DNA from: Octopus sinensis
Taxonomy: Eukaryota
Reading direction: 5' to 3'
DNA: 64,000 nucleotides
Assembly: GCF_006345805.1 (NCBI RefSeq)
Contig: NC_043014.1
Coordinates: forward strand, 496,001-560,000
Shown: piece by piece, positions 1 through 64,000 of the stretch
How the letters are laid out: every line of letters starts with the position of its first letter
How positions within the stretch are numbered: the first letter of the stretch is position 1
Notes under the pieces: generated by a model
The model's database searches: none
The model's input: only the letters and a program-made list of their open reading frames with translations
What the model was told of the DNA's origin: nothing
Program-made: the position numbers and the translations under genes

Positions 1-779
1 ATGCACACCCACACAGGCACAGTTGCACCCATATGTCACATCCACAACAAGCATTCGTGGATGTATTTGTTTGAAAGTTTGCTTTCCAACCTCATAATTT
101 CAGGTTCAGTTCCACTGCATGCTACCTTGGGCTGGCGTATTCTGCTGTCAACTTGAGGCTGACCTACGCTTTGCAATGAATTTGGTTGATAGAAACTGTA
201 TTAAGCATGATTTGTGTGTGTTATCATCCTTTGCTGTCCTCCTGTCCTGTGTCAGGCAGTTTGACAGAAGAAGACTCTGCTAAGACCTGCTCACTGTTTT
301 GGCTTGGTTTCTATGGCTGGATGCTTTCCCTAATGCCAACCACTTGACTGTGTTTTATGTGGTACCAGCAGCTGTGGGATCACTAATAATGCACAAGACA
401 AGGACCCTTCCACGAAAGTGATGGGGTCATATTGAAGGACCAAAATAGATGTCTTGCATGAAACATGGCTGCCTCAGATGAAGAGAGAAATAAGAGGAAG
501 ATGGAAAGGACATCCACCCGAGTTACAGGGAAGTTTAATATAGTTGGATAGGGTGAATGGGTGGGTAACTTCACTAGATTGCAAAAGGAGAGGAGGAGGA
601 GGAGGATGTAGTGAATGAGCAGAGAGAGGGAGGGGGTGTTGTGGGGAAGAGATCCAACTGGAATATATTGTGTGCAGATAGGTTTGTGAAGGAAAGTGCT
701 GGTCCACATCTTACCGAGTATCCCTCTTCCACAGGTTCCCTCCATATTGGCCCTTTAAGCAGTTGTCTTCATCCAGATG

Positions 780-1015
780 CATCACAACTGATGCCCCTTG
801 TACCCAGTTTCTAACTCAGAACATTTACACTTTGTTGCACCTGCACACTGACATTGCACATCCTGCGAGGCATGCTGGCCTTCACATGTCCTCTACATTC
901 ACAGCCCATGTTTTTACTACCATGTAGCATAGCTGTTTGTACATAGTTATTATACTGTCTGCTTTTCACTCTGAAGGAGAGAGGCCCTTTGTTACCAACA
1001 AAACTTTCCCTAGCT
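780..1015 (-). mobile_element. RTE-clade LINE fragment (post-RT region), degenerate
   Basis: Minus strand resembles, across frameshifts and stops, LLVTKGLS...TAMLHGSKTWAV...ASM..MCNVS, a typical RTE ORF C-terminal region. Confidence 0.55.
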
Positions 1016-2267
1016 AGTTCTTTTAAATGTGTGTGTGTGTATTTCTTGTTCCTTAAGGTTGTTTTTACACCTGTTTTCCCATGCTTTCAGTAATTAGACA
1101 AGTCTATTCCTGCAGAGTATCTCACGACTTGCCAGGGATTTTTTTTATCAAATGATACAACAAAACAGGAAGCTATTTATCTTTGTGGTGTGTGTCTTAC
1201 CATTATTGTTGCCAATCATTTAACCCCTTGGGTAGGATGTATTCAATTGTGTCCCCAATATAGTCCTGCCCCTGTCTCACATAGAACCAATAAAGAAATC
1301 CACCAGTTTCTGTTGTTTAATGCTTTTTGGAATGGTTTCTAAAGCTGGCCACTCTTCCCAACTACTCTACAACTGGTACTGGAGAAGGTATTAGCCAGGA
1401 TTAAAGCCTTCTGTTTGCACTGGATCAGTCTTTATTCAGAGTTACTGTTGTCATTCATGAATTATCTTTGCTGCAAAGTCAGTGATCAACTTCTCTGTTC
1501 TGGTTGTGGGGCACCTTTGGTAGGTGTCTTTTACTATAACCCCAGGCTGACCAAGGCCTTATGAGTCAAGCTGGTTGATGGAAATCAAAAGAAGCCTATT
1601 GTATGTGTGTGTATTCTTTTATTTGTTTCAGTCATTTGACTGCAGCCATGCTGGAGCACCACCTTTAGTCAAATAAATCAATCCCAGGACTTATTCTTTG
1701 TAAGCCTAGTGCTTACTCTATCGATCTCTGTTACCGAACTGCTAAGTTATGGGAGCATAAACACACACTTGACCACTTTTACTATCGTGGAAATATTCTT
1801 CCTAATAAATTAATTTGGAACAGAGAACCGGCTCTGCCAGTTCAGCCTTTGAAAAACTGGCAAAATAAGTCTTTAAAAATAAAGAACCAACAAAACCCTG
1901 GAGCTACCAAGCTCTGTCATCTTAACATTATATTTATGATTGTGAAACCTGGACACCTCATCCTTGGTACATCAGTGGCTTAGAGCAGTTCTGTCAACAA
2001 AAGCTCTGTACCATCTTAACCCTTTTGATTCCAACATGCCTGGGACCACCTCTGGCTCTGATACAAACTTCCACTTTTAAAGGGATCTAAATGAAAACCT
2101 TCCTTCGATTCAAAAATCTTTAATTTCAGGATTTCGAAATAGTTTTGCCATTGTTGCTACTCATTCTGTAATTGTTTTTCCACTCTCAGAATTCCTCTTT
2201 TCATATTAATAAATTGTTGTTCAGATTTTGGTGACTGGAATTTAAAAAAAAAAAATTGTTTTTCTAG

Positions 2268-2420
2268 CTGACACCCCTCCTCCTGCCTACCAACAACATG
2301 ATGACACTTCCCAGAACAACATGGCCAATAATATGAGTATGCACCAAGGCAATACAGGTATGCAGCAAGGAGGGCAAAGCTCACCACAAGCAATGGATAC
2401 TACAATAGCTACACCTCAAG
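2268..2420 (+). CDS. SMAD1/5: SMAD1/5/8 (Mad) linker exon with PPAY motif
   Basis: ttctag| acceptor at 2267 and |gtaagt donor at 2421; 153 nt, phase 1-1. Reads (A)DTPPPAYQQHDDTSQNNMANNMSMHQGNTGMQQGGQSSPQAMDTTIATPQ. ADTPPPAY is the Smurf-binding PY motif of BMP R-SMADs. Upstream MH1 exons were not found in the window. Confidence 0.9.
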
Positions 2421-2534
2421 GTAAGTCATTAATGTTAATTTCTTAGCTGTAATAATGGACACCAAGCTAGACATAGCCACCAATAATTCCTCAACTCCAT
2501 TCTTAACATGAAATAATGTTTATCGGGTGCTCTT

Positions 2535-3798
2535 CAGGGTGACCCAAAAGTTTTAAATAATTTCAGCCAACTCTAAACCAGTTTGCTTGAAAACTTGCAT
2601 TTTAACATTTTCTGCAATGTTACAGTAAAATATTATTCACTAAATCCACCTAGTTTCTTCATTCCAGCCTTAAGCTGACCGGGCACTGCTTCAACAGTGG
2701 CTCACAAGACTTGTAGTGATATTTTATCCCATTCACGCCTCAGAGACCTCTTCAAAACCACTTCTGACTGATTTAGCACAAGCATTGGTCTCCAAGATGG
2801 ACCAAATGCTAGAGTCCATTGGGTTGAGGCCTGGGCTTCAAAGAGGTCATTCTTCTTTGGACAAGAAATCTGGGACATTGTCTCTAAGCCACCTCTGAGC
2901 CCTGTTGACAGTGTGGGTAGGTGTTCTATCCTGGAAGAGAAAAGGGCCACTGTTGAACAAGTCTTGGCTCAAATGTTTCACCTTAGGCTCAAGAATGTGT
3001 TCCTCATTGCTTGCAGCCTTGTTCTTGACTTCAGGAACAAAAACATGAGTTTTCCCCCATTGAAGACACTCCAGCCCAGACCATCACAGATAAGAGTTGT
3101 TGAGTGCAGTGGATATTTCTGGCATTCTCTTGACAGGACTGAGCAAATTCTGCAAGGACCCTCTCATTTTGGCTGTTAGCTTCTTCAACAGTTAACATCT
3201 TCTCATCTGTGAAGAGCTCATTGTCCAAGCTGTGAGTATTGAGCCACTCAAGCACTACACAAATACTTGCGAGTCCCTTTCTCTTTGAAGAAGTTGATCA
3301 GCTGTGAGCCTTTTTGCGTTTCAACAAAGCAAGTCCCAAATCGCTTTTGACAACTCAAAGATTCTCCTGAAACTTCCAGCTCAGCAGCCATCTTGGAGCA
3401 CTTTGGATTTCTGTGAACTTTGGAACTGATGATGTTCTGGAGCCTGGAAATTCTGACTGACCTGGGACGTCCTGTTCTTGTTTGGTCTGGAACTCCTCCA
3501 GTGTCCCTGAATCAATTGATGGGTCAATAGATGAACATTTGCTTCATCTTTGGCCAAGATTCAAAATTTCTGATGGTAACTTGCCAGCTTGATGGCGCTC
3601 AACTACAGAAGATTGTTCATGTTCCATTCTAATTTTGGACAAAACTCTCTCTCTTAGCTTAAAGATGAGTTCAAAACCTGAAATAAAACAAAAATAAAAA
3701 AATCTTTAAAATGATATAAAATAATGATAAAGTTTCCACTTTTTTATTTTAAACTAAGAACTCCAAAAATGTAACAGAACGTTTTTTCGGTCCCCCTG
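2535..3798 (-). mobile_element. Tc1/mariner DD37D (maT) transposon fossil in SMAD intron
   Basis: Imperfect TIRs: cagggtgacccaaaag at 2535 versus reverse complement cagggggaccgaaaaa at 3798. Broken transposase has LFTDEK...SVMVWAGVS and FLFQD-(37 aa)-D in ...WLRDNVPDFLSKEE*PL*SPGLNPMD. Confidence 0.85.
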
Positions 3799-4431
3799 CA
3801 CATAAAACCCAGTTGAATTTGAAGCCAGTTTTTGGTTGAGTAGATTCTTCTTTCTTTGCTTTTTCAAGATGTTTTATATTTTAACATTTTCTCAATCATA
3901 AAATTATCAGTTTCTGTTATTTGCAGTTGTGTTTGAGTAACTGGGGGAGTTTCTAACATTGAAGTCTGTGATTTAGTTGCCTATCCCCAAAATGTCAGTA
4001 AAGGGTTAACTGGTCAGAATTTTGTTTAAATAGGTTCACTTCACAGCCACAGGGTTCTGTGTTTGGTCCTGTTGGGTCGCACCTTTGGCCTTTCACTAGA
4101 TCTTCAAATGGACTGATTCATTGTCATTAATTAGAATTTAGTAGACAAGAACTGCAAAAGGTCCCTTGCATGCAGGCACTCATACGTTTTTCAGTCCCTT
4201 TAGGTCTCATAACTTAGTAGTTCAGCAAATGAGAATCAATAAAATATCTGAAATAAGTTCTTGGTGTTATGTTTAAAATTTCTGAAACTAATGCCCCAGC
4301 ATGGCCATGGTCCAATGACTAGGTAATGTGTAGTGGGTGAGTGGGGGGACACTAGTGGGAAGGGAATAATTGAGATGATGATGAAGTGTGTATGTATGTG
4401 TGTGTATATATACACACACACACAAAATGCA

Positions 4432-4580
4432 AGCATGGCTATATGGTTGGGAAGTTTGTTTCCCAAATCAATGCCACAGGGTTCAAGTCCACTGCACACC
4501 ATTTAAGGAAATGTCTTGGATTCTAACCTCAGCCCAGCCAAGGTTTGGTTGATGGAAACTGAAAGAAGCCTGCTTGTGCC
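4432..4580 (+). mobile_element. tRNA-head SINE, degenerate copy
   Basis: Box A/B-like (tatggttgggaag...gggttcaagtccactg), then tttggttgatggaaactgaaagaagcc. Same family as 18350-18695, about 70-200, about 14030-14130 and 29893-30050 (-). Confidence 0.65.
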
Positions 4581-5367
4581 TGTCTCCTTGTCTTGATTCC
4601 GCACAGTATTTGTAAATACTGTCCAGTCCTAATCTTCTGTTGCTTGGCAACAGGAAGGGGATCCATCTGCAGGAAATCTGAAACCTTACATCTGACCCAA
4701 ACACAGGAAAGTGGTTTTGAAAATAACGATGTCATCTGAAATGTTGATAGAATAGAATAGGGAGAGAAAGAAACAGTGGGAAACCTAGCCTAAACCTAAT
4801 AGCAGTTAAATCTCCCTCAAATCACATCCTGGACACATTGGAGACTAATTGCCAAATGGATTGTCTGAGGCTGGACTGTGTTTTGATGATGGGTTTATTT
4901 GATCTGTGCTGTCCTGGGGCTAAACAGTATCTTAACCAGAATCTGTATCTGATCCTGCTTAAATAAATGATGGGTTCTTAACGTTTTCTGCTATCTTCCA
5001 TCTTAAAATGATTGAATTTGGTTTTGAGAAAATTGACATTGGGTCAGATGCTTACAGTAACTAATAATTTCTTTTTAATTGTAATGAAAAGTAGATTTCT
5101 CTTGGCCCTCAAATTAGGAGAATGTGTGTTAAGATAGGTTTGAAAATGTATTTTGGGTTTTCTGTTATTCGGAGATGAAGTTTTACTGAACTACCTTGGA
5201 ATAGATTATTCTCATACTTGTTTAATTGCATTAAACTTAGTCCATAATTAATGATACAAGTCTCCTCCTGTCACCTAATTTTTAATTGCACTTAGAATGT
5301 AAAGTCTTTTAGTAAAGAAAGGCAAAACAAACAACTCCATAGTGAAAGGTGATGTTATAATTAATTC

Positions 5368-5466
5368 CTGACTGGCCTGGTGCAGCCTTCGAGCTTGCCA
5401 GACCCCAGTTGAATCGTCCAACCCATGCTAGCATGGAAAGCGGACGTTAAACGATGATGATGATGA
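5368..5466 (+). mobile_element. (GAT)n-tailed SINE/RTE-like 3' end
   Basis: ctgactggcctggtgcagcc...cccatgctagcatggaaagcggacgttaaacgatgatgatg. The family recurs at about 14245-14395, 21748, 22140, 31130, 34810, 37871 and 41120. Confidence 0.75.
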
Positions 5467-5951
5467 TTCTCTAAACCTTTTCCCTCTATCAATAAATCCC
5501 TGTTGGCTTCAGTGATTCTTCCTCTCACTACTTGCGCGTGTAGAGTGGAATCTGTTTCATTGATGAGGGCAGAAATATGAAGAACATATGTCAGAAGTTT
5601 GTCTCCCTTCTTTAGGAACTGCATTCATTTTTAACAGTACTTTTCTCACAGCATTGTTCTAATTAACCTATTTCATACTCCCCCCCCCCGCTCCCAACGC
5701 TTTTCTTGCCGATGACATGTAATTTAGATTTCTTTCTTCACTCAAAGTTGGTCATCAAGAGAAAACACCAGCACAAATTCGATTCTGTATTGTCTGTCTT
5801 AATCTAAAACCTAGACATTTTAACTTCTAATAGAAGCTGGGACTTCAGGCTTCAGAGTTGAGGAACTGAGGCAAATGTCTCCCTGGACCCGTGTTGCTAG
5901 TTTAATGGAGGGGACTTTTCCAGTAACAGCTAAGACCAAGGTTCTGTGTAA

Positions 5952-6314
<363 letters not shown>

Positions 6315-7379
6315 TGACGGGTGGGTGGGGCGTGTGTGGGGTGATGGTGAGGTCCTAGTAATCCTTTGTATGGAGGTGGGGGGGGGCGAAGGTTTGATTC
6401 ATCATTTTCCTCTATTAACCATTTCTCCAGTCATTCGTGACTGACTCCTGCTTGGTTGTTTTTTTTTAGTATTCCCCCACCCCCCCAGTTGTTTGGTTCA
6501 CAACTAAATTGTAGAAAGAATGGTGATTTAGGCTGGCGAAATCATTTCACTAACTTCCACCCCTGAATATCTGTGCTATGCCACCCACACCATAAGACAT
6601 TGCTACACCACCACCTTTCTCCCATCCTAATTAGCAGCAGTAATTAATTGCGATGTCAAGGACTCAATGATAAAGCAAGTCGTTTGGTGTCAGAATATCC
6701 AGGACCAGAAAGAGCCCTTTATGGTTAGGAGGTGGTAGCGTGCTTGGGGGTAATGGTGGGAGGAGGGGGAGGAGATGTAACTGGATCTGTCAATCGGTTT
6801 GGTTTGACTACTTCCTGACTCCCCCCCAACTCCTCTATTGTTTCTCTCCATTGAAAAACATTTAAAAAAAGCTGAATATCAATTCCATTCCTGCTTCTTG
6901 GCGGCATTATGTCGTTCTGAAGGGGCCAGTTTATACCAGTCGTTAATCGTCTTCGTTTCTAGCATTAAAACCTCTGCCGGAAGGGACTCTTTCGCCCCCT
7001 CCCCCTCCTTTCTATCAAGGACGGATTTTGACTTCAGGCGGTTCAAGGGAGATAACTAAAAACTGCCAACTGTTTTGCCTGATTCCATTTCACTGACTCT
7101 TCATCCACTACCGTAATGAGGAGGATGATGATGATGATGATCATGTGTAATACAGGCTCAAGGCATGACACCTTTTTTTATTGGGGAGGGGACAGTCTAT
7201 TAAATTGACCCCTGTACTTGAATGGTGCTCTACACTGGAAGGGTGAAGAGCAAAGTTGGCGTCGGGGAATTGATAAAACAGCACAAAGCCTTCTATTCAG
7301 TGCTCTACCGAGTCTTGCAGTCTGCTGCCTTATTAATGCTATTCTCTGATAACATTAATGGAAAACTGTTATTAATTAA

Positions 7380-7799
<420 letters not shown>

Positions 7800-10700
7800 T
7801 CTGTTGTTGTATGTGTTGTCTTGTTGATGTTGTCTGGAGACAAAGGGTGGGTGGGGGTACAGGGGACATTAGTGCTGCAGCGGTTCTACCACCATCTCCT
7901 CCTCCTCCACTTCCTCTTCTGCCTCACTTGTCTTCATCATAGTCACCATTCAAAACACTTTACATGCAAGCCTAAATATTTCAAACTCTTTATAAATAGC
8001 ATCATCTCTCTCTCTCTCTCTCTCTCTCATACACACATCCCAGTCTTTATACTCTTTTACTCTCTCTCTCTCTCCCCTTCACTCAACATATATTTATGCT
8101 GTGTTGGTGGGGGCAGACGACTAAAAAAGAAAAGGAAAAACTAGAGAGAGCAGAGAGGTGGTGGGGGAGGAGAGTCCTGCTTTTTACCAAAGTTATCAAG
8201 ACAACTGTTAAAATGGTTCTTGGAATCAAAATATTGCAAAGAAAGGAAAACTTCACCAAACTTAATGTCACTGCCGCCTCCTCTCGTCTGCTTTCTGTGG
8301 TTTTTGTGTTTTTGACATGAATATATCGACACTGGACAGCGTGTGTGTGGTGTTCGAATGTTAAGCAGTGGAAAAGATGTTTTCTTGCAGGGAGGGGGGG
8401 TCAGTAAATTTTCTCTCATTTAACTGCCTTCCCCTCACACACACACACAAACTAATTAGGAAAATCTCCCTCTTTATTGGAACAGTTTTTTGTTGTCTTT
8501 TTGTTCCGTATAAAAAAGAATTATTTTAGGTTTCCAGATGAAAATCTAAAGCGAATCTCTCCACTGCCTCCCCCCCATCCCTTTTCTTAAAATTACTCAT
8601 TTGACTCTTGAGATTTTGAGCTAATTTTTCTCTTGTAAGTTTAAGAGTCAACATGTCTTCATAAGCAAATTTCTGAATGTTATTATGCAGGCAAAAAATT
8701 GCATCATTGCAGACATATGCACACTGCCGTGCAGTTGATGCAATGTGCAAGTATATTTCTGGATGTTGCATCAGTTTTCACAGGGAATATTGCAGTTGTT
8801 CAGCTGTGAGCGGTTGAATATTCCACAGTCACTTAATGTACTTTTTCGGTCCAATCAGTGCAACAAATCTGGTTCCTTTTGAATTACACAAGCATCCCTT
8901 TCGCTCCCACGGGTTGCTGTCCACCCCCACCCCATGAGGGAGTGGCACCAGACCTTGCCCAGCATGAGCATTCACTCTCTCATCAATGGAGGGGTTCTGT
9001 TAGAATCTGGTGCAGAGTTCAGTGCTTTAATGACTCTAGCTAAAGTTTAACAAGAAATATTGCTTCCACTGTAGATGAAACCTTCATGCAAGAAGCATTG
9101 TGTGTATGTTGGCTGGTGATGCAAATTTCAGAACTTTTATTTTTGTCTGTCATTGTGAATTCTTTGCCATTTTTAACTGCCACTTGTGTTCCTGCTGTTC
9201 AATAAATGTCACTAGGAAATCTTCAGATTAGAGGAAATGGCAGCAGACCAAAACACTTCACAACCCAAAATGCTCTTTAAACTGTTCTCTTAACCAGATT
9301 CTTCCAAGTTTGGTCAACATTTCTTTCATGCTACATTTTCTTTCCTTTTCTATATTTTCACAGTTCTTTGGGCGAGTTTTTTTTTTTTTCCATCATTTGA
9401 AACAAATTCTGTTTTTTTTTTTTTAAACTTTTTATTTTAAATTTTGTTTACTTTCAACAATAAAAAAGATATAAAAAATTTAAATTCTTCAAATTCACCA
9501 ATTCTAGAATGTTCATTCTCGCAAGTCGACCAGTGTTGAGAATCAGCAAGTTACACACACACAGTTGCACTTTAGCATTGTCGGGGGTCTGGTACCCACC
9601 TTAGGTTTTCTTTTTTTTGTTTTTTTTTGTGGTAACGATGTTGGGGTGTTTTTGTTTCCAGTGCAACTGTTTTTTCTCTCTTCTTAAAAGCCTATCATTT
9701 GCTCTGCCATCCAATGTTGTATCATTACAGTTGCTGAATGCTACAGACTCTTCCTCTCTACATCTTCTGCTAATTGTTGCTTTTTTTGTCGTTCCTATTT
9801 GCTGGCTGCTTTTCATCCCAATGTATGTTTTGACACAAGTGCAAACCTGACTTCGACCCCCAATCACTGGGACATTGAGAATAAATTACAAAATATTCAA
9901 AAGGAAATATTTGGTTGCTCTCTTGCTAACTTTCAACGAAAATGTCATTATTTCCTCCTCTTCTTTCTCTCTTCCTCATAGCATTATAATTGTTAGGTCT
10001 TTTTTTTTTAACCTTTCCCTTTTTTTCAATAACATGACCCCCACCCATCAAATGCTTTCAACAAAACAACAAACATCTCAATGTTCTACTTTTGTGTCAT
10101 CTCTCTCTCTCTCTCTCCCTCTCTCAATCAATCCCTGTCTTCACTAAATCAACATTTCAAGGTGTTTTATTTCAGTCTCATCTTCCAAATTTGTTTCAGC
10201 CAGCCATGACTACCACTGGTAAATGCAACAAACTTAAGCTCTCTTCCTTTTAATTGGCCATGTTTTAATTAATTAACTGACCATGTTTTTCCATTTGAGA
10301 CTTCAACTTTGCAAATAATTTCACCAAAGTTTTTCAAAATCAGAAAATGTATTTTAGATAAATTTAATTGTAGAGACTTTAATGTTTGACAATTGGTCAG
10401 TTTCTAAGTTTAGGTGGGGGTGGCCATATCACAGTTATTTAGAGATAGTCAACAGACATTGAAATTTTGATATTTTTCTTTGTTTTATCTCCTGCCAAAT
10501 CATTCTGTGCCCCTAAATCTGTTTGGCTCCCATTTTACATTAAAGGTTAGCATTAAGGCAGCAGCCCTTTATTTGAAAAACACCCCATATTTGTAGAATG
10601 GTCAGTTTTGCATTGAGGTATCTTATTGAAGACCCCCCCCCCCCTCTCTAAAGCTCTATGCATCTGGGACCCATTTCTGGGATCCAGATTTTAGAAAGTC

Positions 10701-12090
10701 TTATTGTACAAGTGCCACAACAGTGTTTCGAGTGGGTCTTGCTAATTGTTAATTAACTAATTAGATGAAGCATCATTATTGTTTAATATTCATCTTCTGT
10801 CTAGTAATTAAATAATCCTTTCTACTATAGGCTCAAGTCCTGAAATTTTAGGGGGAAGGGACAACCGATTGCACCAACCCCAGTGTGTGACTGGTACTTA
10901 TTTTGTTGACCCTGAAAGATGAAAGGCAAAGTTGGAATCAGAACAGAAAAAGCCAGAAGCAATGCTGCTGATGTTTCTAAGAGCTTGCTGCCCTTTTACA
11001 AAGCAATTAATTAATGTCGAAATCTCCCATTTATTGTAGAACATCTAATTGCATCAATTTCCTGATTTCGAGTCACAAACACAGACTGGCTGTCCTTTGG
11101 CTCAGTGTGTATTTGGGTCTTTTTTTTTTTAACCCCTACTACAGTGTCCTTTGCTCTTCAGAACTGGTTTCCCATCTTACGTGTCCACCCTCCACTATAC
11201 CCAGCCCCTGCTAAGTTTAAACAGAACAGTATTGGACAACCTGAAATGGTGAAGAGAACAACTTCTTCTTCCAAAGAAAATCAGTAAAAATAGTTGACCC
11301 TCATTAAAATCACTAGTCCTTGTTTGGGTATTTTAAACTATTAATTATATTGCTTGTTTACAATGAGAGCAACTGCTGTTGGCAGGGGCCAACCCCTCTT
11401 TTTCTGGTAACTCCATATTATGTGGAATTGTTTCTTTCAGGTTTTAAAACTCAACTTTAAAACAATGTCTCTTTTGCAATTTGAAATAAGAACAGAAATT
11501 CAGATTTTAATGGTTAACAAAAAACAAGTTTATTTTGGTGGCAGAGAATTTTAGTCCTGGAATCAACAAATTCTTCAAATATGTTTTTGAGCTGCAGTTT
11601 TGTTGTGTTTTGCATTGCAGGAAATTCTTACAATAATTGCTGGTCCGTGAGAGAGAGGTGTTTGGGTGTAAGCTGGGTGAGATGCAGTTTTTGTGAGTCA
11701 GTTCTTTCAATGACTGCAGATTCCTTTACAACATATGGTCAGGCCTGGTGGACACTTGACTAATACTTGGCATTGCCGTTTTGGGTGGTTTTTATTGATT
11801 TCCTGAGAATTGTAAATTTGCTGTGATCGTTTTGCTAGGATTCACAAATCTGTTGTGGATGATTTCACTTGCTGATCACCGGATAAGGACTCTAAACTTT
11901 AAATTCAGCTTTCGTTTATAAAAGTGTTGGAAACTGTTGGTTGTTTTATAGAAACCATTTTATTAAGGAATTAAACAGTGGAAATGAAGCCATTAGCATA
12001 TCTCAATAGTGAAATTTGGGCTTTTAAACATGAAGGAATATAAAAGTGACATCACAAATCGTATTTATTCTCAAATAAAACACCAAAGTT
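7800..12090 (+). other. probable long SMAD 3' UTR with alternative polyA signals
   Basis: T-rich, mostly TE-poor stretch after the stop codon; AATAAA at about 9201, 9458 and 12074. The true end cannot be determined from sequence. Confidence 0.35.
10815..10990 (-). mobile_element. SINE fragment (ctttgcctttcatc...gggtc...aagtaccag family)
   Basis: Related segments at about 7140-7330 (-), 21395-21470 (+) and 38255-38360 (+). Confidence 0.55.
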
Positions 12091-13809
12091 TAAAAATGAA
12101 CTATTTTTGCACCAACCTAATAAGTTAAAGAATATTGGTAATATAGAACAGAGAAGGTGTGTGGTGGTGGTTAATGAGAAATAACATTCATAAAATTTAC
12201 CTGGGTTTATAGCAAGCTGAGGTTAGAAATGGAGGTCTGATTAGGCCAATGGTTATAAGATCAAAGCATCAGTTCCTGGGCTGGGGGGTGGGGGTGCGTT
12301 GTGTCCTTGAGCAAGGTCTATTTCATATTACTCCCCTCTATTTAGCCGTTAATGTGTCCCATTGTCACAACCCAAATACAGAAATTCACCAGACAAGTGA
12401 AGGGATAAAATGGATGTTACATAATCTCTACATCGTCCATCAGATATAATTGCACTATAATATAACAGACAACTCTTTGGAATAAGTTTCAAAAGCTATA
12501 AATAAATTTTGGATTGAATTTGTTCAGCTGTTTCAGTGGTTCCCAACCCCTTTTATTTAAATGGACCCCTTACAATATGCTCATCCTTATGTATGTATGT
12601 GTGGGAAATTTTGGATTTAGTTCACAGGCCTCCAGGTTGGGAACCCTTGAATGCAGTGCTACAGCATGGCCACAGTCTAGTGACTGAAAATACATATTAA
12701 CTGTATGTCTTCCAAGCAATCTCGTGTTCAGTTCCGTTCTCTGTATATCTCCTGTGCAACACTCAAAGCTGGAGACATGAACAGAAATACAAGAGTTCAA
12801 AATCCTGGTTGAATGTCTTCGTGCGGAAGAGCATGGCTGTGGATTGGTTGTTGCAAGGGAGAGAATCGTCTTTGGCACCAGTGAATTTATTTCCCGTCTT
12901 AGAAAGAAGCGCATGAAATAATCTTTTAAACATTTCTAAAATTTGCTTTTCTCATTAAACCTATAAAGTCCTTCATTTAATTGAATCTCATTGATAGGAA
13001 AGAATTTAGGTTCCATTAATGTCATTTTTTGTTTGGTAGAAAAAGAATTTCTATGAATTTTTGGGGAAAGACATTTGTTTCTTTTTACCAAAGAATTTAT
13101 TAAAATAAGGTTTTAGATCACTTTGACCCTTTAGCATTCAGATTAATTTACCAAATGTAATACTTTTTTATCCACATTATAAAAAAATTAATCATTATTT
13201 TGAAGGTGTGTTTTTGTTTTATTTTTATAATGATATTGTAGGGTAAGTGTGATGGGCTGGATCTGACCAGATTCAACATAGAATAGGTTGAATATCTAGG
13301 CTGGTTTAAATGCTAGAGGGTTAAAATCAAGGAAACAGGGATGGTGGTCTTGGATGGACTGGTGTGAAAAAGATTATGGTAAGTCATGAACAATATTGAA
13401 TTCTTGTCACAATATTTCTGTTGAATACACTGCCTTTGAATTAATTTGGAAATATAACAAAAAATTTAGTAAAATAACTCTGTTATCAAAAGTATTAAAA
13501 GATAAACTTGATGACAATTGCTGCAATCTGGCATTAATCAACTTTAGTTCCAAGATTCTTGTGAAGTTTTCAATGTTGGAAGTTGTTTCTGGCTTGTAAA
13601 TGAAGACTGCTGCATAATCTCCAGGTGTCAATTCTTGTAATTGGAATTCTGTGAGTTATGGGGGATGAATGTTGCAGTGGATCTGATCAGCAGAACAACC
13701 AGTTTGTGAGTTAACATGCAAATGGCTGAGTACTCCACAGACGTGCATTCTTTTAATGTAGTTCCCGAGGAGATTCAGTGTGACAAGTTTGGCTCCTTTT
13801 GAATTAGAG

Positions 13810-13945
13810 GTACAACTCATTTTTACCAGCTGAGTGGACTGGAGCAATGTGAAGTAAAGGGTCTTGCTCAAGGACACAACACACTGCCATAAAGTGAACC
13901 CGTGACCTTATGGTTGTGAGCCAAATCACCCAAACCACTGAACCT
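13810..13945 (-). mobile_element. SINE fragment with gtgtccttgagcaagac core
   Basis: Minus strand gtgttgtgtccttgagcaagaccctttacttcacattgctccagtccactcagctgg. Related copy at about 12295-12350 (+). Confidence 0.55.
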
Positions 13946-16029
13946 CCACACTACCTCAACAATTCTTAACAAGGACGATGTTTCAATTGAATCTTCTAAC
14001 AAAAGCTATAAACTGTTTCACAAGAGATGTGGGCCTGGCTGCAGGCTTCAGAACTTTGCTTCTCAACATTTCAGGGTCAATCCCACTACACTGCATTTGG
14101 GGCAAGTGTTTTCTATTAGGGTTCTGGGGCCAACAAAAGGATTAAACTTGGTGACATTGTCACTTAAAGTAGCAGAGGCCTGCTGCCTGTCACCAAACTG
14201 TACTAAGTATCTTGTGGGTACTTAGTAGCCTTAGCATTACCAGTGCCATGTGAAAAACACCCATTACATTTTGTTGCCATCGTCAGGAAAGGCATCCAGC
14301 CACAGAAGCGATGCCAAAGCAAAGAACCTGGCCCTGGTTTGATTATTCCTATCAAACCATCCAACCCAGATGGGGAAAGGGACATTAAATGACAAATATA
14401 TATATACGTGTGTTCATGCCTCTTTGTTTAGCAAATGAGTTGATGTGAGAGCATGTTCAAGCCATCAAAACCTCGCAAGACCAACCTGTCTCAGTTGCAC
14501 AAAAAGTTTCAGACATTCTTGAATCGTTACACAAATCTTACATTTCGTTATATTGTTCTCGATACAGACGAGATAATAAGGACCAACACAGCTGAAGTTT
14601 AACATAAAAAACCAATAAATTCCATTTCAACAACAAAACATTATCATCTTCACTGTTCTTCATCCAGATCTGCGTTAGAGATTGCAGGAACCTTATTAGG
14701 GTTTTATAAAAGGCAATTTCTCTTTGGTTCAGAAGAATATCTGGTAAAATGTTATTCTACAAGAATTAGTTGAGATGAAAATCGTTACCAACAAATACAA
14801 TTCTTTAAACAACTATGAAGATTATTTGTGTTAAAATTATTCTCAGTGTCTTCAACTGAATTCGTTTCAGCAATGATGACTCCTCATCGCCATCAGAATG
14901 TAAAACATTCTTAAAGAACGCAACATGAAATAGCTCCAAACATATTTTACTTTGTTGAAAGTATCAACAAAACCAGGAATGGCTTTTTTTTTTCACTTGG
15001 AACTAGTTGAAAGACAAACTTCTTCAGAAACATTGAAGATCCAGTCTCCAGTGTGAAACATTTCTCTAAAGAAAATATCGCCAACGCTCCATAACATCCT
15101 TCCACCACACAAGGCCATGTTTATTAGGGATAAAATATCTCAGATAAGAACTAATATACACTGGAATTTACATTTTCTCATCTCACAATTTCTCAAGAAA
15201 TGAATCAGGGACAAGATGACCAACAAATGTGGGGAATAGAGAGAGAGAGGGAGAGAGCAGTTTGACAAAAGAGATGATGAAATGAAAACCAGGCTTAAAA
15301 ATAAAGTACTTGGGTCAGTCAATTCCACTAAAAGCTCAAGGTGATGCCCCAACATGGCCACAGTCTAATTACTAACTCAAATAAAAAGGTACACATACAT
15401 GTGTGTGTATATCTAAACATACATATCCCCTGCGAGTAGGGAACAGTTCTCAAAAATAGCCCCCAGTTGTTTTCCCCCCAAATTCCTATGTCTTCGGAAT
15501 CTACATAGTCCGAAGTATATTTGTAGAAAATTTCATTAAAAAATATCCATTTTCTTGAAAGTTAAGACGAATTGAAGTGGATTTTCCGAAATTCCCCACT
15601 TCACCTCCTCCTAAAACACTTTCCCCTAAAATTTTGTATATTCGGAATCTACATGACATGACACATATTCGTATAAAATTTCATTTAAAAAATATCCATT
15701 TTTCTGAAAGTTTATAATCATCAAAAGTCGGTGGGTGAGGCAGAAATCTGTAAGTTATGCCAAAAAGGTTTCAGTATAAACTTTCGGAAAATATGCTCAA
15801 AAAAACGAAAAAAATATTCCGTGATCGAACGCAAAATTATTAAGGAAAAATAATCTTATTACCTCTTTAGCGACATCAGATCCGTGAATATAATGAAAAC
15901 GACCTGGTGTCTCTAAAGTGTCAAAATTCGATAAAATTGTTTTTTAATAAATTCAATTTTTGAGTTGCCCCCTTTCTTTATTGGTGGGAATCATGGGGCT
16001 GAATGTATTCTGAGAGCCTTCTGAACAAG

Positions 16030-16580
16030 GGACGAGGAAACTACACTGGTTCTATGGAGGACATTTGTACTCAGCTATCTAGACTATTGCTCCCAACTGT
16101 GGTCAACCTACAGTTTCAAATTAATAGCAGAACTTGAGGCAGTTCAGTTGTGCTACACCAGAAAGCAAGCGTCAATGGAAGAGTTGAGTTACCGAGAGAG
16201 ATTGAAAGAGCTATGGACTCTACTCCCTGGAGTGATACATGTATTGAAGATCCTGGAGGGGCTGCACCAAATTTTGGTATCGAGAGCAATACCAGCCCCT
16301 AAACTGTACGTCACTGCTATTCCGTCTGAGTGAGGACCATGCACTGCAATAGGTTGGGATTCAAGGGCCCATGATTATATGATGCCTTGCCAAAACATCT
16401 GAGCAATCTTCATGGAGTAGGGGGTAGATGGTTTCAAGAAAAAACTTGACCTCTTGCTATTCGCAGTCCCAGATGAACCACTATCAAAAGAGGGCCGCAA
16501 TGCTGAACTTGCTCCTTCACCAATCAAATAAAATTGGTCATTGAAAAGGTAGTGCTCCAGCATGGCAACAGCCTAACGTA
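16030..16580 (+). mobile_element. CR1-group LINE 3' fragment, degenerate
   Basis: LDYCSQLWS...LSYRERLKEL...KILEGL matches the C-terminus of the LINEs at 42.6-44.7 kb and 50.4-54.3 kb; ends in the gtgctccagcatggc tail. Confidence 0.8.
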
Positions 16581-16947
16581 TAAAAAATAATATACATATA
16601 TTTATTATATACACACATATATATATTTACAGGAAGTTAATTATATGGCTGGTTATAGAGAGTGACCAATGGTTTAGCATCCATAACATGCCTTATGGCT
16701 GGAGTCGTCAGTGACTTATGACTGCGAGACCATCGGTCACTCTATGACCAACCATATAATTAGCTGTCTTAACGTTTAGACACTAGACTTTGTTTCTTTT
16801 TACGGATATATGATCCACTGACGTTCTATATATTATAAAATATAATTGAGATACAGTTGAATGAGGTACTTAAATTGGGGCACCTTGCCAGCTCAGTGTA
16901 GTCTGCTTAGGTGAACAGATTATAAGAAGGATGAACAGGTGTCCGTG

Positions 16948-17009
16948 CATTATGGCCGTTTCAAGCAGCTCCAATTTAATAGATTGAAAGAAACCGTTCT
17001 CTTCAGATG
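16948..17009 (-). ncRNA. type I hammerhead ribozyme motif (slightly degenerate)
   Basis: Minus strand: cat-CTGAAGA-gaacggtttc...ggagctgctt-GAAA-cggcca-TA-atg. Confidence 0.55.
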
Positions 17010-17344
17010 ACCAGACAATTTTCAAATATGAAGGATAAAACCATTTTTAACAAATTCACATCAATAACAGAAACCAAAATAATTACATGGTTTCCTTATA
17101 TTTGTGTCTAGCTTCACCCCCCCCCCGCCGCCGTCACACTATTTCCCTCTGCTAATTTCCAAATTATTGTAAGACTTAATAAGATATGCAGAATTTTCTA
17201 AACTCATTCTGCCACAACAACATAAGGAAACAATGTAATTACTTGTGGCAATGTTTCGTTTGTAGTAGCACACGTTTCCACTTTGGCTTCTGTTATTGAT
17301 GTAAATTTGTTAAAAATGGTTTTTCGTTTATGATTGAAATCTGC

Positions 17345-17390
17345 TTCTGAAGAGAGAAGTTAACTCGGAGCTGTTTGAAACGGCCGTAAA
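17345..17390 (+). ncRNA. type I hammerhead ribozyme motif (weak stem I)
   Basis: tt-CTGAAGA-gagaagtt...agctgttt-GAAA-cggccg-TA-aa. Palindromic stem III; inverted partner of the 16948 motif. Confidence 0.55.
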
Positions 17391-17865
17391 ATATTGACAC
17401 CTGAACATCTTTGTTACTTATTTGCATTCTATACACACACAAAACCACACACAGTTACATAAACACACACACATATAATATATATATATGTAATATATAA
17501 ATACATTACATAAACCTACCACCTTCAATGTCCTTGCTGCCACGGGTCGGGTTCATTTTTAGTAATTTCGTTTATGAGAGCAGTCGAGTTTATTTCAGAT
17601 ATTCTCATTTTAAAATCGTTGAGGGGATGTCGCTATTTGCCTTGGTGGAGGTTTGCACTGTCTGGGTGTTCGTTTAATTTTGTTTTAGAGTGAAAGAAAC
17701 GAGAAACTGAAAGATGTGTGTAGGAGAGAGAGAGAGAGTGAAGGGTGTGTTGTTATGTGTGCGGATATGCATCGAAACACGTGCGTACCTCTATTTTGTA
17801 TGTACGTGTGGATGTGTGTGTGAGTGAACGTGTGTTCTCATGTATATGTGACACACACACACACA

Positions 17866-18113
17866 TCTTTCACTTCCTTCTCTCTTTCACGTTAAAACAA
17901 AAGTAACTGGGAATTTTGAAGATAAAAATTGTTTTAAAAAGGTTCTCCTCATTCATGTAAATTGATGACAATTGTTTGGATGGTTCCAATGAAATAAGTC
18001 CAGAAGTTAGGTTAAATATATTTTCATGCAAAAGGACCGAGAATTCCCATTCAACAAACTCGCAAACATTTCCGCGAATAACTTTACCGAGCAATGCTGC
18101 GTAGTAAGCCTAG
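17866..18113 (+). mobile_element. short non-autonomous Helitron-like element
   Basis: A|TC start at 17866 is tentative. 3' end ccgagcaatgctgcgtagtaagcCTAG|T resembles the Helitron-type end at 58210. Confidence 0.45.
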
Positions 18114-18349
18114 TTATATATATATGGTGAAGGAATGAAGTCTTTACAAGTTGTCAAACTCCCTCCACATCCAGGTGGGCGCTGCCTGATCCAGTAGACC
18201 TATAATGCAAGTCACTCCAAAAGTGACCAACCACACTTATCTCGTATTCAGAGTAATCACTAAGGCGGTTGGTAAGGAAAGATGCCAAGTGTTTAATTAT
18301 TATAAATAATATTTAAAAGTAATTACATAATATTAACTGACTTTAAAAC

Positions 18350-18695
18350 ACGGGCAGAGGCGAGGTAAGAAGCTTGCTTCCCAACCACATGGTTCCGGGT
18401 TCAGTCCCACTGTGTGGCACCATGGGCAAGTGTCTTCTACTATAGCCGACCGAAAACTTGTGAGTGGATTTGGTAGACGGAAACTGAAAGAAGCCCGTCG
18501 TGTGTGTGTCCATCCCACCGCTTGACAACCGGTGTTGGTGTGTTTGCGTCTCCGTAATATTAGCGGTTCGGCTAAAGACACCGATGGAATAAGTACCAGG
18601 CTTTTTTAAAAAAAGTACTACCGTCGATTCATTCGACTAAAAATTCAAGGCGATGCTCCAGCATGGTCGGAGTCTAATGAATGAAAGAAGCAAAA
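18350..18695 (+). mobile_element. tRNA-head SINE, best-preserved copy, with LINE-type 3' tail
   Basis: ggtaagaagcttgcttcccaaccacatggttccgggttcagtcccactg head; central ggtagacggaaactgaaagaagcccgtcg; tail ggcgatgctccagcatgg... Confidence 0.8.
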
Positions 18696-18965
18696 TATCT
18701 GACAATTTTTACAGCAGAATGTTTGTGAAAATAAATTAGATTTTTATTCATATCTAAAATAAGACAAAATGTTATTCAAGATATTTGAAATATGTGTGTG
18801 TGCAGACGGAAGGGGAGCTGGGCAAGGAATTTACTTTGTCACAGAATATTTAGAAACTTTTCAACCTTTGAAACAAAAACATAATTAAAATTAAATATAA
18901 ATTAATCAAACAAAATAATTTAAAATAATCTGCCAAACTCAAACAGATGACATAAAAGTTATTAA

Positions 18966-20321
18966 TTAAACTGAGCAGGTTTTCCCAAACCAGGAATTAA
19001 AAAGATATTTAGCTTTTTCGAGAAAATCGTCATTTTTGCAAAATATATAAATAAGTCTTTCTGAAAATGCTTTTGGAATGAGAGAAGAATAAGGAAGCTG
19101 GACCCGAGGCAGGACTTGGTTGATGGAGTGTTTGGAATAAAAGTGTATCTTGTGGACCGGGTCGTCGTCTCCACTCGCATAATCCAGCTTGAATTTATAA
19201 ATGACCAACTGGTCGACAAGTTCTGGGTCATCTGGAACGATTTCATGCAGAATCTTTTTACAATCAACTTCACAGTTGAAAGATTTCTCACCAACGAACT
19301 TATAAAGTTTTCTTTCGTGTATTCGGGTTAAAATCTCTTTCGCCGTTTGTAAATTTGTTTGGTTGGAATACAGGATTTCGTCAAAAACTCCGTCCGTCAG
19401 CTGGGCGAAGGCTGTCATGTCGTGTTTGGCTTTCGAGAGAGAAAGTAAGGAATATTTCCCCTGCCGCCCGATGAAGCTGTCTGCCTGGACGAAAGCATCT
19501 TTCAGCATTTCATTCATGGCAGCAACAGCTTTGTGTTTATAGGCAAGACAATGAAGTTCGAATCTGGAACGGAACATGTGGTAGAAATTCAGTGCAGTTT
19601 TATCTCTGAAACATATTTCCGTCCTTTTGCCGTCCACTGTGAGGACCCGGGCGAATTTAATGATCCTTTTGTGATCAATTTGGTTTGTTAAGCCAAGATG
19701 ATGACAGTCTCTCGCGAAATAATCCCATTTATCAACGTCCACGCCATTCTCTTTGTTGGCAACGATGTTGTAAAGATATGTTTTATCAACACCTCGACCT
19801 GTTTGCTCTTCATCGGCAACCAATTCCTTGATGGGATTTATTAAATTCTTTATAAAATTCACATCTTTGCCATCCAAACCTGCTTTGCGGAAACCGTTTC
19901 TAACCGTTTCGTTTTCATCCAAGATGTGTTGGAACATTTCGACGGAGGCGATTTCGTGTTTCCACTGAGATCCAGGTTCGATTTCGGGAATGAATAGATT
20001 GTCGAAGAAATGAGAAAATGGTCCGTGTCCCAAGTCATGGCACAGACCAGCGATTTCCACACACAACAGGTCTTTGTCGGAGATGTCGAGTTCGGGTTGG
20101 TGTCTTCTCAGGTGCCGAATGAATTCGCCAGCGAGGTGACAGGTTCCAATGCTGTGCTCGAAGCGGTTGTGCGAGGCCCCGGGAAAGACATAGTAACACA
20201 ACCCCAACTGTTTGATGTTACGAAGTCTCTGGAATTGGACAGTGTCGATGATTGTAACACAAACTGGATGCAATTCAACAGAACCATGGATCGGATCGTG
20301 GAGGACGACGTAGACACCCAT
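18966..20321 (-). CDS. SAMHD1-like: SAMHD1-like HD-domain dNTP triphosphohydrolase, uninterrupted CDS, no SAM domain (451 aa from ATG 20321)
   Basis: DPIHG, FQRLRNIKQLG, PGASHNRFEHSIG, GLCHDLGHGPFSH, WKHE, DVDKWDYFARD and LH..AY.HK all align to the SAMHD1 catalytic core. AATAAA on minus strand at about 18743-18748. A possible splice acceptor (tttctag|) lies just upstream of the ATG. Confidence 0.95.
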   Translation of the reverse strand: MGVYVVLHDPIHGSVELHPVCVTIIDTVQFQRLRNIKQLGLCYYVFPGASHNRFEHSIGTCHLAGEFIRHLRRHQPELDISDKDLLCVEIAGLCHDLGHGPFSHFFDNLFIPEIEPGSQWKHEIASVEMFQHILDENETVRNGFRKAGLDGKDVNFIKNLINPIKELVADEEQTGRGVDKTYLYNIVANKENGVDVDKWDYFARDCHHLGLTNQIDHKRIIKFARVLTVDGKRTEICFRDKTALNFYHMFRSRFELHCLAYKHKAVAAMNEMLKDAFVQADSFIGRQGKYSLLSLSKAKHDMTAFAQLTDGVFDEILYSNQTNLQTAKEILTRIHERKLYKFVGEKSFNCEVDCKKILHEIVPDDPELVDQLVIYKFKLDYASGDDDPVHKIHFYSKHSINQVLPRVQLPYSSLIPKAFSERLIYIFCKNDDFLEKAKYLFNSWFGKTCSV

Positions 20322-20869
20322 CACTAGAAACGGCCCTTTAAATCAACGGTGTTGAGGTTAATTAGTGAAACGATTATAAAACAACCACCTTGTAATTAGT
20401 CGGTTCACACTGCTTCATAGTAAAATATAGATTAATTAGAGTTAATTAAATTGTTTTAGAGATTAAAAATTAATTAATTAACATTAGTTTATACATTAAT
20501 TAAATTACATACAATGAAAGGTAAATAGTTGTTGTGTATATAGAAACAAAGTTTGTGAAGATTGTGAAGTTTATTAATGCAAGGTAGACAATATATTTAT
20601 TGTTCCTGTTATTGCTATTGTTGTTTAACTCCAGATTATTGCTGACAGAGGAGACGTTTGATTAAAGTCAAAGTTTTTCCAGCCGTGACCATTCCGTCAG
20701 TGCAAAGAACCTACAACTACAATACCTAAATATTATTTTTTATTTTGTTTTTAGAAGGTAAGATCGAAAGGAAATTTAGCTGCTATTTTTAATCAGATTG
20801 AAGGCTCCGTCCTCGTCTCGAACTCTTATTACTATTGTTTACGAAGGATGTAGCCTATTGTAGAAGTAT

Positions 20870-20924
20870 ATACAACATATATATATATATATATATAAGT
20901 ATATATACATATATACATATATAC

Positions 20925-21004
<80 letters not shown>

Positions 21005-21010
21005 AGTATA

Positions 21011-21041
<31 letters not shown>

Positions 21042-21048
21042 AGTATAT

Positions 21049-21128
<80 letters not shown>

Positions 21129-21155
21129 TTATATATATATATATATATATGTATG
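20870..21155. repeat. (TA)n microsatellite
   Basis: Direct reading; source of spurious YI-repeat ORFs. Confidence 0.95.
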
Positions 21156-21697
21156 TATAGACAACAGCGTTATCAAAAAAAAAGGGGTGGGGGGAGGAAA
21201 GAATGGAAAAGTTCTGTCTATATTTAGCAGAATAAAATTTCCGCTTAAACTGAAAGTGACTGACTGTAATGGATGGAAATAGGAAAGGAAATATTTCAAC
21301 ACAGAAACACAATTGCTGGTTCGTCAGACGAAATACCGTCTGGTGTTTAGTTGCGGCCGCCTTGGTTGTGATTTCGCGGCTTCCTAGTGTCACGTTTCCC
21401 TTTCATCCTTCTGGGGTCGATACCATTAAGTATCAGTCATACAAAAGGATCGACTTAACTGATTAAAACACCCCTCATCTACCAAATAGTATATATGTAT
21501 GTATGTATATACATATATATATATGATTGCAAACCAACCAAGTGTGTGTCCTATATGAGTCAGTGCTGCTCACAGATTTGATGCAGCCTATATATATATA
21601 TATATAGGACTCACACTTGGTTGGTTGACAATTATATATATATATGTACGTATATCCATATATATATGCATATGATATATATATATATATATGCATA

Positions 21698-21736
<39 letters not shown>

Positions 21737-21747
21737 TATGTTATATA

Positions 21748-21903
21748 TATCATCATCATCATCATCATCATCGTTTAACGTCCGTTCTCCATGCTAGCAT
21801 GGGTTGGACGGTTCGACCGGAGATCTGGGAAGCCAGAAGGCTGCACCAGGCTCCAGTCTTATCTGGCAAGGTTTCTACAGCTGGATGCCCTTCCTAACGC
21901 CAA
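21748..21903 (-). mobile_element. (GAT)n-tailed SINE/RTE-like 3' end, inverted copy
   Basis: (cat)n cgtttaacgtccgttctccatgctagcatgggttggacgg...ggatgcccttcctaacgcc. Confidence 0.8.
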
Positions 21904-21949
21904 ATATATATATATGCATATGATATATATATATATATATATATATATG

Positions 21950-22302
21950 CATAACACCATCCGATCGTGGCCGTTCGCCAGCCTCATCTGGCACTTGTGT
22001 TGGTGGCACATAAAAACACCATCCGAGCGTGGCCGTCTGCCAGCCTTGTCTGGCACCTGTGTCGGTGGCACATAAAAAACACCATCCGAGCGTGGTCGTT
22101 CGCCAGCCTCGTCTGGCACTTGTGTCGGTGGCACATAAAATCACCCACTACACTCTCGGAGTGGTTGGCGTTAGGAAGGACATCCAGCTGTAGAAACACT
22201 GCCAGATCTGACTGGCCTGGTGCAGCCTTCGGGCTCCCCAGACCCCAGTTGAACCGTCCAACCCATGCTAGCATGGAAAGCGGACGTTAAATGATGATGA
22301 TG

Positions 22303-22307
<5 letters not shown>
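21950..22307 (+). mobile_element. (GAT)n-tailed element with three internal ~63-bp tandem units
   Basis: Unit like caccatccgagcgtggtcgttcgccagcctcgtctggcacttgtgtcggtggcacataaaa x3, then the ggcgttaggaagg...ggacgttaaatgatgatg tail. Confidence 0.8.
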
Positions 22308-22372
<65 letters not shown>

Positions 22373-22389
22373 AATGTATATATATAAGA

Positions 22390-22805
22390 TCTAATGTATG
22401 CTTATATTTATATTTACTTATATTTATATTCTCTTTTTTATATATATTCTACTTATTATACAACATTACTCTTTTATGTACACTTTTTTATGTACATTCC
22501 TTTATGTACACTGATTTGTTCTGCTTTTTATATTTAACCCTACAGTCTCTTATGTGGTGGTTTAATAAAATATGTGATTGAGTATTATCCGGTAATTGAT
22601 ATTTGATTTAGATGTATTTCTCCATTTTCTTATCTTGTATTAGTAATTTGTGGTAAATCATTTTACCTTTGCCCATATAATACAATAAATGAATTGATTG
22701 CATCGCAATCCTTAACATTTATGTATTAACTTTGTTGGGTACTTCACTAGCAGTATATTGGATATACGTTATCCCATGGAGGGTTGCATTTACAACCCCT
22801 ATCTC
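22390..22805 (+). mobile_element. 3' part of the AT-rich hammerhead-bearing (Penelope-like) family
   Basis: Clearly homologous, in inverted orientation, to 60650-61010 (cccatggagggtt...acccctatctc terminus; ttttacctttgcccatataataca). A similar terminus occurs at about 48430 (-). Confidence 0.65.
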
Positions 22806-22809
22806 AATT

Positions 22810-23515
<706 letters not shown>

Positions 23516-23611
23516 AAATGAGGGTGAAAAATCGATATTAATTTAATAATACCGTCAATTTAACACCAAGTGGCTTAGCACAAAAACTACGGAGGAAATA
23601 CAAATTTATAC

Positions 23612-23800
23612 ATAAATTATTAGAGAGTTATCCACTATGTGGATAACTCTAGTGCTAAAAATAGCTCCGAAGCAACCACAGAAGATCCGTTTCCAACTAG
23701 AATCAACACGTTGATTCTAGTTGGAAACGGATCTTGTGGTTGCTTCGGAGCTATTTTTAGCACTAGAGTTATCCACATAGTGGATAACTCTCTAATAATT

Positions 23801-23803
<3 letters not shown>
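23612..23803. repeat. near-perfect ~95-bp-arm palindrome with nested hairpin
   Basis: ataaattattagagagttatcc...ctagaatcaac AC gttgattctag...ggataactctctaataatttat. Arms differ by one 2-nt indel; each arm holds agagttatccac-N3-gtggataactct. Confidence 0.9.
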
Positions 23804-23855
<52 letters not shown>

Positions 23856-23866
23856 GTATATATATA

Positions 23867-24061
<195 letters not shown>

Positions 24062-24086
24062 TATATATGTATATATATATATATAT

Positions 24087-24145
<59 letters not shown>

Positions 24146-24336
24146 ATATATATATATAAAGATATATATATATATATGTATATAGATATATATATATAGA
24201 GGGCATAATTATACATACATGCCAGGAGGCATTATATATACATGCCAAACGCTAAGAGGGACAATCAGTCATTTCTACCAAAAATATTACTAATCCCACC
24301 GAATGCAATTTTTCAAAGTAAGACATTTAAAAATAT

Positions 24337-24384
24337 AGGCCTGTATCACAGTGATTTCATACTTACGTAATCATCAGCAGGCCT
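24337..24384 (-). ncRNA. type I hammerhead ribozyme motif
   Basis: Minus strand: aggcctg-CTGATGA-ttacgtaagtat-GAAA-tcactgtga-TA-caggcct. 7-bp stem I, stem II tac/gta, near-palindromic stem III. Enclosed by ~59-bp inverted repeats 24191-24249 / 24478-24536. Confidence 0.75.
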
Positions 24385-24654
24385 GAATGTATTATAAATA
24401 AACAACGACCCTGCCTCGCTTAAGCCGAACAGCTAACTGATCAACATCAACGAAGCACATGGGTGAGTTTATATATATTTGGCATGTATATATAATGCCT
24501 CCTGGCATGTATGTATAATTATGCCCTCTATATATAAATTAATATGTTCAATAAGAAATAATTATTTTCGAAATTTTTTCTCTTATGAGGTTTTTACGCT
24601 ATCTACCTGACAATTTCTTGTTAAGTTTTCCTTATTAAGTAGTTGTCCTTAATT

Positions 24655-24661
24655 GCAATAT

Positions 24662-24723
<62 letters not shown>

Positions 24724-24732
24724 TGTATATAT

Positions 24733-24779
<47 letters not shown>

Positions 24780-24824
24780 ATATATATATTATATAATATA
24801 TATATATATATAATATATATAAAG

Positions 24825-24859
<35 letters not shown>

Positions 24860-25007
24860 ATAATTATATAAAAGATATATATATATCTATATATATAATT
24901 AATAATAGCTATATATATATATAAAAAGATATATATATATATTATATATATATATATAAAAAGATATATATATATATATATATATATTATATTATATATA
25001 TATATAA

Positions 25008-25053
<46 letters not shown>

Positions 25054-25135
25054 ATATATATATATAATAAAGATTATATATATATATATAAGATATATAT
25101 ATATATATATATATATATAAAGATATATATATAAT

Positions 25136-25173
<38 letters not shown>

Positions 25174-25208
25174 TTATATATATATATATATAAAGTAATA
25201 TAAATATA

Positions 25209-25262
<54 letters not shown>

Positions 25263-25705
25263 GGTATATATATATTATATATTATATATATATAATACTT
25301 TATATTATATATAGTATATATATTATATATATATATATATATGTATTATATGTATACTACTATGGAGTATGTATATATATGCATAATATATATATATTAG
25401 ATATATATATGTATATATATACTATATGTTATATATATAATATTGATATATGTCTATATAGTATAGTAGATATGTGATATATATGTATATAATATGTATA
25501 TATATGTATATATGTATACAAGGCAGTATATATAAAGTTATATGTATATATATATTAGTATATATGTAATATTATATATATATGATATATATATATATAT
25601 ATAGGTATATATAGTATATATATAGTATATATATATATATAATATATGGTATATATATATTATATATATATATATATATATACTATATATATTATATATA
25701 TATAT
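24655..25705. repeat. degenerate (TA)n tract
   Basis: Direct reading. Confidence 0.95.
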
Positions 25706-25740
25706 AACCCAAAAATAAGCAACAAGAATGGATCGGTAGT

Positions 25741-25822
25741 TTAGTACAATTGTTTCATACTATAACAATTTATTAAGCTGCAAATATTACAGCAAATATA
25801 ATGTCAAGTAATCTTCAGCTAA
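25741..25822 (-). ncRNA. type I hammerhead ribozyme with extended stem II
   Basis: Minus strand: ttag-CTGAAGA-ttac...gctgtaatatttgcagc...gtat-GAAA-caattg-TA-ctaa. Same family as 56565 (shared flanks). Confidence 0.75.
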
Positions 25823-26003
25823 TTTCATATAGGTTTTCCAAACATCTTAGAGGGTGTAAATATACTTATAAAGTTATAGAAGTGAGTTCCAGGAACTTGA
25901 ACTAATTAAATTAAGAACTTTGTATTGTTGGAAGGTATATATGGTCTGCTTGGAATCTTGCTTCAAGTTCCTGGAGCTCACATCTATACATACATACATA
26001 CAT

Positions 26004-26066
<63 letters not shown>

Positions 26067-26109
26067 TACATACATACATACATACATACATACATACATA
26101 CATACATAC

Positions 26110-27265
26110 TGACTATTGGCTGTAAAGCGCTGTGCCCACAATATATTGCTACACAGATGGCTTTCTGCTGTGCAGCAAAATCTAGCACTTAAACACTGCA
26201 GCAGTGTAAAACCACTCCTGCAGTGATCTCTCAGGAAGATGCAGAACACTTGGTGGCAGGATTTTGCTCGTGATGTTCAGGCTGCTGCTGATGCAAATGA
26301 CAGCAAGAAGCTTTACCATCTTATGAAGCAAGTTTATGGGCCTAAGAGCTCCTTTGCTTTCCAAGGAGTTTTCTACTCGATTTACTAAATCAACAGAAAC
26401 CACAGGATTGAACACTTCTCTGAACTCTGAAACAACGAGTCAGTTGTGGATGAAACAGTGATTGATGCTATGCAACAAAGACCCATCATTGGCTCCTTAA
26501 ATTCTACACCCTCAATAGATGAGGTAATAACCTCAATAAGTAAATTGAATCTTGGTAGGGCACCTGGAAAGGATGGAATTTGTGCTGAGGTCTTGCGATT
26601 TGGTGGTAATTGCATCACACAGTCCCTTCATGAACTTATTAGTGCAGTCTGGAGGGATGGTGCAATCCCTAAGGACTGGAAGGATGCAATTATTCTACCT
26701 CTATATAAAGGAAAAGGAGCCAGAACAATGTGTGGTAACTACAGAGGTATTGCTCTGCTATCAGTTGCTGGCAAGATTCTGGCAAATATTCTTCTTACCC
26801 GTCTGAATGGGTGTCATGTAAATGATGTCCTATCTGAATCTCAATGTGGCTTCCAATTTGGTAGAGGGACAATGGATATGATTTTCACAGCAAGACAGAT
26901 GCAGGAGAAGTGCTATGAGCAGAATATGGATCTTGTCCAGGTATTCATTGATTTAACTAAGGCCTTTGATATTGTAAATAGAGCCTTTCTATGGAAAATA
27001 CTTGGCAAACTTGGATGTCCGGATCACTTTGTATCTAAAATTAAATTATTCCATGATGGGATGGAGGCTTGAGTCAACGGGACCCATTCCTGTAGAGAAT
27101 GGTGTCAAGCAGGGTGACATCCTTACCCCAACACTCTTTTCTTTGTACTTTGCTGCTGCTTTTACTCATACTTTTGCTAAGGTTAGCTCTCTGAGAATAT
27201 ATGTCAGATATCGATCTGGCTGCCTCTTCAATCTGCAATGATTTTCTGCCAATTCAAAAGTTTGC
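26110..27265 (+). mobile_element. RTE (BovB-like) LINE RT fragment
   Basis: ORF 26446-27072: RAPGKDGI, WKDAIILPLYKGKG..CGNYRGIALLSVAGKIL, ESQCGF..GRGTMDMIF, FIDLTKAFD; followed by GVKQGD. Confidence 0.9.
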
Positions 27266-27439
27266 TGCCACCCCTCCAGCATCTTTCATACATATATCAC
27301 TGCATATCCCTCCACTTCCGTCTTCACTCCAGGGATTAGAGTCTTACCTCTTTCAGTCTCTCCCAGTAGCCAAGTTGTTCCATTGATGCAATCTTCCTCA
27401 TGTAGTATCTCTGAACTGCCTCCTATTAATCCTACAGTG

Positions 27440-27860
27440 TAAGGTGACCATAGTTGAAAGCAGTATTCTAGATGGCTGAGGACAAATGTCCTTCACAGGA
27501 CCAGCATAGTTTCTGGTTCCTTGTTCTGAAGGTTCTCAGAATCCACCTGCACAATGCCACCATCTTGGTAACATGCATGTGAAATGAGGCATCGTTGCTC
27601 ATATCAATCCCCAGATAATGCACCATATGTGATTCTAGGATTTCCACTAGTTTTGGTCCAAAGTATTGTTGTTGTGACTTCTGAGCACCAATTAGCTGGT
27701 AGTGGAGGGCTTGGAATTTGGCTACATTAAATTGCATGTTGTCCTCAGCCCATATATATATATGGCTTCTAGATCTCTCTGTAGAAGATTAGCATCAGAA
27801 GGTTCCTTGACTGCTTGTACTACTTTTGTATTGTCAGCATAGCTAGTAAGTGTGGCTATC
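27440..27860 (-). mobile_element. CR1-group LINE fragment
   Basis: AEDNMQFNVAKFQAL...LGIDMSNDASF...WILRTFRTR. Confidence 0.8.
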
Positions 27861-27938
27861 TGTGTAACTCATGGCCACACCTGTCTTTGTCTTTTGTTAT
27901 TTTTGTAAATTCCAACTATATGTATATATACATATACA

Positions 27939-27987
<49 letters not shown>

Positions 27988-28000
27988 GTGTGTGTGTATG

Positions 28001-28043
<43 letters not shown>

Positions 28044-28089
28044 AATACATGTTTATATATGTGTATATATAATTATATATACATGTTTA

Positions 28090-28134
<45 letters not shown>

Positions 28135-28166
28135 GTATATATATACATAAATATATATATACACAC

Positions 28167-28200
<34 letters not shown>

Positions 28201-28390
28201 CAAACAAGAAAATGGAGAAACAATTTAATTGGTTCATCAGCTTTTGGATATTAGAATGTTGACTTATTTATTTATTTAACAAAAACGAGAACCTTAATAA
28301 CATACATACATACAGAATAATTCAATAGATATAAGATAAGAATACAATTATAAAAATCTTAATATAAACAATTGAAATCATTAAAATCAC

Positions 28391-28513
28391 TCTTACAGCT
28401 GTTTCAGCCTATGGAAAAAAGTATTTTTTCAATGCCTGCAGTTGTCAATTATATTGAGGTTGTAGGCATTTAAAAATAGGGTACTTATATATAACCATAG
28501 GCCTCGTCAGAGA
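28391..28513 (-). ncRNA. type I hammerhead ribozyme with ~100-nt structured stem II
   Basis: Minus strand: tct-CTGACGA-ggcctatgg...[aatgcct...aggcatt hairpin]...ccataggct-GAAA-cagctg-TA-aga. 9-bp stem II base; same family as 61020. Confidence 0.75.
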
Positions 28514-29700
28514 TTATAAAGAACTTAAAAAATATAAATACATGAAACAGGATACATGTACAATTTAATATATATAAATATAAACAAATATCCATATATA
28601 CATACACACACATATATATATATATATATACATACATAAGCAAAGTATATACACCTTTACATGTGTATAAATACATAAATAAGCACAATTAAACCATAGG
28701 TCCAAGCAAATAGACCATTTGTCATATACATATATACTGGAACATATACGTCCATGCTCATGACTACATAAACAATATTTAATTGTTGCTAATATAATTA
28801 TTATTATTATTATTATTATAATATTTATTATTATTATTATTATATTTATTATTATTATTATTATTATTAATATTATTGTTATTATTATTATTATTATTAT
28901 ATTTATCAATAATAACAATATTATTAGATTTAGAGTAATCTTCACTTCACAATACATATTATAATAGATTCCAATATATCATATATTGCAATACAATGTA
29001 AACAATTCATTACTGTAGATTAAATTTTATAAATTTTAAAGCCACAATCAATACAAAACAGATATATATATATAAACATACATTTAGACCAGGGTTGTTA
29101 CAATATTGTTCTTCTTCATACACACAAGTCCATGCATATGGGCAACAAAAAGAAGCAACATGTACATATATATACATACGTACAAACATACATCAATATC
29201 TATATGAGGATTTTTTTCTTCTTATCGTCACAGTTAAATTATATGTTTATCCATCGAATTAATATGATTTCACAGAATATTTTTACAGAATATTTCATAA
29301 TAAGAAAACGTTTGTTAAGATATAATAGATAAGCTATAAGAGCCATGTTATATGTTATATATTAATATTTTAGAGTTTTAAAACTATTGGGAGATAGGGA
29401 GTGATTGTTTTTAATCATAAGTTATATCTAATTGGTTAACAAATTTGAATTTCTACATCTCAGCTACGGTTAGTTAATAGAAGATCGAATGATAAGTAAA
29501 TAAACCGTGTTAATCTCTCATAGTCACATTTATATCCTTAAATTAACTTTCAAATATTAATCGTAAACAAAGAATTCTTATAATAAGCAATATAAGTGTC
29601 AGTTAATACATGAATATTTATCTACAAAGTTTAATAAAGCATATAAAAATTCAACCATGTTATATAAATTTTATATATATGTATATACACATATAGACAT

Positions 29701-29731
<31 letters not shown>

Positions 29732-29849
29732 CACATATACATATATATAAATACATATCACATACCACAAACGTATATCCATTGATATCCCTTAGTGGGT
29801 TGGATCCATAACCCCTAACTTACTTGGCGGTATATTTATATATATATAA

Positions 29850-29891
<42 letters not shown>

Positions 29892-29892
29892 G

Positions 29893-30050
29893 ATTCTTTC
29901 AGTTTCCATTTACTGTATCTACTCAAAAGACTTTGGTTAGGTTGGAGCTATAACAGAAGACACTTGCCCAAGGTGCCATGCAGTGGGACTAATGCTGTAA
30001 CCATGTGGTTGAAAAGCAAACCTCTAACCATAGAGCCATGCCTGGGCCTA
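29893..30050 (-). mobile_element. tRNA-head SINE 5' part
   Basis: Reverse-complement homolog of the 18350 SINE head (ttctttcagtttcc...gaagacacttgcccaaggtgccatgcagtgggact). Confidence 0.7.
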
Positions 30051-30230
30051 CACACATTTTCATTATGTTATGTAAAAGACAGTTTCTTTTTCACACTTGT
30101 GGTATTAAATAAATTGCCATACTTCCTATTCTTTATTGTACACAAACTAAACACTCCCTAATACAGTTCTATATTTGAGAGATGAACGGATTATTTACAT
30201 TATTTACATTTGACGGATATTTGTCCTCAT

Positions 30231-30467
30231 CTTGTTTGTTGTTAACACGTTTTGACTGATATACCCTCCAGCCTTCATCAAGTGTCTTGGGGAAATTTCA
30301 AACCTGGGTTTTCATTCCTAAGGTATTTTTCGTTGCTGTTGTTGTTATTATTATTGTTACATTGAAAAATACCTTAGGAATGAGAACCCAGGTTTGAAAT
30401 TTCCCCAAGACCTTTGATGAAGGCTGGAGAGTATATCAGTCAAAACGTTGCGTTAACAATAAACAAG
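30231..30467. repeat. ~100-bp-arm inverted repeat, each arm with a decayed hammerhead-like motif
   Basis: Arms 30231-30331 and 30364-30467. Both read TTGATGA-aggctggagRgtatatcagtc-AAAAcgt, a core with C3>T and G12>A. Confidence 0.7.
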
Positions 30468-30534
30468 AAATGTAAATGATAAACACTCCCTATTGTAATT
30501 ATATACATATCTACATCCTTGGTATATATATATA

Positions 30535-30574
30535 CTAGTAGCTTAAAAGCTACCATACTGGGCAGCTTTTAAGC
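30535..30574 (-). mobile_element. Helitron/Helentron-type 3' end
   Basis: Minus strand hairpin gcttaaaagct-N12-agcttttaagc followed by taCTAG|T. Confidence 0.45.
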
Positions 30575-30927
30575 AACTGACCCTGAATGGGAAGATCTGC
30601 AAACAGGTCTCTGACTTGTTTTGGAGAATTCGTTGCAGTTGCTTCCTCCAGAGTCATATCCAAATGATGATCATATCCGTCACAAAGAATCATGTAAAAA
30701 AAAATGCCGAAAACAATCGCAGTAACGAAAACATAGGAATCTAAAGTCTCTGGATTTGGCCCAGAATGTTTTTAATTTACTAACTGAGTCAGCCTCATTC
30801 CAAAATGGTGGGATATGTTGTAAAAGTGTGACACACTTTTATTATATTAGATTTGTTTCGCTTTGGGGAAACGTTATTTCAATTAAAGTGTATTTTGTGT
30901 GTGTGTGTATATATGTATATATATATT

Positions 30928-31131
30928 GGCGTTAGGAAGGGTATTTGGCGTTAGGAAGGGCATTTGGCGTTAGGAAGGGCATTTGGCTTTAGGAAGGGCA
31001 TTTGGCTTTAGGAAGGGCATTTGGCTTTAGGAAGGGCATTTGGCTTTAGGAAGGGCATTTGGCGTTAGGAAGGGCATTTGGCGTTAGGAAGGGCATTGGC
31101 ATTAGGAAGGGCATTGGCATTAGGAAGGGCA
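30928..31131 (+). repeat. 18-19-bp G-rich minisatellite (ggcgttaggaagggcattt) x about 11, running into a (GAT)n-tailed element
   Basis: Direct reading. The last unit continues as ggaagggcatccagctgtagaaac...gatgatgat to about 31263. Confidence 0.9.
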
Positions 31132-33169
31132 TCCAGCTGTAGAAACACCACCAGATCTGACTGGGCCTGATGAAGCCTTCCGGCTTCACAGACCCCAGTT
31201 GAACCGTCCAACCTATTCTAGCATGGAAAACGGACACTAAACGATGATGATGATGATGATGATACATATATATATATATACAAATTAAAGAAAGCAAAAT
31301 ATAAAACAGATAGTGTTCAGTCTGTTGGCCACAGGAATGTCTATCAAAGAGATATGGTTAAACAAAGTTGTACATCATCTCCCTCTTCCTCTCTCTCTTA
31401 TTATTACTCCCACTGCCACCATCAATACTACTACTTTTAAAACATCAACTCTCCCTGAATTTCTTTGTCTCTTTCTCTCTCTCTCTCTCTGTATTGTCTT
31501 CGCCACTGCCCCCACCATCTCTATGCTTACTATTACTCTCACCCCATCATGAGGAATAGTAGGAGTGTCATTGAATTGTAAGAGAGGGGGTCAAATTGTG
31601 ACTCAATGACACACAGGAATTAGTTTTCGCATTTTTATATTAGATGTAGAGTATACACTTCCTGTGTTATATACACACCATCATCTCTCTACTCCACCGC
31701 CCCCTTAGTCCATAACAATAAAACAAATGTGTCTTTTAACCAAACCACTGCTTATATCACATTCATAGTTAGACATGGTGAGCATGGGGGTGGGTGGGGT
31801 GGAGTGAAGAGGGTTGTAAACCCTCCACCCCACCCCCTCTGTCAACTCACTGCATATATAATTATTCAATTTTTATTTTAATTCTTTGTTTACCACAGCT
31901 AACTAAACAACCAATGGTGGATCTATTTTAATAACTGAGATCTCCACCACAATTGAAATCTTGTTTCCATGTATCTCATATACATATTTCGTGTTCATTT
32001 TTGACATTTTCAAGTGCTCGGTTCCTTTAGAAGTGTAGAAAATTAAAGTGAACAGCACAGAGATGAAGTACTTGCCAGTCTCCCGTTTCATTTCCTGCCA
32101 ACTTCAGATAAATTTCTTCCGTACAAGGAAACACACAAATTGTGAGTACAGAGTTAAAAAATAAAAAATACCCAACATTGATACAATGAAAAGAGTTCTT
32201 TAAATGATATTGGTAGAAAATAAGGTGTGGATCATATGCTGTAAAAATGGATAGAAATGTTTTCTTGTTTTACAAAGTCAACTGTATAATTTGTAGTGTA
32301 GAAAGTGTTTGTATATATCGGGTAAATTAGAAGGGTGGTGTATATAAATTCTTGTTTATAACTATAAAGATAACGATTCTAGCAACGAAGAACAAAAAGC
32401 AGAAAATGTAAAATGAAATGGGTAGGAATTAACAAATGACAAATGCAGGATCTTCTTCAGGTTAATGTGTGCCATGTTTTGTCTGATTCTATTCAGTTGA
32501 GGCTAAACAAGGGCTTGTGTTAAGTGAAAAGGTATGTGAGAGAGAGAGAAAGAATTTCTTTATTCACCATAAGGTTGAGAAAAAGAGTGTGCGATACGAG
32601 GACAGACAAAACAAACATTGGGGTCAGGGGATCGAATGAGACGAAAATTATGAATAAACAAACAATTAAAATATATACAATTAAATGAGAATGAGTGATT
32701 AAGAAAAAAATGAAGCGGAAGATGAGAGAGAGAGTGAGAGAGTGAGAGAGAGAGCTAAGTAAGAGTAAGTTGCTCATGGTTGCTGCTATGTCAAGACATT
32801 GCTACGTGACCCCAGCAATGAAACTGTAACGATGTCAGCAGGTAAACAAGATCCCTCTCCTCCTTCACTTCCCTCATTATCATCATTGTTATTGTTGATT
32901 GGCAGGGAAGCAGTGATTGATATAATGAATATGTGAAATTCCTAATGGCCAAGAGGTGATCAGAGACTCCACACCTGCATATTGTAAAATAAAAAATGAG
33001 AGTTCTGTGCATGCAAGAGTTCTTGTGTTTGAATGGCCCAGTTGCAAGATCGGAATTATAGCAACTTCAGCCAGAAATCTAGAACTGCTGGCACTCTTCA
33101 ATAATAATGAAATTATTGTATACAGTGCTCAGGTGCTCCACAACTTGTCAAAAGTGCATATAAAGCATA

Positions 33170-34625
33170 TGCAGTAATGTACAAATGTCTGGGAAGTGAA
33201 CAGTGTATGAGTCAGATACATGCTTGTGTGTGTATGGAGGGGAGAAAATCAGGTGTAGTGTTGGCGAATCTCAGAAAGCATGGAAGTTTTGAAGGATGCA
33301 GTGCTCCGACAACTAACAACTGATGCCGGCAGTTTGTTCAGCAACTCTTAACGTGAAAAAATGTTTCTGAAAGTCATGGGAGCTGTGCTGCTTTCTGACT
33401 TTGTAAATATGTCCACGGGTGTTGAGTTTCAGACACCCCTTGGTCACTTTTTTTGTCAAACCCACAGTAAACTGGAGATTGGCTTTGTAGAAACCTGTAA
33501 ATATTTGGGTGATCAGGATTGTCTAGAGGAAGAGGCAGAGCCAAAGGTATTTGCTGGGCTCCCTAGGCTGATGAGATTGAGGTTGTTTGTGGAACTTGTA
33601 GGAAAGAAATGAGCAGGGATGTGATTCGAAAGGGCAGATATTCTAGGGGCGAATGACTAAGTGTGGAGCCTGGTAAGGGTAGGGTGTATACAGCAATGGG
33701 GATGCTGGTCAGTGGAGAAGTGGGGGAGGGGTTGTGAGTGGATGCTGTATTGTTGGGGAATGTTAGGGAGGAATTGAAGGAATGGAAAGACAAGAGGCAC
33801 AAAAATGCATGAGATCAGCTAGATCTGCATAGCAGAGATCATTACAGAATTGGTAAAAATGACAAAGGGAAGACACAATACATATGTCTGTGTGGGCAGG
33901 ATCTGTAGTGAGTCTGTGAATGATTTTTTGCCAATCAATAAATGGTCCTTTTCTGGATGTGCTCAATGATTTCTATACAGCAGTAGCAGAAGTAGTAGGG
34001 CCCCAGCTGTGGGCCTCATCTCAATTCTGTAGAGGATTAAATTATTGTGTAGCAGTAAAGACAAAAACCAACTGTTGGGAGGTAGTCCTAGCAATGTTAA
34101 TCATATGTTGACCCTAGAAGAGATCCTCAATGAAAGTGTGACCCAACATTTGTAGCAATTGTGAGGGCTCTAGTTGAGTGCTCCTCATGGTTTAGGGGAT
34201 GTGGTGCAATGATGTTTTCTTGATAGGAATGCTGCCTGTTTTTATTTGCTGTCAAAAGAGAGAAGAATGGCCTGGCCCCACTGGAAGATGCTTTTGAGGT
34301 TTCTGTTTCTGGCATCAGTGTGGGTTTGGTGTGTGGTGTCTGGGGTGGGAGTGGATGGTTGGGGAATGTTACGGAGGTATTGAAGGGTTGTGTCATCTGT
34401 GTAAGAGTAGGGGTCGTGGAATGTTGTGGCAATATAAGTCATAGATGTAGAAAGGGAAGAAAGTGGGGGAGAAAACTGAACCATGGGGCATGCCAGAGTC
34501 AGTAGAAAGAGGGACAGAAAGAACGAGATCCACATATGCCATGGCCATATGATCCAAGAGATGAAAGATGAACAAAGCCCATAGGCAGACTGATTTGATG
34601 GCAGATTTGCAAGCCAGGCACACTT
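33170..34625 (-). mobile_element. composite of decayed LINE pieces (RT-like, possible endonuclease-like, CR1-type 3' end)
   Basis: 34120-34620: SGMPHGSVFSP...YSYTDDTTL (RT motifs). 33170-33420: RGHIYKVRKQHSSHDFQKHFFTLRV (CR1 C-terminus). The middle part is only tentatively APE-like. Confidence 0.6.
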
Positions 34626-35344
34626 GAGAGCTTTCCTTATACGATGAGTAACATTAAAACATATAAAATGAGGAAATCAGGTGATGTGGTACACTGATAC
34701 TTGGAGTAACATAATGGCTGAAGTTGTTTAGATTCAGATTTAGCTTGCATCATATGAGATAAAATCATCTTAAGATCCAGTCAATGTGTGTGTGTGTGCA
34801 TGTGTAATCATCATCATCATCATCATAACCACCACCATCATTTAACATCTGTTTTCCATGCTGGCATGGGTTGGATGGTTTGACCAGTTCCTGCAAGCCA
34901 CAGGTCGGCATCACGCTCCAATGTCAGCTTTGCCATAATTTCTACGGGTCGGTGCTGCTCCAAATGCCAATCCCTTTATTGAATGTCCTGGCAGCTCGTT
35001 CCATTACCAAATAACGTGCAAGACAGAAAAAGGAAAGGTAAAAGAACCCTTAACTAATGGTAAGTATTTGAGATGGGGGAAGTGTCTTTAGACCAGGTGT
35101 GGTGAGGTTAAACTATGACTGGAGGACAATTATAAGTGTTTTGCTATAGAAGAGATACATGGCTGCCTCATATCAGGGTGTGAGTAGCTGGGAAGAAGAT
35201 AATAAAGTTAGTAGTGATGGAGTACAAGAGAAAACACAAGGGAAAAGAGTATATATGTATTTATGTATGCATGCATCCACCTATCCATCCATCTGTTCGT
35301 CAATCCGTCCGTCCGTCCGTCCGTCCTCCATTCCATCCATCCAT

Positions 35345-37521
35345 CTATCTATCTTTCTCTGAAGAACAAAGCAATTCAAAGAGTCTTAACAGTTCTATGT
35401 TGTTCTTGTTCTTGTAGTCGACATTAGGAAAACTTTGTAAATGTTTGGCTATCTCAGAACTGTTATTGCTGTTTATCAGAAAAATCTTTCCAGTTTTCAG
35501 TTTTCGGTTTTTCATAATTTCCACGGCATATTTCGTTTCAGATAAAATATCCTTGGAATAAAAGATTCCAATATGGCAGCTGTCTTCCATTACTTTATTA
35601 ACATTTACCATTTTTCCTATTCCTAGAGTGAAATCAGAGTCTCCGTAGCTAGTTTGCAATCCAAAATATGTCCCCAAACTCTCTGCTAGATGTTTAGCAT
35701 CACCATTATCACTTTTGGATGTTAAAATGTAGACATCATATTGAAAGAAAGGAATCTTTGATGAGCCAACACTACCTGCTTTGTGTTCAGATTCTTGGGA
35801 ATGGCCAAAGCAAAGTTTGTAATATTTTTTGAAAATTATCGTAGCTACCTTCTGTCTCTTTCCATAGAACTCTTTAGCATATTGAAGATAAATTGTTTTC
35901 CTCAGGTCGACATCAATTTCACTTTGTTGACAACCAGAAAACTCTAAATGGAGAAAAGCTTGTTGAAATTCCTCCTGTCGGCATAACAATCGTAATTTTT
36001 GTGAAAGTTCATTTCCACCGCATTCTTTGAGAAGTTTTGGGAAAATTCCCCCCTCATCAGGCAATTCTTTTATAGACTGAATTAATTTCATTAGATTACT
36101 TTTGTATTCGGTGTCAGCAAAGTTATAAATTCTTTCCATTATCTTTTTGATTTCCCAAATTTTTTTCTGTCTTTTATTGAGCACCAGAATCTCAGATAAA
36201 TGATTGATGGCACAGACAAACATATCCGTACCAACATCTATTAAATCTTGTTTCTCTTCTTCACTTTCTTTTTTGTCAGCCAGAAAAAAACAAAATTTTC
36301 CATATTGAATGAAGTATTTGATTTTGGTGTCCCAAATGTTCAAAACTGAAAAGTCAATATCTTCAAAACATTTCATCGCATTTTCATATTCGCGCACACT
36401 TCTGTATAACAAGGCTAGGTCATACATGACAGGTATATTCCGAGGATCCAGACTGTAAGCTTTTTTAAGATGGTATTCAGCCTTATCCACATTTTCATTT
36501 CTTTCAATATCAGGTATTCTCTCAGGACATTTTAATATTCGTTTTTCTACTTTTAATTCTTTTAGTTCTTCTGTTTCACAATTGGAGAAGGGTAATTCTT
36601 TAACGCACAAATCTTTGTATTCAGGAATTTGATTTTTATAAATAGTACCAAGACGATGATGTGAAAGTGAGGTCTCATTTCTTTTAATAGCTTCCTCTAG
36701 CAATTTCTGTGCATCTTCATACTTACCTATCGATAAATAGAAAGTAGCACTTTTTTCCATTACAAATCGGTCTTGGGGAAACATACTACAAGCCCTCTGG
36801 AAATATTCAATTGTTCTTGGAGTACGTATATGAAGAAATGGATGATTCTCAAGAGAGCCTAGCAAGCCAAAGTTTTAGCCATTAGATGATCATTAACATA
36901 ACAAGGATAATTAGAAGTAATTCTTTGAAGAATTTCAGTAGCTTCCTTTGAAGATTTTTCTATCTTTTCTTTATCATATAATATCCTCATCCTACGATAA
37001 ATTAGCAGAGCCAGGCGAAAAAGCCAAAAGTAATTGTTTGGGCAAACCTGAAGAGCTTCTTTGAAAAGTTCAATGGCACGTTGATAATGGTGAAAAGATA
37101 TTCTAGAAATGCAACAGGCAATTTCAGCTTTACCTCTCGCTTCCAATGAAGGGAAATTGGGGCTGCTTTTTAAAGTGTTCAGTTTGTCCAGCACTCTATC
37201 GACTTCAGGGAAATTTTCATAATGCACGAACATTAACGCTTGGTTTGTTAATGCCAACAAGTTATCCGGATCTTTTCCCAGTATTTCAATGGAGATTTCC
37301 TTGGCCAATATTTGCTCATGTAAAGTCCAAAGGAGGAAGACTTTAGCATGTTGGTTGCAAATTTCTTCTTGTAAATCAAGCAAAATCTCATTTCTTAAGG
37401 CATTTTCAACTTTTTGCAACTTGGCCTTAAGTGCATTCACTTTAAGGTTAAAACATTCTTCCAGCATGTTTGGAAATTCTTCAACTTTTATCCTGTAAAA
37501 TTTTATTTTTTCATCAGAGTT
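35345..37521 (-). CDS. TTC22/IFIT-like TPR protein with C-terminal TIR-like domain; large terminal exon with one frameshift at about 36862
   Basis: Polypyrimidine acceptor ttttcttttctttacccag| (exon starts at 37521, phase 0). TPR motifs DPDNLLALTN, ARGKAEIA, YQRAIELFKEALQVCPNN, AEYHLKKAYSLDPRN..YDLALLY. C-terminal YDVYIL.S..D...GL....DSDFTLG....N...MEDS..I...S resembles TIR boxes 1-2. Adding one T (gct-ttg-cta) fuses the ORFs into about 725 aa. Confidence 0.8.
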
Positions 37522-37661
37522 CTGGGTAAAGAAAAGAAAAAAATGTTAAACCTGTGTTACATCCCACTGTATTAATATTGTCATTATACAAGTGAGATTA
37601 ACTGCTAGAGGGGCATGAGAGGGGGAGAGGGGAAGAAACATGGGGGGGGGGAGTAAATGTG

Positions 37662-37713
<52 letters not shown>

Positions 37714-37735
37714 AATTGAAAGAAAAGATGTTCAC

Positions 37736-37822
37736 GTTCTGGTAAGGGAGAGAAATGGTCTCCACCTGGAATAGACTTTGCTTCTCTTTTCTTTTTGTAA
37801 TGTAACCTGCTGCTTCTTTTCC
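37736..37822 (-). CDS. possible upstream exon of the TPR-TIR gene
   Basis: ttcattgcag| acceptor; open phase-0 frame GKEAAGYITKRKEKQSLFQ(VETISLPYQN). Only weak donors (gtggag or gtgaac). Confidence 0.3.
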
Positions 37823-37870
37823 CTGCAATGAAGATAACGACAAAATGTTTCCCTTCGCCTCTTCTAATTG

Positions 37871-38215
37871 TCATCATCATCATCATCATCGTTTAACGTC
37901 CGTGTTCCTTGCTAGCATGGGTTGGACGATTTTGACTGAGGGCTGGCGAACCAGATGGCTGCACCAGGCTCCAATCTTGATCTGGCAGAGTTTCTACAGC
38001 TGGATACCCTTCCTAATGCCAACCACTCTGAGAGTGTAGTGCGTGATTTTTATGTGCCACCGGCACAGGTGCCAGTAAGGCGACACTGGTAACGATCACG
38101 CTCGAATGGTGCCCTTTACGTGCCACCAGCATGGAAGCCAGTTGGCTGCTCTTGCAACGATCACACTCGGATGGTGCTCTTTGCACCCCGCTAGCATGGA
38201 TGCCAGTCATCGAAT
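37871..38215 (-). mobile_element. (GAT)n-tailed SINE/RTE-like element
   Basis: (cat)n cgtttaacgtccg...ttcctaatgccaaccactc...gtgccacc, with internal cacRctcgRatggtgc repeats. Confidence 0.75.
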
Positions 38216-38689
38216 TTGATTTCATGCAGAAATATTACTTATACCTGTATTCCACCAAGGTTGACTTTGCCTTTTATCCTTTCGTGGTTGATTAAAAGGT
38301 ACCAGTTGAACATTGGGGTCAATGCAATTGACTTCTCCCTTGTACCAATGTTTGAAACCAATATTGTTTACACCTGTCAAATCCTCAAATGTCTACAAAA
38401 GTTTTCCCGTCTGTTGTTTGACATCTCTAAAATAAGGTGTAAAACAGCAATTTACACAATTTAATCAAACAGAAAAGATGAGACAACCATGTGACAAGCA
38501 ACAGGTATGTGGATTCGGTTTCCAATCTTGAGTAACCACAGGAGGAAATGGTCACTCACAATATTCCCGACGTAAAGAGTTTGTGAAGAAAAGGAGGATC
38601 TAGGGAAAGTGAGTAAAAGAGAAAATGCAAGTGGAGAAAACTAAGAAATATACAGTGAACGTGTGCGAGATTGGAGTGCATGTGGAATG

Positions 38690-39217
38690 GTAGAAAGTAT
38701 AGGTTTCAGAACATCGAGGAAGGAAAACAATTGTGCAAAATTGAAGCCAAAACATTCAAAATTATTGAAAGTGGGTAGAAATAAACACTATGTAGTATAG
38801 TAGGGTATCTGTAGAAAGTATAGGTTTCAGAACATCGAGGAAGGAAAACAATTGTGCAAAATTGAAGCCAAAACATTCAAAATTATTGAAAGTGGGTAGA
38901 AATAAACACTATGTAGTATAGTAGGGTATCTGTAGAAAGTATAGGTTTCAGAACATCGAGTAAGGAAAACAATTGTGCAAAATTGAAGCCAAAACATTCA
39001 AAATTATTGAAAGTGGGTAGAAATAAACACTATGTAGTATAGTAGGGTATCTGTAGAAAGTATAGGTTTCAGAACATCGAGGAAGGAAAACAATTGTGCA
39101 AAATTGAAGCCAAAACATTCAAAATTATTGAAAGTGGGTAGAAATAAACACTATGTAGTATAGTAGGGTATCTGTAGAAAGTATAGGTTTCAGAACATCG
39201 AGGAAGGAAAACAATTG
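38690..39217. repeat. 121-bp tandem repeat, about 4.4 near-identical copies
   Basis: Units start gtagaaagtataggtttcagaacatcgagg at 38690, 38811, 38932, 39053 and 39174; one substitution seen. Confidence 0.95.
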
Positions 39218-40996
39218 CATGAATGTGAATTAGGCATAAAAGGAAAAACAATGCAGAAAATTGTGAAAAGTATGAAGCATTTTGTTTTCAGATGAATGTG
39301 ATGCGAAACTGAGAAAAATTGTGCATATCAAGAGAGAGAATCATGTAAATGTATACGGGAACAGGTATCTATTCAGGTGAGTTCGAATAGTGATGTATTG
39401 CTTTGTGTATGAATTGTGCAGTATTTGCATGCCTGGATCAGCGTGCATGCGAGTGTGCATACACGAGCAATAGAGAGTGCAGCTGCAAAAGTGACTGAGT
39501 GCATTCTCAATCAATGACGTGAGGTAGAATTTTCTAGGTAGGTGTGCATGCTATGTGAAATACCTGAAAATAATTGCAGAGACAAAATGAGTCTCACCTG
39601 TGTCTGGGGGTATTTGCTGTGGTTAAGCAAGAACAGCAAAGCGTGGAATGTTGAGAGAGAAGCAAACGTTCTCTATGTACACTGTGATCAACCTGTGGTC
39701 TTACAGATGCAAGTTGTGTCTGAAAAGAAGGGTGCAGAGAGCACGATGAGCTATGCAGTGTGCACTGAGTCAGGCAAAGGAGTCGAGTCAGGCACAGATG
39801 TGATGAAACAAGGGAGTTAAAGCACAATATTGAGGTGCATGTATGTAACGGGATGCAGGCATGTGTGTTTGAATGTTGAATAATGCAGCAAAAATTCAAC
39901 ATTTGTAGCAGTGCAGTCGAAATACTTTGCTTCAGCGTCGCAACACATTAGCACTGCATTCCTCTGGCCTTTAGGAACTGGCAGTAGAAGAATATGATGT
40001 TGTCTGCCCAGAAGAACAGGTGCCAAAATTCAAGTTAGGAAAGTCAGGAGCTACCTAGAAGCTAGAAGGTTAACAAGCGATCCTCAACTGTCCAGCGACT
40101 TCGGTCACATGGAACGACACGCTAATTGGTTTCTTAAAAACTCACTTGGAAGCAAGTTATTGCATTTTCTCTTTCACACAATGCATGGATTTTGACTGCT
40201 CCTCAGTGAGTTGACTCTTTTCTCTGACAGACTCACTCCAGCAGATTGTTATTTCTATCATTGCACACAGGAGTAAATCATAATTACCTTTGTTTATTTG
40301 TTACACCATGTTACCCTCTCTTTAAATAAATCTGTGTTATGTTAACCCCCCCCCCGCCGCCCTCCAAAATGCCTTCTTCTGATCATCTCATTTCCACACA
40401 TTTACAAGATCCAGTAAAAGTGATATCAAATCAGTGGATGACATCAGGTAGCCAGAACAGTGAAAGTGCTTGAATTGTTATAATAGTAGCCATATACACA
40501 AAGTTCAAATGATTACTTGTGAGTGTGTGTGTGTGTGTGTCTGTATATATATCATCATCATTATCATCATCATCATTCAGTGTTTTAAATCTGGGTTTTG
40601 TCCCCATTAACAGGGGTGGCTGGATCTACCTCAATGCCATAGCAACTGACGTTGGCAGATGCAGCCCACCCCAACCTTTGGGCTGCCTGGTGCCCATTCC
40701 TTTTTGCTATCATGAGGCTCGTTAGGTTGTGTATTTTCTACAGGGAGCATGCTTACTCCCAACCTTAGTTTCTAGGCATCAGCGGTCCCAAGACCAAGGG
40801 CTCCACCATGATTTGTTTAGAAATGAGGTGGAAAGCTAGCTTAGGAAGACAGGTATGCTACACCCTGAACCCCTTTTTGAGCCCCTTCCTACATACATAT
40901 ATATATATATAGTTGAAATTTAAAGAAAAACAAGACGAAACAGGTGTATAACAACAAGCAGGTGTATTAGTTTGACACTCAGGAAGATGAGAAAGT

Positions 40997-41032
40997 CTTT
41001 TACGATTCGAACCTATGCTCTTCAACAGAAAG
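40997..41032 (-). ncRNA. decayed minimal hammerhead-like motif
   Basis: Minus strand: cttt-CTGTTGA-agagcataggttc-GAAT-cg-TA-aaag. Same layout as 60453 but with two core mutations. Confidence 0.4.
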
Positions 41033-41119
41033 GAATACGAGGAAATAAACAGAGAGAATAAAAAAACCTTGTGGAGTTAGCGGTCAATCATGGCGATATA
41101 TATATATATATAAAATTTA

Positions 41120-41310
41120 CATGCAGGTGGCACGTAAAAAGCACCCACTACACTCACGGAGTGGTTGGCGTTAGGACGGGCATTCAGCTGTAGAAACACT
41201 GCCAGATCAGACTGGAGCCTGGTGCAGCCTTCCGGCTTCCCAGATCCCCGGTCGAACCGTCCAACCCATGCTAGCATGGAGAACGGACGTTAAACGATGA
41301 TGATGATGAT
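41120..41310 (+). mobile_element. (GAT)n-tailed SINE/RTE-like 3' end
   Basis: ggtggcacgtaaaaagcacccactacactc...ggacgttaaacgatgatgatgat. Confidence 0.8.
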
Positions 41311-41904
41311 ATATATATATATATATTATATATATAATTATATATATATTATATATATATATATATCTATATAATATATATATATAATCTATATATATAT
41401 ATATATCTATATATCTATATATAATATATAATATATCTATATATATATATATTATATATATCTATATATCTATTATATCTATATATATATAATATAATAT
41501 ATATATATATATTATATATATATCTATATAATAATATATATAGTATATATTATCTATATATATATATATATATATATATTATCTATATTCTAATATATAT
41601 ATATATATATATATCATAATATATATATATATATATATGATATTATATATATATAATATATAATATATCTATATATATAATCTATATTATATATCTATAT
41701 ATATATCTATATATATATATCATATATATATATCTATATATATATATCTATATATATGTATAATATATATATATATCTATAATATTATATCTATATATGT
41801 ATCTATATATATATATCTATATATATATATCTATATATGTAATCTATATTATATATCGATCTATTATATATCTATATATTATATATATATATATATATAT
41901 CTAT

Positions 41905-41964
<60 letters not shown>

Positions 41965-42368
41965 TATATTCTCTATATATATATCTATATATATATATCT
42001 ATATATATATATCTATATATATATATCTATATATATATATCTATATATGTATATATATTATATATCTATATATATATATCTATATATGTATCTATATATA
42101 TATATCTATATATATATCTCTATATATGTATCTATATTATATATCTATATATATATCTATATATGTATCTATATATATATATCTATATATGTATATATAT
42201 ATATATATCTATATTATATATATATATTGTATTATCTATATATATATATATAATATATGTATCTATCATATATATATATATATATATATATCTATATATA
42301 TATATATATATTATATATATATAATTATATAATATATATATATATATATATCTATATCTATATATATA

Positions 42369-42449
<81 letters not shown>

Positions 42450-42582
42450 ATATATATCCATATATATCTATATATACCATACATATATATATATATATAT
42501 ACTATATATATATATATCATATATATATATATCTATATATCTATATATTCTTATATATCTATATATCTTATATATATATATA
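41311..42582. repeat. (TA)n/(TATC)n tract
   Basis: Direct reading. Confidence 0.95.
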
Positions 42583-44690
42583 TCTCCTTAAATCCTTAAA
42601 ATGTTTTAGCCCGAAGGCCGCGGCCATGCTGGGCACACCACCGCTGAATGAGCCACACTAGTTTGTGAAATCCACCTCTGATACGTGGCACTTGATCAAC
42701 AAGGAGTTCGATGCTGCTGCCGCATCCTGTCCCGTGAGGTAGGTTCATCTGGACTTCCAACAAGAAGAGATCCAGTTTAGTTTTAAAGAAACCCACATCC
42801 ACACCATGTAAGTCTCTCAGGCATTTAGGGAGGATGTTGAAAAGCTGTGGTCCTCTGAAACCCAAGCTGTTGCAGTATCTGGACCTGTATTTTGATGGTG
42901 ATGTTGGAATCCTTGGCACCACGCAGCGGCGCCCCGTTCTGCGGTTGGAGTAACTTTGAATGCCAAAGTTTGGGATAAGACCCTCCAGGATTTTCCAGAT
43001 GTATATTACTGCATATCTCTCCCGCCTCCGCTCCAGGGAGAAGAGTTTTAATACCTTCAGTCTTTCCCAGTAGCTGACATTTTGCATTGAGACGATTTTC
43101 TTTGTGTAGCTTCTCTGAGTTGCTTCAAGTTCTGCTGTTTTTTTTATATTGTGTGGTGACCAAAGTTGGGAGCAGTAGTCCAAGCGGCTGAGGACAAATG
43201 TTTTCCATAGGACCATCAGTGTCTCCTTCTCTCTTGTTCTGAAAGTTCGGAGAATCCATCCAGCTAGCCGTCTGCATTTTATCACCAGATTAGCAATATG
43301 CATTGGAAAGATGCATCATTGCTCATGTCAATGCCCAGGTCACGCACTGATTTTGACTCAGGGATTGCAATTCTTCCTGGGCCAGTGTATCCAGTCTTCA
43401 CGTCATTTACCTTTGTGTGCCAGTAGCGCAGGGCCTGGAACTTACCTGCATTAAACTGCATGTTGTTGTCCTCAGCCCACCTGTATATTGTGTCCAGCTC
43501 ATGTTGCAGATGCGCAATATTTTCAGGGTTCTGTATTGCGTGGGAGACCTTTGTGTCATCTGCATAGCTAGCAAGGGTGGTCATCGTAGCAACTGAAGGC
43601 ATGTCTGAAAGGGCCACTATGAACATCAGTGGCCCCAAGACAGTGCCCTGTGGGACACCGCTTGTTATTTGCGTTCCCTGGAGGTGGCTCCATTGCTCAC
43701 AACTGCCTGTTTTCTGTCTTTTAGGAAGTTGTGCAGCCACTCTCCAAGTTTCCCGCCTATGCCGAGACCACGCAGTTTATGACAGATCATACCATGGTCG
43801 ACTTTATCAAAGGCTTTTGCAAAGTCAAGATATATTACATCCACATTTGAGCCATTTAGTAGCTGTTTCAACACCCAGTCATAGTGCTGGCAGGAGCTGT
43901 GTTAGGCAGCCTCTACCTGGTCGAAATCCATGCTGGGTGTCAGACAGTAAGTCATTTTCTTCAAGGAACATGATTAGTTTCTTACGGACTATTCGTTCCA
44001 TGACTTTGCTGATGTGTGAGGTCAGAGAGATAGGCCTATAATTTTTAGCATCTGCTCTGCTACCTCCCTTATGGATAGGGCATATTACCCCCTCTTTCAG
44101 TTTGACTGGGAGCTTACCACTTGCAAGAAAGCTCTGAAAAAGAAGCTGTAGCGGTTTTGCAAGGGCTCGTTTGCACGATTTGAGAAGGATCGCTGGAAAT
44201 CCATCAGGTCCAGCAGCTGAGTTTGTGTCAATCTCATCAATGGCTAGTGTGATATCATCTTCTTCGATGTTGATGTACTCAATTTTTGTCTCTTTGGCCG
44301 CTGGTAAAGTGGCAAAGAATTCTTCTGGGTTGTTTACTTGCCTGTGTCCTAGAGGTGTTGTGAACACACTTTGGAACTGTTCGTTCAGTATTTCACTTAT
44401 CCTCGTGGGATTTCCTGTGAGAGAGCCATCTTTTTGGAAGAGAGGTCCTATTCTCTGGTGCACTGTGGCTGTCTCTTTGGCAAACTTAAAGAAAGCTTTA
44501 GGGTTTGATTTTATATTTTCTATTACCCAAGCTTCTTTATCTGCTCTCTCCTTTTCATGGGACTGATGTAGACTTTTCTCAGTTTCCATTAGCATTCTTT
44601 CGAGCCGAGACTTCTCACCACTTTTGGTGTGCTTGCTCAGGCGGTTTGCAATCCTTGTCCGTCGTCTCATAAGAATCCTCCTTTCTCTAG
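42583..44690 (-). mobile_element. 5'-truncated CR1-group LINE (RT and C-terminus), frameshifted
   Basis: SAAGPDGF, NYRPISLTS, QHGFRPGR, YLDFAKAFDKVDH, GVPQGTVLGP, YADDTK, LERRRERY; flanked on both sides by (TA)n tracts. Confidence 0.92.
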
Positions 44691-44691
44691 G

Positions 44692-45074
44692 ATATATATC
44701 TATACATATATATATATATATTATCTATATATATATATATATCTATATATATATATATATCTATATATATATATAATCTATATATATATCTATATATCTA
44801 TATATATATATATATCTATATATATATCTATATATATATAATATATCTATATATATATATCTATATATATATATCTATATATATATATCTATATATATAT
44901 ATCTATATATATATCTATATATATATATCTATATATATATATCTATATATATATATATATATATATATCTATATATATATATCTATATATGTATCTATAT
45001 ATATATATATCTATATTATATATCTATATGTATCTATATCTATATATCTATATATGTATATATATATATATATC

Positions 45075-45113
<39 letters not shown>

Positions 45114-45138
45114 CTATATATATATATATATATATGTA

Positions 45139-45173
<35 letters not shown>

Positions 45174-45243
45174 CTATATATATCTATATATATATATATC
45201 TATATATATTATATATATTATATATATATATATATCTATATAT

Positions 45244-45302
<59 letters not shown>

Positions 45303-45366
45303 TATTATTATATATATATATATATATAATATATATATATACACATATATATATATATATACATAC

Positions 45367-45398
<32 letters not shown>

Positions 45399-45454
45399 CT
45401 ATATATATATTATATCTATATATATATATACTATATAATATATATAATCTATAT

Positions 45455-45503
<49 letters not shown>

Positions 45504-45739
45504 ATATATACATATATATATATATATCTATATCTATATATCTATATATATAATATATCTATATATATATATATATCTATATATATATCTATATATATCT
45601 ATATATATATATATATCTATATATATATCTATATATATATATATATCTATATATATATATCTATATATATATATCTATATATATATCTATATATATTAAT
45701 ATATTATATATATATCTATATATTCTATATATATATATA
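44692..45739. repeat. (TA)n/(TATC)n tract
   Basis: Direct reading. Confidence 0.95.
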
Positions 45740-47430
45740 ATCACAAACCTACAGACTCACAACAATACCTCCTCTTTAGTTCATGCCACCCAAAACACAC
45801 CAAGACAAATATCCCTTTCAATTTAGCTAAAAGGTTATGCACCATTGTCTCGGATCCAAAAACACGAGAATACGCCTTCAAGACCTCAAAAAAACACTAT
45901 TACAACGTCAATACCCTCCACCCTTATTATAGAGTATGGAATAAAACGCGCCAAAGAACTAGACAACACTACACTGAAAACCACCCAACCTAACACCACA
46001 CACAACCTCAAAATACTTCCATACATTTCCACCCACAACCCCAAAAATATCGAAGCATACACCACAATCATACAAAACCTCAGTCTACTGTCAACAGACC
46101 CAAAAATGAAAAACATTATAAATACACACAAAATCCTCAAATGCAAAAGGCAACACAAATCTTTAAAAAACTCTTGACAAATGCCAAACTTCACACACCA
46201 CACATCCACCCCCAACAGTAAAAAAATGTGCACGCTCAACTGTGGTACCTGCCCCTTTCTACTTGAAGGCTCTGAATTTACCTTCTAACAAGGCACGAAG
46301 TTTAAAATCAGACTAACTTCTCCTGTTCCTCCGAGAACCTTATCTACGTGCTCACATGCGCTGGTTGCCAACATAATTGTGTTGGACAAACGAGTCTCCC
46401 GTTACGTAACGAGTAACGGTGCATAAAGAACAAATAAATCTCCTCCCGGAATACCGACAAATTCCACTGAGTGACCACATAGACTCATGTGCTAAAGACT
46501 TAAACCCCAAATTCTATATATTCCCCTTCTACCAATGTAAAGACGGATCACCACACACAGGAGAGAATTAACAAGGAGAATCTCTTTATTGAAAAATTCC
46601 AAACACAACTTAATATGCAAACTCCTCGTTGATCAAACTTCCTTTCTCTACCTCACTCTTCATGGATGGACTAACACAATATATAAAGATACCATGCATT
46701 CATCACTTCAAGCTAAAACTTATATTCTTTAAATATCATTTTTACTATTGTTGTTATTACTATCATTTTTATTATAAATGATATGACAATTTGAAATGCA
46801 ATTGTCTATGCAGATTTTATTATTAGAAAATAATATAAATAAAGTGTTAAAATCTGAAAGTTAAGTTAACAAGCAATTATATAAAAAAGATAATGCAAAT
46901 GAAGCTAAAATGATAGTTTTATAATTTGGGTTTTATTGAAGAACTCAAAAGAGTTGTCTCCCCTTACCCACAACACAGGAACTGAAGAACCAGGACCACA
47001 ATTACTTCTACTTCCTGTCCTGCAACATGCTGAATTTAACAACACAACACATCACATGCTCTTAATCCCTTTGGCTTAACACCTCAAGGTATTTTTTTGG
47101 TAAACAACCATAAAACTCAAGATACACAACGAACTCACAATGTATCGGAGAACTCATTTTTTAATTTTTGTACATTTTTATCATTATTCTTTTACAAAAA
47201 ACAATGCAATTTTCTTTTTTCCCCTTTCTAATTTTTAAAATAACTTCTTAAAACATAAATATTCTTGACAAGTCATACAATGACGAAAACCGGTTGAATA
47301 AATATATATTTATATATTTTATCATTTTCTCATTTTATTAAAATTTTCTTTCATTGAGCATTCTGCATTTAAAAAAAATTTTTCCTTACTTATCATTTCT
47401 CCACGTGCGGTCAACACAACCCCACCATTT
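45740..47430 (+). mobile_element. 5'-truncated Penelope-like element (RT thumb, Cys linker, GIY-YIG; Neptune-like) with 3' UTR
   Basis: HKPTDSQQYLLFSSCHPKHTKTNIPFNLAKRLCTI (PLE thumb); KKC...CGTCPFL; FSCSSENLIYVLTCAGCQHNCVGQT..PLR...VHKEQI (GIY-YIG-like); several frameshifts. Confidence 0.85.
47260..47300 (+). ncRNA. hammerhead ribozyme, U3-A8 variant, in PLE 3' UTR
   Basis: tattc-TTGACAA-gtca tacaa tgac-GAAA(A)-ccgg-TT-gaata. One extra A in the GAAA run. Confidence 0.6.
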
Positions 47431-47678
47431 ATTGATCTATATATATATATATATATATAATATATCTCTATATATATATATATATTATATATATAATATA
47501 TATATCTTATATATATATATATATCTATATATATATATATATATATCTATATATATATATATCTATATATATATATATATCTATATATATATATATCTAT
47601 ATATATATATATATCTCTATATATATATTATCTATATATATATCTATATATATATATATCTATATATATATATATATA

Positions 47679-47711
<33 letters not shown>

Positions 47712-48052
47712 ATATATATATATTATCTATATATATATCTATATATATATCTATATATATATATATATCTATATATATCTATATATATATCTATATATTA
47801 TATATATATAATATATTATATAATAGAAATATTAAAATAACTAAGTCTCTCTAAAAGAGAACAGCGGCAGCGTTCCCGGAAAATAATAGTTATCGCCATA
47901 CTAATATGGCATTCTTATAAAAATAAGAAAAAAGCTGTCCGCTTATTAGCTCCATGAGGCCATCGCCTTAAGTTAGCTATTTGATACACAAACTGTATCC
48001 ATATAACCTTCGAACAAGGGAGGTCAGTCGCTCCACACTACTTGACCGGCAG

Positions 48053-48092
48053 CTACAGACGCGTTTCGGGGTATTGCCCCTTTTCAATGCAG
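48053..48092 (-). ncRNA. minimal hammerhead ribozyme, U3-A8 variant (left arm)
   Basis: Reverse complement of 48159-48198. Confidence 0.75.
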
Positions 48093-48158
48093 GTAAAACT
48101 AGGTAAATAAAACCATCGAACAGAGATTGTCGGAAGCGACACCTACTGGCTGGCTACG

Positions 48159-48198
48159 CTGCATTGAAAAGGGGCAATACCCCGAAACGCGTCTGTAG
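48159..48198 (+). ncRNA. minimal hammerhead ribozyme, U3-A8 variant (right arm)
   Basis: ctgca-TTGAAAA-gggg caata cccc-GAAA-cgcg-TC-tgtag. GUC cleavage triplet, palindromic stem III. Confidence 0.75.
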
Positions 48199-48362
48199 CT
48201 GCCGGTCAAGTAGTGTGGAGCGACTGACCTCCCTTGTTCGAAGGTTATATGGATACAGTTTGTGTATCAAATAGCTAACTTAAGGCGATGGCCTCATGGA
48301 GCTAATAAGCGGACAGCTTTTTTCTTATTTTTATAAGAATGCCATATTAGTATGGCGATAAC

Positions 48363-48401
<39 letters not shown>

Positions 48402-48652
48402 TATATTATATATATATATATATATATAAAATGAGATAGGGGTTGAAAATTCAACCCCCATGATATGATATAATTACATATTATATTTTATATTTTATAT
48501 TTCTATTTCCTTGTCTAATTATATTTACAATATATTTTGTATAATGCCTTTACTGTTATGTAATGGTGTAATAAAGTATTGATTGGGTATCATCTGATGG
48601 TTGATGTTTGATTGATTTAAGTATGTTTCTCCATTTTGTAATTTTGTAGTAT

Positions 48653-48684
<32 letters not shown>

Positions 48685-48759
48685 CATACATACACCTCTG
48701 CCACTATCTGGCATATACAGGTGCTTACACTTATCAAGTATTCACCCTAAATTTACAGT

Positions 48760-49297
48760 ACCTACATATATATATACATATATATATATACATATATATA
48801 TATATACATATATATATACATATATATATACATATATATATATACATATATATACATATATATATACATATATATATATACATATATATACATATATATA
48901 TATATACACATATATATATATAACTATATATATATACACATATTATATTACACATATATATATACATACATATATATATACATATATATATATATACATT
49001 ATATATACATATATAATATATACATATATATTATACTATATAATATATATATAATATATATATACATATATATATATAACATATATATATATATACATAT
49101 ATATATATAATATACATATATATATACATATATATATAATATATATATATTATATAATACATATATATATATATAATATATATATATATACATATATATA
49201 TATAATACATATATAGTATATATATACATAATATATATAATACATATATATATATATATACAATATATATATATATATACATTATAATATATAATAC

Positions 49298-49332
<35 letters not shown>

Positions 49333-49361
49333 CATATATATTATATATACATATAATATAT

Positions 49362-49399
<38 letters not shown>

Positions 49400-49594
49400 C
49401 ATATATATATAATATATATATATATACATATATATATACAATATATATATATACATATATATATACATATATATATATATATCATATATATAATACATAT
49501 ATATATATATATAATATATATATATATACTATATATATATATATATACATATATATATACATATATATATACATATATATATATATATACATAC

Positions 49595-49662
<68 letters not shown>

Positions 49663-49665
49663 TAC

Positions 49666-49698
<33 letters not shown>

Positions 49699-49734
49699 AC
49701 ATATATATATTATATACATATATATATATATTAC

Positions 49735-49825
<91 letters not shown>

Positions 49826-49925
49826 ACATATATATATATATACATATATATATATAATATACATATATATATTATATACACATATATACCATATATATAT
49901 ATATATACAATATATATATATATCA

Positions 49926-50019
<94 letters not shown>

Positions 50020-50120
50020 TTATATATATATATACTAATATATATATACTATATATATATATACATATATATACTATATTATATATATATTATATATATA
50101 ATACATATATATATATATAT

Positions 50121-50163
<43 letters not shown>

Positions 50164-50204
50164 TATATTATATATATATATATATATATTATATAATTAT
50201 ATAT

Positions 50205-50261
<57 letters not shown>

Positions 50262-50362
50262 CATATATATATATATATTATATATATATATATATACATA
50301 TAATATATCTATAATACATATTATATATATATAGTATACTATATATATATACATATATATAC

Positions 50363-50393
<31 letters not shown>

Positions 50394-50416
50394 ATATATA
50401 TTATATATATATATAT
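48760..50416. repeat. (TA)n/(TACA)n tract, about 1.6 kb
   Basis: Direct reading. Confidence 0.95.
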
Positions 50417-53400
50417 ACTCTTTTACTTGTTTCAGCCATCCGGCTGAGGCCATGCTGGGGCACCGCCCTTGTTGCTACCCTCTCTAAGTCCAGTTTGCCG
50501 TGGCTGGCCACTGATCTAAGAGAGAGTTTGTAGCTGCTGCCCTTAGGTTACCTTCGTACCTTGCAGTGAGTTCATCTGGGATCCTGGAAAGCAGCTTGTC
50601 TAGATGTTTTTTGAAAATGTCCACATCCGCATCATGTAGATCTCTTAGTTTTCTTGGCAGTTTGTTGAACAGCTGAGGGCCCCTGAACCCCAGGCTATTA
50701 CAGTATCTGCTCCTTACCCTGGATGTGGAAGACGGGACCTTTGGCACCACACAGTGACGTCCTGTACGGGGATTGGAACAGCTCTCAATTCCAAAATTTG
50801 GTGCTAGTCCCTCCAGGATTTTCCATATGTATATCACTGCATATCTCTCTCGTCTTCGTTCCAAGGAGTACAAATTGAGTTCCCTAAGCCCTCCCAATAG
50901 TTCTTTTCTTTCATGGTGGAAATCCTCTTGGTGAAATGTCTTTGGATTGTCTCAAGCTCTGTGGTTAGTTTGACACTATGCGGTGACCACAGTTGGGAGC
51001 AGTAGTCCAGGCGGCTTAGGACAAATGTCCTCCATAGTGTCAACATGGTCTCGCAGTCTCTTGTCCGGAATGTCCTCAGGATCCAGCCAGTGAGTCGTCT
51101 GCACATTGTCGCCACCTTCGCGATGTGTGAAGAAAAAGATGCATCGTCACTCATGTCTATCCCCAGGTCCCGTATTGATTTCGATACTGGGATTTCGATC
51201 CTTCCTGGACCAGTATAGTTGTGTTGTAATGTATATGTGTTTACAGCTTGATATTGTAAGGCTTGAAATTTACCAGCATTAAATTGCATGTTGTTGTCTT
51301 CAGCCCATTTGTATATGGCATCCAGATCTTGTTGTAAAAGGTCAGCATCAGCTGGGTTTTTGATTGCCTGTGCTACCTTTGTGTCATCAGCATAGCTAGT
51401 GAGGGATGTTGTTTGTGCTACCAAGGGCATGTCAGAGAGCGCCACCAAAAACAGCAAGGGTCCCAAGACTGTGCCCTGTGGCACCCCGCTTGCTATTGGT
51501 GTCTTTCCCGAGAGGGCTCCATTGGCTGCAACCATCTGGCTTCTGTCCTTCAGGAAGTCATGTATCCACTCACCTACTTTTCCTGTTATGCCGAGTCTGA
51601 GTAATTTGTGACATATCACTCCGTGGTCGACTTTGTCAAAGGCCTTCGCAAAGTCGAGATATACCACATCCACCTGTGAGCGATCCAGTAGTTGTTTCAG
51701 TACCCAGTCGTAGTGTTGTAACAGCTGCGTAAGGCAGCTTCTTCCTGGGCGAAAGCCATGCTGTGTGTCAGTGAGACGGTTAGTTTCTTCGAGGAACGTG
51801 ATGAGTTTTTTTCTGATGATTCGTTCCATGACCTTACTTATGTGTGACGTCAGGGAGACTGGCCTGTAGTTTTTGGCCTCTGCTCTACTCCCTCCTTTGT
51901 GGATAGGGCATATGGTGCCTTCTTTTAGCGCCCTGGGCAGTTTACCATTAGCCAAGGAACCACTGAAGAGCTTCTTCAGTGGTCCCGCTAGGGCATGCCT
52001 GCATGTTTTTAGGAGGACTGCTGGGAATCCATCTGGTCCAGCAGCTGAGTTTATTCTCATTTCTTCTATGGCAGATATTACATCCCTCTCTGTTATGTCT
52101 ATGTGGTCGATGGTTGTTGTTTGGTTTTGGAGTGTTGTGGCATCAAAGAAAACTTCTGGGTTTGTGATTTGCATGTGCCCCAGAGGGGATGTGAACACAC
52201 TTTTTACTGTTCCTTTAGTATTTCACTTATCCCTTGGGGTCCTCAGTTAGAGAGCCCTTTTTATCAAGAGTGGGCCAATCTTGCAGTGTACCGAGGTGGT
52301 TTCTTTCGCAAATTTAAAGAAGGCTTTAGGGTTTGTTTTAATATTCTCTATGGCCCTGGCTTCTCTCTCTACCCTCTCCTTCTCATAGGAAAGTTTGAGT
52401 GCAGTTTCCGTGCATTCAGTTGCTTCGAGAGCTTAGCTCTTCGCCTCATAAGTATTTTCCTGTCTCTGGGAATAACGTTCCTATGCCCGCTGGCTTTTTT
52501 CTCCGGGACAAACTTATGGCATATGTTCTGTATTGTTGTCATGAAATGTTGGAAATGTGTGTTGGTGTCTTGTGTGGTGATGAAGTCACTCCAGTCATGT
52601 TTTCGGATCTCTTCGTTGATCTTCTTCCAGTTTGCCTTATGGAAGTTTAGACTGGATAGGCCTGTGGTATTTTCTAATGGCTGCGTCTCAACTAACTCTC
52701 TCATACCATATATCATTACCTCTACTAAGTTGTGATCTGAGAGAATTGTTGGTGTTACCATTATGTTGTGGATGAGCATCGGGTTGCTTGTGAAACAGAG
52801 GTCCAAGACATTCTCACCTCTTGTTGGCCAAAGCACTGCTTGCTCCATGAAAAACTTGCGTGTGAGAGCCAACAAGGACTCTGTCTGTCTCTGTTCAAGT
52901 GATGTCATTCCAGGGAGGAGATGGCCATCTGGCCATTTGACTTTCGGAAGGTTAAAATCTCCCAGCAGTAGAATGGTGTTACCCTGGTCCAGTTTGTCCA
53001 GGACTTCTTCTATTCTTCTGAGGCTATCTTCAAACACTCCTTCATGACTAGGGGTGTCTGGTGGCCGATATGTGACACATATTACTATTTTCGGTTGTTT
53101 CATGTGTACTATCAGTGTGTCACAGACTGAGTTTGAGTGTGTCAACAGTACTATGGGTGTGACATCTTCACGGACGTACAGGGCAACCCCACCATGAGTT
53201 CTTTCCTTCCTGTCCGACCGAAAAACAGTATACTTCGGTATGTGTATTTCTGCATCTGCTATACTGCTTGACAGGTGCGTTTCAGTCAGCGCTATGCATA
53301 TTGCATGGTTGCTTGTGCTCAAGTCCCTAAGGTAAGGAATTTTACCCATATTAGTGGGTTTCACCAGACCTCTGACATTCAGCAGAAGCACTGGTGAGAC

Positions 53401-54350
53401 ACCCGGGTGTCAATAAAGGCTGACGGTGTGTTACCTGGGCCGGCGTCAGCGGTGGCCACCCTGGGTCCCTTGATTGTGGTGGTCTTGAGTGCTGTTGTGA
53501 GTGCCCCTGGCTCTGAAGACGATGTATCCAGGCCAGTTGTCCCACAATTTTCTCTGCCATTTCCACAAAATTTCTTTGTTCTGCTGCCGCCGTCTGCATT
53601 TCCTCTGCAAATGTGCGCCTTCTCCTTGTTGGGGCATTACGCACTATGTCTGCATATTTCTGGGGCAGCTTGTATTTGTTCTGGTTTTGGTTAAGGCATT
53701 TTGGTCGAGTGGGTTTGATGCAATTTCCATAGGGCCTGGGATGAGCGAACCTGCATCCTTCCCCTGTTTCTCCATGCCAGCAGGTTCCATTCCGGAAGAA
53801 TTTGCATGTTATCTGGGTTTCTTGTCCCCAGTTCCTCTCTGTTTTTTCTCCTCCGTTGGACGGTTGTCCACTGGTTCCTTTCTGCATAGGTCTTTTCATC
53901 CGGGTGGTTATTTTCTGTTTCCCCATCGCCGCCTATCTGTTGTTTGCCCTGCTTGCCTTCTTCGACTGTGGCAGTGGGCGTGTCATTTTTTGACACTCTG
54001 TGGTTGGTGTTTCCTGTTTCCATCTCTCTCTCTTTGTCTTTGTCCACCTTGAGGACTTGGCTTAGCAAAGCCATGTGTGGTGCAATGAGAGTGTAGGCCC
54101 TTTCGACTTCTCTTTTCTTCCTCTCTACTTGCGCCAACGTCCTCATAAAGCCATGGCTTTTCAGGGTCGCCGCTATGTTTTTAGTTGGTTGCGATCTGTC
54201 GGCCGAGCTCCATCCTCTGATGAAAACTTCCAGCTCTACTTTCGTCCAGTTACGCTGGCTTTTGTTGACACCAGTGTTTGCATTCACCTCTAATTTTTGC
54301 ATGTTGTCCATTCCGTTGTAGCGGGGAGAGAGAGAGAAGCTGTGAGGGAA
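50417..54350 (-). mobile_element. near full-length CR1-group LINE (ORF1 plus APE-RT ORF2)
   Basis: ORF2: LLLNVRG, LTETHL, HGGVALYV, YRPP, LLGDFNLP, LDLCF, SDHN (APE, 52369-53391); RT 50834-52198; C-terminus 50484-50897. ORF1 53351-54311 with one frameshift. 3' tail ggcggtgccccagcatggcc...gaaacaagtaaaagag. Confidence 0.93.
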
Positions 54351-54470
54351 AAAGGGAGAAGGGAGGAGAGATGAAGAGATTGTGATTGTGAGGAAGGGAG
54401 GAATTATATTATATTATATTATATTAATTTATATTAATCTAATAGTGCAATAGGGGGGTAGGGAGAAAGT

Positions 54471-55745
54471 AGAGAAAGGGAGCGTCTATGTACTTAAGGA
54501 GAAATTGGGAGCCGAGAGTAAGAGAGAAGAGGAAGAGGAGAGACTGAGAGCTGAAGGAAGAGAGAGAAAGCGTCTATGTCCTTATATGTATCCGAGAGAG
54601 GAGAGTAAGTTAGAAGAGAAAGGGAGCGTCTATGTACTTAAGAAGAAATTGGGAGCCGAGAGTAAGAGAGAAGAGGAAGAGGAGAGACCGAGAGCTGAAG
54701 GAAGAGAGAGAAAGCGTCTATGTCCTTATATGTATCCGAGAGAGGAGAGTAAGTTAGAAGAGAGAAATGGAGAGACAAGGAGAAGCGGGAGAGAAACTGA
54801 AGAGATAGAAGAGAGTAATGGAGAGACAAAGAGAAGCGGGAGAGAAACTGAAGAGATAGGGAGAGAAGGAAGAAATATAGAGAGAATTTATATATTTGAA
54901 AGAGGGGAGTAAGATAGAATGAGAGCTATGAAGAGACAAGGAGAAGCGTGAGTGAGAGAAACTGAAGAGACAGACAGAGAGAGAGAGAGAGGGGAGAATT
55001 CTAAGCGAAGCTATTTGTACACACACACACACACGCGTATACATACATACACATACACACATATACACATGTGTGCACACGCACATATATAAACAGTAGT
55101 ACCAAGTGAGTATATAAAGAAACAATAATAATAATAATGAAATAGCTGAAAGAAAACAATCCAAGAGATTTTACAGAATTTAAGCAGAGAAAAAGAGAAA
55201 AGAAAATATGTATTTGTCGCTACAGACAATGTATTCTAAAATAAAAAATAAAAACTAATTGCGACTATACTTTTAACACACACATATACATACACATAGA
55301 GATTTTACAGAATTTAAGCAGAGAAAAAGAGAGGGGAGAATTCTAAGCGAAGCTATTTGTACACACGCATACACATACACACATATACACACGTGTGCAC
55401 ATGCACATATATAAACAGTAGTACCAAGTGAGTATATAAAGAAACAATAATAATAATAATGAAATAGCTGAAAGAAAACAATCCAAGAGATTTTACAGAA
55501 TTTAAGCAGAGAAAAAGAGAAAAGAAAATATGTATTTGTCGCTACAGACAATGTATTCTAAAATAAAAACTAATTGTGACTATACTTTTAACACACACAT
55601 ATACATACACATAGAGATTTTACAGAATTTAAGCAGAGAAAAAGAGAAAAGAAGATATACATTTGTCCGTCGCTAAAACAATGTCTTCTAAAAATAATTG
55701 CGGCTATACTTCTAACACACACATATACATACACATAGATATATT
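54471..55745. repeat. tandem duplications upstream of LINE ORF1 (2 x 144 bp purine-rich; about 2 x 340 bp plus partial copies)
   Basis: agagaaagggagcgtctatgtacttaag at 54471 and 54615; ggggagaattctaagcgaagctatttgtac at about 54990 and 55333; gagattttacagaatttaagcagagaaaaagag four times. Confidence 0.85.
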
Positions 55746-56564
55746 ATTATTTTCTGTTTGAAAGAACACTAATGATAACAAAATAAGTAATATTTTTTTT
55801 TTCCTTACCTTACCGGCTGAGAGAGAGTACTTACGCGATTCCCTTTTATGAGAAAGGAAGATAGATAGACAAGACAGACCTTTTTTTCCCCAAGCGCACT
55901 TTGTAAACAAAAGGGATTTGAGTTTCGATTTAGCACGTGCAACAGTTTGAGGAATACTTTCTGTATTTCCCTAAGCGATTTGGTATTAAGCAGCAAATTT
56001 TTCAGAGGCTTTTTTCAGAACACGCAGATATACATCAAAAACGAAAATATCCTGTGTCTTGTTGATTCACAGACGAAGAATAAAATTCACTTCGATTTCG
56101 GGAAAGTAACACACGTGCGTTTTAACACGTGTATTCGCGAGTATGTTCTAGTTGCAAAACACTATATCAAAAGCGAAAATATTCTTCTCAAATACAGTGA
56201 CTTGTACTTTCACTTATATTCGCTTTGCAGACAATTTCGCTTCTGATAACATCGATCTCTGGAAGGACTTGTTTAATGTTTAGGAGAGAGACGTTAACAC
56301 ACTTGTTGTTAGTTCAGCGCCATCTTTATACATATATATATATATATGTCTTCTGTGAGTATATAATCCCTCATCATATCTATGGAAATTCATATGGATT
56401 AGGTCACCTTCTCTGTGATGCTATCAAAACTTTTTTAAAATTCTGTGATAAGACTGTACATCATCTTTAAAGAACTTTAATGAACTTTAGAAATCTGTTT
56501 AATTATCTACATTACTTCATGAGTATAGCCTCAAACACTAGGATGTCTAGAGAACTTACATGTA

Positions 56565-56655
56565 TTTTAGCTGATGAGTACGGGACTCGTTTATATGCTG
56601 TAATCTTTGCAACTTTTAATAAAACCTGTCCTTGTATGAAACGATCGTACTAAAA
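56565..56655 (+). ncRNA. type I hammerhead ribozyme with extended stem II
   Basis: ttttag-CTGATGA-gtacgggac...gtccttgtat-GAAA-cgatcg-TA-ctaaaa. 6-bp stem I, palindromic stem III. Confidence 0.8.
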
Positions 56656-56685
56656 ACCTATCCATTCTTGTTGCTTCTTTCTCGC

Positions 56686-56732
<47 letters not shown>

Positions 56733-58209
56733 TATATATTCGTCTTTCCATACACCCTATCTGTACCTTTTTAAAATCCATTAATGCCCTTTTTTTTTTA
56801 ATGAAAATATTCATTTAAAATAATTTCATAAATTTGGGCATCAAAAAACTTTCTGAAGATAAAGAATAATAATTTTTCTGACCATATTTGGCATCAAAGC
56901 CATGCTTTGATCATTTATACATTGTGCTAGATTCATGTGAGCATAACAAAGTAAAGAATTCAAAAATTTTGGTGGTGGGCATTAATGGGTTAAGAGTGGA
57001 GGATTTGCATATGCATAAACACATACATACCAGCAGGTTGGCAAGCTGAGAATGGATGTTGGGCCCAAGGTGGGTTAAGAAGATGCAGTGTGGAGAGTGG
57101 CTGCTGAACAACAGAGGATTGTAAAGAAGCTGACCCTGGGCTCAGCAGGCATCCAATGGGCGGAATATGGATATCTTTCGATGAAATCTTACAGAAGCAC
57201 CTTTCAAATGGCATAGATTACGATTATAAAGAAATCTGCGCGGGAAAATGTTTCCCTGAAAGTTAAGAGGGGAAAAATCGGATTGTGTGAATTTTCCGAA
57301 AGCCCTACCACCACCCACACCCTATTCATTTGCACAAATTATTGTTTCCATATAATTTGTTTCCTACACGTTTTTTGTACACCTATTAGACTGGTTTTTT
57401 TTTGTTTGTTTTGGTGACCGGGCACCAGTGGTGGTTCGTGGATGAAATTAGTCGGGGTTGCTGCTTCAGAAAGTTTTTAGCTGTTGTTTTAACATTGGGT
57501 AAAAGGAAACAAACATATAAAAAGAAAATTTATACAACTTGACCCGGAAACGAAAATCAGACAAAAAATAGTGAAATGGGCGTCAAAAAAAGTGTAGGAA
57601 ACGAATATGAAAAGGTGGTTAGGTGTAAACATTAACCCGGGTCAAATCCTAAAAACTAACCCAATCCGTTAATTCTTGGAAAATGTAACAAAGTTAACGT
57701 TAATCCGTTTACGGTAACTTTTATTGTCAAAGGCATAACTACAGTTTAATACCCCACCGATTTTGTTGCCTCGTAACTTCCAGAAAAGTGGATACTTTTT
57801 AACTACTTTCAATTCACCAAAATCCTGAAGATTAAGTGTGTGTAATAGATTTGTTTGAAAACATTTCCGAGGGGTTAGAGAGAGGAGTTTCGGAAAATTC
57901 ACAGGACTCGACATTTTCCCGTCAATATACAGTTTCACACCTGTAGCATTTCTGGACTTCAAGGTGGGCTCAAGCGACACTGACAGTTTACAGTTTTACT
58001 CAGTCTGTGATTTGGCTGAATTCACTCGCTTCCTCGGACAGTCGTTCTCTGTTATGTCCGCATTCCATCCAGTTCCTTGACTTCCTCGCTTCACTTTCAA
58101 GGGACACCCGGCATGCTGTATTCTTCCATCGCCGTTTATGATGGCCTTTCTCACACAAGAACATTCGGTAACGTAATGTAGGCAGTTTGAAAGGTATTTA
58201 TATAATATA

Positions 58210-58770
58210 CTAGCAGTATCGCCCGGCGTTGCTCGGGTTTGTTTCGACCCTTTAGAATTAGAATTTTTGAAAAGTAAAAATTTAGCTTGTTATTCTCTTT
58301 GAGTGAACATTTTTCTGGTTGAAGTACACCGAAAAATGGTGATACAGCAATCAAAAAATCGTAAAAAATAGGGATTTTCATAGAAAAAAAAGTACCATTT
58401 CGGTGTAAATAACTTTCGGTGTTAACATGGTCCGATTTGAATTTTTTCTTCTACGGATGGAAGAGCAAGCCTTCTTCTATCATACTCTCAATTTTGGTCT
58501 CAGAGGAGATAGTGTTAGTTGAAGGCTACCAAACCTGCCACACCCAAACAACTTCAGCTTTAGAGAGAGAGAGATTTCATAGAAAAAAAACCCAATTTTC
58601 CTTAAAGTTAAAAAGGAGAAACTCGGATCTTGTGAATTTTCCGAGTTCCTCTCCCCACCTTCCCGTTACTTTGCCCGCATATTCGTTTCCTACACATTTT
58701 TTTTACACCCATTCCAGTATTTTTTTCTGATTTTCTTTTCCGGGTCAAGTTGTAAACAAGTTGTGAACAA
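58210..58770 (-). mobile_element. Helitron-like element 3' end and body; related segments at 57230-57610
   Basis: Minus strand cccgagcaacgccgggcgatactgCTAG|T (hairpin plus CTAG). aaagttaa...ggat...gtgaattttccga and caacttgacccggaaa segments recur directly and inverted at 57.2-57.6 kb. Confidence 0.6.
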
Positions 58771-60452
58771 TAACCGATATAAATTGATTGATTGAATGAT
58801 TGATTCTATACTTACGAATGTCAAGTTGACCATTTGTCGAAGGCAGTCTGTTTCCATCTCGTCGCTTAAGTTGTGTCAGGAAAGAATTTATAAAGCGGAC
58901 AAGTGCGAAGAAAGACTTTGATGGAATCAGGTTAACAGCGAGGAAATAAGGAAATGAAACGGGAAACAGTTCAAACGTTTCTTTCTCTTTCTTTTTTATC
59001 CTTCTTAGTTTCTGTCAGTGAAATAAATTCTACAAATTAGACGACAGAAGAAGTTTAGTCTAAGTTTTGTGTAGATTCTTCACAGCTGGAATGTGTTGAA
59101 GTGTTTTCAAAGCTGGAAACTCCTCGAAAGAAGTTACAAGTCGTCAAAACAATTTTAAATGTAGTTTCACTTTCAACGCCTGACAACCTTTATCCTAGTT
59201 ACTGGACGCGGCCAAGCAACCTTATTGTATTGAGTGAATTTACTAAGATACGTATTTTAAAATCTACGTCAGTGACTGCCTTCACTGACTGACGTAGAAA
59301 GCGGGCATTCATTTATTTCTGTGCTTGCAAACACCTTGCCAGTGCAAGTGCTAGCAGTTCAGAGCCCTGCACTCCAGATACTGTCACGTTTCTGGAGGTG
59401 AACAGGAGAGAATGAGGGCCGTTTCGGGGCCTCCCGTTACCAGGGTATACAAGCATAAGTTAGAGCCGCCCACTTAATGCGTATTTTTGTTTTTTAACGA
59501 AATTTTCTACAAACACATTTTCTGGTGAAGTAGATTCCGATTGTGTCAGAGTTTTTTGTGAAAAAACATTTTCCGGGAATTTCAGAAAATTCACATGAAT
59601 CATTATAACTTGCAGGAAAATGGGCAGTTTTTAATGAAATTCTCGCTCTTCCTCTCTCACACACATACACACGCACCCATTTCATACACTCGCACAGAAA
59701 TCATTCAAAACTATTTTTATTACAGAAATAACGAAGAACGACAGACCTAACAAAGCAACTTTATTTCATTTTTGTTTTTAATTGCTCCACTTTATATCGT
59801 ATCAACTTCTTCTTCTTTATCCCCTATCAACCTTATTATAATTTATTTTTTATTTTATTTCTGTATACACGCACACATACATACACACACACACGAAAAA
59901 ATACACACACACATACACCCACGCGCACATACACATAGACAAATGAACCACACATACCTCCCATACACACTCATACATACACGCACACAATTATACATAC
60001 ATGCACACACACACACACAGAGTAATGCACATTTGCTTCAGACAACTCCACACACAACCCAATGCATACTCATAAACAAGCATACAAAACACACACACAA
60101 CATATACATATACACACACACACAGACACACACATACTTCAAGCTACCAGGTAAACACCTTTCTACTGATCATTCTCCTCAGCGCATGTGAAGGGACACA
60201 CACACAAAAAAACTCCGACCTAATATTCTTACCATAAATTCTTCCTACGACATTGACACAAAGTCCACTCTCACACACACACACACACACATAAACCAAA
60301 ACCACACACACTCACACACATACACGTGCTATTATTACACACACAGACCTGCGCGCACACACACACACACGTCTCCTTCTCTTGCACTCTGCTGTCTTAA
60401 CCACGTGGGTATCGGTGGTGATTTTCTTCTTGTGTTTTCCCTTCTTTCTTCT

Positions 60453-60487
60453 ATTTCTGAAGAAGAGCAAGGCTCGAAACGTTAAAT
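60453..60487 (+). ncRNA. minimal hammerhead ribozyme
   Basis: attt-CTGAAGA-a gagc aag gctc-GAAA-cg-TT-aaat. Confidence 0.65.
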
Positions 60488-60588
60488 CCCCTTTCCTTCG
60501 TTTCCTGAGCGTCTGATAAGACAGGACTTGTACCACGTCCTCGCATCATTGTTTTTTCTTGTTTGTTCTTCTTTGTTTGGATTTACTA

Positions 60589-60653
<65 letters not shown>

Positions 60654-61019
60654 AGGGGTTGTGAGTGTAACCCTCCATGGGATAACATATATCCAATATT
60701 CTGCCAGTAAAGCACCCAACAAACTTAATACATAAATGTTAAGAATTGTGATGCAATTAATTTATTTACTGTATTATATGGGCAAAGGTAAAATGTTTTA
60801 CCACAAATTAATAATACAAAATAAGAAAATGGAGAAATACACCTTAATCAATAATCAACTACTAGATAATACCCAATCACATAATTTATTAAACCACTAC
60901 ATATGAACATTAAGGTCAAACATAATAGTATAGAACAAAACAATGTACATCAATGAGTAATATTATACAATAAGTACAATATGCATAAGTAAATATAAAT
61001 AAATATAAATATAAAGTAC

Positions 61020-61146
61020 ATCTTACAGCTGTTTCAGCCATGCAGATATGGGTATCTCATTATGCTCATATTAGCCATGTGTGATAAGTTAATATGTGGT
61101 TATAAATGAGACACTTACAAAAATATCCCAAGGCCTCTTCAGAGAT
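61020..61146 (-). ncRNA. type I hammerhead ribozyme with ~100-nt stem II
   Basis: Minus strand: atct-CTGAAGA-ggcc...[tctcatt/aatgaga hairpin]...ggct-GAAA-cagctg-TA-agat. Confidence 0.75.
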
Positions 61147-63245
61147 TATGAAGTACAAACTAAATTAAATATGAAAATCAGAGGAGGTACACCCATACAA
61201 GAGTGGGTACATACCCATAATATATAATATACACATACATATGAGTGCATATACCCATACTCCTATACATATATATATACATACACATAATAATATACAG
61301 CAATATACATACATATGTTCTATATTCAAGGTTACAGTTGTTCAAAACAATATATTAGAATATTACAATATACAAACATACACATATTCATATTCAAATG
61401 CAGATATACAAAGTCAAGAGTTCATTATATTAAGTTACAAAATGTCATTAATATTAGCATCATTACCATTATCATTGCCACTATTGCTACTAATATCATT
61501 ATTGTTATTATTAATAACATTAACATTAATACCAGCAAAACAATATATGCATCACGCGGTTAGCAACATAATAGCAAAAACAACAACAACAATAATACAG
61601 TACCATAAAAATGAAAAAAGAAAAACATTAATTTACACCATAGCAAATTTCACAGGTGCACAAGCATATACACGGGTGCCAGCCATAATTTTGACTGTGA
61701 TATGTGTAAAGTATTAAGTTCAGAGATAGCTAAAGATCGAACGCCCAATACGATTGGGCGGCACATTTGAATTTCAATTGTCTTCCTTACGGTTGGTTTG
61801 TTAAGAAATACTTACAGACATACACACGTATATGTGCGCTTACACATATATACATGGATAAATCACAATACAGGAAATACAAGCTTACATACACACATAT
61901 ATGTTTACATACACAACTACTCACATATATCCATAAATATACATACATGCATGCAAACAGACACCCATACTCAGTCGAAGTACGTTATTAGCATAAGATA
62001 CATAATTGAAATTACACCACAAATTTCGTAAACATTTATCGTGCTGTGAAACCTTCCAGATAACCACAATTTCGACTGTGTTCCCACTCAAACCTTCCCT
62101 AATAAACAAGCATAGGCATAGGAAAACTGCACCAACATACATACCCCCACCCGCACACAGCCATATACATATATACACTCGCATGCACTGCATCCGCAAA
62201 CATTTGCATATACATACATACACACTCATATATGTATTGATATATATATAAAAAGAAACATATACACATATATCCACCCATGAATATATATATATATTCA
62301 TATGCATACATATATACATACACGCATGAACTTATGTAGACATATCCACATATACGTACGAAATTACAGATATACAAGTCTGCCCACAGCTTTGCATATA
62401 TATACATTCATAACCAAACAACCGAAGGACATATAAACACATATACAATATACAGAAAGTGTTATTAAATATAAAATGTAAGATATAAATTTATTATAAA
62501 TTAAATTAATTATAAATTAATAGGTGCCTGTAACTAAAAAAAATAAATAAAAGTTAAAAAATAAAAAATAATAAATAATAAATAATGAATAAAAAATAAA
62601 ATAATATAAAATAATAATAATAGTAATAATAAAGAAGAAGAAAAAAAAAGATAAATAAAATAAAATACAAATTTAGACGTATACAAAGAGAACTCAATAT
62701 ATAAAACTGCCAAACAAATACATGGAAAGCTTACTAGGAAGATATATATATATATATACAATCACATATATCAACATACATATACACATGTATGCGTAGA
62801 CTAATACATACACCTACACATAAACATATACATATACATATATATACATATACATACACACAAAATATAAGTAAATATATACATACATACTTATCCAAAA
62901 ATAAACACTGTATACTAAATATAGACCCATAGTAGTTACGTATCAGTATAACAAAGTCCCAAACCAACAGCCTAAGATATGATACGTGTATACACCCGAC
63001 ACCAATGGAAAACTCCATGAAGATCAAAATACCATGTATATATCAGAATATACATATATATTTCAATATATTTTCAAGCCGAGACAAAAACAATCAATAC
63101 AGAACACATATATGGAGATATAAAATTATAAATTATAATGTCCAAGAGCACAATCCGATATAGAAAAATGTTAAAAAATTACTGGTAAAAAAACTAGGTG
63201 CTATTTAAATCTAGAGAAGGTATACGCTAGTCTGTGAAGGCAAAA

Positions 63246-63540
63246 TTAATTCCGCTCATTAATATTATTAATAATGGGTAGGCCAGCTTTGATGATGAAG
63301 AAAATTTCATTGATACATAAAGAGCATTTTTTATGTCTATTATTATATACTGGTGCGGAAGTGAGTATTTTCCAATTTAAGTCAAAATCTATATTCTTGC
63401 TCTTAAGTTCCCAAATATAAGTACTTAACCCCGTAGAATTCATCCTATTTTTATTTTTAAATGTGTATCTATGATAGTTTAGTCGTTTCATACTATTTTT
63501 AGTCACACCAATGTACACCCTACATATTGTATCATATTAC
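63246..63540 (-). mobile_element. Penelope-like GIY-YIG endonuclease C-terminal fragment (Naiad-like)
   Basis: YIGVT...KRLNYH..TF....NSTGLSTYIWELK.KNIDFDLNWKIL..APVY.....CSLCINE. The element may extend through an AT-rich 3' UTR to about 60650. Confidence 0.8.
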
Positions 63541-63634
63541 TCATTGATGTACATGGTGGATTTTGAAAAGTTATAGCATATAGACTCGAAGCATGGTTAT
63601 TAGTGCTTCGTGACTATATGGTAGTCCTTAGTTT

Positions 63635-63711
63635 TCTGCTGAAGAGGCACGCCAGTTGTAAATAAATTTAATTTATTTACTAAAGATTGCCGAAACTATG
63701 CATAGTCCAGA
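63635..63711 (+). ncRNA. type I hammerhead ribozyme with extended stem II, GUC triplet
   Basis: tctg-CTGAAGA-ggca...[gtaaataaat/atttatttac hairpin]...tgcc-GAAA-ctatgcatag-TC-caga. Confidence 0.8.
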
Positions 63712-64000
63712 TAGGAAGGGGTAAACGTTTTTATTTCTCTTTCCATTTCAGAATTACAACTATTAGTGGTTTGGAGTTTAACTGCTGTTTCTAGTGAGTC
63801 GAATGTCCTATTATGGCCATTTCTTATATATATGAATATATTTATATATATATATATATATATATATGTTAATAAAATAGAACATATGCATATATATAAA
63901 CATATATGTACGTACCTACCTCTACATGTACATATACACGCATATATGTGTACAGGACACCAAAAAGACGTCGAACACATAGAGAGACGAAACACATAGA

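What the first reader, a model, noticed from the sequence alone, without database searches (positions are those of the whole stretch)
25741..56655. Compensatory stem III changes between two homologous long-stem-II hammerheads
Seen: 25741-25822(-) and 56565-56655(+) share flanks (upstream ctaRgatgtYtRgaRaacYtaYatg; downstream atccattcttgttgctt running into (TA)n) and an internal gctgtaat.tttgca.c hairpin. Stem III differs (caattg versus cgatcg) yet both remain perfect palindromes, and core and stem I (ttag/ctaa) are kept. Inference: the double substitution preserving the palindrome points to selection on ribozyme structure, probably dimeric stem III pairing, during the family's history.
Basis: partly seen in the sequence, partly recalled or inferred. 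Interest (0 to 1): 0.7.

Follow-up and report, generated by a model that had tools for sequence, protein, structure and literature searches.

The report
Hammerhead palindrome evolving through wobble steps
Both motifs are hammerhead-ribozyme sequences at the tail of a jumping gene with thousands of copies in this animal genome, and across its subfamilies the short self-matching arm changed one letter at a time without losing its match, which likely means the RNA must pair with a second copy to cut itself, a mechanism already known for such elements.

Summary
Observation confirmed. Both motifs are complete type I hammerheads with a 55-60-nt stem II, at the 3' end of 5'-truncated copies of a Penelope-like retrotransposon with Hydra-clade motifs (unit 4,549 bp; 6,591 such motifs genome-wide against 8 in the control). 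Genome counts are CGATCG 3,172, CAATTG 2,754 and the G.U intermediate CGATTG 2,413. The mismatched CAATCG (266) is at the level of decay controls (143, 223) and sits in old copies. On a tree built without stem III, copy B's lineage runs A-U, G.U, G-C. All 14 subfamilies keep self-pairing, but only 11 are perfect palindromes. A tree-aware simulation gives p = 0.006-0.043 for stem III and p <= 0.0006 for stems I-III. So self-complementarity, not a perfect palindrome, is likely under selection, fitting the known dimer cleavage of Penelope hammerheads; cleavage itself is untested. The long covarying stem II is not in the papers searched, but this scan noted it before on other DNA. Verdict: a variant of a known kind, with unusually clear evolutionary evidence.

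The parts
25707..25985 (-). Copy A: 5'-truncated 3' end (pLTR) of the Penelope-like element, subfamily A, with a short inverted piece at its 5' side; lies between (TATG)n and (TA)n
   Evidence: 5' limit approximate
25741..25822 (-). Type I hammerhead A: stem I ttag/ctaa, core CUGAAGA and GAAA, U.U at 10.1/11.1, predicted cut after 25745
25757..25811 (-). 55-nt stem II of A, with distal hairpin 25793-25777
25747..25752 (-). Stem III hexamer CAATTG (A-U state of pair 15.3/16.3)
56347..56686 (+). Copy B: 340-bp 5'-truncated 3' end (pLTR) of the youngest subfamily, flanked by (TA)n on both sides
56566..56654 (+). Type I hammerhead B: stem I tttag/ctaaa, core CUGAUGA and GAAA, G.U at 10.1/11.1, predicted cut after 56649
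56578..56637 (+). 60-nt stem II of B, with distal hairpin 56597-56613
56642..56647 (+). Stem III hexamer CGATCG (G-C state of pair 15.3/16.3)
56687..56739 (.). (TA)n target joined at the family's first fixed 3' end, 37 nt after the predicted cut

Best explanation
The two motifs are hammerhead sequences in the terminal repeat of a high-copy Penelope-like retrotransposon with Hydra-clade motifs, and their stem III stayed self-complementary through single-letter steps via a G.U wobble, likely because the ribozyme is predicted to cut as a pair in which stem III forms between two copies. Shown: the anatomy, the carrier element, the copy counts, the stepwise path and the covariation. Inferred: in a transcript through a full element the upstream and downstream repeats, 4.55 kb apart, each supply one hammerhead. 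Their stem III strands pair into an 8-bp duplex, both sites are cut, and a unit-length RNA is released. That RNA is probably ligated to a circle and copied by the element's reverse transcriptase from a nicked (TA)n target. Only master copies whose stem III still pairs kept spreading. Solitary fragments such as the two in this window have no partner in cis and decay neutrally.
For: Carrier: locus L062 holds two direct repeats with the B hammerhead around RT and GIY-YIG reading frames. 26 of 30 copies that keep the ORF start have an upstream repeat containing the whole hammerhead. Counts: G-C 3,172, A-U 2,754, G.U 2,413, A.C 266; 1,207 A.C would be expected if the two positions were independent; single-decay controls are 143 and 223. 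27 of 28 A.C copies printed lie in old C/D-type flanks, and in 7 of 7 loci with an inverted sister copy the sister has G at 15.3, so A.C arose after insertion. Tree without stem III columns: B's CGATCG clade (13 rows, 99/94) nests among CGATTG copies (29 rows, 95/84), which nest among CAATTG copies. 14 of 14 subfamilies pair at 15.3/16.3 and at the centre; simulation p = 0.006, 0.019, 0.043 for kappa 2, 4, 8 (fitted kappa 2.9), and p <= 0.0006 for stems I, II and III together. On 22 natural copies 94.5% of cells pair, 7 of 19 pairs change on both sides, and slid registers give 24-56%. In one molecule pair 15.3/16.3 would close a 2-nt loop. Computed duplexes are -10.0, -6.4 and -5.8 kcal/mol for the three common states and +0.3 for CAAUCG; the G.U state also pairs well with both neighbours (-7.9, -6.1) while the two palindromes pair poorly with each other (-1.9). 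Dimer and circle models: PMC4209133.
Against: No cleavage or RNA-end data. Stem III alone is only modestly significant, from about seven subfamily-level changes, and three groups are small (E 1 copy, D2 and A0 3 copies with a 2:1 majority). The sample is the first 100 of 6,591 matches and the pattern fixed C15.2, G16.2 and the following TACT. The tree has few columns and is unrooted, and copy divergence does not fall strictly along it (B4 0.026-0.028 against A 0.008-0.017). Invertebrate retrozyme hammerheads with two pairs and a tetraloop in stem III cut well as monomers (PMC7229834, passages). Every integrated copy spans the cut site intact and 0 of 30 ORF-start copies begin at it, so there is no direct footprint of cleavage. 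Minimal Penelope hammerheads cut poorly in vitro even as dimers (PMC4209133). CGGUUG, seen in 3 of 98 copies, gives only a -1.8 kcal/mol duplex.
Confidence: 0.65

Rival explanations
1. The hammerhead cuts as a monomer with a 2-bp stem III and a tetraloop. The first and last loop bases covary because they form a closing pair of a 2-nt loop, and the long stem II supplies the stability.
For: Two pairs plus a tetraloop suffice in invertebrate retrozymes (PMC7229834, passages). Most genomic copies are solitary or inverted, so they lack a partner in cis. Tetraloops with an outer pair exist (recalled, no call).
Against: The centre dinucleotide is AT or GT in 14 of 14 subfamilies, which can pair only across two molecules. 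The monomer stem III scores +2.4 kcal/mol against -5.8 to -10 for the common duplexes. No loop I exists to make the canonical tertiary contact.
Confidence: 0.17
2. The fold is selected as a binding or dimerisation signal for the element's RT/endonuclease rather than for cutting.
For: All integrated copies span the cut site uncut and both fixed 3' ends lie downstream of it. The long stem II covaries although catalysis does not need it. Craig et al. state that hammerhead function in EN+ elements is unclear (PMC8557442).
Against: The catalytic core CUGANGA/GAAA/UA is kept in all 14 subfamilies, though the search pattern required it. An intact cut site is also what a ligated circle would give.
Confidence: 0.12
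3. Neutral drift: a few master copies happened to take transitions that keep pairing, and amplification inflated the counts.
For: Few independent events. Transitions dominate, and three of four purine/pyrimidine combinations pair. One of the two passages (G-C to A-U) follows the direction of C>T and G>A decay.
Against: The simulation conditions on the number of changes and on transition bias and still gives p <= 0.0006 for all stems. The passage A-U to G-C in lineage B runs against decay. CpG excess in the sample is weak, 23 of 493 against 116 of 4,019.
Confidence: 0.06

Closest known systems
Hydra clade of C-terminal EN+ Penelope-like elements, including Hydra-1_Obim (Craig et al. 2021, PMC8557442; seen: abstract, passages, supplement parts 1-2 of 59 and search hits)
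   Same: RWK and DKT motifs, CxCX5C linker, CxxC and CxH in the endonuclease, (TA)n insertion, pLTR with partial tandem and inverted 5' copies, type I hammerhead near the 3' end with self-complementary stem III; U at both 10.1 and 11.1 is common in File S2.
   Different: Stem II region is 55-60 nt here; the Hydra rows of File S2 have 3-7 bp stems with 3-10-nt loops. The unit is 4,549 bp against 'generally <3 kb' (Hydra-1_Obim 2,507 bp), with Asn-rich stretches and a 3' UTR of about 1.5 kb. The tail is about 115 nt rather than 30-40 bp.
[quoted passage not shown]
   Same: Type I, located in the pLTR, palindromic 15.2-16.2 and loop 3, covariation among families, proposed dimer cleavage and circular template.
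   Different: Helix II there is 6-8 bp and G10.1-C11.1 is conserved; here it is a multi-segment arm closed by G.U, U.U or A-U. I saw no stepwise subfamily path in the parts read.
Repeat-type dimeric hammerheads (Perreault et al. 2011, PMC3088659, passages and Fig. S8 legend; Lunse et al., paper not held, seen only as cited in review PMC6765202)
   Same: Palindromic stem III and loop III that allow a dimer; U10.1-U11.1 is tolerated.
   Different: No long stem II in the passages read.

Membership tests
Type I hammerhead ribozyme | Core CUGANGA, GAAA and UH in order | tested here: met
Type I hammerhead ribozyme | Stems I, II and III in core register, open at stem I | tested here: met
   covariation in all three stems
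Type I hammerhead ribozyme | Pair at 10.1/11.1 (usually G-C; U.U is a tolerated variant) | tested here: inconclusive
   U.U in 8, G.U in 5, A-U in 1 of 14 subfamilies; U.U variants are described (PMC3088659; File S2 of PMC8557442)
Type I hammerhead ribozyme | Tertiary contact between stems I and II | not tested
   no candidate contact was searched for systematically
Type I hammerhead ribozyme | Self-cleavage at the UH site | not testable with these tools
   needs a bench assay
Dimer-type PLE hammerhead | Short self-complementary stem III and loop III | tested here: met
   14 of 14 subfamilies; 90 of 98 copies
Dimer-type PLE hammerhead | Two copies in direct tandem on one transcript unit | tested here: met
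   26 of 30 ORF-start copies; L062
Dimer-type PLE hammerhead | Cleavage depends on the partner copy | not testable with these tools
   needs a bench assay
Hydra-clade PLE | RT followed by a C-terminal GIY-YIG endonuclease | tested here: met
   (GLYRDD, then VIY..YIG); Pfam GIY-YIG E=0.0021, 18.8 bits, below the 22.6 cut-off, and no Pfam hit for the two RT pieces
Hydra-clade PLE | N-terminal RWK and DKT motifs | tested here: met
   IRWK, ADKT
Hydra-clade PLE | CxCX5C linker; CxxC and CxH in the endonuclease, no CCHH | tested here: met
   read by eye from the translation against the description and the alignment
Hydra-clade PLE | Insertion into (TA)n; hammerhead in the pLTR | tested here: met
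Hydra-clade PLE | Single intact ORF | tested here: inconclusive
   the copies read are broken into several frames
Hydra-clade PLE | RT falls inside the Hydra clade on a tree | not tested
   published Hydra proteins were not available as loadable sequences

The most novel reading that the evidence does not exclude
This protein-coding retrotransposon is copied from a 4.55-kb RNA circle made by paired hammerhead cleavage and ligation. The enzyme primes at two fixed sites behind the sealed cut (about +37 and +135 to +160 nt), one for each end of an inverted insertion, and the long conserved stem II is the handle that binds the element's protein or gates the cut.
Probability: 0.3. Interest if true: 0.72.

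Novelty: new variant of a known kind. Interest (0 to 1): 0.43.

Why it matters
Whether hammerheads in Penelope-like elements do anything for the element is open; Craig et al. raise the possibility that they merely parasitise it (PMC8557442). A series of 14 subfamilies in which core-adjacent pairs stay paired, and in which stem III passes twice through G.U and is never fixed as A.C, is evidence that the fold is selected during transposition. It also supplies natural allele pairs (CAAUUG, CGAUUG, CGAUCG, CAAUCG) for a clean dimer assay, in a family young enough to have at least 40 identical copies. The principle (palindromic stem III, dimer cleavage) is already known, which caps the interest.

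Tried and rejected
Rfam: no hammerhead hit among 82 matches at E<=1; the long stem II likely defeats the models. Free folding of the single motifs gave weak z-scores (-1.7 and -0.9) and, for A, not the hammerhead fold. RNAalifold on 86 gapped rows returned no structure. First guess of a Naiad element: rejected, since the endonuclease is C-terminal. First guess that U.U at 10.1/11.1 marks copy A as decayed: rejected, since it is the family state and common in Hydra elements. The first tree included poorly aligned upstream columns and placed B differently; it was replaced. Expression: no RNA holder listed on record; four guessed-RNA contig sets covered 28-30 of 30 bins of the element but showed no end pile-ups and cannot show ends, so this is no evidence either way. 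A pile-up of 5' ends at the cut site was sought and not found (0 of 30). The element's RT piece has no similarity to the neighbouring LINE RT (best E=0.33). Literature searches found no paper on long-stem-II Hydra hammerheads or on a wobble path among subfamilies; subscription papers, including Lunse et al., are not held, and bioRxiv supplements are closed. R-scape was not available.
Full report
Observation. A core scan found both as type I hammerheads with 55-nt and 60-nt stem II regions and perfect palindromes CAATTG and CGATCG in stem III; the regions align at 77% over 233 bp. Flanks and hairpin match the description. Rfam lists no hammerhead among 82 hits at E<=1.

Carrier. Both are repeats. 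B gave 1,423 candidates, and the central match of all 40 scored was 100% identical. A gave 1,842 candidates, the 40 scored at 94-100%. Copies share the 3' end at (TA)n and are cut at variable 5' positions, often with an inverted piece. [quoted passage not shown] The motifs RWK, DKT, CxCX5C, CxxC and CxH and the (TA)n target match the Hydra clade as defined by Craig et al.. The host is an animal genome of 2.72 Gb; earlier AI notes call it octopus-like, which I did not test. The published Hydra hammerheads have short stems II (File S2).

Family size and stem III states. A gapped pattern found 6,591 long-stem-II motifs against 8 for the control. I fetched the first 100 listed, 98 after removing overlaps: CGATCG 27, CGATTG 26, CAATTG 26, CGGTCG 8, CAATCG 4, CGGTTG 3, others 4. 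The pattern fixed the outer C and G. Genome-wide 15-mer counts were CGATCG 3,172, CAATTG 2,754, CGATTG 2,413 and CAATCG 266, with controls of 2-13. Independence predicts 1,207 CAATCG, though copies are not independent. Two single-decay products of CGATCG that no sampled subfamily has fixed give 143 and 223, the same order as CAATCG. Of 30 CAATCG loci, 28 central copies passed a flank filter: 27 lie in old C/D-type flanks and one in A0. In 7 of 7 loci with an inverted sister, the sister has G at 15.3; one direct tandem pair shares the mismatch. The mismatch state is therefore decay after insertion.

Path of change. A tree of 128 rows without the stem III columns forms a ladder: CGGTCG, CGATCG, then CGATTG and CAATTG, a single CGATCG copy, the A group (CAATTG), then the B lineage CAATTG, CGATTG, CGATCG. 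Copy A sits in the A group and copy B in the last clade. The pair thus moved between G-C and A-U at least twice, each time with a G.U subfamily next to the change. The tree is unrooted and short; direction is inferred from copy divergence (0.098 in C2, 0.008-0.028 in A and B). I assigned 119 of the 128 rows to 14 subfamilies by hand from that tree. The 9 rows left out were one duplicate, two outliers, five intermediate A rows and one CATTTG copy.

Selection test. For pairs whose register is fixed by the core, all 14 subfamilies pair at 15.2/16.2, 15.3/16.3 and the centre; 11 are perfect palindromes. Stem I shows C-G to U-A and G-C to U-A, stem II A-U to U-A and G-C to A-U. My simulation placed the observed number of changes at random on the subfamily tree: p = 0.006-0.043 for stem III, 0.002-0.028 for stem I, 0.009-0.049 for stem II pairs 2-4, and <= 0.0006 combined. 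It is not R-scape. On 22 hand-picked natural copies, 94.5% of cells pair and 7 of 19 pairs change on both sides; the count of such pairs alone did not beat shuffles (57 of 500), while slid registers fell to 24-56%. The distal hairpin, whose register I read from folds, keeps 5 of 7 pairs in all 14 subfamilies; one pair is broken in 5, including B. CpG excess is weak (23 of 493 against 116 of 4,019).

Mechanism. In one molecule pair 15.3/16.3 would close a 2-nt loop and the centre could not pair; between two molecules all eight positions pair. Computed duplexes are -10.0, -6.4 and -5.8 kcal/mol for the common states and +0.3 for CAAUCG. The wobble state pairs with both neighbours, which pair poorly with each other, so a new allele could work beside its parent. 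A partner exists in cis: 26 of 30 copies that keep the ORF start carry an upstream repeat of 124 to over 1,370 bp containing the whole hammerhead (two pairs among them share breakpoints and may be duplicates). None of the 30 begins at the cut. Of 179 copies, 107 end near the first junction (98 of them 34-39 nt after the cut) and 72 run on into the 5' UTR (64 meeting a microsatellite 112-162 nt after the cut); 37 of 41 inverted pairs have one end of each kind. Both ends lie behind the cut, so the template was uncut or re-ligated. This fits the circle model of Cervera and De la Pena but also an uncut tandem template. Cleavage, dimer dependence and circles are inferred, not shown. A monomer with a 2-bp stem III remains possible.

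Comparison and verdict. Palindromic stem III, dimer cleavage and covariation among families are published for Penelope hammerheads (PMC4209133, parts 1-2 of 4; PMC3088659, passages; PMC6765202, passages). I also read part 1 of 5 of bioRxiv 10.64898/2026.07.22.740005, which links retrozymes to pLTRs. The long stem II and the wobble path were not found in seven literature searches. Earlier notes of this scan already describe long-armed Hydra hammerheads in this and another genome. What this finding adds is the stepwise path, the decay control and the selection test. New variant of a known kind; interest 0.43.

Noticed in passing
window 63639-63707 (+): A third hammerhead of another repeat family (2,054 candidates) with a 46-nt stem II and a 10-nt stem III palindrome, perfect in 15 of 21 copies parsed; (TA)n follows about 120 nt later. 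A long stem II thus occurs in a second family.
   Followed up: partly
window 24344-24377 (-): Short-stem-II hammerhead with a 7-bp stem I and an odd-length self-complementary stem III, inside an inverted repeat at about 24190-24530 within the long (TA)n array.
   Followed up: no
window 61024-61142 (-): Core-like match with a 100-nt spacer and a palindromic hexamer; weak stem I, may be chance.
   Followed up: no
L062:2638-2763 and 72 copies: The family has two fixed (TA)n-joined 3' ends, each preceded in lineage B by a similar TTGCT box; 37 of 41 inverted pairs use one of each.
   Followed up: partly
L062:4250-5200: Long Asn-rich, low-complexity stretches between RT and endonuclease lengthen the protein relative to published Hydra elements.
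   Followed up: no
window 5952-7799 (+): Exons that read like a SMAD MH2 domain (name recalled, not searched).
   Followed up: no
window 18966-20342 (-): Single-exon 458-aa ORF that reads like a SAMHD1-type HD-domain protein (name recalled, not searched).
   Followed up: no
window 35345-37545 (-): Two adjacent long ORFs that read like a TPR protein with a C-terminal TIR-like domain, apparently without introns (names recalled, not searched).
   Followed up: no
window 26431-27850, 42596-44724, 50484-53932: LINE-type RT and endonuclease fragments, related to each other at 66-76%.
   Followed up: no
window 30253-30441 and 23656-23758: Long near-perfect hairpins (inverted repeats) that match miRNA models below their thresholds.
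   Followed up: no

What the first reader, a model, noticed from the sequence alone, without database searches (positions are those of the whole stretch)
47883..48368. Perfect 210-bp inverted repeat carrying two divergent U3-A8 variant hammerheads
Seen: the arms appear identical, and each begins at the spacer edge with the first base of hammerhead stem I (ctgca-TTGAAAA-ggggcaatacccc-GAAA-cgcg-TC-tgtag). Established: C3-G8 is a tertiary Watson-Crick pair in the hammerhead core, and the U3-A8 swap retains activity. Inverted terminal duplications are a known product of Penelope-like insertion. Inference: this is a very recent insertion, and the duplication boundary at the ribozyme suggests RNA structure or cleavage shaped the template switch. 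Transcription from either strand would give both a ribozyme and a 210-bp dsRNA hairpin.
Basis: partly seen in the sequence, partly recalled or inferred. Interest (0 to 1): 0.75.

Follow-up and report, generated by a model that had tools for sequence, protein, structure and literature searches.

The report
Two-armed hammerhead retrozyme insertion
This is one of hundreds of near-identical copies of a small non-coding jumping repeat that carries a predicted self-cutting RNA; its back-to-back arms are likely the footprint of a borrowed Penelope-type enzyme copying the RNA from both ends of a DNA cut, and the arm boundary at the ribozyme is likely chance.

Summary
The perfect 210-bp inverted repeat is real, but it is the core of a longer insertion (47820-48368) in a (TA)n tract. 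It is one copy of a young 362-nt tandem-unit hammerhead family (1,032 core matches in G000), a non-LTR retrozyme or non-autonomous Penelope-like element. Outer ends sit at two fixed sites 63 nt apart. Of 65 two-armed sites, 57 pair one site with the other and none pairs like with like (one possible exception outside the tally). Inner junctions are spread evenly over the unit (p=0.82), so the ribozyme-boundary idea is not supported. Only the + strand hammerhead is complete, and the read-through hairpin would block it (64 kcal/mol). U3-A8 cores and opposite-strand hammerhead pairs are already in print (PMC4209133). Best model: a Penelope-type enzyme primes both cut DNA strands at two RNA sites. 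The spacer holds an empty 17-bp site that a young LINE occupies in other copies (37 of 39 young copies); that LINE nests among U1-inserted relatives. The scan had already noted this architecture and such a LINE on other DNA. The window's junction was not independently confirmed.

The parts
47820..48095 (-). Left arm: unit positions 359 -> 362/1 -> 273 read on the minus strand; outer end at fixed site B; unit base 362 missing
   Evidence: Parse against a natural 362-nt unit, 276 nt
47820..47882 (-).
47883..48092 (-). Left 210-nt copy of the inverted repeat
48053..48092 (-). Truncated hammerhead copy (core, helices II and III, 5 bp of helix I; distal helix I missing)
   Evidence: (z=+0.30)
48092..48096 (.). 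Head-to-head inversion junction; no microhomology here; reads as a 1-nt loss or as 3 untemplated bases
   Evidence: not bridged in 8 contig runs
48096..48368 (+). Right arm: unit positions 300 -> 362/1 -> 210; outer end at fixed site A
48132..48148 (+). Empty 17-bp target site (unit 336-352) that a young L1/Tx1-like LINE occupies and duplicates in other copies
48143..48213 (+). Complete type I hammerhead, predicted: U3 at 48164, A8 at 48169, 4-bp helix II, 2-bp palindromic helix III, long bulged helix I; predicted cut between 48193 and 48194
48159..48368 (+). Right 210-nt copy of the inverted repeat
47440..47819 (.). TA-rich microsatellite, left flank (insertion target)
   Evidence: sequence; same flank type at most family ends
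48369..48428 (.). (TA)n microsatellite, right flank
   Evidence: sequence

Best explanation
The stretch is one recent copy of a 362-nt, protein-free, hammerhead-bearing tandem repeat family lying in a (TA)n tract as two head-to-head arms, and it was likely made by a borrowed Penelope-type reverse transcriptase-endonuclease that cut both DNA strands and primed each on the element's RNA, one at site A and one at site B. Shown: the family, the two fixed ends, the A+B pairing, random inner junctions with microhomology, and alleles shared between arms. Inferred: the two cDNAs ran for variable lengths along a multimeric or circular RNA, through the uncut ribozyme site, and were joined by short microhomology. 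Here the left cDNA happened to stop beside the hammerhead. The ribozyme likely serves the family's RNA processing, as a monomer or as a dimer through its palindromic helix III in tandem arrays. This copy is likely inert, because read-through would fold into a 210-bp hairpin and it lacks the unit's candidate promoter motif.
For: 1,032 matches to the core pattern and 0 to the control; tandem period 362 nt. Two-armed sites: 26 of 31 in the set chosen by likeness to the window and 31 of 34 in the genome-order set are A+B; none is A+A or B+B; the other 8 have an end at neither site. Both end sites finish in the same AT-rich motif that runs into (TA)n. Junction ends are uniform. Microhomology of 2 nt or more at 42 of 57 flush junctions against 16% in random joins. 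Arms of one site agree at 60 of 64 subfamily-diagnostic positions against 10% when permuted. Arms cross the predicted cut site unbroken 188 times in 76 loci. At L055/L123 one insertion joins retrozyme units ending at B to the endonuclease end of a Penelope-like element whose own inverted 3' end forms the other arm. In vitro, an anole Penelope-like protein cuts and extends both strands, starts at two RNA sites that define the tail, is predicted to be a dimer and does not need ribozyme cleavage (PMC11167929). Helix I covaries. The monomer folds as a circle at z=-7.8, 0 of 60 shuffles as good.
Against: No autonomous element with the unit as its terminal repeat was found: 0 of 29 other endonuclease loci matched the unit, and the partner rests on one chimeric locus whose GIY-YIG Pfam hit is under the cut-off (20.4 against 22.6 bits). 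L121 has a short arm ending near B, not in TA, opposite a B end. 17 of the 51 genome-order sites are one-armed. PMC11167929 saw no difference in start site between strands. The window's own junction has no microhomology and was not bridged in any of 8 contig runs. Allele sharing could also come from later gene conversion. Cleavage, transcription and circles are untested. A target-site duplication cannot be read in TA.
Confidence: 0.78

Rival explanations
1. One reading: ribozyme folding or cleavage stalled the reverse transcriptase and caused a template switch at helix I.
For: In this copy one arm ends within 4 nt of the proximal helix I start; 7 of 120 ends lie within 5 nt of it against 3.65 expected (p=0.074).
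Against: Ends are uniform overall (p=0.82); 27 of 120 fall in the extended ribozyme against 24.2 expected; there is no excess at the cut site; 188 unbroken passes through it. The left arm probably runs 3-4 nt past the edge with one base missing.
Confidence: 0.06
2. A single priming event followed by fold-back or self-priming on the new cDNA or on an antisense template, as proposed for rotifer Penelope elements.
For: Short overlaps at junctions and shared alleles between arms fit; proposed in PMC3846280 (passages).
Against: Copying one's own cDNA gives no reason for the second arm to stop exactly at the other fixed site in 57 of 65 cases, and cannot add the 63-nt tail to a short A-primed arm. 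Two sites have arms from different elements (L037, L055/L123).
Confidence: 0.1
3. This locus is an assembly or library fold-back chimera.
For: Perfect identity of the arms; the junction is not bridged in 8 contig runs; flanks are long TA tracts; single-base losses are common in fetched copies.
Against: A fold-back would mirror flanks and end points. Here the arms end at different family-fixed sites with different flanks, as at 57 other sites, each with its own junction. The runs laid are collapsed contigs and may be of other individuals.
Confidence: 0.05

Closest known systems
Metazoan non-LTR retrozymes (PMC7229834: passages and Discussion read; bioRxiv 10.64898/2026.07.22.740005: parts 1-3 of 5 read)
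   Same: Non-coding tandem units with a type I hammerhead in each; 362 nt is in the mussel range (350-390); low GC; proposed to be moved by Penelope-like elements.
   Different: The word 'inverted' does not occur in PMC7229834. Here about two thirds of sites are two-armed with fixed paired ends, the core is U3-A8, and circles and cleavage are not shown.
EN+ Penelope-like element insertions (PMC8557442 and PMC3846280, passages; PMC11167929, main text)
   Same: Partial tandems, an inverted 5'-truncated copy, a tail at one end only, AT-rich or (TA)n targets, microhomology joins, two start sites.
   Different: No ORF; the tail is 63 nt rather than 30-40; the A+B rule is counted here over 65 sites.
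Schistosoma mansoni Cercyon hammerheads (PMC4209133, passages and part 2 of 4)
   Same: U3-A8 core variant (about 1,300 hits there); pairs of hammerheads 100-700 bp apart on opposite strands; palindromic helix III.
   Different: Those are minimal motifs, heterogeneous and mostly single; this one has a long covarying helix I and near-identical copies.
Target-specific Tx1-clade LINEs: Tx1L in Tx1D, Tx1-Mar, Keno in U2 (PMC4494074, passages); relevant to the spacer site
   Same: APE-RT-zinc finger LINE inserted at one site of another repeat with a fixed duplication and tandem re-insertion.
   Different: The target is a hammerhead retrozyme and sister copies sit at the U1 5' end. Clade membership is by domain layout and resemblance, not by a tree with named families.

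Membership tests
Type I hammerhead ribozyme | Core boxes and cleavage triplet with a Watson-Crick 3-8 pair | tested here: met
   U3/A8 in 247 of 250 cores in fetched loci; position 7 is A or C; no C3-G8 among the first 100 of 1,494 listed
Type I hammerhead ribozyme | Helices I, II and III with covariation | tested here: met
   99.5% of 210 cells paired, 2 pairs with both sides changed, all slid controls at 53% or less; 10 related haplotypes, so few independent events; helices II and III barely vary
Type I hammerhead ribozyme | Match to a curated Rfam model | tested here: not met
   No hammerhead hit; the variant core and type I topology may explain it
Type I hammerhead ribozyme | Self-cleavage | not testable with these tools
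   8 of 9 Xenopus retrozyme dimers did not cleave in vitro, so activity cannot be assumed
Non-LTR retrozyme | Short non-coding tandem units, each with a type I hammerhead | tested here: met
   362-nt period, arrays up to about 10 units; no ORF of 100 aa or more inside 47855-48368. This copy holds less than one direct unit per arm
Non-LTR retrozyme | Expressed as monomeric linear and circular RNA | not testable with these tools
   Only contigs were served; no holder on record as RNA
Penelope-like insertion | Inverted 5'-truncated copy, one-sided tail, microsatellite target | tested here: met
Penelope-like element (autonomous) | RT plus GIY-YIG ORF | tested here: not met
   No ORF in the element; the Pfam RT hits among 16 window ORFs are LINE-like pieces elsewhere and none hit GIY-YIG
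Non-autonomous derivative of a named Penelope-like family | Sequence shared with the terminal repeat of an autonomous family | tested here: inconclusive
   One chimeric locus; 0 of 29 other loci of that family share the unit; other families not examined
Target-specific LINE (spacer site) | Most copies at one site with a fixed duplication | tested here: met
   37 of 39 copies at least 96% identical to L121; 17-bp duplication at the 5' junction of 20 of the 26 copies
snRNA-type promoter in the unit | Upstream motif about 60 nt before the start | tested here: inconclusive
   Best sense-strand hit of a matrix from 33 U1/U2/U4 upstreams lies at -59 from the LINE site (snRNA genes -59 to -63), but scores only 8.1; an antisense hit scores 9.9 and 75 of 1,000 shuffles reach 9.9; the pairwise test found nothing

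The most novel reading that the evidence does not exclude
Penelope-type insertion is an obligate two-site twin-priming reaction: a dimeric enzyme primes the two cut DNA strands at two different fixed sites of one ribozyme RNA, possibly a circle, and can swap RNAs in mid-reaction. The retrozyme it spreads carries an snRNA-type start site that a LINE has captured by switching target from U1 genes, making a three-tier parasite chain.
Probability: 0.42. Interest if true: 0.75.

Novelty: new member of a known kind. Interest (0 to 1): 0.48.

Why it matters
The single locus is ordinary for its family, and its two headline features are in print. The family is useful. How Penelope-like elements make tandem and inverted structures is called unresolved (PMC8557442), and their role in moving retrozymes rests on co-occurrence and sequence similarity. 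A short, young, near-identical substrate with two mapped start sites and a strict A+B rule gives exact predictions for the existing in vitro system. The LINE's shift between U1 genes and the retrozyme, within a few percent of divergence, is a natural test of how endonuclease target choice changes.

Tried and rejected
Rfam found no hammerhead. Window ORFs are not a Penelope-like parent. The endonuclease family next to L055 does not share the unit, so I rejected it as a direct sequence parent. My first guess that the three loci with a shared 5' flank were the parent was wrong: they are LINE insertions. No RNA holder was listed. Two runs guessed as RNA hold the unit as contigs, which shows nothing about level, strand or ends. 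The window junction was not bridged in 8 of the 24 listed runs that I laid; holes in contigs prove nothing. One search used a mis-registered structure string (my error) and is replaced. L150 first looked like a two-element insertion but is two neighbours in TA. Eight more diverged LINE copies, of the 43 with mismatches, were not in the retrozyme. Carriage of LINE plus unit by the Penelope enzyme is unlikely as the main route (a 5'-truncated copy keeps the duplication, LINE-duplication-LINE tandems exist, and near-identical LINEs sit in different host subfamilies), but it may explain the array at C3:72.50-72.53 Mb. Rows dropped before counts: 13 duplicate views of the same sites, among them the window's own locus, and L047, a likely duplicate of L040; 4 junctions with inserted bases were left out of the microhomology count. 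Eight paper searches listed no paper that by title or abstract start reports the A+B count or a retrozyme-targeting LINE. The library lacks most subscription papers, Repbase was not searched, and I opened no supplements (those of PMC4209133 and of the bioRxiv preprint may list similar families). PMC7151607 (passages) did not address U3-A8.

Full report
Observation. The arms 47883-48092 and 48159-48368 are 210 nt, fully complementary and 66 nt apart. Rfam does not recognise it. The + strand copy with its upstream spacer folds into a type I hammerhead with a long helix I (z=-3.31); the - strand copy does not (z=+0.30). So the spacer is part of the ribozyme, and only one hammerhead is complete.

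Family. A DNA search of G000 gave many copies at 99-100% identity (217 matches from 40 of 778 candidates scored). A core pattern gave 1,032 matches and no control match; a looser one gave 1,494 and showed a second subfamily with C at position 7. The tandem period is 362 nt. Parsed against a natural unit, the window element is 47820-48368: a left arm ending at unit 273 (site B) and a right arm ending at 210 (site A), both running into TA. U3 and A8 are kept in 247 of 250 cores in fetched loci. Across 10 haplotypes 99.5% of cells pair, with two pairs changed on both sides in distal helix I. The haplotypes are related, so this reflects few events. The U3-A8 pair itself does not covary inside the family: no C3-G8 copy was among the first 100 listed.

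Ends. I counted two sets of sites. One holds 36 sites chosen by likeness to the window. The other holds 51 loci taken in genome order: all matches on C1 and the listed C2 matches not already fetched. Of 65 two-armed sites, 57 have one arm ending at A and the other at B, none is A+A or B+B, and 8 have an end at neither site. For the 31 A+B sites in genome order alone, independent even choice would give about 5e-10 (my arithmetic). One exception lies outside the tally: L121 has an 82-nt arm ending near B, not in TA, opposite a B end. Seventeen of the 51 are one-armed, two of them only because a LINE interrupts the view.

Junctions. The 120 inner ends of 60 junctions are uniform over the unit (p=0.82), with no excess at the predicted cut site or over the extended ribozyme, and a small excess at the stem I start that is not significant (7 against 3.65, p=0.074). 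Arms cross the cut site unbroken 188 times. Microhomology of 2 nt or more marks 42 of 57 flush junctions against 16% by chance; the window's has none. The two arms of a site share subfamily alleles at 60 of 64 positions against 10% when permuted.

Mechanism. Inferred: a Penelope-type enzyme cuts both strands of a TA tract and primes one strand at A and the other at B. Both cDNAs run for variable lengths (medians 372 and 435 nt, up to 3.6 kb) on an uncut multimer or a circle and are joined by microhomology. This matches the in vitro work on the anole element, which extends both strands, starts at two sites that bound the tail and does not need cleavage, and the known layout of an inverted copy with a one-sided tail. 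One locus joins retrozyme units to the endonuclease end of a Penelope-like element and ends in that element's inverted 3' end; L037 also has arms from two elements. That family shares no sequence with the unit at 29 other loci, so the partner is a candidate only. Circle against linear multimer is not resolved.

This copy. Read-through in either direction makes the antisense arm first. Forcing the hammerhead costs 64 kcal/mol, while the right arm with its spacer alone forms helices I and II with probability above 0.98. Hairpin and ribozyme are alternatives. The copy lacks unit 274-299, which holds a weak match to a motif found 59-63 nt before U1, U2 and U4 genes (inconclusive; the lead came from earlier notes). 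The junction was not bridged in 8 contig runs, so an artefact at this one locus is unlikely but not excluded.

The spacer site. Three C1 sites hold a 5.36-kb LINE with a zinc-knuckle ORF1 and an endonuclease-RT-zinc finger ORF2, intact in L121. All 26 exact matches to its 3' end are followed by unit 336 onward, with a 17-bp duplication at 20 of them. Of 17 further copies, 11 are in the same site, 2 young ones are not and 4 are more diverged: 37 of 39 young copies in all. One relative is followed by a whole U1 gene (125 bits) and two have the U1 5' 17-mer at their 5' junction. In a tree of 45 rows the 35 retrozyme-inserted copies form one clade (100/98) nested among U1-associated copies, with host subfamilies mixed; the root is the midpoint and the bootstrap had not settled. 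In the window the site (48132-48148) is empty.

Comparison and verdict. PMC4209133 already reports the U3-A8 variant and opposite-strand hammerhead pairs 100-700 bp apart. Retrozymes and their link to Penelope-like elements are described. LINEs that target other transposons are known. The element meets the sequence tests for a non-LTR retrozyme and for a Penelope-type insertion, fails the test for an autonomous element, and its activity is untested. My counts were made before I read them. Verdict: a new member of a known kind, interest 0.48, mostly for the testable rule and the LINE. Terms such as twin priming, Neptune-like and Tx1-like are partly recalled labels, not results of a call.

Noticed in passing
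window 48132-48148; L070, L121, L122, L125-L147, L180-L194: A young, often full-length L1/Tx1-like LINE inserts at this 17-bp site in other copies (37 of 39 young copies), with two LINE-duplication-LINE tandems.
   Followed up: yes
L199 (G000 C15:29053146), L195, L201, L191: Sister LINE copies sit at the 5' end of U1 snRNA genes or U1-like sequence; the tree suggests a switch from U1 to the retrozyme.
   Followed up: partly
G000 C3:72.50-72.53 Mb (L128-L130, L180, L181): A two-armed array in which consecutive units each carry the LINE; either target saturation or amplification of a 5.7-kb composite.
   Followed up: partly
L123:6000-9210 (= L055, L091): Chimeric insertion: retrozyme arm joined to a Penelope-like RT/GIY-YIG fragment with an asparagine-rich linker; relatives of that element show a canonical-core hammerhead-like motif with a long helix II, read by eye, and end in TA at two places.
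   Followed up: partly
L037, L150: A second short TA-targeting family; in L037 it forms the other arm of a retrozyme insertion and shows a hammerhead-like motif by eye.
   Followed up: no
L159-L173: An older subfamily with C at core position 7 and the same two end sites; about 460 more matches in the looser pattern, not all of this kind.
   Followed up: partly
unit 277-292 (absent from the window copy): Weak match to an snRNA upstream motif at -59 from the LINE site.
   Followed up: partly
window 18966-20342 (-): Long open frame (458 aa) with an HD domain.
   Followed up: no
window 35345-37545 (-): Two overlapping long frames with TPR repeats, possibly one gene with a frameshift.
   Followed up: no
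window 42596-44724 (-), 50484-53409 (-), 26431-27072 (+): LINE-like RT pieces, one with an AP-endonuclease frame; the pieces at 44.0 and 51.8 kb are 79% alike over 101 nt.
   Followed up: no
G000 C15:28.98-29.18 Mb; C4:104.34-104.37 Mb and C9560: Clusters of U1 and U4 snRNA genes; the two U4 clusters may be a duplicated assembly of one region.
   Followed up: no
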